64,000 bases of DNA from the IMG/VR virus record IMGVR_UViG_3300022752_000027, positions 32,001 through 96,000 of that record. One strand, given 5' to 3'. Shown here one piece after another: positions 1 through 64,000 of the stretch. The first letter of the stretch is position 1. Each line of letters begins with the position of its first letter. This DNA is from a virus. Position numbers and translations under genes: made by a program. The notes beneath the pieces were generated by a model that was not told the origin of the DNA, made no database searches, and saw nothing but the letters and a program-made list of their open reading frames with translations.

Positions 1-2
1 AT

Positions 3-1211
3 ATTAATGATCCACATCTATCAGCTAACATAGATAATCCTGAGAAGCTTTATAATAAAGACTTTGTATCTGGTAGAAAAGTAGCTAAGCTTAATAGACC
101 AATAAAAGATGCCGATGGTAAGGAGTACAACAATCTTGGATTTGCAGATGCTTTAGAATCTTATTTTACAGATGCTGACTTCAGACCAGGACTTGGTTCT
201 GATAAAAAATTAGGTCTTGAACATGCTGATGCATTTACCTATGACAAACCTGTTACAGAAGTTTCTCCTGGAGATGAGGAAGTAACTAAAGAAGAGGAAA
301 TTCTTAAAAAAGAAACTCCTAATTATAGAAGATCAGGAGCATATGCACCTTGGTGGTTACAAGATATTATAAAAACATCAGGAGCATTATATGATCTATA
401 CGACATTAAAAAATATAAGCCATATAAGCCTACATATGCGCCATATGTTCCTAGTCCTACGTTCTATGATCCAACCAGAGAAATAGCTGCTCTGCAGGAA
501 ACTGCAGGTATTGCTACTGATGTAATGCGGGGTATGGGAACTAGTGCACAATCAATGGGTGCTAGACTTGCCGCCATTCAAGGTACAGCTGCAGAAAGTA
601 TTGCAAATACAATGGGTAAATACAACAACTTAAATGTTGGTGTAGCTAATGAATTTGCATACAAGAAAGCTGATATCATGAATGAGGCAGCGATAAAGAA
701 CCAAATGTTTACTAAGCAATACGTAGATGAGTTTAATACACTTAATCAAAACTACGATAATGCTAAACGTATGGCTAGAGGTAATCTACGTCAATCTTAT
801 ATTGATGCTGTTACAAATAGGGCGCAGGCACAGGTATTAAATGATCTGTATCCTAATTACCAAATTGACCCAGCTACTGGTGGCTTTATGGTATTTAACA
901 GAGGAACAGATATGGTTCCAGATGAAAATGCTGGACAAACATCTATGGCTAGACAAAATGCTGATGCATTCTATAATTGGTGGAAGAATGATCATCCAGA
1001 TCTTGATGCTGATCAGGCTACTTCTATCTGGACTGCTACGTCAAGAATGAAACCTCAGACCATGACTCCACAACAGGATTATTATAATGCATATTCTAAT
1101 GTGCTTAATAGTAACATGCCTGTGCAGAATCCTGGACCTGGTAATTATTATCTGAATCAAAGAAACGGTGGACCTGTACCATTTACATATACAGTAGGCT
1201 ATTCACGATAA
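3..1211 (+). CDS. Virion structural/cargo protein, 5'-truncated
   Basis: The frame of ORF 525..1211 is open back to position 3 (INDPHLSANI...WWLQDIIK...FYDPTRE). It is Q/N/A-rich and lies directly upstream of the cargo gene block. Confidence 0.6.
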   Translation: MNDPHLSANIDNPEKLYNKDFVSGRKVAKLNRPIKDADGKEYNNLGFADALESYFTDADFRPGLGSDKKLGLEHADAFTYDKPVTEVSPGDEEVTKEEEILKKETPNYRRSGAYAPWWLQDIIKTSGALYDLYDIKKYKPYKPTYAPYVPSPTFYDPTREIAALQETAGIATDVMRGMGTSAQSMGARLAAIQGTAAESIANTMGKYNNLNVGVANEFAYKKADIMNEAAIKNQMFTKQYVDEFNTLNQNYDNAKRMARGNLRQSYIDAVTNRAQAQVLNDLYPNYQIDPATGGFMVFNRGTDMVPDENAGQTSMARQNADAFYNWWKNDHPDLDADQATSIWTATSRMKPQTMTPQQDYYNAYSNVLNSNMPVQNPGPGNYYLNQRNGGPVPFTYTVGYSR

Positions 1212-1252
1212 TTTAAACCTGAAAAGTTTATTAAACTTTATAAATTTTTTCG

Positions 1253-1260
1253 TATTTTAG
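1253..1260 (+). promoter_or_regulatory. Candidate promoter -7 element (TAnnTTAG variant)
   Basis: TATTTTAG lies 8 nt before the ATG at 1269, after a T-tract. It resembles the Bacteroidota TAnnTTTG element. Confidence 0.4.
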
Positions 1261-1268
1261 TATAAGAA

Positions 1269-4200
1269 ATGGCAACGTACATACCTGGCATACAAGATTA
1301 CATTCCACAAATCCAGCCGTTCAAGCCGGATTTTAACTTTTTCCAATCTGCATTAGAGCAGAAACAACAGCAGTATCAAGCTGGCTATAATAAGATTAGT
1401 GCCGTATATGGCCAACTTCTTAATTCTGAGCTACTTAGAGATGCTAATAAGGAAAGAAGGGATGCGTTATTTACAGAAATTGACGCAGATATCAAAAGGC
1501 TTTCTGGCGTAGATTTATCTCTGCAGGAAAATGTCAAAGAGGCAAGTAAGCTATTCCAACCTTTAATTAATAATGATTACTTTAGAAAGGATGTAGCATA
1601 TACTAAACAACATTATGCTCAGCTCAGAAGAGCAGATGGCATGATGAGAAATCCTGATCCTAAAAGTGATGAAAGATATTGGCAAGAAGGTGTTACAGCA
1701 TTGCATTATCAGGCTGAAGATTTTTCTAAATCAACAGATGAAGAATCAATGCGATATAGAAATCCTGTCTATACGCCGAAGATTGATGTAACAGAAAAAC
1801 TATTTAAGTTCGGTAAAGATAACGACATTAATCCTGAGTCAGATCCAATCCGTAGTGGTGGCTTCATGTATAAGTACACCAATGGTAGACCAGCAATTCC
1901 AACATTACAAAATACATTCTCTTCGGTGCTTATGTCAGACCCTAGAATTAAGGCAATGACTGATACTGAAGCATATCTAGAAAGAAAGAATTACTCTAAA
2001 GAGAATGCTACTAGATTTAATGGAGATGAGTTAGCAGCTGAGACAGAATATTTGCAAAACAAAATTGCAGACATTAATAAGTATTATGAAAAAGCTACTA
2101 AACAAACTGAAGAGAAGGCCAATAGAGTAAATACTACTAAGAAGGTTATTGAAGATAGAATTGCTACTTATGGTATTGACCCAGACCTAGACCAAGATCT
2201 TGTTAAAATGTACCAAGGTGCAATGACAGATCAAAGCACTATTGCTAGTAATCAGCAAAAAAATAAAGATGTTACTAGCCAAATCAACGGTATAGATATG
2301 AATTCTCTTGACAGGGAATCATTACGCTATAGAGTAGATAATGCAATGTCCTACTTTAAAATTGATGGACTTGCTGCTCAGACTGCAGAACAATATGCAA
2401 TGAGCAAACAAAAGGTTGATTTTCAGGTAGATCCTTATGCTCTTGAAGCTACTAAGCATAGATATGCTATGGCTAGACAAGATGATCAGCAAGACCATGA
2501 AAAGAAAATGAAAATCATGGACATTGCTAGTGAAATGTTTAAAGCAAGTGGCAATGCTCAGGCTGGTAAAAGTCTTAATCCATTTTATGGAACTGGATTG
2601 CTTCTAAAGATCCCTACTCCTGGAGGAGTTACAGCTGATAATTTAGATATACAAAGAGGAAATGAAGCTGCTGCTCAAACTAAATTAGATCAAAGTACTA
2701 AAATAGTTGATACAAACATTGAGGATTTTCTCGCTATACAAAACAGTATAATCAAAAATCCTGGTGCTACTCCTGAACAAAAAGCAAAGGCAGAACAGGA
2801 TATAAAAGATAGATTAGGTGAGTATCAGGTAGTAAGTAAACAAGAAGCATATACTAAAGATCTTCCTACAGACGTAACTGATTTTGGAGCCGGAATAGGT
2901 AAAATATTACTTGGCGCAGGATTATGGACAGAGGCTATTGCAGGAACTATATTTACTGGTGGATTTTCATTGCCTGCTCAAATTGGAGTAGCATCAACAG
3001 GCACAATTGCTATTGGTAAAGGTATATCAGATATTGTTGGTGCTGTAGGGGGCAAAGAAGAAGTTGGAGAAAAAATAACTCAGTCAAAAGGCTTGGTTGT
3101 TAAAAATGCTAATGGAACATATGATCTAGTACCTCAAGCTCAAAGAACACATTTTACTGATCCTAGCAGTGAAAGTTACTATGATAATGTAAATAAGAAA
3201 GTTCTTGAAGGTTTAAATGAAACCTATGCTTTATATAAAGGAACTCCATATGAAGGAATAATTAGAGAAAAAATTAATAAGACTAACGATAGACAACAGC
3301 AGCTTAAAACTTATAATGATGTTTTAGATGGTGTAAAGAGAATAACAACTGAAAATAATCAGGTACTTAGCACAGCAATGGCTAATGAAGCTGGTACAAC
3401 GGCTGAAAATGCAAAGTTATATTGGAAACCTGATATGACTGGCAGTAGGACAGAAAATGAATTTGTTTCTGCATATGTAGAAGCTAACAAAAATAATACA
3501 AAGGATTATCCTCAAACTACATTTATGAGTTATGTAGTCGGCTCTACTTTTGCTGATTTTACTGGAGATACAAAATGGACAGTGTCAGAGGAAGAAAGAC
3601 TTCAAGATATGAGAGATGATGCTATTGATCTCTATGAAGAACTAATAGATGCCCATGAAACATTAGCTAAAAATCCTGATGGTAATTTAAAACTTAAATC
3701 AGTATTTGATGATGGACTAGTTGCAGATGAGGGTATAAATAGATTTTTTTCAAATGCGTCATATTATGGATTTGATGCTGCTTTTTATGACGAGGCAGGA
3801 TTTAAAATGGGAATGGATTTCTTTCAAAAAGATTTTATACCAAAAACAGCATCTCCATCGTTTAGAGATGAGAATGGCGTTAAGATAGTCTATGGCTCAG
3901 GTCTAGAAATTACTAGAGATGAGTATGCTGAAATGAAGCATGATCCAAAAGCTGAAATGGCACTTAAAACATTTTTGGCATCAGCATCAATGAACTATGG
4001 AGGTAAGACCGGTGAAAATCAAATGAGACCTACCGGGGCATATTATCTAAGTGCAATTGCAGCTAATGATGCTAATAAAGTAGCAATGACTTGGGAACTT
4101 GATCCAGCATGGGTAAAAGAACATGCAGGTACTAAAGATGCGCATGGACCAACTTGGGACTTACAGCAAAAGTTTGCCGAAAAGGAAAAAGAAAAAGGTG

Positions 4201-4595
4201 GTATTCCTGACTATAAGATAACATTCTTTATGGATGCTGATAAAGCAGAGTCATCACCATTCCAAGCAATGCAGCTTTCAAGTGAAGAAATGCTAATGAA
4301 TATGAATGGTCAAATTACACTTGATGCTCATGAAAAATATGCTGGAAATGCAAGTATTTCTAAAAGTGCATTAGGTGGCTATACATATAATGGTTACATA
4401 AAAGCCATGGATGAACTTGGTAATTATATAACTAATCCAATATTTGGAAATTCTGATGCTGACCTAAACTCTCTATATGGGTATCTTAATAATATAATGG
4501 GTTCAGCAGCAATGTCAAATATGCAACAAGAAGCAGCATTAAGAAACCAACAGAATCTTCAGTTTGATCCAACAGCAGTGCTTGAAACAGAATAA
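1269..4595 (+). CDS. Large virion cargo/ejection protein, 1108 aa
   Basis: Long Cys-free ORF with a helical N-terminus and a central Gly-rich hydrophobic segment (GAGIGKILLGAGLW...IVGAVGG). Its position upstream of the vRNAP gene is typical of crAss-like phages. Confidence 0.65.
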   Translation: MATYIPGIQDYIPQIQPFKPDFNFFQSALEQKQQQYQAGYNKISAVYGQLLNSELLRDANKERRDALFTEIDADIKRLSGVDLSLQENVKEASKLFQPLINNDYFRKDVAYTKQHYAQLRRADGMMRNPDPKSDERYWQEGVTALHYQAEDFSKSTDEESMRYRNPVYTPKIDVTEKLFKFGKDNDINPESDPIRSGGFMYKYTNGRPAIPTLQNTFSSVLMSDPRIKAMTDTEAYLERKNYSKENATRFNGDELAAETEYLQNKIADINKYYEKATKQTEEKANRVNTTKKVIEDRIATYGIDPDLDQDLVKMYQGAMTDQSTIASNQQKNKDVTSQINGIDMNSLDRESLRYRVDNAMSYFKIDGLAAQTAEQYAMSKQKVDFQVDPYALEATKHRYAMARQDDQQDHEKKMKIMDIASEMFKASGNAQAGKSLNPFYGTGLLLKIPTPGGVTADNLDIQRGNEAAAQTKLDQSTKIVDTNIEDFLAIQNSIIKNPGATPEQKAKAEQDIKDRLGEYQVVSKQEAYTKDLPTDVTDFGAGIGKILLGAGLWTEAIAGTIFTGGFSLPAQIGVASTGTIAIGKGISDIVGAVGGKEEVGEKITQSKGLVVKNANGTYDLVPQAQRTHFTDPSSESYYDNVNKKVLEGLNETYALYKGTPYEGIIREKINKTNDRQQQLKTYNDVLDGVKRITTENNQVLSTAMANEAGTTAENAKLYWKPDMTGSRTENEFVSAYVEANKNNTKDYPQTTFMSYVVGSTFADFTGDTKWTVSEEERLQDMRDDAIDLYEELIDAHETLAKNPDGNLKLKSVFDDGLVADEGINRFFSNASYYGFDAAFYDEAGFKMGMDFFQKDFIPKTASPSFRDENGVKIVYGSGLEITRDEYAEMKHDPKAEMALKTFLASASMNYGGKTGENQMRPTGAYYLSAIAANDANKVAMTWELDPAWVKEHAGTKDAHGPTWDLQQKFAEKEKEKGGIPDYKITFFMDADKAESSPFQAMQLSSEEMLMNMNGQITLDAHEKYAGNASISKSALGGYTYNGYIKAMDELGNYITNPIFGNSDADLNSLYGYLNNIMGSAAMSNMQQEAALRNQQNLQFDPTAVLETE

Positions 4596-4597
4596 CT

Positions 4598-7500
4598 ATG
4601 GTAGATAACTTTCAGATACCTACTGGTAATCAAGGGGTAGATCCTATTGATCAGTATCTTACTACTCTTGCAAAAACAACACAGTATTTAGATCAAGCTG
4701 TACCCAGATTAGAACAAGGCATAGATCAGATATTACCTCCTCAAGCAAAAAATAAGTCTCAGTATACTGGTTTTAACCAACAGAAAGCTGATGCAGCTTT
4801 GGGTACTTATAATGGTATGGCTTCGTTTACTCCTAATAATACAAAGCCAAAACAAGGAGGAAACGTTGATTATATACAAGGACTGATTGCATCAGCAATA
4901 TCATCACCCATTCCTACATCTGGTGCTGCAAGCCAAGTAAGAAAAACTGGTTTTGCAGCTGGTCCAGATAAATTAAACTTTGATAGGTATTATGCACATA
5001 ATGCATATAAGAAACTTGGATGGAATCCTTACGTAGATAACGAGGCTATTTATAATGCTAATAGTTCTTGGACAGATGATTTTGGAAGAGCATGGGACCA
5101 GTGGGGAAAGCTTGCATCATTAGGTTTTAAACAGACTGCCCAAAATTGGGATGATTTGTTTACTTTAAATACTGCTGGGGATACCAAAAATGCCAGAGAA
5201 ATGAATAGATTAATGTCTATTTCATCATCTACAAGAGGTGGTATTGGTGGTTTTGTTACGAATCAATTTGCAAATTCTGCCTACACATTTGGTGTAATGG
5301 GAGAAATACTTGCAGAAGAAGCTGCATTATGGGGAGCAACTGCATTAACTGAAGGTGCATTAGCATCACCTGCCGTAGCTAGAACTGCAGCCAATATAAA
5401 AAAATTATTTTCTGCGGGTAACGCCGCTGAAAATGCTGCAGATGCCATAAGAGCAAGTAAGACTGTTGAAGAAGCAAAATCTATGACTACTGCCGTAAAT
5501 TCTGTTCAGGATGTTTCTCAAGCTAGAAAGTTTTGGAATGGTGTGGCTGGATTTATAAATCCATTTTCCGATACTGCTGAGACAATAAAGAATATTAGAA
5601 CAGGTGCCAACGGCTACGATAAATTAACAGATGTAGCTAAAGCCACTAAAACATTTGGAGCATTCTTTAGGGATATGCGACTCATGAATACAGCACTAGC
5701 AGAATCAAGATTAGAAGGAGGCTTTGTACAAAATGAAGTCTTCAATAAACTTATTCAAGATTGGAATAAGAACAATGTTGTTCCGCCAGATGATATAGCA
5801 GCAAACAAAATGCTTAAGCAAGCAAAAGATGCTGGTATTAGAACAACAATGATGAATATGCCAGCAATTCTATATTCTAATAAGATTGTATTTGATAAGG
5901 CATTAAACGGATTCAAACCATTTAGAGAAACCTTAGATGGTAGTCTTGGTACAATGGTAAAGAAACTAGGTGGCAAGGGTAAGGCATACGAAGGATTTAT
6001 AGATACGGCTAATCCTAAAACATGGTTTACTAAAAGAAATTTTAAAAGAATTGGTAACCAGTTCAAGCCAGCAAACATAGCAAAAGGAGGAATGAGATAC
6101 TTATCTGCCAACCTAGCAGAAGGATTGCAGGAAGTATATCAAGAAGCTATAAGTGAAGCCACAACTAATTACTTTACACAGAAGTATCTTAATGCAGATA
6201 GAGCAGGTTACTTGTCATATGCTGCTGCATTAGGTGAAGGATTTGGAAATCAGATATCTGGTAAAGGTGCTGAAACATTCTTATCTGGTTTCTTGATGGG
6301 AGGTCTTGTACAAGGACCACAAGCATTAGCATTTCAGTATGCTCCGCAGGTAGTTAAAGACTTTCAGGAAAGAAGAAAAGATCCAGCAAAGTATGCTGAA
6401 AGACAAAATCTTAGAAAGCAACAACAAGAAAAGATAACTAACTTCCTTAATAAAGTAGCAGAAGACCCTAAAGCCGTGTTTGATCCTGTATATGCTAATC
6501 TACAGGCACAAAAGGACTTTGCAACAAAGATGGATCTAGCTGAAGCTGATGGTAATAAGAAAGAACATAAAGATGCTTCTCAGGATTCAATACTTGAACA
6601 TGTACAACTTCTTTTAAATAAGGGATATATTGATTTATTAAAAGATCAGATTTCAAGTTTTAAAGGACTAAGCGATGCTGAATTACTTCAGGCATTTGGA
6701 TATAGTCAAGAAAATGGAAATGCTAATGAGTATAATAAATCTATTAGGGAAAAACTAAATGGTGTAGAGGCAAAGATTGAAGAGATTACCAAAAGACATG
6801 AGAAGTATAGTAGTATAAAGAATCCATTTGATCCAGACTCTGATGAGTTTCTTGATTATGCAGGATTTGAAACTGCAAGACAAGCAGCTATCTATAACGA
6901 ATATACTTTTAGCCAAGCTGAAAAAAGAATGGCTGGTATTCTACAGGAGACTTCTAAATTTGCTGGAGGTGCTGTTGCTGGTACTATTACTAATCTTTTT
7001 AATCTAGATCAGTTAAATAATGAAATCAAACTTTTAAAACAAGAGGCTACAGTATTATCTCAGGGTGATGCAGAGCAAAAGAAACTTGCAAAGAAAAAAC
7101 AAAAGGCATTAGATGCATTAACTGCCCTTAGAGGAAGTATTGAACTGTATAGTCAAGACCTTGAAAAGCATAGAAAAAGTCTTGTAGATAAGGAAGCAAA
7201 AAAAGAATTATCAGAAGACGGCACACCAGAATATTTAGAATATTCAAGAAAAGAACTTGATAATGATTTAAGAAAATACATCTCTACAATTACTGGACTA
7301 CCTCTAGATGATGCATCTATGGATAAACTGGTTATTGATTTCCAGGATTATTATGAATTAGATCATGACAAACGTGTAGCTAGTGTTAACGTAAATAAAC
7401 TTAATGATCCTAACTTCTTCTTTAAGACAGCAAGAAGATTTAGTGAATCACAAAGAGAAACTCTTAAGGCAGCACAGAAATATATAAATGATGCCTATGC

Positions 7501-8470
7501 TGAATTCATGCGTAGGAAAGATAGCAATCAGTTACTAGGGGACTTGTACGATAAGTATAAGGTATTTGTACTACCTGAAGATATTGCTGATTTTGTTGCT
7601 GGTAAAAAACTACCTTCAGAGTTTGTTGATGTGGCTACCAAAGTTCCTCTTGAAAAAGACAGTCCTAAGTATGCCGAAATAATAATGTATCTCAAAGAGT
7701 TTGAAGAAGCTATGGGATACAAGTTTGAAGGTATGCCAGAGATTGTAGAAGTAGAGGAAGAAAAACCTGAAGAGGTTAAAGAGGAAGAAGTAAGTCTACA
7801 ACCTGAAACTCCAACAGTAACTAAACCAGTTACTACAGATATGGCTGTAGGAGATATTCCTAAAGACCTTATTGCCCAATTACGTGCACAATTTAGAATT
7901 GATAATAATAATATGATTAATGCAGGGCAGACTGCTATGATGGAATCTGAATTCTCCAAATGGGTTCAGACTAGTTCTAGTGCTGCTAACATTATTTATA
8001 ACTGGAACATGGCTAATAACCTTATAGATAAGAGTACACCTAGACCACAAGTTTCAGAAAAAGCAACTGGGGTTTCCACAGAATTAGTTAAATTTGAAGA
8101 GTTAACAGAAAACACTGTACTTATAATGAAAGATACTGGCAAGTTCCCATTAAAGCGCGCAAGAGTTATTGAAACTGATGCAGCTAATAGAACTATTACA
8201 GTTCAACCTGTCGGTACCGAAGATAGAGTAACTTTTATAGAAAGTGAAATACCTAATGAAATTGCTAGTATATATAAGACAGGAGTAGTTGCTCCTGAAG
8301 CCACCCCAGAAGTTACCTCTGGAGAACAGCAATTGTCAAATGAAAATTTAACTGCTGTTACTACTGAAGAGGAACTTATAAATAGCATTAACGAGGACGT
8401 GGAAAAAGCCAAGTCCATGACAAAAGAAGATAGAGATAACGACCTTTTAAACTCATTAGGCTGTAAATAA
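4598..8470 (+). CDS. Large virion cargo/ejection protein, 1290 aa
   Basis: Ala/Gly-rich hydrophobic segments, an AEGLQEVYQ-type motif, coiled-coil regions and an acidic linker. Tightly coupled to the vRNAP gene. Confidence 0.65.
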   Translation: MVDNFQIPTGNQGVDPIDQYLTTLAKTTQYLDQAVPRLEQGIDQILPPQAKNKSQYTGFNQQKADAALGTYNGMASFTPNNTKPKQGGNVDYIQGLIASAISSPIPTSGAASQVRKTGFAAGPDKLNFDRYYAHNAYKKLGWNPYVDNEAIYNANSSWTDDFGRAWDQWGKLASLGFKQTAQNWDDLFTLNTAGDTKNAREMNRLMSISSSTRGGIGGFVTNQFANSAYTFGVMGEILAEEAALWGATALTEGALASPAVARTAANIKKLFSAGNAAENAADAIRASKTVEEAKSMTTAVNSVQDVSQARKFWNGVAGFINPFSDTAETIKNIRTGANGYDKLTDVAKATKTFGAFFRDMRLMNTALAESRLEGGFVQNEVFNKLIQDWNKNNVVPPDDIAANKMLKQAKDAGIRTTMMNMPAILYSNKIVFDKALNGFKPFRETLDGSLGTMVKKLGGKGKAYEGFIDTANPKTWFTKRNFKRIGNQFKPANIAKGGMRYLSANLAEGLQEVYQEAISEATTNYFTQKYLNADRAGYLSYAAALGEGFGNQISGKGAETFLSGFLMGGLVQGPQALAFQYAPQVVKDFQERRKDPAKYAERQNLRKQQQEKITNFLNKVAEDPKAVFDPVYANLQAQKDFATKMDLAEADGNKKEHKDASQDSILEHVQLLLNKGYIDLLKDQISSFKGLSDAELLQAFGYSQENGNANEYNKSIREKLNGVEAKIEEITKRHEKYSSIKNPFDPDSDEFLDYAGFETARQAAIYNEYTFSQAEKRMAGILQETSKFAGGAVAGTITNLFNLDQLNNEIKLLKQEATVLSQGDAEQKKLAKKKQKALDALTALRGSIELYSQDLEKHRKSLVDKEAKKELSEDGTPEYLEYSRKELDNDLRKYISTITGLPLDDASMDKLVIDFQDYYELDHDKRVASVNVNKLNDPNFFFKTARRFSESQRETLKAAQKYINDAYAEFMRRKDSNQLLGDLYDKYKVFVLPEDIADFVAGKKLPSEFVDVATKVPLEKDSPKYAEIIMYLKEFEEAMGYKFEGMPEIVEVEEEKPEEVKEEEVSLQPETPTVTKPVTTDMAVGDIPKDLIAQLRAQFRIDNNNMINAGQTAMMESEFSKWVQTSSSAANIIYNWNMANNLIDKSTPRPQVSEKATGVSTELVKFEELTENTVLIMKDTGKFPLKRARVIETDAANRTITVQPVGTEDRVTFIESEIPNEIASIYKTGVVAPEATPEVTSGEQQLSNENLTAVTTEEELINSINEDVEKAKSMTKEDRDNDLLNSLGCK

Positions 8471-8471
8471 A

Positions 8472-11400
8472 ATGATAAATTGTAGTCTTACACCTGACCA
8501 AATCAGAACCTTACGAGTAAAGATTTCAGGTGACTTACTAGATATTCTAGGTAGTCCTGATGCCCAATTTGATGTAAAATCTTATTTGAGGGATCTTTAT
8601 AATTTTATTGAAGCTGGATCAAACGGAAACAAAAATCTTGCATTAGACTATGCAAGAATGGGATCTGTAATTATATCTCAGTTGGTTACAAATAGACCGA
8701 CTGATATTGCCAAGCTTTTATTTAAAGGTCTGGATCTCAATGAGTTAATGAAGAAAAACATTGAGTTTGCAGATCCCACTAATGGATTAAATCTGGTAAA
8801 CGAATATGTTGCACCAATTGTTTCTGAAGAGACTGTAGAAGAAATTGTTGCTGAAGAAGAGAAACAAATACAACAAAAAAAAGTAGAAGACAAGATTTCT
8901 AGTACTGGACCTACCATTGAAAGATTACGTCCAACAACTGCAGTATCTACTACTATAAATGAATTAGTAGATCCAGATGATGCAAGTCTTGGGGCTGATC
9001 CAGGAATGCGGTACTACACAAAATTTGTACGTGAAATACTTACAAACTATATTGGCAAACGTGTAGGAACTTCAGAATTTTCTGGAATAGATTATCCAGG
9101 TATTTATGGTGGATTATTTATCACCATGATGCGCTACAATCAAATACCTGTAGCACAACTCCATTCTAAAATGGACCTGAGTAGAGCTGAAGACAAGCAT
9201 AAGTATGATAATGATTTTGTCTATGTAATAACTGATGAGAATGGTTTTCCGGTAACTTTTGATGAAAACTATAAAGTATCAGGATCTGGTAAATTAATTT
9301 ATTATAATACCAGATTCCTTCCTGTAAAACAAGACGGAAAATTTATTTTAACAAATGTTAAGAACGTCCAGAATCCTAAGGAATTATCTAAAAACCTTGG
9401 CATAAGTGAATTAGATGCTGAGAAGATGTTAGATGCTCAATTTAGGGCACTAGAACAAGCTTATGAATATCTTAAAGCTAATCCAGAAGGTAAGCTTCTG
9501 TATTCAATACGTGGGGGGAGTTACGGTACAGTTGTAAATGAAAATGCTGCTTTTGTAGATCCAAAATCAATAGATTTTGAAAACGCGGCTAAAAAAGTAA
9601 TGCTTATTAATAAGCAACAAGCAGCTGAAGCAACAGGATCATCAAATTCTAAGGGTGGTTTTTATCTTACTGCTACTGGTAAAGGCATGATGTTTATGAA
9701 AATTAAGAAGTTATCTGATACAGATATTAATCTTATTTTCAACGTACTTACTAAGAATCTTACTAACCAAGCTGGTCAACCTGTATCACTCGAGACAAGA
9801 AAGAATATCATTCAGACATATATAAAAACGTCTCCAAATGATTTATCTATATCAATAGATTCTACGAACAATAAACTAGTCCTTAAATACAAGGGTGAGA
9901 TTATTGACTTAGATAACGTAGATGCTGTAAAGAATGCCATTGCTAGAGATAAGACAGGTAACCTCCGTGAATATACGTTTGCAACAAACAAGTTCAATGA
10001 CGAACAAGCAATACCCCTCTATAGTGTAGAGATAGATGAAAGGACTGGTGGAGCATATATTTCTGGTATTAAGCCCATGTCTCCGATTGAATACATGAGT
10101 CATGTATCAGAAGTAAAAGTAGAACTTGAACCTGATGGAACTATAAAGCAGTATAATGCATATTTTAGTTTAACCTCTACGCCAGAGACTATTGGAAAAA
10201 CTGTAGTTAAAACAGAAGCCCCTACTGCTGACCCTACAATTAGAGAAAAGAAAAATGAAATAGTTGATCAGTTATTTAGAGGTGAGGAAGTAACAGGAGA
10301 TATTCAGAGACCACAGAACAGTGTTACTCGTTTTGAATTCATAAAGCCTGATGGTACTGTAGTCAATTTCTACAACAGGAATGCTGAGCCTATAAATGAA
10401 TCAGACCTCAATAAGAAAGCTAGATTAAAACTAGTAGAGAAGGTAACTACCGAAGATGGTAGAGAATTCTATAATGTTGTAGAAGTATACATTGGAGATA
10501 AGTATGTAGGCAACATTCAGGAGACAGACTTTAGACAACCTAAAAAAACTGAAGAGGCTATTGCAAAGGCTGAACCTATTGTAAAAGAACAAGAGAGTAA
10601 ATCATCAAGTGATGCAGATACTATAAGTAAGATCCTTAAGAATAATGATCTGCTTAAAAGATTACGTAACAAGCTTGATGACCAGACCAATGTCAAGGCT
10701 ACTGCAGAGCAGATAAAACTGGCCAAAGAATGGTATGAGAACAGTCCTCTTTCTAAGTTTATTCCATTTACTGTAGCATTTAATATAATCAATACTAAGA
10801 CCAGAGGATCTATTGCTACATGGGACGTACATGGTATTACTCTATTCAAAGGATCTAACTATTCTGATCTATACCATGAAGCATGGCATGGCTTTACTCA
10901 GATGTTCTTGACTAAAGAGCAAAGGGATTCATTGTATGCAGAGGCTAGAAAAAATAAAGGAACCTTTAAGAGTTTCAGAGGACGAGAAGTATCATATGCT
11001 AATGCTACCAGAGAAGAACTAGAAGAGAAACTGGCAGAAGACTTTAGAGAATTTATGTTGTCTAAAGGCAAGAAGGTAAATGAGAAGGCACCGGTAAAAA
11101 ATAAGATATTCAAACTTTTATTAGACTTATTAAACTACCTGTTTGGTAAGACTAGTGTACAGGATGTACAGGATAATAGCATGGGTAACCCTGTTATTAG
11201 TGAGATGTTTGAGAAACTAAGAGTAGGAGATATAAACGAGTATACGTTTAATCAGGCTAATGCTGAATTCTCTTTACTTAATAGTACTATACAACCATTA
11301 GATCCTACCATGGATGGTCCTGGAACCATCTCTAGACAGGATGCAAAATTACTGGTAGATACTACAGATGCATTAATTGGGGAACTAATTGATAAACTAA

Positions 11401-14400
11401 ACGAAGCAGAGAATACTAAGACATTTACTAGAGCACTGCTACTAGATAAGGAAGGAAGAACCCTTGCATATAAGTATGTAGAGGAACAGCTTACTAATAA
11501 GCTAGAAGAACTCCTACTAGAGCATAATGCTATGGATGCTGATGCTGATAAGCAAGAGATTGACTATAAGATTAGTTTGCTTGCATATGCATTGCGCAAC
11601 TTTGGTGATAGTAACAATCCCTTCAACACATTCGGTCTTGTAAAATACCATGGTCAGACTTCAGAATTCTTGGAATTTGAGGATAGACTTGGTGATATGC
11701 CTGAGGATGTCAATGTATACGAACGTAATGAATTTGACCGTAAGGCTGGTAACGAAACTGCTATGAAGGCATTAGCAGGTACTTCCCTACTCTATACTAT
11801 AAGATCATTGTATTCACATGATGCTAATGGTAATGTAGAAAAGAACATGCTTGGTTTCCCGAAACTTGCTGACTTTAATAGAAGCTGGAATAGGATTACT
11901 AATATTACTGAAGGGTCTAACAACGTAGACGATATTTTTAAGAAGCTTCAGGATGCATCTGCTGATTACCCCATTATAAAACAGTTTATTGATAAGGTAG
12001 GTAGTCCTGCTAATCTGGAGAACTCATCTGTTAGACTTTGGTCAGACATAGAAAAGATTATGACCATGCCTCGCATTGGTCTTGTAAGCCTCAGAGTAAA
12101 GGTAGAGAATAGTAAACCCGAAGGTTCTGAGAAGATTAAAAAGACTGTTATTGTAACAGCTACTCAGGCTACTGGAGAATATACTAAGGTTGGTAGAAAA
12201 TGGGATAGTCAATTTGCTATTGCAACAGGTCCTTACATTACCGTAGATGAGAATAACGTCAACACTCTTAATATTGATAAGGTACTAGCAGATTTTCCAG
12301 CTGTTACATTTGATAATGCTTTCAGGTTTATGGAAGCCGTAGGTATGCCATTAGAATCATCTAAGGTTGCTGAGAAAGCATTTAGAGAATCTAACATGCT
12401 TGTTGATGTTCGTAATATTCATACAACTCTAAAGGGAATTCAGGAATATCATAATCAGTATTCTCCTACTAAACGTTTGACAATTACCAAACCATCTGAA
12501 ATTCTTAAAGACTTTAAGGTAAAGATAAGTTTGGATCCAGGTGTTTCTGATTCTGAAAAAAGAAGAGCAATAAGTACGCAGATAAAACTTGGAGGAAGTA
12601 CAACTACTTTTAATAATCTTCAGAAGTTTCAACTAAAATGGTCTGACGACTTTTCGGATACTACTGTATCTAATGCAGAGAACCAGAACCAGTATGAAAG
12701 ATCATTAAGAAGTACAGCTTCTCAAATGATCTCTAAGATAAATGCTGCTAATACCGAAACTGAACTTACGCAGGATGGTGTTACTAATGCAGATGATTTA
12801 AGTATGAATCATTTGTCCCGTAGACGTAATCCGTTTGTAAAAACATCAGCTTTCTTCAGAAGACTGTTTGATAAAAACGGAGAAAAGAAAACTGGCATTG
12901 TAAATAATAAAATGACTACGGCTAAAATAGACCTGATGAATATGTCAGGGGTAAGCCGAGAGTTAATCAATGTAAAAGGTATTGTTGAGAATTCTGGTAT
13001 ATCATCATCTAGCGCAGATGGAGTTACTAAGAGACTAGAAGACATGCTTATGATGATGTTGTATGGTGTCAATGAAGCAACACGTCACGCTGATAAGTCT
13101 ACTACATATTTATATAAGGTTCTAGATGAGCAAGGCAATGTACACTTAATTGATATTGCTTCTTTCTCTGATGCTGTTGGAGAAAACAGTTCTACGGGGG
13201 TACAGAAATACGTAAACCAGCTTGTACAATATTTGGCAAGTGAATACGAACGTATTCAAAAATTAGAAGATGGTGATGAAGCTGGAACTGTTACGGTAGG
13301 TAAATCTAATTATTATAAGACAGGTACTCAGTTTGCAATCTTTGATAGAATTTTATCTGATACTACTAAAAACAAACTGAAAACTTTCCGTAGTGCCAAA
13401 GCAAATAGCATTAGAACTGCTGAAACTTTTTATCGATACTTGAATGATCCAATCAACAGAGATCTTAAAGATACTGTTGAGAAAGAAATCAAAGAGTATC
13501 TATTTAGTAGAAGTGGGGTCATTACTGAAAAATTAAATGAAGTAAACTTCTTTCAGAATGATCAGCTTGTAGATGAGCTTGTTAAAAGAATGCTCCGCAC
13601 TAAGAAAAAGGGATATGAGAAATCTGAAACCTTTACAACGTTATCCAGAGATAGAAAGAAGGAGATTGTAGATTCAATAGCTATTGCCTATACCGCAAAT
13701 GACTGGTTGCATAAATATGAATCTACTCTTTTGTTCTATGGTGATCCTGCATTATATGACCATAGCAAAGATGAATTCTTTAAAAGAAATGCTGGTTTCT
13801 CTGCTACAGGAGACATTCCTCGTACAGATAAATATATGATTGAGTATATAAATCAAAAACTTCAGGAGAATTCTTTAGCCGGTAAATTAGGTATGAAGCC
13901 TAAATCATTTGGCAAAGTAATGTCTGCTGCAGTAATGCAGGATACAGCTACAAAATCAATTTATCTAGAGGATTATCTTAAGTATGCTAAAGAAAAAGAA
14001 GAGGCAAGACTAAGAGGCCTTAACTTATCCGATGAGAAAATAAATGAAGCATTAGCAAAAATTGAGGAAATCTTCAATGATGCATATGCAGCTATGAAAG
14101 AAGGTGATGGTCAAGGTTGGATCAACTTTGATGCATACAGATCTTTATTGTTATCTCTTAATAAATGGTCTTATTATCAGGAACAGCTCTATAATAAAGT
14201 AGTAAATAATGAACCAGTAGATGTAAGTGAATTACTTCAGTTCTTCCCTGTTAAGAAGATGCAATACTGGGGACCACTTAAGACAGACGGTCTTCCTGTA
14301 TATGGATTCCATAAGTATTCTTTGATGCCGTTAATTCCTAATGTTACCGTAGGTACTCATATGGAAACACTACAGCAAAGAATGTTGGAGCAAGGTGTAG

Positions 14401-17400
14401 ACTATGCAATGTTCCAGTCTGGATCTAAGATTAATACAATTACTAATGAAGAGGGTAAGGTAGATAAGTTCTATAATGATAACACTAATAAGACAGATCA
14501 GGGTGTAGCATTTGCTAACCCTGCGTATACCTTTACTAAGAACAACATATTCCTCGATTACTTTAAGGATCAGCTTGAAGTAAATGATGCATATAAAGGA
14601 TCTGTAACATTCCCAACACAGCTGAGAACCTTGATTGAGGAAGGCCTTATGGAGAATGGTGTTCCAACTGATTGGAAACCAAAACTTAAGGATAAGTCTG
14701 AAAGAATTAAAAAGTGGAAAGAAGAGACCGATAAAGAAGATTCAAATAACTATAGACTCCTTAATCTTTATGAGGCTAAGCTTAGAAGATTAGTTAAACT
14801 TAAAAAAGAAAAATTAAAGAAAGAGATTGGTAATAAGCCGGAAGACCTGGTCAAGTTCATAAGAAAAGAACTGACTAGAAGAGAAATGGCTGAGCATAGT
14901 ATTGACTTTGTTGATTTTGATGCACAGAAAAACAAATTCAAGAATAGCTTAGACCTGTCTTTGATGGCAGACACTATTGAAAGAGCACTTGTTGCTGTTG
15001 TACAAAAGAATCTAATAAACCAAAAAGTAAATGGTGAGAGTCTTGTACAAGTAGCAGGTACTGGATTTGAAAAAGCTAATTTCCGTAAACCATCTAAAGA
15101 AGAAATTAAAGAATACGGCCAAAGAGGTTTAAGATTCTACCATCTTAAGGATGGAAAAACAAAAGCAATGCAAATAAAAGTTGCAATGCAGGGTAAGTTT
15201 AAAGAACTTCTAAAGCTACAAGATGTAAGAGATCTGGCCAGAGAACAAGAGATATCAGAACTGGATGCATTAAACATGCGCCTCAAAGATCAAGAATGGG
15301 TAAATAATAATAGAGATCTTATTACATCTGTTGCAGTAAGGATCCCAACCCAGGGATTAAACTCAATGGAGTTTATGGAGATAGCAGAATTTTTACCTGA
15401 GTCTGCCGGTAATATTATTATACTTCCTGCAGAAATTGTAGGTAAAACAGGTGGTGACTTTGACATCGATAAGATGTTTACACTGTTTCCAAACATTAAA
15501 ATTGATGAGAATGGTCTAGCACAAGTTGAATCAGGTGATACTATTGCTGGAATTGAAAACGATATCTTATTTATTACAAAAGAAATTTTGGAGAAAGAAG
15601 ATAACTTCCTTTCCCTCATAACTCCTAATACAACTATTACCCTTAAGGCTATTGCAGAACAGATTGCTGAAAAGCTGAAAGGCAAAAAACAAAAGAGATC
15701 TGCAACAGATATTTTTGAATCAGAAGTTAACCTAGAGAAACATCAGTCTAATAATATTGGTAAGATGATCCTAGGTATTATTGCTGTTAACAATACCTTT
15801 AGCACAATATTCAATAGAACAGGTCTTGTTTTACTTCCTGAAAGAGTTGTAACCAGCACCGAATCTGGAAATGTATATGGTAGGCAAACCCTAGAACTAC
15901 CACATAACACTATAGATGGTAATATCTCATTGTCTAGTTTATACTCTGCTGATGGAATTGATAAGATTGCAGACTTAATTAGTCAAATGATCAATGGTTC
16001 TGTGGACGTAGCTAAAGATGATTGGATCTTTGATTTGCAGGCTGATAAAGAAGCTATTTCTAAAATTGTATTCATGATTCAAGCCGGTGTTCCTGCTAAA
16101 CAGGTTGCACTATTTATGTCACAGCCTATTATTAGAGAGTACATCAGAAAACAAAAAATGCTTCGTAGTAAATTCAATGAGCCACTTGGTATCAAAGATC
16201 CTGGCACATACTATAGAATTACTGCAAGAGATCAAATTTTATTTGGTAAAGAGTTTGGATTTGGCCTAAAGAAAAAAGATTATGAAAAAGAAGGTACTGT
16301 AAAGAAATGGATGCTATGGCCAACAATTGAACGTCTTGCTGAAACAGCGGACAAAAATCTTTTTTCAGAAAAGTCACTTGAGGATAATATTAAAAGCAAA
16401 GAGTACACAGATGTAGATAGGGCAGTGTTTGCACATTACCTAGAAATAGAGGAGATGGCAAATGGAGTTACTAATCTTACACAGAAGTTAAACTTTGATA
16501 CTAGTAAGACCTCTACACTATTTGAAGCAAGAACAAAACTTAGTGACTTAAACGACCTAGCAAACGGTATATCACAGGAGTCTATTGGTATGATTATCAA
16601 TAATTCTCCGAAGGGTGCATTTAAGATTCAAGACTTTATCATTGATGTATTCAAAGATATGTTTCCATTAAGAGATGGTGACAAACTAAATGATCATATA
16701 TCTGAATCCTTATTAGCACGAGATAAAAAGTTTAGACAAAAACTGTCAACACTTAAGAAAAGAATAGGTATGACTGATGATGAGGATGTGATCAATAAAT
16801 ATAGGTCGGATCTTATTTCATTTATCTTCCAACAGCATTATTATAAGTTTGATCAGAATGCAAAAACTTATAATGGCGTAGATCTTACTTATGATATTCA
16901 GGAAGTAAAGTCACTTAATAATGGTGCTTTTGTAAAGGACGGTGTACTCTATGTAGATAGAGCAAAAATTAAAGAGATTTTTAATTCTGAAAGATATAAG
17001 TCTGGACAAGCCTGGGCATATGCAATTGCTCCTTTGGATCCATCTGTTTTATCTCTTTATGATAAAGATGTTGCAGAAGCACTATATAGTAAATACACAT
17101 ACCAAAGAGAGATTAATAGATCCATAGCTACAAATAGTTTTGAAAATGTATCTAAGACTAAGGAATTCTTTGAGTATAAAAAAGAACTTAAGGATGATCC
17201 AAACGCAGATTTCAAGGCATATGAAATGGTCCTTAGAGATAGGACACTAGATGGCTTGAATTACCATGGACACATGTTCTTTGGTAAAAGAGCATATGCT
17301 AAACAGATTATGGCTCTGAAAGATACTAATCCAGAACTGTTTGAAAAGTATCAATTCCTCAGCGACCTAGAGATTGTTAATACTAAATATGGGGTCACAG

Positions 17401-18488
17401 AAATATCTAACCTTAGAATTGGCGGAAGACCAAGAGGAAAAGATATAGAAAGACTTTATGATAACCTTCAGGAACTTTCAGATCCAACAGTAAGAAAAGT
17501 AAAAGATTCTTTTGAGAATGCTGTACTAAGCAATCTGTTTCAGAAGATGACACACTTTGCATTACTTCAGTCTGGTATTGATACAGGAAGTACATTTAGT
17601 CTGATTCCATTTGTATCAAATGAAAGTTATCTTAATCTAGTTAAGGAACCATATGAACAGTTCTTAGCTGATTCTGATACTAGACCACTAGATTTATATG
17701 ATAACTTGTTTGAAGCACAGTATTCCGAGGAAAGTAACAAAGCTCTGAAGGTAAAAGTAAAAGCTTTTGCTAAATCCATTTATGGTATAACACCGTATGA
17801 AAGATATACAAGGGAGTATATATCTACTCCTAATGAAGAAAGTGTAGAAATTACAGCCCTTGATAAAGTTAGAATAGCAAAAGATAACTTAACTAATACT
17901 TTAGTATTTGCTCCAATCAGTACCACGATGCTTACTGAAGCTATAATGAAAGAATTTGCTGAAGCAATTAAAGCATCAGGAAAAAAACAACTTGTAGTAT
18001 TTAATGAGATAGATGGAAGAACTAAAAATGTACAGGGTAATAATTCTGTATATAGAGCAATGGGTGATATGTCCTATGGTATTGTAACTAAAAAAGGACC
18101 TATGCCTACTAAACCTGATGGTAAACAGGATAAACTAGCAATGTTTACTGACCAGACCCTAGATAACAATAAGACTATGATTGACGAAATGATTAAAGGC
18201 CTTGCTGCAAAACAAGCCGAAGGTTATGAGTTAATCTTTGATCTTAATGGCTATGGTCAATACATGGCAGGATACAATGAATATGCACCAACCGGAAAAG
18301 ACAAACCTGATTTTGATGCATCAGCTCCAGAAACTTTTAACTATCTTTCGCAGCAGTTATTTGAGAACTTTGGATACTTAAATCCTAATTACTTAAAGAC
18401 ACTTGAGGGTAGAAGAATTGTACAGTCTAGACAGCCTGTAACAGATGACGAAATATTTGACCTTAAAAAATCTTGTAAATTAGCGTAA
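8472..18488 (+). CDS. Virion-encapsidated single-chain DNA-dependent RNA polymerase with N-terminal zincin-like domain
   Basis: Catalytic GGDFDIDK (DFDID at nt 15456-15470), preceded by RIPTQG and DGQGW motifs, as in crAss-like vRNAPs such as phi14:2 gp66. HEAWH zincin motif at nt 10875-10889 with a downstream EEKLAE. Confidence 0.9.
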   Translation: MINCSLTPDQIRTLRVKISGDLLDILGSPDAQFDVKSYLRDLYNFIEAGSNGNKNLALDYARMGSVIISQLVTNRPTDIAKLLFKGLDLNELMKKNIEFADPTNGLNLVNEYVAPIVSEETVEEIVAEEEKQIQQKKVEDKISSTGPTIERLRPTTAVSTTINELVDPDDASLGADPGMRYYTKFVREILTNYIGKRVGTSEFSGIDYPGIYGGLFITMMRYNQIPVAQLHSKMDLSRAEDKHKYDNDFVYVITDENGFPVTFDENYKVSGSGKLIYYNTRFLPVKQDGKFILTNVKNVQNPKELSKNLGISELDAEKMLDAQFRALEQAYEYLKANPEGKLLYSIRGGSYGTVVNENAAFVDPKSIDFENAAKKVMLINKQQAAEATGSSNSKGGFYLTATGKGMMFMKIKKLSDTDINLIFNVLTKNLTNQAGQPVSLETRKNIIQTYIKTSPNDLSISIDSTNNKLVLKYKGEIIDLDNVDAVKNAIARDKTGNLREYTFATNKFNDEQAIPLYSVEIDERTGGAYISGIKPMSPIEYMSHVSEVKVELEPDGTIKQYNAYFSLTSTPETIGKTVVKTEAPTADPTIREKKNEIVDQLFRGEEVTGDIQRPQNSVTRFEFIKPDGTVVNFYNRNAEPINESDLNKKARLKLVEKVTTEDGREFYNVVEVYIGDKYVGNIQETDFRQPKKTEEAIAKAEPIVKEQESKSSSDADTISKILKNNDLLKRLRNKLDDQTNVKATAEQIKLAKEWYENSPLSKFIPFTVAFNIINTKTRGSIATWDVHGITLFKGSNYSDLYHEAWHGFTQMFLTKEQRDSLYAEARKNKGTFKSFRGREVSYANATREELEEKLAEDFREFMLSKGKKVNEKAPVKNKIFKLLLDLLNYLFGKTSVQDVQDNSMGNPVISEMFEKLRVGDINEYTFNQANAEFSLLNSTIQPLDPTMDGPGTISRQDAKLLVDTTDALIGELIDKLNEAENTKTFTRALLLDKEGRTLAYKYVEEQLTNKLEELLLEHNAMDADADKQEIDYKISLLAYALRNFGDSNNPFNTFGLVKYHGQTSEFLEFEDRLGDMPEDVNVYERNEFDRKAGNETAMKALAGTSLLYTIRSLYSHDANGNVEKNMLGFPKLADFNRSWNRITNITEGSNNVDDIFKKLQDASADYPIIKQFIDKVGSPANLENSSVRLWSDIEKIMTMPRIGLVSLRVKVENSKPEGSEKIKKTVIVTATQATGEYTKVGRKWDSQFAIATGPYITVDENNVNTLNIDKVLADFPAVTFDNAFRFMEAVGMPLESSKVAEKAFRESNMLVDVRNIHTTLKGIQEYHNQYSPTKRLTITKPSEILKDFKVKISLDPGVSDSEKRRAISTQIKLGGSTTTFNNLQKFQLKWSDDFSDTTVSNAENQNQYERSLRSTASQMISKINAANTETELTQDGVTNADDLSMNHLSRRRNPFVKTSAFFRRLFDKNGEKKTGIVNNKMTTAKIDLMNMSGVSRELINVKGIVENSGISSSSADGVTKRLEDMLMMMLYGVNEATRHADKSTTYLYKVLDEQGNVHLIDIASFSDAVGENSSTGVQKYVNQLVQYLASEYERIQKLEDGDEAGTVTVGKSNYYKTGTQFAIFDRILSDTTKNKLKTFRSAKANSIRTAETFYRYLNDPINRDLKDTVEKEIKEYLFSRSGVITEKLNEVNFFQNDQLVDELVKRMLRTKKKGYEKSETFTTLSRDRKKEIVDSIAIAYTANDWLHKYESTLLFYGDPALYDHSKDEFFKRNAGFSATGDIPRTDKYMIEYINQKLQENSLAGKLGMKPKSFGKVMSAAVMQDTATKSIYLEDYLKYAKEKEEARLRGLNLSDEKINEALAKIEEIFNDAYAAMKEGDGQGWINFDAYRSLLLSLNKWSYYQEQLYNKVVNNEPVDVSELLQFFPVKKMQYWGPLKTDGLPVYGFHKYSLMPLIPNVTVGTHMETLQQRMLEQGVDYAMFQSGSKINTITNEEGKVDKFYNDNTNKTDQGVAFANPAYTFTKNNIFLDYFKDQLEVNDAYKGSVTFPTQLRTLIEEGLMENGVPTDWKPKLKDKSERIKKWKEETDKEDSNNYRLLNLYEAKLRRLVKLKKEKLKKEIGNKPEDLVKFIRKELTRREMAEHSIDFVDFDAQKNKFKNSLDLSLMADTIERALVAVVQKNLINQKVNGESLVQVAGTGFEKANFRKPSKEEIKEYGQRGLRFYHLKDGKTKAMQIKVAMQGKFKELLKLQDVRDLAREQEISELDALNMRLKDQEWVNNNRDLITSVAVRIPTQGLNSMEFMEIAEFLPESAGNIIILPAEIVGKTGGDFDIDKMFTLFPNIKIDENGLAQVESGDTIAGIENDILFITKEILEKEDNFLSLITPNTTITLKAIAEQIAEKLKGKKQKRSATDIFESEVNLEKHQSNNIGKMILGIIAVNNTFSTIFNRTGLVLLPERVVTSTESGNVYGRQTLELPHNTIDGNISLSSLYSADGIDKIADLISQMINGSVDVAKDDWIFDLQADKEAISKIVFMIQAGVPAKQVALFMSQPIIREYIRKQKMLRSKFNEPLGIKDPGTYYRITARDQILFGKEFGFGLKKKDYEKEGTVKKWMLWPTIERLAETADKNLFSEKSLEDNIKSKEYTDVDRAVFAHYLEIEEMANGVTNLTQKLNFDTSKTSTLFEARTKLSDLNDLANGISQESIGMIINNSPKGAFKIQDFIIDVFKDMFPLRDGDKLNDHISESLLARDKKFRQKLSTLKKRIGMTDDEDVINKYRSDLISFIFQQHYYKFDQNAKTYNGVDLTYDIQEVKSLNNGAFVKDGVLYVDRAKIKEIFNSERYKSGQAWAYAIAPLDPSVLSLYDKDVAEALYSKYTYQREINRSIATNSFENVSKTKEFFEYKKELKDDPNADFKAYEMVLRDRTLDGLNYHGHMFFGKRAYAKQIMALKDTNPELFEKYQFLSDLEIVNTKYGVTEISNLRIGGRPRGKDIERLYDNLQELSDPTVRKVKDSFENAVLSNLFQKMTHFALLQSGIDTGSTFSLIPFVSNESYLNLVKEPYEQFLADSDTRPLDLYDNLFEAQYSEESNKALKVKVKAFAKSIYGITPYERYTREYISTPNEESVEITALDKVRIAKDNLTNTLVFAPISTTMLTEAIMKEFAEAIKASGKKQLVVFNEIDGRTKNVQGNNSVYRAMGDMSYGIVTKKGPMPTKPDGKQDKLAMFTDQTLDNNKTMIDEMIKGLAAKQAEGYELIFDLNGYGQYMAGYNEYAPTGKDKPDFDASAPETFNYLSQQLFENFGYLNPNYLKTLEGRRIVQSRQPVTDDEIFDLKKSCKLA

Positions 18489-21400
18489 TGAACTCTTGTC
18501 CGATACCATCAGAATTTGAACCATTAGTAGAACATGCTAAGTCCGTAGGTATACCTGAAAGGTCTGCTGTAAGTCAGGCATTAAGAGCATATATGATTCA
18601 TAACTCCAATCTAAAGCCAGGAGAAGAACCTAGTATGCCAACTAATTATGAGTTCAATAAGATAATGGATGATTATAATATCTTCATTAACTCTCCTGAT
18701 AGGCAAACGGTTACAGAAGCTCCAGTAGGTTCTAAGGATTACTTTGCTGATATAGAAAATGCATTTCCTTGGTATAAGGTTATAAGAGAAGGTCTGCAAG
18801 TTGACACTGAATCTCAGTCAAATCTTAAAGGTCGTGCTATTATAAATGCTATTGCAGAAAAACTAAGTAGCAATTTAGGTGTACCCTATCAGTTTGTTAC
18901 TGCTGCTGAGGCACAAGAACTTACTAAAGATGTAAATATTTGGTCTGGACAACCTGCATTTTATTTCGGAGATACTATTTATATCCTACCAGAATTAGCA
19001 ACAGAGAAATCTGTCTTCCATGAATTTGCTCATCCATTAGTAAGAGCTATTGCAACAGCTAATCCTGAGTTATTCAAGAATCTGTACAAGCAAGTAATGG
19101 CCACATCGAAGGGTCAAGAATTACTTGACCGTTCAAAGAAAGCTTATCCTTCTGCTGCACCAAATGATCCAATCATAATGGAGGAAGTATTGGTTATGGC
19201 TTTAACTCAGGCAGCAACAGACACAACTGATTCTGCATTTAACAAGTTCATTTCCAATCTGTTATATGCAATCAAGCAACTTCTACGCAGAGTATTTGGA
19301 AAAGTAAAAGTTGAAAAACTTAATCCTAATACTACTATTGGGGAGCTGGCAGATATGCTGATGATGGAGAAGTTTGATATAGATACAAAATCTATTAGCC
19401 GTGAAGACATTGCTGCTTACATGACTGAGTATGATAACCTTATTGAGTCTATTGATAAGTTATCTCAGAGTACATTACAGGGGTCAACTGATGAATTATT
19501 CAATATGATCTCTGGTCATATTCAGCTTATAAAAAACAACAAGGACTATAAGGCAATGGATCAGATCCTAAAGGATTTGTACCAGAGATCTGACCTGAAA
19601 GAAATTTATGAGAGTTTAGCACCATACCAAAGTAAAAACGAGTATTTAATAAACGAGATGACTCGGCTCCAGCAGGATGCAGAGTTTGCTAAACAACATA
19701 CAAAAGCATTCCTTGATAGTCTGTTGCGCCTCAATGCAATGACAGATAGAGTACATACTGAACTTATCAATCTTGTGAAGGATATGAATTCCCAAGATAA
19801 TGTAGGTAAAGTATTTTACTTTAACAACATTATGAACTCATGGGATGAGTTCTTAAATGGTATGGAGACTACCATTAATAATGAACTACAGTCTGGAGCA
19901 ATTAAGCCGGACAATCCTATTATATCATTAGTTGGAGGTATCAGAAGAAAGATATCTAATGCACAGAAGACAGCAAACAAAGTATATGCTGAAGGTGTAT
20001 CACAGGTTCTTAAGTCTCAAATAGCACCAATGAAGACTGCTATTGATGAGAAGTATGACCAGATTATGGAGGATCTCCGTAAAAGAAATGCTCCTGCAAG
20101 TATTATAGCACAGAAACAAAAAGACTATTGGGGTCTTGAGGGACCAGAACTTGCTGAATTCCTAGACCTTAAGAATAAAAAAGATAAGGGATTACCAATG
20201 TCTTCTGTTGAATCTCATAACTACGAGATTCTAAAAATGAAGAGTTATAGAGATGGTGCATATCTTACTGATGAGAAGATTGATTACCTAATGACTGGCA
20301 GACTTGGTGATGGTCATGCTCTTAATTCTTTTATAGAAGGTTTTGTATATAACCAAGATCCAATTGTATTTGGATTTGCCGGATGGGTAAAGGATAATCT
20401 TACTGAAGTATTTACCTCATCACAAAGAAAAGGTAATTCTTTTCTTAATGAGGTTAAGCCATTACTAGAGGCTGCTGGTTATAACCAATCTAACCCTGCT
20501 GCATTCGGAAGAAGAGCAACCTTTAGAGATAAGAAAGGTGGTGTAGATAAAGATGGTAAGTACGTCACTAAAGATGTAAATACTATTATCAATCCTTGGA
20601 AAGACTATAGGGCTGATATTGCTAGATTAGAAGCAGAGATTAGAGCAGCAACTGAAGTAGCATATTCATCAGGAAATAATGATGAGGTTCTACGACTTAA
20701 GAAAGAAAAACGAGACTACGAACAGAAGTATTTTCATACCCCATATACAGAAGAATACTATAAAAGATTTAGTGTATTTAATCAAGGTCCTGGAGATATT
20801 ATTGGCGCAAAAGCTGAGGCTGCTAGAAATGAATTATTATCAAAAATTCAGAATCTTACTACATCAATTGGTATCTCTACAACAAATGAGAACTTTGATA
20901 CTAGAGATGAACTAGCTAATCTTTGGAGAGAATACAGACAGCTGCATTCTAACTATACATCTTCGGGTCAATTAAAAGATGCTGAAGGAATTAAGATTGC
21001 AGAAAGACTGAGAGAATTTAGAAATGCATCTAAGGATCTATACGATAATACTCTTATCCCTGAGTTGTTTACTAGTTCTCTTGCTGCATATGAACAGTCC
21101 CTTATTGACCAAGGCTATGAGAAATGGGGTGTACCATTCATGAAGCTGAGAAATAAATGGATTGAAAAGAACACCAGAACTGTAATCAAAGATAACTTCT
21201 ACGCAGAGCAAAAAAGAATTACAGATGAGATTAAGCAGATAAGTAGCAAGCTACCTAAAAATCTACAGGCTGAGTTTGATATAAGCAAACACTATGAGAA
21301 GCTTCTGCAGTTGATGAATCCTTACAGAGATGAGGATAATCAACCAGAAGCTACAGCAATGGACTTGCGTAACATCGAAGCCATTAAAGAAACTCAGGAA

Positions 21401-24220
21401 TTAATTAATCTTGCAAAAGAAAATCTACCTAGACTTACTGGTCTGACACAACTGGAGCATGCTACTCTTAGTAATTACTACGAAAAATTATCTGAGGGAG
21501 AACCTGTTACTAAAGAAGAAAGAGAAGAAGTAAAAGTACTATTAGATAAGAAGTCACAGTTTGGATTATCTAAAGAAGATAAGGCTAGACTGTATGAATT
21601 GTATGCGGAATTAGGAGAATTACAGAAGTCATATCCCACAGACTATTACATGGATATGTTTAACAACTATCTGAGTTTAGTTGACATGGATCTTTTAGAG
21701 TCAAACTTTGACATGAAGGATCTCACTATGGATACTGCAGACAGAGTTTTGAATATGGACTTCTATAATACTATAGTTAGCACTAATCCAGAATTCAAAG
21801 AATGGTTTGATAAAAATCACATTATCAAAACTGTTACTGATAAGTTTGGAGTAAAGACTAGAAAGATAGAACGTGTAAAGGCATGGAGTGTAGTAAGACC
21901 AAGGAACATACAATACTATGACATATTCAGCTTTACTAATTCTTTAGGTCAGCCTGAGTCTATTGTAGGTATGCCTAACCACCTTTATTATGAAAGAACG
22001 GTAAAGCAAAAGTTTGTTACAAAGCCTGTATCTGTACTTGAAGCAATTGAACAGGGAGATATTACTAAGGCCAACATGGATAATAAAGGTAACTGGTTAC
22101 CTAGATTAGACATTGACGATAAGAAGTATGTAAATGAAAAGTTCTTTAATATCCGTGACACGGATAAGAACTTATACAATGCTATTATTGCTTTAACTAA
22201 ATGGCACTTTACTTTCCAAGAGAATAGTCCTAATAGTTCTAAGTTAGGTTTTGATATACCCCGATATAGAAAAGAAGGTTACGAATCTAGAATGGAATAC
22301 TTTACCGCCGAGGGTAAATTAGAAAATCCTATATCTAGATGGTGGAGAAGATTTAAATCATTGTGGCAACCCTCACCTGATGATGCCGAAGAAGGATACA
22401 ACTTTAAGGATCAGATGATGATGATGGATGGTGAAGTATACAATGATCAGAATGCTGGAATTCCAATCACTGGTCTATCTGCATTAGAAGCAGATGACGT
22501 ATCACTAGATCTTACTTATGGTATGTTAAAGTTTATGGTATCATCCGAAAAGCAAAGAAAGCTTATCGAGATGAATCCAATGGCTAGAGCATTGCAGATG
22601 GTAATGAGAGGTTCTGAAGATGCTATTAATGAATTTAAAAACATTAATAAAAGAACACAGAAAAATAACAGCACCTGGAATCTTGTTGGAGAAAAAACAA
22701 CACTAGGTAAAAGCAAAGGAAAGTCAGTAAGGGAAACAGCAATAGATAACTTTATAGAAAGAGAATTTGAAGGAGTAGTACGCAAGGGTGTACTAGGTAA
22801 AGATAAAGACAATGCATTTGTTAACAAAGTAGTAGATAATATCATGAGATTATCTGCCTTTGGATACTTTGCTATGGACATACCTAGTGGTCTGAAAAAC
22901 TCTTTTTCTGCTAGAATACAAAGTATTCAAGAAGCAGCTGGAGGTAAGTATTACAACATGACTAACTATGCTAAAGGAGTAGCTTGGTCAAATAAAACCA
23001 TGTGGGAAATAAGTCTTAACGTAAATAAGTTTGGACCTAAGTCACATGATCAGCAGCTCGTTGAAATATTTGATGCTGTGCAAGGAAGATTTGAAGAAAA
23101 GTTTGCAGATCATGGTTCAAGATCATTAACTAAAGATGCACTTGGTGGATTGACCTGGATGACTAGCTTCCGTAAATGGACAGAATTAAATTCATCGCTG
23201 TCTATATTCGGCGCAATGCTGCATCACGAAAAAAATGTAGAGCAAACAATTAATGGAGTTACTAAAAGAATTGCATATATAGATGCATGGGAGACAGTAG
23301 ACAATCAAATAAGATTAAAAGAAGGTGTAGACCCTGAATGGGGGATTAATGGTGCTAAGTTTAAAGCATTTAAGAATAAGGTACAAGGTGTTAATAACAG
23401 CCTGAACGGTTCTTTTGCTAAGTTTGATTATGCAGAGGCTGATAAGTTTATGGCTTTCAGATTTGTAATAGCCTTTAAACGCTGGTTCATTAGAATGTTC
23501 TTAAACAGATATCAGTACAGAGGTAGTATGCGTAATCCTAAATACAGATACGACGCTGCTGTAGGTGATACTGTTATGGGATTCCATGTTGAAGCAATGA
23601 GAGCATTATTTAGAGGAATACAAAGTAGAGGAGAATACTTTAATTTCTTATCCCCATCTGAGAAAGCAGCATTGTGGAAGACAACTATGGATGTAGCATA
23701 CCTTATTTTATTCAGCATGGCTATATCAATGATCTTTGGATTTGATGAAGATGATGAAGATAAGTTTGAAAAACTTAGAGATAGATCAGGACCTCTTCCA
23801 TTCTTTGGGGTAAGTGAAAATGAAGCTGACTTTAAATTAGGGGGATGGCTAACAAACCATGCACTACTTATGACAATGCAACTTAAGAATGAAACGGTTC
23901 AATGGTTACCTTTGCCTGGACTAGGTGCAGATAACTATCTAGAGATGCTTAAGATGGATGCAATAGCAATGAAAAATACTTTAGATAACTATAAGAAGAT
24001 GGGTGGTGCATTAATTCTTGTTTCTGGTAATGCATTATTTGGAACAGATAGTACTAAAGCATATTGGGATCAAAGAGAAGGACCATACTCATGGATGCAA
24101 GAAGGAGAAGAAGGAAGTAAAGCATTGAGTTATTTCTTTAGATCATTCGGTGTTACAGGTAAATCATTAGATCCTGCACAAGCAACAACTAACTGGGTTA
24201 AATCATCAAATTGGAGATAA
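18488..24220 (+). CDS. Large virion cargo protein with zincin-like HExxH domain, 1910 aa
   Basis: HEFAH (nt 19019-19033) followed by EEVL, and a C-terminal hydrophobic helix VAYLILFSMAISMIFG. TAATG overlap with the vRNAP stop codon. Confidence 0.7.
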   Translation: MNSCPIPSEFEPLVEHAKSVGIPERSAVSQALRAYMIHNSNLKPGEEPSMPTNYEFNKIMDDYNIFINSPDRQTVTEAPVGSKDYFADIENAFPWYKVIREGLQVDTESQSNLKGRAIINAIAEKLSSNLGVPYQFVTAAEAQELTKDVNIWSGQPAFYFGDTIYILPELATEKSVFHEFAHPLVRAIATANPELFKNLYKQVMATSKGQELLDRSKKAYPSAAPNDPIIMEEVLVMALTQAATDTTDSAFNKFISNLLYAIKQLLRRVFGKVKVEKLNPNTTIGELADMLMMEKFDIDTKSISREDIAAYMTEYDNLIESIDKLSQSTLQGSTDELFNMISGHIQLIKNNKDYKAMDQILKDLYQRSDLKEIYESLAPYQSKNEYLINEMTRLQQDAEFAKQHTKAFLDSLLRLNAMTDRVHTELINLVKDMNSQDNVGKVFYFNNIMNSWDEFLNGMETTINNELQSGAIKPDNPIISLVGGIRRKISNAQKTANKVYAEGVSQVLKSQIAPMKTAIDEKYDQIMEDLRKRNAPASIIAQKQKDYWGLEGPELAEFLDLKNKKDKGLPMSSVESHNYEILKMKSYRDGAYLTDEKIDYLMTGRLGDGHALNSFIEGFVYNQDPIVFGFAGWVKDNLTEVFTSSQRKGNSFLNEVKPLLEAAGYNQSNPAAFGRRATFRDKKGGVDKDGKYVTKDVNTIINPWKDYRADIARLEAEIRAATEVAYSSGNNDEVLRLKKEKRDYEQKYFHTPYTEEYYKRFSVFNQGPGDIIGAKAEAARNELLSKIQNLTTSIGISTTNENFDTRDELANLWREYRQLHSNYTSSGQLKDAEGIKIAERLREFRNASKDLYDNTLIPELFTSSLAAYEQSLIDQGYEKWGVPFMKLRNKWIEKNTRTVIKDNFYAEQKRITDEIKQISSKLPKNLQAEFDISKHYEKLLQLMNPYRDEDNQPEATAMDLRNIEAIKETQELINLAKENLPRLTGLTQLEHATLSNYYEKLSEGEPVTKEEREEVKVLLDKKSQFGLSKEDKARLYELYAELGELQKSYPTDYYMDMFNNYLSLVDMDLLESNFDMKDLTMDTADRVLNMDFYNTIVSTNPEFKEWFDKNHIIKTVTDKFGVKTRKIERVKAWSVVRPRNIQYYDIFSFTNSLGQPESIVGMPNHLYYERTVKQKFVTKPVSVLEAIEQGDITKANMDNKGNWLPRLDIDDKKYVNEKFFNIRDTDKNLYNAIIALTKWHFTFQENSPNSSKLGFDIPRYRKEGYESRMEYFTAEGKLENPISRWWRRFKSLWQPSPDDAEEGYNFKDQMMMMDGEVYNDQNAGIPITGLSALEADDVSLDLTYGMLKFMVSSEKQRKLIEMNPMARALQMVMRGSEDAINEFKNINKRTQKNNSTWNLVGEKTTLGKSKGKSVRETAIDNFIEREFEGVVRKGVLGKDKDNAFVNKVVDNIMRLSAFGYFAMDIPSGLKNSFSARIQSIQEAAGGKYYNMTNYAKGVAWSNKTMWEISLNVNKFGPKSHDQQLVEIFDAVQGRFEEKFADHGSRSLTKDALGGLTWMTSFRKWTELNSSLSIFGAMLHHEKNVEQTINGVTKRIAYIDAWETVDNQIRLKEGVDPEWGINGAKFKAFKNKVQGVNNSLNGSFAKFDYAEADKFMAFRFVIAFKRWFIRMFLNRYQYRGSMRNPKYRYDAAVGDTVMGFHVEAMRALFRGIQSRGEYFNFLSPSEKAALWKTTMDVAYLILFSMAISMIFGFDEDDEDKFEKLRDRSGPLPFFGVSENEADFKLGGWLTNHALLMTMQLKNETVQWLPLPGLGADNYLEMLKMDAIAMKNTLDNYKKMGGALILVSGNALFGTDSTKAYWDQREGPYSWMQEGEEGSKALSYFFRSFGVTGKSLDPAQATTNWVKSSNWR

Positions 24221-24224
24221 TAGA

Positions 24225-24368
24225 ATGGCAAAAACAGTATCAGTAAAGAATGCCTTTGCACCTAAAGGCAGCAGAAAAAAAAGACCAGGTGTAATATCTA
24301 AGACAAAGAACAGTGGTTTGAAGTCTAGTAAAAACTATAAGAAACCTTATAGAGGTCAAGGAAGATAA
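24225..24368 (+). CDS. Small basic protein, 47 aa, ending YRGQGR
   Basis: Manual translation MAKTVSVKNAFAPKGSRKKRPGVISKTKNSGLKSSKNYKKPYRGQGR; below the ORF-track cutoff. Confidence 0.7.
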   Translation: MAKTVSVKNAFAPKGSRKKRPGVISKTKNSGLKSSKNYKKPYRGQGR

Positions 24369-24369
24369 A

Positions 24370-24397
24370 GAAAAACCCCGGATTTCTCCGGGGCTTC
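24370..24397. terminator. Intrinsic terminator between convergent modules
   Basis: AAAAA-CCCCGGA-TTTC-TCCGGGG-CTT at the convergence of the + and - gene blocks. Confidence 0.75.
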
Positions 24398-24422
24398 CTC
24401 ACCACAATAACAAACTAACACA

Positions 24423-24707
24423 TCACACCAAGGTTGTGGCAAGTTTGCCAAACCTAGCTTCTTTTGTTTTGTCAACAATATTTATAAGCAGTTCTTCCGA
24501 ACACCAAGCAACCATCATTGCTTTGATGTGTGTTTTAACTGCCTTAGTATCATTAAATACTTCAGATACTTGAAGTATCTGTCCATTCTTAGCTACTGTT
24601 TTTACAACATAGCCATAGACAGTTGTTCTTTCTTTCTCTCCAGTTTCTTCATTAACTACCATGATTCTTCTTTTTGAATCATGGATTTGGATTGTTGGTT
24701 CTTTCAT
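24423..24707 (-). CDS. YegP/DUF1508-like small protein
   Basis: AKNGQILQVSEVFNDTKAVKTHI resembles the xNGxxxxxSExY pattern of DUF1508. Confidence 0.45.
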   Translation of the reverse strand: MKEPTIQIHDSKRRIMVVNEETGEKERTTVYGYVVKTVAKNGQILQVSEVFNDTKAVKTHIKAMMVAWCSEELLINIVDKTKEARFGKLATTLV

Positions 24708-25084
24708 TGGATTATAGCTTTAATATTAGGACGAAAATACGAAGGACCTTTTAATATTTTACCATCTTCTCGATAAATTGGTTTGCCATCAGCCCCTAAC
24801 TTACTCATATTAGATCTATGAATCTCTCTAAATACTTCTTCAATCTTATGTTGAAGACCGTGCTTTAGTATTGTACCATAGATAATATAAAGCTGGTCCC
24901 CTAAAGCATCAGCAATTCCAACTAAATCTTCTTTTTCTACGGCCTCAAGATACTCATTGTTCTCTTCTGCAAGTAGAGAGTATCTTAATTTGCCTTCATT
25001 GCTACTAATAAATCTTGGTTTGTTTCCATCCTTCTGGTCAAACACAGTGTGGAAATCACCAACCATCTGAATATAGTCTCTCAT
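24704..25084 (-). CDS. MazG-like/PRA-PH family NTP pyrophosphohydrolase
   Basis: EENNEYLEA...DALGDQLY...EIHRSNMSK...REDGKILKG motifs. Confidence 0.85.
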   Translation of the reverse strand: MRDYIQMVGDFHTVFDQKDGNKPRFISSNEGKLRYSLLAEENNEYLEAVEKEDLVGIADALGDQLYIIYGTILKHGLQHKIEEVFREIHRSNMSKLGADGKPIYREDGKILKGPSYFRPNIKAIIQ

Positions 25085-25089
25085 ATCTA

Positions 25090-25500
25090 CTACTCGGGTT
25101 TAAAGGTATAAATTAATTTATCATGCAAGGATTCTGTATGACTCCAAAGATTATTACCCATACCCTCATAGTCAGGATAATTAGGATTATAATTAATTCG
25201 GCTATATAACATACCTTTAATTAGTAGCATATAAGCAATAGCGTCACCAATCTTTTCATCTATTGCCTCAGCCGTTGATGTCTCTGAAGCAATCATATCT
25301 TTTACAGACTGCAGGTGTTTAACAGCATATTCCCATGCTACCTGTTCAGCTTTACAATGGTACGACAATCCTCCTGCCGCCCTTTTAAAATTAGAAAATA
25401 CATCTTCTGTAGATGCATACTCTGCATTCTTATTATGAAATCTTTCCATAATTTCAGCAAGACTATGCAATGCCATTTCCTCAAAATCTTTATAGTTCAT
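25090..25500 (-). CDS. DUF1599/nucleotide-modification-associated all-alpha domain protein
   Basis: KNAEYA...FSNF...KHLQS...IGDAIAYMLL pattern. Confidence 0.5.
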   Translation of the reverse strand: MNYKDFEEMALHSLAEIMERFHNKNAEYASTEDVFSNFKRAAGGLSYHCKAEQVAWEYAVKHLQSVKDMIASETSTAEAIDEKIGDAIAYMLLIKGMLYSRINYNPNYPDYEGMGNNLWSHTESLHDKLIYTFKPE

Positions 25501-25549
25501 AATTGTGCTATAAGTATGGGGGGGGATTTCATGCCCCTCCCCAGATTAA

Positions 25550-26434
25550 TTAAAGTTCAGGAAGCTCTAACGGACTGTTGTCGTCAAAGATACTAAGAAT
25601 CTCATCAGAATTTACAGGCTGCTCCACATCTTCAATAACATCAAATATATTCATTTGATTTTCAGGAACTTGCTCTTCTTCAGTCTGAGGAATTGCAGGC
25701 ACTGCTGGTACACCGTGAACAATATTATTCATAATGTAAGCATGCACTCTGCTTTGATCTTCAAACCATGTCTTAGGATGCGAAGTTCTTAATGCAATAC
25801 CGATGATATTGTAGAAGTTCCATAAGTTATTCTCAGAGTACTCATCAAATAACTTTACTTTTCCACACAGCATATCTTTGATTTGGGATACCTGTTCTTT
25901 ATTAAGAACCTCTTCTTCAATAAACAATACACCGATGATCTCAGACATCTGCTTAAGTGTAAGTTCTTTTTGAATCATTGAATTCTTACTAGAACATAGA
26001 TAGTTGTAGAAGATGTTAGCTTGATTAAGCTGTGTCTCAATCATTTCTACGGCTAATTGATCTGCATTACCTGTATGCTTTCTAGCAAAGTTGGATAGAT
26101 GTCCAGCAAATACATAGGTATTAGTCTTTGCTACATAGGCACCGATACCGCACTTAAATCTAGTTGACTTATCATATGAGTTACCCCATACAAACATCAT
26201 CTTTAAGTCTGGATCTGTACCGTAGTCTAGCAAGATTTTACCCATTGCTACATTTCCTGAATAACTAGAAGCATAAAGCTCTTCTTTAATGTTAAAGCCT
26301 TTATTGACAATAGTTCCAAGACTCTTGTCAATAATTGACTTATGGCTAATAGGGGTATATCTACCCCCATGATTTGGTATTGTAACCTGCTCCAGGAAGG
26401 AACGGGTTATACCCTTTGGCAATGTTCTGCTCAT
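25550..26434 (-). CDS. DUF932-like protein
   Basis: YTPISH, NSYDKS, RKHTG and LWNFYN motifs, plus an acidic C-terminal tail. Confidence 0.65.
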   Translation of the reverse strand: MSRTLPKGITRSFLEQVTIPNHGGRYTPISHKSIIDKSLGTIVNKGFNIKEELYASSYSGNVAMGKILLDYGTDPDLKMMFVWGNSYDKSTRFKCGIGAYVAKTNTYVFAGHLSNFARKHTGNADQLAVEMIETQLNQANIFYNYLCSSKNSMIQKELTLKQMSEIIGVLFIEEEVLNKEQVSQIKDMLCGKVKLFDEYSENNLWNFYNIIGIALRTSHPKTWFEDQSRVHAYIMNNIVHGVPAVPAIPQTEEEQVPENQMNIFDVIEDVEQPVNSDEILSIFDDNSPLELPEL

Positions 26435-26435
26435 T

Positions 26436-28424
26436 CTAAAAAAGTGTTAATTGATATTGGTTTTGAGAACTGGTAATATTACCTATCTCTTTATAGATAC
26501 GATCTATATAATACTTTTCATTCACATCATAATCAGGCCATGGAAGATCTATATATTCATTGAATACACGCTGTTGCCATCTTCCTGATTCTGTTTGTAT
26601 CTCTCTACCATCTGCATTATTATGCTTTACTATTTTACATCCTTTATTGGAGACATAGTAACGTACAATTTTCTGCAACTCTTTGCTTATTCTTTCTACT
26701 CCTACTATACATGTTTCAATAAACTTCCAATCTCCTTTGGCTTTTACACCTGCACAATAATCAAATATATTTTTATTGTCTCGTAGATAATGTTCTGGTA
26801 TTACATCATGAACGAAGTAATAATAAATAGCTTTAGGAATAATCAGGAAACTTTTGTTCTTATGAAGAGCTAAGTCTGCAAATTCAAATCTACCCTTGCA
26901 TTTAGTTGCGTTATAATAATAGCAATCTTTATCTTGGGTAAATATATAATGCGGATTTTGCAACTTCAAGTTTTCCCACTCTTCTTTAGAGCATGCTTTT
27001 GTTTTATGTACAGCAATGTAATTGTTTACATCAGCAAGTATGAGCTTGTTATACTGGTCATGTTCAAGACTTAGCTTTGTTAGCTTCTCCCATTCTGCAC
27101 AGATTTCTAGATACTTGTCTTTGTAATGCGCTGGTATCATCATCTCAAGACCATCTGTATTCTGCATAATAGGAATAGAACCTGGAATACCCATACTAAG
27201 CATCTCATATAACATAGTCAGACAAAGCTGGCCGTTAACAGTAATGCGCATAGTAAACTCAGGATCATACAGAAAACTATTCTCGTCATTGCTCAGACCA
27301 TAAGTACTATTAAGAATAATCTTATAGACATAATTCCTAGGATCTTTCTTAGGTATCTTTTTCCTCTCCTCAAAGAACCATTGATACTGTTCACAGAATT
27401 CTTCTTTTGGTAAATGTGCTGGTGCCCATTTATTCATGATAGCCAAATTAGGATAAAAACTAGTAACGTCAGACGTCATTATTATCATTCCATCTTTTGC
27501 CTCATATATACCTGGAGTTGTTGCACCGTGCACACCGCCTAAACCAAAGTCAGTTTTAACACCCTTATGTGTAATAGAATACTTAAATCCACCTTTTGTA
27601 TTTCTTGTATCAAGAACTATGGATTTAAACTTCTCTAGTACACTCTTAAATTCAGGATGTTTAAACTTAATATAAGGTAGTATAATATCATTGATCCTAA
27701 TAGACTCTCTTCTTGTACGTAACTTATTAAGCTCATAGGTACTTATGCCTGTTTTCTTCTTGAGAAAATGTAGGAATAGTAACTTAGAAATTCTAGGTTC
27801 AGAAGCACTAAACATATCCAGTTCATACTCTTTTGTTAATGCCTTACGTAAAGCTATCTGACTCTTACTGAGTTCATATATTTTAGCCGTAGACTTAACG
27901 TCATTAATACAATACTGAATAATAGTATCTAGCTGTTCTTGTTTTGTTATAGACGTTGTATGATGAATCGGCATCTCTTGGATGTTATACCAATCCATGC
28001 TATACTGAATCCACTTCAAACTAGATTTCTTTGCAGGATTATCCCAATGATTTAGCTTATAAAGATCAATAGTATTTATTACACTATTGTTCCAGTTAGA
28101 TTTAAAGTCTTGTTCATTAATAACTCTTTGTGCCTCCTCATATATTTCAGCTGCTATATCCTGTCCGTGCATGTTATCATAAATACCTACACCAAACCGA
28201 CTCATTATAAACGATGTAATATGATTGTCGAATCCTATACCATTAAAACTGATATGGAATTCATCATCAATTACATTATCTACAAGAAATAAATATAGCT
28301 TCTGTACATCATTACGAAGCTTTGATATTACAAATACTCTTAAATCTTCAGGATCTTTATAATGTTGTGCACAAAGAACTGTACAATCTACTAATGTCTC
28401 ATAGTCTATGATCCAATGATTCAT
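26436..28424 (-). CDS. polB: Family B DNA polymerase
   Basis: Exonuclease motifs DYE, FNGIGFD and YCINDV. Polymerase motifs DVTSFYP, KIILNSTYG and NTDG. Confidence 0.93.
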   Translation of the reverse strand: MNHWIIDYETLVDCTVLCAQHYKDPEDLRVFVISKLRNDVQKLYLFLVDNVIDDEFHISFNGIGFDNHITSFIMSRFGVGIYDNMHGQDIAAEIYEEAQRVINEQDFKSNWNNSVINTIDLYKLNHWDNPAKKSSLKWIQYSMDWYNIQEMPIHHTTSITKQEQLDTIIQYCINDVKSTAKIYELSKSQIALRKALTKEYELDMFSASEPRISKLLFLHFLKKKTGISTYELNKLRTRRESIRINDIILPYIKFKHPEFKSVLEKFKSIVLDTRNTKGGFKYSITHKGVKTDFGLGGVHGATTPGIYEAKDGMIIMTSDVTSFYPNLAIMNKWAPAHLPKEEFCEQYQWFFEERKKIPKKDPRNYVYKIILNSTYGLSNDENSFLYDPEFTMRITVNGQLCLTMLYEMLSMGIPGSIPIMQNTDGLEMMIPAHYKDKYLEICAEWEKLTKLSLEHDQYNKLILADVNNYIAVHKTKACSKEEWENLKLQNPHYIFTQDKDCYYYNATKCKGRFEFADLALHKNKSFLIIPKAIYYYFVHDVIPEHYLRDNKNIFDYCAGVKAKGDWKFIETCIVGVERISKELQKIVRYYVSNKGCKIVKHNNADGREIQTESGRWQQRVFNEYIDLPWPDYDVNEKYYIDRIYKEIGNITSSQNQYQLTLF

Positions 28425-28430
28425 TAGTCA

Positions 28431-28802
28431 TTATTCTGTTACCTCTGTTTCAAAATACTTTTGGAAGTCGTAGGTATCTGAATTAAAAGCAAAATGTTTT
28501 ACGAATGCTTCAATGTCAGTTCTTTCTTCTAGATAATACTCCTGATATGTTTCAAGAGTTCTTCTCTCTTCTTTAACCATTTTGTCTGCAGACTTTGGAT
28601 TCTTTCTAGGCTCTGGGTCACCATTAGGATCTAGCTTTGCAATCAAATGGAATTGATCTTTCTTGTTCTTACCGATAACAGCTAAGACTTTAAGCTGTGA
28701 ATCAAAGATACATTCTACAAATGGACAGTCTTCCGTTGCAGGAATCATTTTAAACGTCTTGTTGTTCTTCCAACTAGACGTAAATAACATCATATTATTC
28801 AT
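28431..28802 (-). CDS. Hypothetical phage protein
   Basis: Co-directional ORF tightly packed in the replication operon. Confidence 0.6.
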   Translation of the reverse strand: MNNMMLFTSSWKNNKTFKMIPATEDCPFVECIFDSQLKVLAVIGKNKKDQFHLIAKLDPNGDPEPRKNPKSADKMVKEERRTLETYQEYYLEERTDIEAFVKHFAFNSDTYDFQKYFETEVTE

Positions 28803-28812
28803 GTTGGTTTTT

Positions 28813-29373
28813 TTAAAGATGCTGGAACAAAGATATAGATTTAATCTCTGCCTTCAAATTTTCTTTCTCTAAATCTGGCTTTGAACATAACTCCCCAACC
28901 TCACGTAAGATTTTCTCACTGACATTCAACAGGTTAGCATATTGCTCATAGTAAATTTCGGGATTCAGATAACTATTTATTTGGTGATAATTAGACTTGT
29001 TTGCCATAAAAAACTTTAGGATTTTATTCTTGGTATCAGTACTCATTTTAGAATACTTGCCATCAAGAAAATATCCCCAGTCTATAGCATATTCCGTCAT
29101 ATCAAAAACATAAACACCTTCGTCATCTTCAGTTTCATAATAAGAGTGAAACAATTTATTACTTGTAAGTTTTGTTTTCTCAAATCTTCTGAAGACATCA
29201 TCGTCCCTTAGATGATATACACACACAAACTTCATATCTTCAGGAACATATTGACCGGTCCAACTGATATAACTTTCAATTGGAACAGCCTCAGAACCTT
29301 TTCTAATATCCAGAAGCGGATATATAAACAATCTAGACTTTTGGATATATTCAGTATACAGTTTATTAATCAT
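28813..29373 (-). CDS. Hypothetical phage protein
   Basis: Co-directional ORF between polB and the nuclease gene. Confidence 0.6.
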   Translation of the reverse strand: MINKLYTEYIQKSRLFIYPLLDIRKGSEAVPIESYISWTGQYVPEDMKFVCVYHLRDDDVFRRFEKTKLTSNKLFHSYYETEDDEGVYVFDMTEYAIDWGYFLDGKYSKMSTDTKNKILKFFMANKSNYHQINSYLNPEIYYEQYANLLNVSEKILREVGELCSKPDLEKENLKAEIKSISLFQHL

Positions 29374-29375
29374 GT

Positions 29376-30335
29376 TTATAGGGTGATTTTACCTGTTGCA
29401 AACTCATAAGGTAAAGCGTAGTATCGGTTATCATAATGATATCTAGCTACTTCAAGTTTGTTTCTAAGTTTTTCTCTCCATAATAACATAGTATTTTTTT
29501 CAACATCAAACACATATACCTGCTGATATTTGTCAATTACTAAAAAACTAAAGCTGATATCTGATGGATCAATCTGCTTTGTGCAAGATACAAGCTCAAT
29601 ATACATTGCTGCTTGCATCCAGTAGTTATAGTACTCAACTGTATCTGCAAAATCACTAATAGTCTTACTAGTAGTTTTAAGGTCGCAAACTGTAATCTTA
29701 GAATCCTTTGTTATAATTCTATCTACAATACCTTTAATACCAAAAGGGTAATCACTAATGGTACAGTTTAACATTACCTCGCTTTCTACATAGTCACCAG
29801 ATAAAGTATCCATAGCCATCTGGTTACTTCTAATAACCTCTACTGAATTCTTTGCTCTAGTGTACATATCCTCATCAATAACATCCTTACCAGATCTATT
29901 TTTCAGGAACTCAAAATAACTTATGGCGTCATCCGTCAGGATTTTTTCTAGTCTCTGCTCATCCGTTTTAAGTCTCTGATGAAAATTAACATCTTTAAGG
30001 ATGTCAAGTATTTCGCTCTGAAAACTTGACATTGATTCATCTGTACGTCTCTGTTCTATAGCAGTTCTAAATACACGATCTATTACCTGTTTGGTTGGAC
30101 CTGTAGGTACAGACCCAGAAGCAAGAACAAATTGCTTATCAAATGATTCTGCATCAAGCAGAAGGCAGTGCAATAGCCTGCCCTCTACAAGATGCGTATC
30201 TGTTCTATCCTCCTGTTGGTTTAGAATGTAATGCTTATAGAATATAGACGGTGAATACAATAACTTATTTAATCCAGAGTAACTGAAATAAAACTTGTTT
30301 TCGTAAAATCTATCTTCTGCTTGGGGATCAAACAT
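29376..30335 (-). CDS. PD-(D/E)xK exonuclease (RecE/Cas4-like fold)
   Basis: SYSGLNKL, GRLLHC, KGIVDRI, DLKTT and YWMQAAMY motifs. Confidence 0.85.
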   Translation of the reverse strand: MFDPQAEDRFYENKFYFSYSGLNKLLYSPSIFYKHYILNQQEDRTDTHLVEGRLLHCLLLDAESFDKQFVLASGSVPTGPTKQVIDRVFRTAIEQRRTDESMSSFQSEILDILKDVNFHQRLKTDEQRLEKILTDDAISYFEFLKNRSGKDVIDEDMYTRAKNSVEVIRSNQMAMDTLSGDYVESEVMLNCTISDYPFGIKGIVDRIITKDSKITVCDLKTTSKTISDFADTVEYYNYWMQAAMYIELVSCTKQIDPSDISFSFLVIDKYQQVYVFDVEKNTMLLWREKLRNKLEVARYHYDNRYYALPYEFATGKITL

Positions 30336-31416
30336 CTACTTCCTCTGTTTTGGTTGTTTGCATATATTCTTCGTACGGCATTGGTACAATACTTACTCTA
30401 AGAAGATTATTCTCCTGTATCTCGCGCATTATACCATAGTCACTAACCTTATTAATTATTTTCTCTACCAGTGCACCGTAGATTTCCTCAGTAAGGCAGC
30501 TGTTTTCTTTGAATAAAGCCAACGCTTCTATATTATCTGCATGCTGTAGCTTTGCAACTGCTGCCATAAAAGTCTTATGCGCCTTGGTATTACGATGTTT
30601 ATAATAAGCAATGGCATAATTTACTTCTTTAAGCAGCTTCCAGATATAATAAGACGATGGACTTATGTTACAGTTATATAACATGTTCATTGCTACAGAC
30701 TTATCTTCATCACTACCACGGAGCATCATTAGTAATGTATCATAGATATCTTGATCTATAGTAACCTTATCTATTCCCTTGAATAAACTATTGACACTAA
30801 CAACAGGTAGTTTTTTAGACAGCATTGTATACAGAATGAAGGCACCATCATCGGTGATATATTTTCTTCTACGTTCATTAGCATACATTGTCCAGTCTTC
30901 ATACCTACTGTTAAGTTCTTTGGTATACATTACACAAGTTTGCTGGTTAAGATAATCAGGACTAACCCCTGCTCTAGAAGACATGAAATTTATAAATTCA
31001 TTCTTAAGACCAACACCACAATCCTCAAATTCTAGGACATTAGTATGCCCATCTATTAATAGTGCCCTAGAATCTACAGCATGATCATACATTGAAGCAT
31101 AATCTGCTATATGATCATTGCCAATAATGAAATTTGCATTACTAATATCATTAGTAATCTTAAGCTCATACCTTTTGCAAATCTCTTTAATGTCATCTTT
31201 CTTAAGATTATTCTTTGGCAAGATAAATCCTTTGGCACCTTTAGGTATACTGGTTATATCTGTATACGTAGTAAAGACTTTATGTATCTTACTATAATTA
31301 TCATCATTAAGAAAATGAACATTATAGTGCATACCAGGTCTGAGCATTAGCCCAGACCTTTCAATAAACTTTAATCTACTTAATTGTTCCTCTGTTAATT
31401 TTATGCTTCTCTGCAT
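30328..31416 (-). CDS. MoxR-operon associated protein, possible BRCT-like N-terminal region
   Basis: KITNDISNANFIIG segment; C-terminal helical motif shared with 33771..34205. Confidence 0.5.
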   Translation of the reverse strand: MQRSIKLTEEQLSRLKFIERSGLMLRPGMHYNVHFLNDDNYSKIHKVFTTYTDITSIPKGAKGFILPKNNLKKDDIKEICKRYELKITNDISNANFIIGNDHIADYASMYDHAVDSRALLIDGHTNVLEFEDCGVGLKNEFINFMSSRAGVSPDYLNQQTCVMYTKELNSRYEDWTMYANERRRKYITDDGAFILYTMLSKKLPVVSVNSLFKGIDKVTIDQDIYDTLLMMLRGSDEDKSVAMNMLYNCNISPSSYYIWKLLKEVNYAIAYYKHRNTKAHKTFMAAVAKLQHADNIEALALFKENSCLTEEIYGALVEKIINKVSDYGIMREIQENNLLRVSIVPMPYEEYMQTTKTEEVDV

Positions 31417-31422
31417 ACATTA

Positions 31423-32592
31423 TTATTTTACGGCCATTTTAACGATTTCAGGATCAATCATAAGCTTAGTAAACTTGGCTTTATTACCATTGATTACATT
31501 CTTAATGATGTGATATTTAATGTCATTAGTAAATACATCGGCAGTTACTATATTCTTTACGCGCTCTAGGATCTTATCTGTTACTGTCTCTGTATTACTA
31601 TAGTTAACAGTATAATTAATAAGACGAGTAGCTAGAACACTTGCAATGTCAGCACGATAATTAGAACCTGTTCCAATTGTTTCATACATCTCAGACTTGA
31701 TGTTATCCCAGTTCTGATTCAGGAGAATCTGATTAGGAGAAATCATCTTGTCAAGCTTGTTATTGATAAACATTGTAAACATTGTACCGAATGTCTCACC
31801 TACAGAACCTTCTGCAATAAATTGAATCATTGGAAGATTGTTCTCGAAAGAATCAAAGCTACTAATAGAGTTAAAGAATGTAGTAATACTACGAGCATTT
31901 GTTTCTTTAGTAACTAGCTCTGGATGCAACAATAGGAAGTTGATACAACGAGTATCTAGCTTTGCAGATTCTGCCCATTTTGCCCAGCAATCTATATCAA
32001 ACTTAAGATTGGCTGTAATAAAACGAGTCTTCTGTGCAACGTCAATAGATGTTACATTGTAATCACCATTGTCAGGATTTGTAGTCAAGATGATGTGCCA
32101 ATCTTTAGGAAGCTTCCATGAGATATATTCTTGACGGTCAATCAAATCCATACAAGCCTGTAGGAATCTTGAATCAGCACGAGTATAGTCATCTAAGATA
32201 AGAATACCACCTTCTCCTTTACCTTGAATCCATTCAGGAGCAGCATGGGTCATTCTCTTCTCACCTGTTGGTACATACTTGTTCTGGATATACAGAGGCA
32301 GAGTATTCTCAGGAACCCATTTAGTTACATCATCTTTCTTAATCTCAAATTCCTTCATAGGAAAACCGGTCAAGTCACCAATCTCCTCGATCTGAGCAAG
32401 ATTTAACTTTACTACATGTAGTCCTAAATCTTTACCTATCTCCAAAATTGTACTTGTCTTACCGATACCTGCCTCACCCTCAACAGCAACAGCTACTGGA
32501 ATCTTTCCATTCTGTTGAAGATATCTATTGTTAGATACAATATGATTGATGAAGTCTTTAAGTTCTGAAGTATTTAAATTTACTTGTGCCAT
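31423..32592 (-). CDS. MoxR-like AAA+ ATPase
   Basis: Walker A GEAGIGKT, Walker B ILILDDYTR, and TTNP; adjacent to the VWA gene. Confidence 0.85.
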   Translation of the reverse strand: MAQVNLNTSELKDFINHIVSNNRYLQQNGKIPVAVAVEGEAGIGKTSTILEIGKDLGLHVVKLNLAQIEEIGDLTGFPMKEFEIKKDDVTKWVPENTLPLYIQNKYVPTGEKRMTHAAPEWIQGKGEGGILILDDYTRADSRFLQACMDLIDRQEYISWKLPKDWHIILTTNPDNGDYNVTSIDVAQKTRFITANLKFDIDCWAKWAESAKLDTRCINFLLLHPELVTKETNARSITTFFNSISSFDSFENNLPMIQFIAEGSVGETFGTMFTMFINNKLDKMISPNQILLNQNWDNIKSEMYETIGTGSNYRADIASVLATRLINYTVNYSNTETVTDKILERVKNIVTADVFTNDIKYHIIKNVINGNKAKFTKLMIDPEIVKMAVK

Positions 32593-32593
32593 G

Positions 32594-33796
32594 TTAGTTT
32601 AATTTAATTTGTGGTCCTTTTAATGATTTGTTTATGCTGCCACGGGTAGATATTACCCAAAGCATTTTACCTTTTACATTTATATCTGTATCACATTCGC
32701 CATCAGTAAGATAGAGAAGACACGTATACTTTCCAGTATTTGCATTATAATATTCTAATACAGGATCAAAACTAGTTCCACCTCTTCCGTGAACTACTAA
32801 TTCTTGACCGCTTTTATATTCTCCAATATAACTTATAGCTGTATCACATTGTATGACTGTGATATCACTACCCGTTCTATTAATGTGATCTATCTCATGA
32901 AAGAATTCTTTTAACTCTTTATCAGAAACAGATCCGCTTGTATCAATTGCCACGAGAACATGTCGGCGTTGCTTAATCTTCAGACCTGGATTCTCCTCAA
33001 ATCTTTTATTAAACTTACGTCTAAGCTTTTTGGTATATACCTTTTGAGAACCTCCGGTAAATCTTCTAAGATAACCCTTCCAATCAAACTTTGGTGGTTC
33101 CTTTACATTTAATTTCTCTAGAATATTCTTTAGTTCTCCTGGTATATTACCCCTTGACTTTTCTACTTGATCTTTAATCTCAGACAGAATATGCTCTGTT
33201 TGCTTTTCAATCAGTTTCTTTTCTGCATCACTGAGGTTTTCAAATTCACCCCATGATTCATGATCAGGTATCATGTCTCCCATTTGTGTATGGGATTGAC
33301 CAGAACCCTGACCATCTAGCATCTCTTTAATTCTCTTACTAGCAGAACTATCAGGATTATTATCAAGTTCATCCTTAATCAGATCATAGTAGGTACGCCA
33401 ACCTACTTTTTCTGGAAGATCCATTCCAACAAACGGTTCTGTATAAATAGTGCAGCCACCAAGAGGTAGATTATTTATATCAATATATTGATTAATCTCT
33501 AGGTCCATTGCAATATTAGCCAGCCTTGCCTCATACCCAGGATGTTCAGAACAGATATGAAAGAATGCAATATGTAGCAACTCATGCTTTAATAACCCGA
33601 GCTTATGGGGATCAGATAGTGACCCCCAAAACTCTGGATTAATTATAAGCTGATAGTTAATATTGTTCTTAGCAACACCTGCTGTGGGTACCTTATCAGA
33701 CCATACTTTATTTAGACTAATCAAAAACAAACCATAGAATGGTTCTTTAAGCATTAGTTCTTTACTGGTTCTAGCCAGTGAATCTTGATGATTCAT
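32594..33796 (-). CDS. Metallopeptidase-VWA domain protein (DUF2201-like)
   Basis: HELLH...DLEIN in the N-terminal region; MIDAS motif DTSGS plus GRGGTSF and YLTDG. Confidence 0.85.
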   Translation of the reverse strand: MNHQDSLARTSKELMLKEPFYGLFLISLNKVWSDKVPTAGVAKNNINYQLIINPEFWGSLSDPHKLGLLKHELLHIAFFHICSEHPGYEARLANIAMDLEINQYIDINNLPLGGCTIYTEPFVGMDLPEKVGWRTYYDLIKDELDNNPDSSASKRIKEMLDGQGSGQSHTQMGDMIPDHESWGEFENLSDAEKKLIEKQTEHILSEIKDQVEKSRGNIPGELKNILEKLNVKEPPKFDWKGYLRRFTGGSQKVYTKKLRRKFNKRFEENPGLKIKQRRHVLVAIDTSGSVSDKELKEFFHEIDHINRTGSDITVIQCDTAISYIGEYKSGQELVVHGRGGTSFDPVLEYYNANTGKYTCLLYLTDGECDTDINVKGKMLWVISTRGSINKSLKGPQIKLN

Positions 33797-34205
33797 TCTT
33801 AATAGGTATTAGTTTTAAATTAAAATCACTTAGGAAACTGAATCCCCATTCCATCATGTTTCTTTTTATGGAAACCGAAAACTTATCTAAGAAATATTCC
33901 ATAGCTTCATCCGAAACATTATGGTAAGTTATCTCATTATAGAGTGCATTATATGAAACCATGGTACCAAAATCTATATGTCTACAGATTAAAGCTAACT
34001 GGTTAACTATAGTCTCCATAAATACAGTTTGTCTACATTCTGTATTTGCTTCTTTATACATAATCAATAGATACGGCAAGTTTTGTACTACATCTATATG
34101 CCGTATTGTTTCTGTAGCAATAGTAAGGTTATCTCTATCGCTACTCTGCATCATTTTAAGAATGTTATCACAAATTTCAGGTGTTAACTTTAATTCATTA
34201 GTCAT
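33771..34205 (-). CDS. Hypothetical protein, partial paralog of the C-terminal region of 30328..31416
   Basis: Shared motif D-xxxx-MM-x-S-D-x-D/N followed by an amphipathic helix. Confidence 0.55.
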   Translation of the reverse strand: MTNELKLTPEICDNILKMMQSSDRDNLTIATETIRHIDVVQNLPYLLIMYKEANTECRQTVFMETIVNQLALICRHIDFGTMVSYNALYNEITYHNVSDEAMEYFLDKFSVSIKRNMMEWGFSFLSDFNLKLIPIKNESSRFTG

Positions 34206-34539
34206 TGATATTCAATGTTTTAAGCATCCACGGTTGTGGATTATTCATAAATAATATCCATTCTCTTGCACTTGGTATGTAACCATTGCAGTCTTCTTTT
34301 ACATGTTGTTCTCCAACATAACGGGTGTAAACTTTCTTACCATCAGAATTGATGAAGGAAGCACCAAAGATTCTTTCACATTCAAATATTCCCTCACTGT
34401 GATGACGGAATAGACGATGCATACTATGACCATACCAGGCCTTAGTTTCATCAAACCAATCATGAATGTCTGTGTAATCTTCTAGTTTACCACCCCATTT
34501 TTTGACAGAACTTTTTGCATGTTCATGGGGATGTGCCAT
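34198..34539 (-). CDS. DUF6915-like His-rich protein
   Basis: HPHEHAKSS..KWGG..DY..IHDWFDETK...HR..RHH.EGI...EQHVKED...IPS pattern. Confidence 0.7.
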   Translation of the reverse strand: MAHPHEHAKSSVKKWGGKLEDYTDIHDWFDETKAWYGHSMHRLFRHHSEGIFECERIFGASFINSDGKKVYTRYVGEQHVKEDCNGYIPSAREWILFMNNPQPWMLKTLNIND

Positions 34540-34542
34540 AAT

Positions 34543-34905
34543 CTAAATATCAATTTCTCCAACGATAGATGTTAACTCTCCAGATTCACTGTTAGGTTCT
34601 TCTACAAACTGGACACCTTCAATGTCCCATTCTTTTTCTTTAAAATTCATATGTAATGTACCCCTACCACCCTCATTATTATACCAATCATAACTATAGT
34701 GGTTAAGAATTATACGTTCTCCAATTCTCTGTATAATATCTATAATACGTTCGTCATCTACATCAATCTCATATTTTTCCTCGTCATAATATCTCCATTC
34801 ATCTATGTCACCACTATCTCCACCACCAGAAAAATCTACTTCTACTTTATAAATACCTGCTTCTTTTACAGCCATCATAGCTGATACAATCTGTGCGTCC
34901 GTCAT
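34543..34905 (-). CDS. DUF6878-like acidic protein
   Basis: FSGGGDSG and WYNNEGGRG motifs; adjacent to the DUF6915-like gene. Confidence 0.65.
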   Translation of the reverse strand: MTDAQIVSAMMAVKEAGIYKVEVDFSGGGDSGDIDEWRYYDEEKYEIDVDDERIIDIIQRIGERIILNHYSYDWYNNEGGRGTLHMNFKEKEWDIEGVQFVEEPNSESGELTSIVGEIDI

Positions 34906-35324
34906 TTGTTTTGCTTATAAAATTTACCAAGAATATTTCCGTTAAGCCACCTGTCTGATTCTAAAACTTCAAATTTGAATTGATACTTTGTCTCATTATA
35001 AGACAGTTCAGATTTAGAATAACAGATTTTAAGGATGGATCTCTTGATAATTATACCATCCTTATGTGCTTGCTTTAAGACATCATTACTACTGTAGTAG
35101 TTCTGATATGTAGATTTACGTACACGTTTGTACGTCTTCTTACGCTTATCCGTAGGCAGTGCCTTCTTACTAAGCTTGGTTTTTACATCTGCAAAAAAGT
35201 TTTTCTTACCTATGTAGGCAACAGCTTTGTTATTTATTGTTGCTTCCATAATGTATATAAAACCGATTGCACCTTCAGGAATCATGTCTTCTGTAAACAT
35301 GACTCCATTATATATCCAACTCAT
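34902..35324 (-). CDS. GIY-YIG family endonuclease
   Basis: GFIY...YIGKK, YYSS, conserved E, and a C-terminal NGNI. Confidence 0.7.
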   Translation of the reverse strand: MSWIYNGVMFTEDMIPEGAIGFIYIMEATINNKAVAYIGKKNFFADVKTKLSKKALPTDKRKKTYKRVRKSTYQNYYSSNDVLKQAHKDGIIIKRSILKICYSKSELSYNETKYQFKFEVLESDRWLNGNILGKFYKQNK

Positions 35325-36289
35325 TTGAGTAAACTATTTTTAAGGATTGGTCTAAGAATTCTATCTACTGTATCAATACCATGAACTTTAATAGAATCAG
35401 ATAAATCCTTTTCTAGATTTAAATGTATACCTGGTATCTGATACAATGCATTATACTTTGCCATTGCCTCTATACCAACCTTATCATTATCAAGTAAAGT
35501 ACAAATAGATTTATACTTTATTTTATATAGATCAATTACCTCTTTACGAATTATACTATTCTCACTGTCCGGCGCAATAACCTCTACAGGATATCCCATA
35601 GAGTCTATAGACATTGCATCCTTAAGAGAACTACATATTATCAAATACGGTTTTGTAAACTGCAGCTGATCAGTACCTTGCAGATAGTCTCTGACTTTTA
35701 TGAATTTATAATCCAAACTCTTGGGTCGGTATATCTTACATATCTGATTATTTGAGTTATAATAACCATACATATAATTACCCTTTACATCAAACCCGGG
35801 CTTATCAATACAAGTAAATGCATAGTATTCAATAGGCTTTACATTAAATTTCTCAAGTGTCTCAGAACCTATGTTATACTGCAGCCAATATGCGGCGTCA
35901 AGATTATTCCAAGACCTTGTTACGACAGTAGATAATTCATATTTGTTTTCTTCAACAATAGGACTTATGTAATAGCCATTCTTATTTTTTTCCAGGAATA
36001 CTGCATAGTCTTTCATTATCATCTGAACTGTCTCAGGATATTCTAGCTTATATAAATCTGAAACAAGATTTACATCACTGCCACCATAGCCAGTAGAAAA
36101 GTCTTTCCATTTATACTTACCGTCTTTATAATAGATATAAAAACTTGGGTTAGTATCCTTATGATTAAACAAGGATTTCATCTTAATACTTTGACCTGTA
36201 AGTTTTTCAGTTAGCTTACAGTAATACTCATATATCCATGTAGATGGAACTTCATCTATTGAAACTACTATAGATTTTGTACTAAGCAT
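35321..36289 (-). CDS. DNA primase (crAss-like DnaG/TOPRIM)
   Basis: N-terminal ZBD-like region (SLFNHKDTNPSF, WKDFSTG), TOPRIM motifs SSLKD and DND, and KDLSD. Confidence 0.85.
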   Translation of the reverse strand: MLSTKSIVVSIDEVPSTWIYEYYCKLTEKLTGQSIKMKSLFNHKDTNPSFYIYYKDGKYKWKDFSTGYGGSDVNLVSDLYKLEYPETVQMIMKDYAVFLEKNKNGYYISPIVEENKYELSTVVTRSWNNLDAAYWLQYNIGSETLEKFNVKPIEYYAFTCIDKPGFDVKGNYMYGYYNSNNQICKIYRPKSLDYKFIKVRDYLQGTDQLQFTKPYLIICSSLKDAMSIDSMGYPVEVIAPDSENSIIRKEVIDLYKIKYKSICTLLDNDKVGIEAMAKYNALYQIPGIHLNLEKDLSDSIKVHGIDTVDRILRPILKNSLLK

Positions 36290-36302
36290 GTTGTAAAAAA
36301 TT

Positions 36303-36330
36303 AAAGGGGACAGATAATTCTGCCCCCTTT
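36303..36330 (-). terminator. Intrinsic terminator
   Basis: AAAGGGGACAG-ATAATT-CTGCCCCCTTT hairpin downstream of the SSB gene. Confidence 0.6.
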
Positions 36331-36350
36331 GTTAATCAACAATTTAATTA

Positions 36351-37040
36351 CTACAACTCAAAGTCATCAGCCAGAGACTTCTTTGTTGTATTTTCACCAA
36401 AAGTTTTAACCTCTACGGTTTTGCTTTTCTTAATGTGAACTTCAGTATTGAACTTTACTACCTTACTCTTTACTTCATCGATACTAGCACTTTCATATGC
36501 TATACCATCCTTAGACCATTTGGGAAAATAAAGATCGTGATTAGTATAACCAGCCTTGTTCTGATATTCTTTGCCTGCAATACATACACGCAAAAACTTA
36601 TTAGCAAAAGGTTTGTCTTGATTAAACTGATTAACTAATGAATCAACTGTATCATGCTTCTCATCTTGAGATTCTAACCATGCAAGTGAACCAGTCTCTT
36701 TACATAGATTCTTAACTGCTTTTAGGATCTCCTCATCTCTTACAATGACATTACCCTTTGGAGTTGTAGCATCTGCAAATGGATACTCGGTAAGCTTTAC
36801 ACGACCTACCTGACCTTCATGACGACCCAAACCTGGGTTATCTTTATCAATATAAAATCCTTCAAAGTCATCACCTAATGCAGGACCTTCAACATCTAGA
36901 ATGATATTGAAAGCTTCCTTATTATAGGGTGTTGCTTCAAGTCGGATATTATAAATTTTTACATTTGCATTACCGGGAGATAATGTCTTTGCTACTGAGG
37001 ACGATGATCCGTTTTCTTTAATGTTTTTTGTACTAATCAT
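36351..37040 (-). CDS. Putative single-stranded DNA-binding protein
   Basis: Beta-rich sequence with an acidic tail (DDFEL), lying between the AAA_24 ATPase and primase. Start placed at MISTKN to avoid overlap. Confidence 0.6.
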   Translation of the reverse strand: MISTKNIKENGSSSSVAKTLSPGNANVKIYNIRLEATPYNKEAFNIILDVEGPALGDDFEGFYIDKDNPGLGRHEGQVGRVKLTEYPFADATTPKGNVIVRDEEILKAVKNLCKETGSLAWLESQDEKHDTVDSLVNQFNQDKPFANKFLRVCIAGKEYQNKAGYTNHDLYFPKWSKDGIAYESASIDEVKSKVVKFNTEVHIKKSKTVEVKTFGENTTKKSLADDFEL

Positions 37041-37050
37041 GGTTTTAAAT

Positions 37051-37794
37051 TTAGTCGATGAAGATTTGAGACCAGTCAACTGTTACGCTACCGTCCTCAT
37101 TAATTTTTGAAATTTCAAATTCTTTATTCTTTAAATGAATAGGTCTAGCACCACAAGATACATCATCCTTGGTTTTAAAACTAAGAATGTTAGTATCTCC
37201 ACGTCGGTACAAATAACCTATAGCATCAGAGTGCTGCATGATAATTCTTTTAAGTTTACCTGTTAGGTCTAAATCCATTGATGTGAATTCAGATCCGTTC
37301 TTTTCCAGCAGCACATCCTTTACGTGACCAGCAAGAATAACTCTTGGTGCCCATTTCTTAATATAAGCAATAATTGTAGAGAATGCTTCACGAAGCCAAG
37401 GATAACCGGCACCATTAGGTAGGTTAAGTATGTTGCCATACTTAGGCTTACCCTCTGAAAACCAGTTCTTTCCCATTGGAGATTGAGAATAAAGTTCCTC
37501 TGCAAATGGGACACAAATTTCTTCTAAAGCAGTAATTGTATCTACAGCTACGTACTTATAGGGATAACCTGCATCCTTAATTGCTTTACCAATTGCTTTA
37601 ATTTCATCTACATTAGATGCACCAATCTTTAAAGCCTCAACATACTTAGAACCAGATTCTAAATCTAGGATTAGGCAATCAGGTAGATCAGCAAATAACG
37701 TAGTCTTACCTACCTTAGGCTTGCTAAATATTACAAGATTCTCTGGACTTGACGTATCAGGCTTCTGTTTCTTTGTTGGCAATACAATTTCCAT
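37051..37794 (-). CDS. AAA_24/Sak4-like ATPase
   Basis: SKPKVGKT, LDLESG, VDTIT, LAGHVK and DAIGY motifs. Confidence 0.8.
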   Translation of the reverse strand: MEIVLPTKKQKPDTSSPENLVIFSKPKVGKTTLFADLPDCLILDLESGSKYVEALKIGASNVDEIKAIGKAIKDAGYPYKYVAVDTITALEEICVPFAEELYSQSPMGKNWFSEGKPKYGNILNLPNGAGYPWLREAFSTIIAYIKKWAPRVILAGHVKDVLLEKNGSEFTSMDLDLTGKLKRIIMQHSDAIGYLYRRGDTNILSFKTKDDVSCGARPIHLKNKEFEISKINEDGSVTVDWSQIFID

Positions 37795-38339
37795 TAGCTT
37801 TTAATTATTTGATTTAGCCACTTCTTTCTACTTACAGGTTTCTGCAACATGATTGCTGCTAAATCTCTAAGAGTTATTCTATCCAGGGGACAGTCCTCAT
37901 CTGGATCCATGATCTCATCAAATGTATCAAATGTGATTATATCAGATTCAGTTGCTTCAATCTTTGTAGAAACTGTAACTGCTTCTAATTCACTAACCGG
38001 TACAAGATATCTACGATCACTGCTGTTTTCTAATTCAACAGAATCATATTCTTCTTCCCAATATTTATTGTATCTCCACTTATACAAGGTTCTTTCCTCT
38101 GTCTCAGGTTCAAATTCTTTATTTACAAACTCCGTGTAAATATCCTGTCCCTTCTTTAGCTGACTTGGAAATAAACTAACATGCAATTCATTCTTTGTAT
38201 ATGGCTTATATGCCATCGTAGGTACAAACAGTGGATCATCTATACCGAGTGCCTCAAAAGTTTTTTGATGATACTCTACAAGATTTTGCATCCTAGCTTT
38301 TTTGTCAAGCAGGTTTTTCTTTTCTTGAGTCTTAATCAT
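37794..38339 (-). CDS. Hypothetical replication-module protein
   Basis: Coupled ORF ending TLRDLAAI...KPVSRKKWLN. Confidence 0.6.
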   Translation of the reverse strand: MIKTQEKKNLLDKKARMQNLVEYHQKTFEALGIDDPLFVPTMAYKPYTKNELHVSLFPSQLKKGQDIYTEFVNKEFEPETEERTLYKWRYNKYWEEEYDSVELENSSDRRYLVPVSELEAVTVSTKIEATESDIITFDTFDEIMDPDEDCPLDRITLRDLAAIMLQKPVSRKKWLNQIIKS

Positions 38340-39328
38340 TATTTTGTATTTAAACGTTTTTCTTGCTTCGGTGGTGTCGGTATTTCTACTACAGTCATAC
38401 TTTCAAAATTACCTCTGAAGAAACTCATTCTGGTATCACCATTCCTGCATTTCAGAAAGTGCATTACCATAACTCTTTCATCATCAATAATATATCTTTC
38501 AGGACCGTAGTACCGAATCTTGAAATACCCTGGTCTGTTTAGACCAACAACTACGTCAGCATGCTGAAGCAAAGCATCGGCACCCATAAGATCTGAAGAT
38601 AAGATATAGTTACCAGCCCTACCATCTTCATTTCTCTCTGGATTATCAATGTTTCTATTAAGCTGACTTAAAATAATAAATGCAATAGGATATCTTCTCT
38701 TAAGTTTTGTAAGAGTTTCTGCAAATTCATAAAGCATATCCTGCTTATTCTGTCCATTGCTTACCTTAAGCAGGTACGAATGGTCAAGAGTAATTATCGT
38801 ATTGACATATCTTGGAATCTCTCCTTCTGCATTAATGTGACTTTCCATGTAATCAATGATTACATCTTCAATCTCCTTAACAGTCATCGGAGTTTCTACT
38901 ACGTCAATAGGATACTTTACTCTAATCTTTGCATAGTCATAGCATTTTAAAAGAGTTTCATCATCTAGCTGACCATTAGCACTACATAAATCTTTGTATG
39001 ATCTATTAACCACACTAGAGAATTCACGCAATGCTGTTACTCTGGAAAGCATCTCGAACTGAAATTCTAATATCCTAAATTCTTCACCTTTATTCAGTAC
39101 AAATGCACTATTTACAATATTGTCTTTTACTAAAGTCTTACCTGCACCAGACCTACCTGCGATAACAGTTAGAGTATTCCATTCTATACCGTCGGTAGAT
39201 GCATCATTAAATTTAGGCCAAGGAGTTCTGATACTACGTATCTTACCCTCTTTCCTTCCTTTCATGTATTCTAGTGCCTGGACAAAACCATCTTTCTGCC
39301 CTTTCCAAGCATGATTTTTTTCTGCCAT
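38339..39328 (-). CDS. dnaB: DnaB-like SF4 replicative helicase (ATPase domain only)
   Basis: AGRSGAGKT, FEM, LDH, LSQLNR, SDL...HAD and KCRNG motifs. Confidence 0.9.
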   Translation of the reverse strand: MAEKNHAWKGQKDGFVQALEYMKGRKEGKIRSIRTPWPKFNDASTDGIEWNTLTVIAGRSGAGKTLVKDNIVNSAFVLNKGEEFRILEFQFEMLSRVTALREFSSVVNRSYKDLCSANGQLDDETLLKCYDYAKIRVKYPIDVVETPMTVKEIEDVIIDYMESHINAEGEIPRYVNTIITLDHSYLLKVSNGQNKQDMLYEFAETLTKLKRRYPIAFIILSQLNRNIDNPERNEDGRAGNYILSSDLMGADALLQHADVVVGLNRPGYFKIRYYGPERYIIDDERVMVMHFLKCRNGDTRMSFFRGNFESMTVVEIPTPPKQEKRLNTK

Positions 39329-39363
39329 TATACTGAAAATGAGATTGTTACCGGACCAGTAAC

Positions 39364-39561
39364 TTAGAATGATTCTAGGACTTTCCGGGATATAAAGCTA
39401 TAACCTTTACTGAATAATTCCAAGAGAATACTGATAAAAATTATTTCCAAAAAACTAATCTGAATGTGCAATATATCGATACTAATTCTCCAGACAATTA
39501 CATGCAACAAGAGCATGATGGATAACATCATTACTACAGCCGCCAACTTTCTATAATTCAT
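39364..39561 (-). CDS. Small membrane protein
   Basis: Two hydrophobic helices. Confidence 0.5.
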   Translation of the reverse strand: MNYRKLAAVVMMLSIMLLLHVIVWRISIDILHIQISFLEIIFISILLELFSKGYSFISRKVLESF

Positions 39562-40136
39562 ACTACTTTTTCAGATATTGTGGCTTCATCTTCGTAACCA
39601 CCGTTTAATATAATTTCACAATAGCTTGCCAGATCAGAGTCTTTAGTCTTATCTGGATTAGTTTTACCTATAAAGTACTGTGAATTTCTCATGTACATAA
39701 ACTTCTGTTTCTCAAAACTATCCACATAATATGCTGTAGCTTTAAGTATTGTATCCCAACTGTAATCATAATTTTGGAAGAACCATTTAAATGCCTTTTC
39801 AATATCTCTTCTGTTTACTCTTGCAGACTTTCCACTGGGTAGTTTACCTCTAGGGAATAATTCCAAATACTGTGCAATAAAATCATCAGATACGATTGGC
39901 TTTTCCTCTACTATTTTCTCGTTGAATATGTCTTGTACCTTAGCTAATACCGTTTTACCATCCTCGGTTAAGGAATACTTTTCATCTAAAAGTTTTGTGG
40001 CAATAAGATTCCTCAGTTCTGCATGCGCATTTACTGACTTTGGCCTACGTTTATTGGCAATACACCATAAGATATGAAAAGCATTAGGAGTTACATCTAA
40101 CTCATCAAGGATATCGTAAAACTGTTTGATCATCAT
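39558..40136 (-). CDS. Putative replication initiator/helicase-loader-like protein
   Basis: wHTH-like N-terminus (YSLTEDG), a YLELFP..K motif, and location next to dnaB. Confidence 0.4.
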   Translation of the reverse strand: MMIKQFYDILDELDVTPNAFHILWCIANKRRPKSVNAHAELRNLIATKLLDEKYSLTEDGKTVLAKVQDIFNEKIVEEKPIVSDDFIAQYLELFPRGKLPSGKSARVNRRDIEKAFKWFFQNYDYSWDTILKATAYYVDSFEKQKFMYMRNSQYFIGKTNPDKTKDSDLASYCEIILNGGYEDEATISEKVV

Positions 40137-40422
40137 AGGTAAATCTTCTATCTAATGCATTCTGTGTATAATCAACCTCTCTAGTTCTAAATTTATGGGT
40201 AGTATCCAGCTCATTAGCAACCTCAGAAACTATTCTTTTTGCTGCACCATAATTGATCCCAAATATAGATAGAGCATCATACAATCCTTTTGCCTGTACA
40301 TATCTTTTATTACTAAAAATTATAAAAGTATACTCGCCATTATTGACGTTAAGATAACCACGAACAGATATGTATTCAGGAAGGGGTACATACTTTTTAG
40401 TAGGTAATTTTTCGGTTTCCAT
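40105..40422 (-). CDS. Hypothetical protein
   Basis: Co-directional ORF overlapping its neighbours. Confidence 0.5.
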   Translation of the reverse strand: METEKLPTKKYVPLPEYISVRGYLNVNNGEYTFIIFSNKRYVQAKGLYDALSIFGINYGAAKRIVSEVANELDTTHKFRTREVDYTQNALDRRFTYDDQTVLRYP

Positions 40423-41101
40423 TTTTTTCTAGTTGGTTATTTATTTTATTCCACAAATCATTGCAATCCCAATCCGTTTGATTAGTATATGCGGCACTAG
40501 CAGGATGTGTAGCAAATATCTTATAATGATTATCGGGTATCATATCAGCATACTCCTGTGCCTTTTTACCGAGAAAAACATAAATAATTCCAGGCTTGTT
40601 CCATATAAGATGGTCAATTAATGCTGCCGTGAATGGCTTCCAAATTAACTGATGAGTACCAGGTTTATTTATAGTTGTGGTTAAGGCACTATTCAACATT
40701 AGAATGCCTTGATTAGCCCATTTTTTAAGATCTGTAGATCTTTCTAATGGTTGGTCAACAGTTCTTTCAATAGAATCATACATGTACTTTAAAGATTTCT
40801 CTATTGTACCATGCATGCTACAACTAAAAGCAATACCATCAGCTACATTTACCTGAGGATATGGATCCTGACCGATAATAACTACGTTTACAGAATCATA
40901 GGGACATTCTTCAAATGCCCTAAATAAATTTTTAATTTGTGGTGTCCACTTTTTACCGTTAACTGATTCATTATAAAGGAATTCCAGTATTTTATCAAAG
41001 TCTGATGACATTATAAAACTTACGGTTGCTGGACCCCAACCTGCTGATTTCAATTTTTGAAACAGTTTTTCTTTTATATCTTGTAGGTTTATATCTTTCA
41101 T
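40397..41101 (-). CDS. ung: Uracil-DNA glycosylase family 1
   Basis: GQDPY, GIAFS, LN and HPAS motifs. Confidence 0.95.
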   Translation of the reverse strand: MKDINLQDIKEKLFQKLKSAGWGPATVSFIMSSDFDKILEFLYNESVNGKKWTPQIKNLFRAFEECPYDSVNVVIIGQDPYPQVNVADGIAFSCSMHGTIEKSLKYMYDSIERTVDQPLERSTDLKKWANQGILMLNSALTTTINKPGTHQLIWKPFTAALIDHLIWNKPGIIYVFLGKKAQEYADMIPDNHYKIFATHPASAAYTNQTDWDCNDLWNKINNQLEKNGNRKITY

Positions 41102-41129
41102 CTATATTTGTGCATTAAATAAAATCAAC

Positions 41130-41489
41130 ATGTCAGAAGAAACAGTAACACCAGCAGAAGATCTTAAGCCAGTAAGAGCCGAGGTCTATAAAGAGGATAC
41201 ATCTATCAGTGTAGATATTCCTGTTGCATACGTGATGCGCTTTAACCAATTGCTTTTAGAATTTGTTCCATTCAAGGATCAGGAACATTTTACAGAAGTA
41301 ATGAAGAATATTGGTGAAGGAAAGATTGAAGAACCGTTTGCATATCATTGCCAAACTATTCTTGCTTTCCTTACTCTTATAGAAACAGCTGCAAGATCAC
41401 AAGATAAATTACAATGGGTTGAATACGATCCTGCAACTCAGACCAAGACAGTAGTTGATGGTCCAGCTAAACAAGACAATGTAGGATAA
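41130..41489 (+). CDS. Hypothetical acidic protein on the opposite strand
   Basis: Fills an intergenic gap and is preceded by TATATTTG (41103-41110). Confidence 0.65.
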   Translation: MSEETVTPAEDLKPVRAEVYKEDTSISVDIPVAYVMRFNQLLLEFVPFKDQEHFTEVMKNIGEGKIEEPFAYHCQTILAFLTLIETAARSQDKLQWVEYDPATQTKTVVDGPAKQDNVG

Positions 41490-41516
41490 AACCTACATTG
41501 TCTGTGTTTTTTGGCT

Positions 41517-41894
41517 TTAATGTAGGTTAAATCCTACAATATCACCTATTTCTATAATGGCTTGGATGGCCAGACTCATCTCGTCTTTAGAGCAATCAGC
41601 AAAGGATCTGCATTGGCCATCAACACATAGTCCTGACCTTACTTTTACTTCATGTTTGACACTCTCAAATGTGTCACCTGTATATGTGGCGACTTCTCTT
41701 ATGCACTTCATCAGTTTTGATAGCTGTGCATAAGATTTGTCTGCTGTAATAACCTCGTAGGTTAAAGAAACAATCTGACCTTCATCAAGATTTTTAATAA
41801 ATATGTCAAGTTTTGCTAAACTTAGTTCATTTACAAGTATTAAAGTATTATTCTGCTTTTTTACCTGAATTGTTATTGGAAGCTGGTCTGCCAT
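41517..41894 (-). CDS. NinB/Orf-like recombination protein
   Basis: KSYAQ...IREVATYTG...SFADCSKDEMSLAI pattern. Confidence 0.5.
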   Translation of the reverse strand: MADQLPITIQVKKQNNTLILVNELSLAKLDIFIKNLDEGQIVSLTYEVITADKSYAQLSKLMKCIREVATYTGDTFESVKHEVKVRSGLCVDGQCRSFADCSKDEMSLAIQAIIEIGDIVGFNLH

Positions 41895-42252
41895 AATTCT
41901 TCTTCTTTTTATATGGACCTCGTTTTTTAGTCAAACCCTGCTGATTAGTAGCAGGAGTAACTACAGGAGCTGCCTCTGTCCTTACAGACTCTTTTACTTT
42001 CTTTGACAACTCGTTAATCTCCTTGTCTTTTTCACAAAGACTAACCTCAAACATATTGATTCTTGAATTAGAAGCAATAAGTTTTACATTTAGATTGTTA
42101 ATCTCTGAAATTTTTGCATTCAATCCTTCCTGTAAAGAAGCAAGTTTATCCAACATTTTCTTGGATGCCTCTTTCCATTTAAGATCAACGAGAATACCAG
42201 TGACTACACCACCACCAATAGCAAATACTAAACACGTTAAAAAATGACTCAT
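41848..42252 (-). CDS. Membrane-anchored coiled-coil protein
   Basis: N-terminal TM helix, heptad repeats and a basic tail. Confidence 0.55.
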   Translation of the reverse strand: MSHFLTCLVFAIGGGVVTGILVDLKWKEASKKMLDKLASLQEGLNAKISEINNLNVKLIASNSRINMFEVSLCEKDKEINELSKKVKESVRTEAAPVVTPATNQQGLTKKRGPYKKKKNYGRPASNNNSGKKAE

Positions 42253-42587
42253 GATTTTTTGTTTTTATAGTTATTAATTAATTTGGTTACTTCTTCCAGA
42301 TCATAGTATTCCAGTGATCCGGCAGCTTCGCCAAAGTTACTAAGAACTTTTGTAATTTCTACCATATCCAGCTCAGGAATATCCCAAAAAGTTTTGATCA
42401 CATGACCATGTTCTTTAAGTATAATATCTAGAAATGTATTTAGAATATTCTTTGTTTTGTGCTTATTGAACCAAGGAATCATAGTTGTTTCATCAGCTGC
42501 ATAGACACATATCTGCAAAAGCATAAGCAAATTAACAACTTTCAGTTTATCTTCTTCAGTCATATTAAAAGATGTATCTGATTTCAT
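42249..42587 (-). CDS. Hypothetical protein
   Basis: Overlap-coupled ORF. Confidence 0.5.
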   Translation of the reverse strand: MKSDTSFNMTEEDKLKVVNLLMLLQICVYAADETTMIPWFNKHKTKNILNTFLDIILKEHGHVIKTFWDIPELDMVEITKVLSNFGEAAGSLEYYDLEEVTKLINNYKNKKS

Positions 42588-43431
42588 TCCAAGGAATTAT
42601 TAAACCGTGAAGCATTTTAAATTGGTAGATGTAGTCGTCTTTTAAGTTGTGCTTATATCGAATATTTTTACCACCGTACTTGGATATCTTATCCTCCTGA
42701 ATTTCAGGATTCCATAGCAAATTTTCACCAAGTATATTATTTTTTAGATTATACTCGTGTTTATTAGCATTATGCGTAAGAAATATTACTTCAGACTTTA
42801 CCAAAGGCTTATACACAGGACCAACATACTTATCTACTAGCTGAAATAGTGCTGTATACTCTTGTTCCCATCCTTCTGTTACAATTACAGGACTGAAGTT
42901 TATATGTACCACCCAACCTTTTTCCATAAAGGGCCTAATAGCTTTTATTCTATCAATAATTTTACTGGTATTAGGTTCTAGCATATCAGCATAGTTCTGA
43001 GGCATAAGACTAAATCTTATTCTCATTTTAGATGCAGGATAGAGCTTTAATAAATCAGGATTTACATACTTGGTAGCAAAAGAACCATATGCTTTTTCAT
43101 GATCACGGAAAAATTTAGTAATCTTTTCCATATCATAATACTTAGCATGCAATGCTAAATCTTCATTACAACCTATGTCATAAGTAATAAAGAAAGGATG
43201 TGTTTGATTAGGCTTTTCTACTTGTGCAAACCAAGAATGATGGTCTATGGCGGTTAGAATATCTTCTATATTCTTAGCTACTGTTAGACCTTTAGGTTTA
43301 TGCCTCTTACAATAACAGTAAGAACATTCAAACAAGCACCCCTGACCAAAACTTGGTGCAATGAAGTCAGTAGATCTACCCGAAGGTCTGATCTGCATAG
43401 ACTTCCGAGTAACTAATTCTACTTTACTCAT
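42565..43431 (-). CDS. splB: Spore photoproduct lyase family radical SAM protein
   Basis: CLFECSYCY (CxxxCxxC), ATK, RIRFSLMP, EPNTSKIIDRI, NFSPVI, EVIFLTH and RY motifs. Confidence 0.85.
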   Translation of the reverse strand: MSKVELVTRKSMQIRPSGRSTDFIAPSFGQGCLFECSYCYCKRHKPKGLTVAKNIEDILTAIDHHSWFAQVEKPNQTHPFFITYDIGCNEDLALHAKYYDMEKITKFFRDHEKAYGSFATKYVNPDLLKLYPASKMRIRFSLMPQNYADMLEPNTSKIIDRIKAIRPFMEKGWVVHINFSPVIVTEGWEQEYTALFQLVDKYVGPVYKPLVKSEVIFLTHNANKHEYNLKNNILGENLLWNPEIQEDKISKYGGKNIRYKHNLKDDYIYQFKMLHGLIIPWNEIRYIF

Positions 43432-43721
43432 AGTACTGCTTCTTCTAGTTCTTCTAAAGTAATACTATCTAGAACTTGGTCTAATGGAGCAAACCGGGTA
43501 ATATTAAAGCTGGGTTCCTGTGTTTTACCAAATAGATCTCTAACATTTTTAGAATTTCTAATCTCCATTAATGTAACACCCATCTTATCATGCATATCAT
43601 AGTATCTCATTTCTCGGATAGTATAAATCTTATCCTTAATGGGTCTATTAGGAATAATCTCCATTGACCGGGGATCAAAGACATCATTTATACATACTAC
43701 TTGATCACCTTCTTTAATCAT
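43428..43721 (-). CDS. Hypothetical protein (SH3-like)
   Basis: GDQVVCIND...YTIRE...RFAPL pattern. Confidence 0.55.
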   Translation of the reverse strand: MIKEGDQVVCINDVFDPRSMEIIPNRPIKDKIYTIREMRYYDMHDKMGVTLMEIRNSKNVRDLFGKTQEPSFNITRFAPLDQVLDSITLEELEEAVL

Positions 43722-43932
43722 TGGCTCTTTCTCCTTCGTTAATTCTTTGGTTAATCATCTGGTAGATCTCATCTACAAGATTCCATTGCTCCTCAGGTAG
43801 TTCTCTGTACTTCCAGATTTTCCGGACATCCTCTCTGATATTATTCAGAGCTTCACGGTATTCCTCACCATTAATAGCATAGCGGAAATCATCTCCATCT
43901 TCAGGAAGATTAAACTCTAGTATTGCTTTCAT
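43714..43932 (-). CDS. Hypothetical phage protein
   Basis: MKAILEFNLPED N-terminus, common in small phage ORFs. Confidence 0.6.
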   Translation of the reverse strand: MKAILEFNLPEDGDDFRYAINGEEYREALNNIREDVRKIWKYRELPEEQWNLVDEIYQMINQRINEGERAND

Positions 43933-43973
43933 TTATAACAAGTTTATTAAGTTTAGTAAAAAAAGATAAACTC

Positions 43974-44348
43974 TCATTTGTCACCTCTTTTTACAAGTTC
44001 AATCAACTTTTTAAGACAGGCAAGTTCTGCTTCTTCGTATGTAGTATAACTCATATTTCTTTGCTCACCATTAGGAAATATGACCTTAAAAAATTCACCC
44101 AAATCTGACATACCAGACTGTATAAAAAATCTAATTTTATACTTCTCTCTAAACCATCTAAATGCTTGTTGGTATAGTGGTGCTGAACAATTCCAAGTAT
44201 CTTCTTTACTATTAGTATAATATTGTTTAATACTCATAACTGTAAGTCCAAGCACTCCTTTTTCATCATAGCAACCAAAACAAGGTTCATTAAACCCAAG
44301 CCTTTTAAGTTCTAATGCTTCTTGATATGGTACAAATTCTTTTTTCAT
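43974..44348 (-). CDS. Hypothetical phage protein
   Basis: MKKEFVPYQEALELKRLGFNEPC...APLYQQAFRWFREK...TYEEAELACLKKLIE. Confidence 0.65.
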   Translation of the reverse strand: MKKEFVPYQEALELKRLGFNEPCFGCYDEKGVLGLTVMSIKQYYTNSKEDTWNCSAPLYQQAFRWFREKYKIRFFIQSGMSDLGEFFKVIFPNGEQRNMSYTTYEEAELACLKKLIELVKRGDK

Positions 44349-44503
44349 TTTTTTACCTCCCAATAATGTTTACAAGTACCATCTTTTTCAAGTGGTATAC
44401 CTAAAAAATAAGACTGTCTAAACTCAGATGGAGTAGCAGTATGTCTGTAACAGGAGTGTTTCAGGGGGCAATCACCCCCTGAACACATTGAAATATCTGG
44501 CAT
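44345..44503 (-). CDS. Small Cys-rich protein, 52 aa
   Basis: Manual translation MPDISMCSGGDCPLKHSCYR...GTCKHYW; ATGA overlap with the next gene. Confidence 0.65.
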   Translation of the reverse strand: MPDISMCSGGDCPLKHSCYRHTATPSEFRQSYFLGIPLEKDGTCKHYWEVKK

Positions 44504-44507
44504 ATAC

Positions 44508-44768
44508 TTACCAAGAGGTTACGTTACTTACACAAAATCTGTCTCCAACATAATTGTTTGTCCAGACATCCTGATCAAAACAGAACTTCTTTTTGTTACC
44601 GGAACACTCATTACGAATTTCTAGCCAATAACAATTAGTTGCTGAATCAATGCCATCATTAGCAATAACTCCGCAGTTACATTGTTCAGTTGATTCAGGC
44701 TCCTCCTTTTTACATGAAGACAAAAAGATAAACAGCACAGATAGTACTGTAAATAAAACTTTTTTCAT
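44508..44768 (-). CDS. Cys-rich lipoprotein
   Basis: Signal peptide MKKVLFTVLSVLFIFLSS-C followed by KKEE. Confidence 0.7.
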   Translation of the reverse strand: MKKVLFTVLSVLFIFLSSCKKEEPESTEQCNCGVIANDGIDSATNCYWLEIRNECSGNKKKFCFDQDVWTNNYVGDRFCVSNVTSW

Positions 44769-44900
44769 AATTGATTAAAATTTATAAGATGAAACTTCTT
44801 CTACCTTTAGAACCTTAGTAGTATATCTACCAGAGACAGCTTGTTTAATTCGAGTTCCAACCATTCTACTGCTGTTTGCTTTTTCATAATAAGTTATTTA

Positions 44901-44956
44901 ATACCCTAAAGGGTATAATTTTGTTACTTATATAAAAATTATACCTGATCAGGTAT
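44901..44956. repeat. Paired-palindrome element, copy 1
   Basis: ATACCCTAAAGGGTAT-N24-ATACCTGATCAGGTAT. Confidence 0.7.
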
Positions 44957-45015
44957 ATTATTCAAAATTTGCATAACCTAGATCCTCCCATACAGGAGGT
45001 TTGGTTTCATTAGGA

Positions 45016-45282
45016 TCATTCATCCTTGTTTGATTTTCCGATACCATTCTTTTTACCCCAATTAATTATTGTTTGCTCTATTAAAAATAATACATCTGGA
45101 GCAATTACGTCGTCACAATCTTCTACACAACACACATCTCGAACGTAATATGGCTGAAAATCAGGTGGAACAGGTCCATCTACAATTGTTTTCTCTACTG
45201 TAAATATATATTTACGATCTAATTCTATAGTACCTTCATATACCTCGGTTACACTAACCGGGCTGCTGCCTATCTTGATCAT
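45016..45282 (-). CDS. Hypothetical protein
   Basis: Co-directional ORF. Confidence 0.5.
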   Translation of the reverse strand: MIKIGSSPVSVTEVYEGTIELDRKYIFTVEKTIVDGPVPPDFQPYYVRDVCCVEDCDDVIAPDVLFLIEQTIINWGKKNGIGKSNKDE

Positions 45283-45353
45283 TAAAAGATTGTATTAGTT
45301 TTTCTTGAATTGACTTACTTACTGGAACATCATCCCAGTAGATAAAAATTAAA

Positions 45354-45767
45354 TCACTTGAGTCGGTCATAATCTTGTGTATAGCCCCAAAGGACCATAA
45401 TGCAAGATATGAAATAAATACATGTAAGTGCTAACCACATGTCGAATTCTATATATCCGTATCGGCTGTAGTCGGCAATAGAGTTGATGATAGTAACAAT
45501 CCAACAACCTGCTGCGATTACGTAATATATAGGACCATTGAGAAAGTCGTACTTAATGTATTGGAGTATCTTGATTCTGTTATCCATAAAGTTATTGAAC
45601 TTATAGGATAATGCCCATCCAATGATTAATGCTATTCCTATAGCGAATCCAAAATACATAACGTACTTGGAGATCATGCCACCTATCAATGCAAATAATG
45701 CAGTAAGGGTTAGGTACATGGTACCATTGCTTATTGTAGGATGATCATTTACAGGCCTCATTCCCAA
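45354..45767 (-). CDS. Membrane protein (~4 TM)
   Basis: Four hydrophobic segments. Confidence 0.6.
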   Translation of the reverse strand: MGMRPVNDHPTISNGTMYLTLTALFALIGGMISKYVMYFGFAIGIALIIGWALSYKFNNFMDNRIKILQYIKYDFLNGPIYYVIAAGCWIVTIINSIADYSRYGYIEFDMWLALTCIYFISCIMVLWGYTQDYDRLK

Positions 45768-46039
45768 ATGATTGCAATGTTATTCTCGTAGGCAATGAAA
45801 TAAACTGTGTCATCAATATCAATGATTTCACAGTTAGCTAGTGCGGTACCAATATATACCTGATCTCCTGCCTTTACAGATGTGCATTCATCACCAGTAG
45901 CTACTACGTTTAGTTTACTCCATGACTTCATGAACTCTGCTTCTAGGTTTGCTTGTACATCTTCTGTAAGGATTACTTGACTCTCAGGTCTTACAGGCTT
46001 TTCAATAAGGATTCTCTTTCCTTTTAATTTAAACTTCAT
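45758..46039 (-). CDS. groES: GroES-like co-chaperonin
   Basis: LKGKRILIE...VVATGDECTSVKAGDQVY...ENNIAII. Confidence 0.75.
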   Translation of the reverse strand: MKFKLKGKRILIEKPVRPESQVILTEDVQANLEAEFMKSWSKLNVVATGDECTSVKAGDQVYIGTALANCEIIDIDDTVYFIAYENNIAIIWE

Positions 46040-46241
46040 CTTCGTTGGTTTTTGGTTTATTTACTTTGTTCATACCATCTGGTATAAAATGATATCTGCA
46101 ATAGAACCAGTCTCCGTATTTATCTATTTCAGATTTAGGGTAACCGTTTTCTATTAGCCATTCTTTTACGTTTACTACATCAGTAGGTATTGATTTTGGA
46201 AATCCATATTTCCAACCTGATGGTGGATCAATCATTTTCAT
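46029..46241 (-). CDS. Hypothetical phage protein
   Basis: IDPPSGWKYGFPK...WLIENGYP motif. Confidence 0.6.
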   Translation of the reverse strand: MKMIDPPSGWKYGFPKSIPTDVVNVKEWLIENGYPKSEIDKYGDWFYCRYHFIPDGMNKVNKPKTNEDEV

Positions 46242-46444
46242 GCGCCATCATCTGAATAGTAATCAGAAAATTCCTCGCCAAAACATTTGCTACAGATAAT
46301 AGATGTGGTTAACAAATCAAAGTAGATGCTATCTACCATGTTCTCATCATCTTCTAATGCAGCTAAGTCTTGTGCACATTTATAGATACTGTCTTTATCG
46401 CAGTATCTACATAGACCGGTGCATGTGTCTTCAGTATCTAGCAT
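46238..46444 (-). CDS. Small Cys-rich acidic protein
   Basis: CxxxCxxC...CxxC. Confidence 0.45.
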   Translation of the reverse strand: MLDTEDTCTGLCRYCDKDSIYKCAQDLAALEDDENMVDSIYFDLLTTSIICSKCFGEEFSDYYSDDGA

Positions 46445-46838
46445 TGTTCTTTTCTTTTAATTGTTTTCTATACCAAGTATACACTGTTTCAAATGGTACT
46501 CCCATTATTACGGGAAATAAAAAGAAAGCCACAAATATACTTAGTATAATCTTAGGAGTAATAAGTAAACCTATTGCTAGAAACAAACAACGCTGCATAA
46601 AGAACTGATTCATGTGCCAACGATCAGTTAGGAATACAAGTAATGTTGAGCTAAATGGAAACTTTTCTGGAAATGCTGGCTTGATTATACCGAGGTACCA
46701 CCAATGACATTTGTATTCTTTTGACAAATCATACTTACAATGCCAGTCAATTGTTTTCATTTCCTCGTCTGCAAGAGCATCCATCTTTCCTTTAAAGACT
46801 CCTGCTGCAATAATTAGTAATAGAATTAGTGTAGTCAT
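46431..46838 (-). CDS. Membrane protein
   Basis: Hydrophobic segments and an FPFSSTLLVFLTDRWH motif. Confidence 0.6.
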   Translation of the reverse strand: MTTLILLLIIAAGVFKGKMDALADEEMKTIDWHCKYDLSKEYKCHWWYLGIIKPAFPEKFPFSSTLLVFLTDRWHMNQFFMQRCLFLAIGLLITPKIILSIFVAFFLFPVIMGVPFETVYTWYRKQLKEKNNARY

Positions 46839-46874
46839 GTTTTTAATTTATGTGACCAATATACACTAAATAAT

Positions 46875-47147
46875 CTATATTTGTATTTCAGTAGTTAAAT
46901 CATTGGCAGTCAGTTGGGTATTGATACTAACCAACTCATCTATGCTACCATGCTTTACTGCATATTTACCTTTAGTATGTACAAGATGTGCACACTGTTC
47001 TGCTTGAATCATGTTGTGCCTACAGAATGCCATGAGGCATAGTATTACGTGCTCAAAAGAATTATGATTGTCGTTGTATAATACAATCTTAGGCTGTGAC
47101 TCTATGTCTTCTAGTAATTCTTCAACGTGTTCTACCTGTGTATTCAT
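46875..47147 (-). CDS. clpS: ATP-dependent Clp protease adaptor ClpS
   Basis: IVLYNDNHNSFEHVI...QAEQCAHLVHTKGK, Bacteroidota-type. Confidence 0.85.
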   Translation of the reverse strand: MNTQVEHVEELLEDIESQPKIVLYNDNHNSFEHVILCLMAFCRHNMIQAEQCAHLVHTKGKYAVKHGSIDELVSINTQLTANDLTTEIQI

Positions 47148-48265
47148 GCTGTGAATTTTGAATTTTTAGATACCCACATAACTTTGGATGTGTCATAGTC
47201 TTCAAGTGCTGACTTGACCCATGTTTCATCAACAGTATTTCTATAGCATAGAATATGAATCTTCCCTGTTTCATCTGGATTCAAACGTAATAATCTACCC
47301 AATCTTTGAGATGACTTACGTTCGTTACCGTAGGAATGCATGATGATTCCCTGCTTTAAATTTGGAATATTAACACCCTCATTTAATTGTAGGACACATG
47401 CAAGTTTAAAGATATCTCCGGATTTAAATTTATCAAGGTTAGATTCAGAACTCCTATTACCACTAAAATAAGAATAACTACATAGTCTACTAGCCTGGTC
47501 TTTAGTATTAGCAAACAGTATTACTTTATCATTGATATAATTAAGTAACTCCTTGGCATATACCTCTTTACTAGGATAAGACATCAATGATTTCATCCTA
47601 AGGATACGCTTCATTTGTAATTCTTTCTGACCATTGGCACTGTCTATTGATCTACACCAGTACATGTAATCCTCATACTCAGAAGTATAATAACCACCTG
47701 TCTTAGTCTTCTTGAAATAGTTTTTTCTATTATCTAAATCAAGCATGTGTACGTAGATAATGTAATCATTTAGTATCCCGTCACTTACAGCATCATCCAC
47801 CATGTAGGTAAACTTAATGGGACAATGCTTTGCCACCATTTCACCTTTCTCAGATGATGCAATCTTTGGTGGTGTACCAGTAACACCTACAACTATTCCT
47901 TTGTACTTAGATAGCGTATCATCATGCTTGTGCAATAGATTATGACACTCATCTAATATAATCAGATCATAGTTATTTACTGGTCTTTTGGGTAATGACA
48001 GATACGTACTGTAATGTAATTCTGCCTTAAAGTTTTCATAGCCATGTTTAATAATCTCTTCCTTCCATGATTTATGAATAGATACTTTAGGTGCAACGAC
48101 TAATACTTTAATTGGTATCAGTTTAGTATTGGACAAGTATTCGATATAATCTAAACATATTTTAGTTTTACCTACACCCATACTGATACCTAAACCAATC
48201 CTTGAATTTGCAGGTAAAGCCTTTAATAAATCTAGAGCTTCTGCTTGTATATCATTCCTTGTCAT
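47144..48265 (-). CDS. Superfamily 2 DExH helicase
   Basis: GVGKT, DECH, TGT, EGVNIP and QRLGRLLR motifs. Confidence 0.9.
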   Translation of the reverse strand: MTRNDIQAEALDLLKALPANSRIGLGISMGVGKTKICLDYIEYLSNTKLIPIKVLVVAPKVSIHKSWKEEIIKHGYENFKAELHYSTYLSLPKRPVNNYDLIILDECHNLLHKHDDTLSKYKGIVVGVTGTPPKIASSEKGEMVAKHCPIKFTYMVDDAVSDGILNDYIIYVHMLDLDNRKNYFKKTKTGGYYTSEYEDYMYWCRSIDSANGQKELQMKRILRMKSLMSYPSKEVYAKELLNYINDKVILFANTKDQASRLCSYSYFSGNRSSESNLDKFKSGDIFKLACVLQLNEGVNIPNLKQGIIMHSYGNERKSSQRLGRLLRLNPDETGKIHILCYRNTVDETWVKSALEDYDTSKVMWVSKNSKFTA

Positions 48266-48608
48266 TTGGTTTTATTCTATAATAAATTTTATTAGGATAA
48301 CCTTCTGGAAAATACAATTGTAATATATCACAGATATATACTTCACCATAATACGAATCATACCTACCTTCTTCCATCTCCTCATTGTGTATCTTCTCAA
48401 GTATCTTAGCAGTATCTAAATAATACTTACTTACTTCAAATGATATGGACTCCGTAGATATTCCTACCTCTTCCTCAATTATTTCTGTAAGTGAGGCAGA
48501 AACTTTTAATTCTTCAGAGTCCCCTCTCCAAGTAGGTTCATAAAGGTACCAACATTTGGTACCTGTAGCATTGTCTTCGTATTTCTTAAATCTGATAATC
48601 ATACCCAA
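48252..48608 (-). CDS. Hypothetical protein
   Basis: Co-directional ORF. Confidence 0.5.
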   Translation of the reverse strand: MGMIIRFKKYEDNATGTKCWYLYEPTWRGDSEELKVSASLTEIIEEEVGISTESISFEVSKYYLDTAKILEKIHNEEMEEGRYDSYYGEVYICDILQLYFPEGYPNKIYYRIKPNDKE

Positions 48609-48901
48609 GCGTTTTTACATTGCTTAGAAGTTAAGCTAATAGATTTTACAAGTTGACTATATCTTCCCTGATTAATGCCGTCACCATAGCTCCTAAAGAT
48701 ATGTAGGTCTGCTTTGTTAGGAGTAATTCTAAATCGTTTATTACGTACCTGATTGATTACAGACTTAACTGTATCTGGAGATAGAAACTCAGGTTCAATA
48801 AAGGTTGTAGCATAATCTGGTTCACTTTCATTTGGAAAGTAAACATCCGCCGTTACTACATACCCATCAAAGTTGTCAATGAATTGTTTTATCTTTCCCA
48901 T
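48599..48901 (-). CDS. Hypothetical protein
   Basis: Co-directional ORF. Confidence 0.5.
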   Translation of the reverse strand: MGKIKQFIDNFDGYVVTADVYFPNESEPDYATTFIEPEFLSPDTVKSVINQVRNKRFRITPNKADLHIFRSYGDGINQGRYSQLVKSISLTSKQCKNAWV

Positions 48902-48902
48902 A

Positions 48903-49304
48903 CTAATGATATAGTTTTAATGCTTTTGCTTTTTGTGGATTATCATGTATCCATGTATGACACATTCTACATATAGACATGAACTCAGAATCATCAAGAT
49001 ATAATTCTCCGACTCTTCCTTGCTTGTGATGTATATCTGTGGCATTGAGACTGCAACCTGGCAGTCTTGCTTCACACATAGGATGTGTAGATAAATAAAC
49101 TTTTCTTAGAGCAGTATATGCAGCATCCAACTTTTCTTTCTTGGAAGATTTGGGGGACAAAGGTTTCTGCTTTGTTGGTTTAATTTTGTCCTTACTAGAA
49201 TGGCAACTCCAGCAGTCCTTACAGAACCTCTGTCTCCCCTCTTTCTTCCATATAGGTTTTTGAATGCCGCAACCGCTGCAAATTTTAGGCTTTGCAACTA
49301 ACAT
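48903..49304 (-). CDS. Zn-finger HNH-like nuclease
   Basis: CxxC...CxxC, then CEARLPGC..ATDIHH...CRMCHTWIH. Confidence 0.7.
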   Translation of the reverse strand: MLVAKPKICSGCGIQKPIWKKEGRQRFCKDCWSCHSSKDKIKPTKQKPLSPKSSKKEKLDAAYTALRKVYLSTHPMCEARLPGCSLNATDIHHKQGRVGELYLDDSEFMSICRMCHTWIHDNPQKAKALKLYH

Positions 49305-49315
49305 TTGAATTGTTA

Positions 49316-49630
49316 TTAAAAACGGAAACGGTAATTTACGACTTCCTCAACTTCATCATAAAGTTTAGGATCAACCTCACCAATAATTGTAGCTATTGGT
49401 TGTAGTTTTTCATGTAAGTTAAGAACGTATTTGTAATGATCACTGTTTTTAATCTCAACAAGTTCTTCTTCAAACAGATTGTTTTTGATTATGATACTAC
49501 CCATATCAAACATGTCAACTATAGATTCATATTTCTTATCGATAAGCACAGTCTCATACAAATCATAAACAGATTTGTTTGCAAAGTATACAAACAACAA
49601 CTCTTTATTGCTTAACTCATTTAGATTCAT
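49316..49630 (-). CDS. Hypothetical protein
   Basis: Co-directional ORF. Confidence 0.55.
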   Translation of the reverse strand: MNLNELSNKELLFVYFANKSVYDLYETVLIDKKYESIVDMFDMGSIIIKNNLFEEELVEIKNSDHYKYVLNLHEKLQPIATIIGEVDPKLYDEVEEVVNYRFRF

Positions 49631-50091
49631 CTTAGTTCGTAAAAGTTAGACGGCAATACTTTTTCCTGAATCAACTTCTCTATGATATTTTCTTTCTTAA
49701 TACCTAGGTCTTTGAATTCAGTGGTGCTAATGTACGCATCATCTACTATGCCGACAAACTTTTCAGAGTAATCTTTTGCAAACTTACTATGATGAAATAA
49801 CTTACACAGAAAATTAGAAACGAAATCATGGATTAGCTCTTGCTTCCATATGTTTAGAATCTTTTGTGCACGGAGATTAACATTATTTATTCTCTTCTTC
49901 TTGGCGTAATGCATGGTATCTATCTCCTCTTTAGAGTAAACGGATAACCCAAACAGTGCACGTTTGTAAAGGAAGTTCTGATAGGCATTAAACCTATCCT
50001 GTTCATAGATTACTTGAGATGTAAATCTTTTAGGGAATTTCTGATATTCAGATAGTTTTCCAGTGTAAATAACTTTTTGGTAGAGTGGCAT
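49627..50091 (-). CDS. Hypothetical protein
   Basis: Co-directional ORF with a QNFLYKRALFGL motif. Confidence 0.6.
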   Translation of the reverse strand: MPLYQKVIYTGKLSEYQKFPKRFTSQVIYEQDRFNAYQNFLYKRALFGLSVYSKEEIDTMHYAKKKRINNVNLRAQKILNIWKQELIHDFVSNFLCKLFHHSKFAKDYSEKFVGIVDDAYISTTEFKDLGIKKENIIEKLIQEKVLPSNFYELR

Positions 50092-50114
50092 AATAAATTG
50101 ATTTTTAAGTTGAT

Positions 50115-50148
50115 AAAATAAAATAGGGGGCTGTTACACCCCCTATTT
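50115..50148 (-). terminator. Intrinsic terminator
   Basis: AAATAGGGGG-CTGTTACA-CCCCTATTT with an A-tract on the left side. Confidence 0.7.
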
Positions 50149-50172
50149 AATATACTCGAGATACCTAAACCA

Positions 50173-64000: not shown

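Follow-up and report, generated by a model that had tools for sequence, protein, structure and literature searches.

Among the systems described to date, the closest parallel to the locus examined here is provided by the N4-like phages (Schitoviridae), in which a giant virion RNA polymerase and its partner proteins (gp50 to gp52 of phage N4, gp71 to gp73 of phage DEV) leave the particle by way of the tail and contain almost no cysteine. Phage N4 proteins gp50, gp51 and gp52 contain no Cys in a total of 4,294 aa, versus ~1% in the other N4 proteins. The available text of PMC11445570 describes such suppression in the N4-like ejection proteins across 191 viruses, and cites the idea that transit of the disulfide-forming periplasm selects against Cys.

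The Crassvirales, to which the most abundant human gut phages belong, deliver ~5 MDa of cargo protein, among it the polymerase for their early genes. Mass spectrometry of crAss001 virions detected gp47, gp49 and gp50 (PMC10172136, section 10), which are regarded as cargo that is expected to exit the tail partly unfolded (sections 10-11 of the same report), in an order that is probably set by packing and mutual interactions (section 11). These proteins are homologues of the module proteins that we designate here as A (gp47), C (gp49) and B (gp50). According to the accessible part of a preprint (10.1101/2020.03.07.982082), the corresponding trio of phage phi14:2 is found in virions and exists in some phages as a single fused polyprotein, for which cleavage is suggested. 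The crassvirus polymerase has a two-barrel fold (PDB 6VR4), unlike that of the N4-like phages, and whereas the N4-like polymerase is one chain and its protein set lacks terminal Cys, the crassvirus module is often split into two to four genes, with a pair of Cys at each cut. A search of the literature found no published account of this terminal pattern in crassvirus cargo proteins.

Three giant proteins and four cysteines

The stretch of DNA analysed for this study ("the window") comprises 64,000 nucleotides, corresponding to positions 32,001 to 96,000 of the IMG/VR virus record IMGVR_UViG_3300022752_000027. On its plus strand it encodes protein A (1290 aa; 4598..8470), protein B (3338 aa; 8472..18488), a virion RNA polymerase of the crAss type, and protein C (1910 aa; 18488..24220), which would be the first, middle and final members of the chain discussed below. 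The sole Cys of A is residue 1289 (-2, as counted from the C-terminus), in the ending LGCK, and its TGT codon lies at 8462..8464 (+); at the A|B junction it supplies the C-terminal partner, and Cys4 of B (MINC; TGT at 8481..8483, +) the N-terminal one. The only other Cys of B, residue 3335 (-4; SCKLA; TGT at 18474..18476, +), supplies the C-terminal partner of the B|C junction and faces the sole Cys of C, residue 4 (MNSC; TGT at 18497..18499, +). A preliminary description of this DNA, made by eye, had placed just four Cys in the trio, all at adjoining termini, and had found none at the outer ends of the trio or in the 1108-aa protein upstream of it; a script count agrees on each of these points, with 4 Cys per 6,538 aa (at -2, 4, -4 and 4) and not one internal Cys overlooked. 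The 1108-aa protein (1269..4595, +; family Z) lies outside the Cys chain; it is conserved in the window's clade, where it precedes A, and has 0 Cys in the five loci L001, L004, L006, L007 and L010. A 5'-open frame of 402 aa with 0 Cys (3..1211, +) represents the 3' part of a 943-aa protein whose whole gene spans genome positions 30380-33211 and which is part of the Cys-free block that precedes the trio.

Across the whole genome, seven consecutive proteins (9,889 aa) have 4 Cys in all, namely the terminal ones of the trio, and the remaining 95 ORFs have 434 Cys in 28,074 aa (1.55%); the probability of finding 4 or fewer Cys in the seven-protein block at 1.5% Cys is 3e-58. If four Cys were placed uniformly in 6,538 aa, the probability that every inner terminus would have one of them no more than 4 residues away is 3.4e-12, and chance placement can be set aside as the cause of the window's pattern. 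Among 163 ordinary ORFs from related loci, taken as a control, 4.3% have a Cys within the first 7 residues and 13.5% within the last 10. Like the ejection proteins of the Schitoviridae, the trio has a Cys content far below that of its proteome; total absence does not hold for it, given the four terminal residues, and the Cys pair is a new element relative to the Cys-suppressed proteins of the N4-like phages.

Protein B matches the phi14:2 RNA polymerase (phi14:2 gp66; PDB 6VR4) with a phmmer E value of 1e-22, in three significant stretches (query residues 1865-1995, 2284-2362 and 2480-2562) that include the catalytic GDFDIDKM, and its earlier designation as a virion RNA polymerase is thereby upheld. 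The catalytic DxDxD motif, DFDID (15456..15470, +; B residues 2329-2333), is aligned to the DFDID of 6VR4. Protein C is homologous to crAss001 gp49 (E 9e-10) and to phi14:2 GenBank gp076, and the BLAST matches of A are confined to its own clade. Two motifs of the HExxH type, HEAWH in B (10875..10889, +; residues 802-806) and HEFAH in C (19019..19033, +; residues 178-182), are conserved in clade alignments; taken with annotations of related records and with statements in the accessible part of preprint 10.1101/2020.03.07.982082, they suggest zincin-like metalloprotease domains in both proteins. Searches of the window proteins for a protease family gave no Pfam hit at E <= 0.01 and no PHROGs match, and scans of six large window proteins against PHROGs and Pfam yielded no usable family, with none at the curated cut-off of Pfam. 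Sequence searches of the PDB with A, C and the 1108-aa protein returned nothing significant, and a megablast of the polymerase gene against a phage collection gave no match.

Conservation of the cysteine pair across the Crassvirales

The relatives surveyed consisted of 82 non-redundant loci, obtained from 152 loci by clustering at 90% identity, and a junction was scored as positive if a Cys was located within 10 residues of both adjoining termini. By this measure, of the 122 junctions at which module proteins are encoded by separate genes, 117 had the pair, a count that becomes 120/122 once three gene-call artefacts (L065, L138, L148) are resolved; the two remaining misses both belong to L083, an assembly that contains N and in which several expected Cys are missing. 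The pair was seen at 55/57 B|C, 43/45 A|B, 14/14 AB|C, 3/3 A|BC and 2/3 A|AB junctions. Conservation of the terminal Cys among crAss-like orthologs, which the preliminary description had proposed as a check, extends down to ~22% identity of the polymerase. The outer C-termini of C carried no Cys (0/78), and the N-termini of first proteins carried one in 2 of 57 cases, and in both an A protein that carries a C-terminal Cys proved to be encoded upstream. Internal Cys in the module proteins of the relatives amounted to 0.03 per 100 aa over 449,557 aa. A locus search with the A protein of LMMB recovered 20 loci, all of them near-identical p-crAssphage contigs (87-97% identity).

The N-terminal Cys is located at positions 3-7 (3-5 in 122 of 132), with 2-6 residues ahead of it, and the C-terminal Cys is 1-4 residues from the end in 107 of 125 cases, with 0-9 residues after it and 1-10 codons to the stop. 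Flanking residues are variable and the Cys alone is conserved, encoded by TGT in 224 cases and by TGC in 33. Lys is common beside both Cys (at -2, -1 and +1 of the C-terminal one). Because Cys is the usual nucleophile, and with Lys so frequent a neighbor, some other covalent chemistry might be envisioned for these residues, such as trans-splicing or ligation, a thioester, a lysine-cysteine bridge or lipidation. We consider any of these very unlikely, in view of the lack of conserved flanking sequence and of the absence of any intein or ligase domain from Pfam scans of A, B and C. Split inteins in particular were rejected, since the few residues that flank each Cys are too short to accommodate intein halves, and bacterial lipoproteins were rejected as well, since a Cys at positions 3-7 leaves no space for a signal peptide and lipobox.

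A different type of explanation would assign the conservation to the nucleotide sequence, with the Cys codons as part of a signal for coupling, promotion or termination at the junction, or would treat the codons as chance survivors in disordered tails. The window genes do abut or overlap (TAAAATG, TAATG), and both upstream Cys codons lie within TGTAAAT. The pair is nevertheless retained where partner genes lie on opposite strands (crAss001, IAS virus) or are separated by intervening genes (L029, L060), the distance to the stop and the choice between TGT and TGC both vary, and Cys is missing from the junctions of the other Cys-free genes that abut one another in this block. Survival by chance is opposed by a probability of 3e-12 from the window alone. 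We give practically no credence to either version, and the junction signal was rejected on the evidence of the convergent genes, the junction survey and the variable codons.

Several cases fit the general pattern poorly. Locus L064 encodes a B fragment that has no C-terminal Cys but a spare one 288 residues from its end, and its partner has a Cys at position 3. Off-position C-terminal Cys occur in cr273_1 gp35 (last Cys at -50), in A of L079 (-18) and in the AB protein of cr10_1 (-11). The B proteins or B fragments of the gut lineages L087, L088, L091, cr131_1 and IAS virus contain 7-27 internal Cys, which indicates that the purging of Cys is not universal. Seven ORFs in or beside the modules of relatives (573 aa in L060, 1161 and 871 aa in L064, three in L029 and 739 aa in L016), six of which lie between B-family and C genes, had no Pfam match at the curated cut-off.

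The cysteine pair co-varies with gene fusion and fission

Natural rearrangements of the module show what becomes of the Cys when a junction is lost, gained or moved. Fused forms were found for ABC (three, non-redundant), AB (at least 12) and BC. The fused ABC polyproteins, which consist of the same segments in the order A-B-C and are joined by a peptide bond at the sites of the window's Cys pairs, contain 0 Cys in 5,520-5,639 aa (L085, L089, L094). They also lack the HExxH motif, so that cleavage by a protease of their own is not evident. The fused AB proteins (L054, L058, L061, L071, L092, L100 and others) have neither an N-terminal nor an internal Cys, and in the fused BC proteins of L036 and L037 the B|C pair is absent. 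In the reverse direction, C is split in L016, where the added junction carries a new pair of its own (-6 and 5); the 739-aa piece of this locus retains the ancestral N-terminus of C (E 2e-8 versus the C of L014).

The order of the genes on the DNA can be separated from the order of the segments. The terminal Cys of the crAss001 proteins (gp47 at -3; gp50 at 5 and -9; gp49 at 5) form a pattern like that of the window, but the gene for A (gp47) is on the opposite strand, convergent to gp50/gp49, and the pair is kept. The pair is likewise kept in IAS virus, with its partner genes on opposite strands, and at B|C in L029 and L060, where unrelated ORFs are interposed. The preliminary description had envisioned links from head to tail in gene order; the head-to-tail arrangement stands, and the order that it follows is that of the polyprotein, A-B-C, rather than gene adjacency as such.

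The two Cys of a junction are also present or absent together. At A|B, both were present in 47 cases and both absent in 12, with 0 assessable discordant cases, and the corresponding numbers at B|C were 69, 5 and 1. A 75-row tree of the polymerase core shows at least 7 changes of the N-terminal Cys of B, and in 6-7 independent contrasts the C-terminal Cys of the partner changed in the same direction in 5-6 and in the opposite direction in 0. The events are few and the tree-based sign test is accordingly weak (median p 0.06 for A|B and 0.5 for B|C). From fusion, fission and concordance alike, complementary Cys are found on two chains where single-chain relatives continue, a behavior that fits a head-to-tail link in place of a peptide bond.

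These observations also bear on the suggestion that the terminal Cys bond elsewhere, either to the same Cys of another copy or to Cys of the portal, capsid interior or tail, and so serve as anchors that build no chain. Several copies of each cargo protein are presumed to be present per virion (6, as derived from volume, is an example in section 10 of PMC10172136), and the structural proteins of the window phage are rich in Cys, with a content of 3-7% in the neighboring virion proteins of this genome. In addition, some small or medium proteins of the virion block in Intestiviridae carry an orphan C-terminal Cys for which no N-terminal partner is evident (the 861-aa and 264-aa proteins of LMMB, at -2 and -6, and crAss002 gp30, at -8). 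Anchoring would not, however, couple the C-terminal Cys of one protein to the N-terminal Cys of the next, and it leaves unexplained both the Cys-free outer C-termini and the simultaneous gain of two Cys at a new split. We hold it to be unlikely.

The position of the cuts themselves differs between lineages. In crAss001 the A|B cut comes after the HExxH domain, which is 185 aa from the C-terminal end of A, versus 802 aa into B in the window, where the cut falls ~800 aa before this domain; residues 799-920 of window B align with the C-terminal region of crAss001 gp47 at an hhalign probability of 92.4% (E 5e-7). The A|B breakpoint is thus not homologous between lineages, which implies that Cys pairs arose at different cut sites. 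The strict HExxH pattern fails on A and B of the phi14:2 type, and the breakpoint argument therefore rests on other clades, being drawn from those of the window and of crAss001, from LMMB, L048, L056, L079 and L097, and from the AB-fused forms. The B|C cut could be placed too imprecisely by BLAST on an ABC "ruler" protein, and an independent B|C breakpoint is claimed for L016 only.

The same HExxH domains invite the thought that each thiol pair coordinates a metal (Zn, Fe, Cu or a small cluster) instead of closing a disulfide, an arrangement that predicts an identical pairwise pattern at the junctions and that the preliminary description had already allowed for. In a variant of this proposal, a "cysteine switch", the terminal Cys would cap the zinc of the zincin-like domain and keep it latent; besides the motifs at 802 in window B and 178 in C, there is one in crAss001 gp47 that is 185 aa ahead of the C-terminal Cys. 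Two thiolates alone make a poor metal site, though, and no conserved His or Cys stands beside the terminal Cys; in the window's clade, the motif of B is 700-1,500 aa away from the junction. The fused forms are again informative, in that the BC proteins of L036 and L037 keep HEFAH at about residue 2282 with their sole Cys at 7, and the AB proteins of L071, L092 and L100 retain HExxH with a sole, C-terminal Cys. Conversely, strict HExxH is absent from A and B of the 7 phi14:2-type loci examined, and the A|B pair is kept there. The switch was rejected because the fused forms keep HExxH with no Cys nearby, and a metal bridge of any kind seems to us improbable.

A proposed disulfide-linked chain of cargo proteins

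The patterns described above support, at the level of sequence, the head-to-tail linkage that had been proposed for the window, and we think it likely that disulfides formed from head to tail rebuild a polyprotein-like chain for ejection on a Cys-free background. A, B and C correspond to parts of the single ~5,600-aa polyprotein of related phages, and each separately encoded part has one Cys a few residues from any terminus that faces a neighbor. In the oxidised virion, the terminal thiols could form inter-protein disulfides (A-S-S-B-S-S-C) and so restore a near-linear chain with overhangs of only ~2-6 residues, which might then be threaded in order and partly unfolded through the portal, the tail and the cell envelope. 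The purging of all other Cys, as in the N4-like ejection proteins, would leave no stray disulfide to block unfolding or trap the proteins in the periplasm, and the reducing cytoplasm would finally cleave the links and release the polymerase and its partners. We infer that the bridge would be a disulfide rather than a metal site, that it would exist in virions, and that ordered ejection and reductive release would follow from it.

A more general proposition is that the Crassvirales join separate giant cargo proteins after translation, by single disulfides between their extreme termini, into a single chain, a "stitched polyprotein" that is threaded through the tail as one strand and unzipped by the cytoplasm of the host. 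Our judgment on this proposition is evenly balanced, as it is on its evolutionary component, that the Cys pair is a patch gained at each cut and dropped at fusion. If true, the stitched chain of crAss001 would amount to ~0.7 MDa, and reduction by the host cytoplasm would determine when the injected RNA polymerase is released or activated.

It counts against a disulfide chain that the gut crassviruses reside in an anoxic lumen and that their proteins are synthesized in a reducing cytoplasm. In favor of such a chain, crassvirus virions do contain disulfides, which the cryo-EM study of crAss001 (PMC10172136) places in the tail and in gp57, and the neighboring virion proteins of the window phage are 3-7% Cys. 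The available text of the cryo-EM report describes no disulfide between cargo proteins and does not contain the word "cysteine". A complex prediction for the last 250 aa of B with the first 250 aa of C, in which each side was entered as a 13-row alignment, scored 0.02 and 0.10 where the mark is 0.32, and carries no weight on binding in either direction.

Precedents for parts of such a mechanism exist outside of the phage world. The di-chain toxins of the diphtheria and clostridial neurotoxin type have one interchain disulfide that is reduced in the cytosol after unfolded translocation, and they share with the proposed crassvirus chain the logic that two parts of what was once a single chain stay connected by a disulfide while one of them crosses a membrane. 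They differ in being nicked products of single genes with internal Cys, whereas the crassvirus proteins are from separate genes and have Cys at their extreme termini, head to tail, with up to four links in series and a phage tail as the vehicle; there is no sequence relationship between the two groups. Linear disulfide concatemers linked near their N- and C-terminal ends are formed by von Willebrand factor and the gel-forming mucins, but these are homotypic, joined tail-to-tail and head-to-head through Cys-rich domains, and assembled in the secretory pathway. The links in crassviruses would be heterotypic and head to tail, each with a single Cys on a Cys-free background.

A linkage rule that can be read from sequence predicts which ends touch, in what order and through what type of bond, and two cultured phages to which such predictions apply (crAss001, phi14:2) are available. 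It would add a twist to the avoidance of Cys in ejected phage proteins, in that Cys would be kept only as connectors, and it could serve as a natural model for joining proteins end to end by redox-cleavable links. The rule might also tell true protein boundaries from other interruptions of the polymerase gene: the splits of B that resemble introns or frameshifts had a Cys at the break in 0 of 4 cases.

Cysteine placement in the giant cargo proteins

Three consecutive ORFs on the + strand of the window encode the giant proteins A (1290 aa, positions 4598-8470), B (3338 aa, 8472-18488) and C (1910 aa, 18488-24220), none of which matched PHROGs or, at the curated cut-off, Pfam. B matches the virion RNA polymerase of the crAss-like phage phi14:2 (PDB 6VR4) with an E-value of 1e-22 in an alignment that covers the DFDID catalytic stretch; homologues of C are crAss001 gp49 and the phi14:2 GenBank product gp076, and A was placed in the upstream family of crAss001 gp47 by its position and clade-level similarity. 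A tblastn search with the polymerase core matched 98 of 50,697 phage records, all at <60% identity, and nearly all of the 60 matches listed are crAss-like phages, so that the window represents a divergent member of the Crassvirales. In crAss001, gp47, gp49 and gp50 were detected in virions by mass spectrometry and are regarded as cargo that exits partly unfolded via the tail (PMC10172136). Excerpts of another study place the phi14:2 polymerase and its two neighbours in virions and describe fusion of the three proteins as one polyprotein in some phages (10.1101/2020.03.07.982082).

The preliminary description had noted only four cysteines in A, B and C, all at termini that face a neighbouring protein (inner termini), and had proposed that disulfide or metal links join these proteins head-to-tail. 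A script count bore out the placement exactly to the residue: the cysteines are residue 1289 of 1290 in A, residues 4 and 3335 of 3338 in B and residue 4 in C, and the three proteins hold no others. The 1108-aa protein that precedes A (1269-4595, +) and the 5'-open frame (3-1211, +) have none. In the whole genome (123,735 bp, of which the window is positions 32001-96000), these four are the only cysteines in the 9,889 aa of seven consecutive proteins, as compared to 434 in 28,074 aa (1.55%) for the other 95 ORFs and roughly 1-2% for the remaining proteins of the window. The probability that four uniformly placed cysteines would put one within 4 residues of each inner terminus is 3.4e-12.

Upstream of the window, shortly before the Cys-free cargo block, lies a run of virion-block proteins with 3-7% Cys (G000:C1:6498-21259, in whole-genome coordinates): 445 aa with 2.9%, 186 aa with 6.5%, 1166 aa with 3.5%, 306 aa with 6.9%, 511 aa with 4.5% and 472 aa with 5.1%, followed before the cargo block by a 1732-aa protein with 0.9%. 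The Cys-rich proteins may be disulfide-stabilised tail parts, as in crAss001. Another Cys-poor virion protein, of 1020 aa (window 58828-61890, +), contains just one Cys (residue 800) and shows a weak similarity to Pfam Phage_depo_C (E 4.9e-4) that, with 20.9 bits, falls short of the cut-off of 25; this protein may be a fibre or a depolymerase. At window ~24000-25000 both GC skew and AT skew flip sign, at the point where the genes pass from the + strand (cargo block) to the - strand. Two small Cys-rich ORFs on the - strand of the early/replication arm (44508-44768, 86 aa with 7 Cys; 48903-49304, 133 aa with 9 Cys, in CxxC-like spacing) probably encode zinc-binding proteins.

Terminal cysteines across the Crassvirales

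Loci of relatives were collected with the window polymerase (17), the phi14:2 polymerase (80) and crAss001 gp50 (52), and named records from the phage collection were added. ORFs were called with a first-ATG rule, and BLAST comparison with the reference A, B and C proteins supplied their labels. The 152 loci with a B protein formed 84 clusters at 90% identity, from which two TAG-recoded clusters were left out to give 82 representatives. TAG is read as a sense codon in the giant genes of L066, L068, L096, L155, L157 and L158 (12-53 in-frame TAG per gene), consistent with the recoding that PMC7886860 describes.

A junction was scored as positive when the two adjoining termini each had a Cys within 10 residues. 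Both cysteines were found at 55 of 57 B|C junctions and 43 of 45 A|B junctions and, where two of the proteins are fused, at 14/14 AB|C, 3/3 A|BC and 2/3 A|AB junctions. Among the five misses, L065 stems from a miscalled start codon, since an ATG directly after the B stop yields MVC; in two (L138, L148) the A gene is broken and its C-terminus still ends in Cys; and the other two both come from an N-containing assembly (L083). The outer termini are nearly empty: Cys is present at the C-terminus of C in 0/78 cases and at the N-terminus of the first protein in 2/57 (L048 and L079), and upstream of both exceptions we found an unlabelled A whose one Cys is at -2 or -18, counted from the C-terminus. 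Altogether, 449,557 aa of the relatives contain 260 terminal and 134 internal cysteines, the latter amounting to 0.03 per 100 aa. The N-terminal Cys is residue 3, 4 or 5 in 122/132 cases and the C-terminal Cys one of the last four residues in 107/125; the flanking residues vary, and the codons are TGT (224) and TGC (33). With facing cysteines at nearly all junctions among the 82 representatives, the pattern first described for one phage is confirmed as an order-wide rule of the Crassvirales.

Named phages illustrate the rule. The only cysteines in 5,398 aa of phi14:2 are at -1 in A, 3 and -2 in B and 3 in C. crAss001 has them at -3 in gp47, at 5 and -9 in gp50, which also has one internal Cys, and at 5 in gp49. 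CrAssphage LMMB, cr11_1 and (with Met33 as the start) crAss002 have Cys at -2 in A and 3 in BC, and the pattern is retained in IAS virus, cr108_1, cr118_1, cr131_1 and the TAG-recoded cr4_1 and L066. The geometry is looser in cr10_1, with the AB Cys at -11, and in cr273_1, whose last Cys is at -50. Gut lineages with many internal cysteines (L087, L088, L091, cr131_1, IAS virus) still keep the terminal ones. L064 is an exception: a B fragment lacking a C-terminal Cys faces one with a Cys at residue 3, and the only spare Cys of the former is 288 residues from its end. The polymerase of this locus (L064:7370-19364) is divided into pieces of 1943 and 871 aa by a 1161-aa ORF whose N-terminus resembles an ORF found between B and C of L059 and L060; the spare Cys belongs to a 500-aa extra tail on the first piece. 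In the TAG-recoded L096 (6160-6215), a giant ORF ends in ICKIVNLKN and a stop, directly followed by a frame beginning DCSPK, so that Cys flanks the stop on each side; no ATG is near the next frame and its start codon is uncertain.

Gene fusion, gene splitting and gene order

The cysteines follow the boundaries of the proteins. When A and B are a single protein there is no N-terminal Cys, and the AB forms of L054, L058, L061, L071, L092 and L100 have no internal Cys, their sole Cys being the C-terminal one that faces C. When B and C are a single protein (L036, L037, LMMB) the A|BC pair alone is left, and the three non-redundant ABC polyproteins (L085, 5,520 aa; L089, 5,639 aa; L094, 5,636 aa) are entirely devoid of Cys. 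Conversely, C is split in L016: over its first 82 residues, a 739-aa ORF between B and C matches the N-terminus of L014 C, which is unsplit (E 2e-8), and the next ORF (1858 aa) matches residues 452-2268 of that protein. A new pair of cysteines flanks the junction thus created, one at -6 in the 739-aa piece and the other at 5 in the piece that follows. Intron- or frameshift-like splits of B had Cys at the break in 0/4 cases; the B of L059 is split where that of the nearly identical L060 is continuous, and in cr108_1 and cr131_1 the cut lies within the catalytic motif.

A conserved HExxH (zincin-like) segment serves as a landmark for the A|B cut. In crAss001 it is part of A, 185 aa short of the end of that protein, but in the window it is found in B, at residue 802 (motif at 10875-10889); the two segments align by profile-profile comparison (92.4%, E 5e-7). 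The cut precedes the motif by 79 aa in L048, and in the A protein of LMMB the motif is 215 aa away from the C-terminal end. Its position relative to the cut varies by lineage, and hence the Cys pair marks an existing cut and not a homologous site. A separate HExxH motif is found near the N-terminus of C (19019-19033). A metal bridge, or a "cysteine switch" acting on the HExxH domains, is disfavoured as the role of the cysteines, since fused forms retain HExxH motifs without Cys nearby. The motif is absent from the ABC-fused L085, L089 and L094, which sits oddly with a published guess, in excerpts of 10.1101/2020.03.07.982082, that a protease of the fused forms themselves cleaves them.

Gene adjacency is not required for the pairing. 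In both crAss001 and IAS virus, A keeps its C-terminal Cys even though its gene is convergent to those of B and C. The facing cysteines of B and C are retained despite three ordinary ORFs between them in L029 (2-7 Cys each, none N-terminal, one ORF with Cys at -9) and one ORF without terminal Cys in L060. The convergent genes and the variable spacing exclude a nucleotide signal at the junctions, and inteins and lipoboxes do not fit overhangs of 0-9 and 2-6 residues.

Common descent was controlled for with a FastTree tree built on a 700-aa polymerase core; of the 82 representatives it included 75, the other seven lacking an intact motif context. The N-terminal Cys of B underwent at least 7 state changes, and across A|B the partner C-terminal Cys changed in the same way in 5-6 of 6-7 independent contrasts and never in the opposite way (sign test, median p 0.06, range 0.03-0.125). 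B|C provided 3 contrasts: 2 the same, 0 opposite and 1 unchanged (L064). In the raw counts, both A|B cysteines were present in 47 cases, both absent in 12 and discordant in 5, all of the last from fetched loci without an A gene (<1 kb upstream of B in L028, L051 and L082; ~4 kb without A in L087 and L088); for B|C the numbers were 69, 5 and 1. If the cysteines were anchors to other proteins or links within homodimers, their joint gain and loss and the empty outer termini would be left unexplained.

A possible end-to-end linkage of the cargo

The simplest account would be a bond between the C-terminal Cys of one piece and the N-terminal Cys of the next, whereby end-to-end bonds with overhangs of only a few residues might recreate the topology of the fused polyprotein. 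This head-to-tail interpretation is supported by the comparative evidence, and the bond is most likely a disulfide: disulfides were seen by cryo-EM in the crAss001 tail barrel, fibre hubs and gp57 (excerpts of PMC10172136), the outer virion proteins of the window phage are very rich in Cys, and no second metal ligand is conserved. A chain joined at its extreme termini could be threaded in order and freed afterwards by cytoplasmic reduction; for crAss001 it has been argued that gp45 exits N-to-C and that the other cargo is partly unfolded (PMC10172136). The existence, timing, purpose and release of the bond are what we infer from these patterns, and the timing of its formation is a real question, since gut phages are found in an anoxic setting and synthesis takes place in a reducing cytoplasm.

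Di-chain toxins and von Willebrand factor are analogues of the proposed linked chain. The proposal combines known kinds, namely Cys-suppressed ejected phage proteins and disulfide-linked translocated chains, and is of high interest because two cultured phages make the linkage directly testable. Among the papers listed by our searches of openly accessible main texts, none reports the terminal-Cys pattern for crAss-like cargo proteins; the one on ejection proteins and cysteine gave the DEV paper on N4-like phages. The word "cysteine" does not occur in the text of PMC10172136, the phi14:2 preprint, PMC7886860 or PMC13434306. Like the Cys-free background of A, B and C, phage N4 gp50, gp51 and gp52 have no Cys in 4,294 aa, by our count. 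Excerpts of PMC11445570 document Cys suppression across the Schitoviridae and cite the idea that passage via the disulfide-forming periplasm selects against Cys. In the N4 record (L159, NC_008720; gp50-gp52 region at 12524-25524), the major head protein gp56 also has no Cys, and gp54 starts MSC.

Intestiviridae proteins upstream of A have a lone near-C-terminal Cys, often in C-G-G-[KH]-K (L020:3774-7273; L180:4947-6620; L182:3559-4365). Examples of these orphan cysteines lie at -6 in a 264-aa and -2 in an 861-aa protein of LMMB, at -8 in crAss002 gp30 and at ~-12 in cr11_1 gp62. With no N-terminal partner evident, they may form a second, tail-to-tail link.
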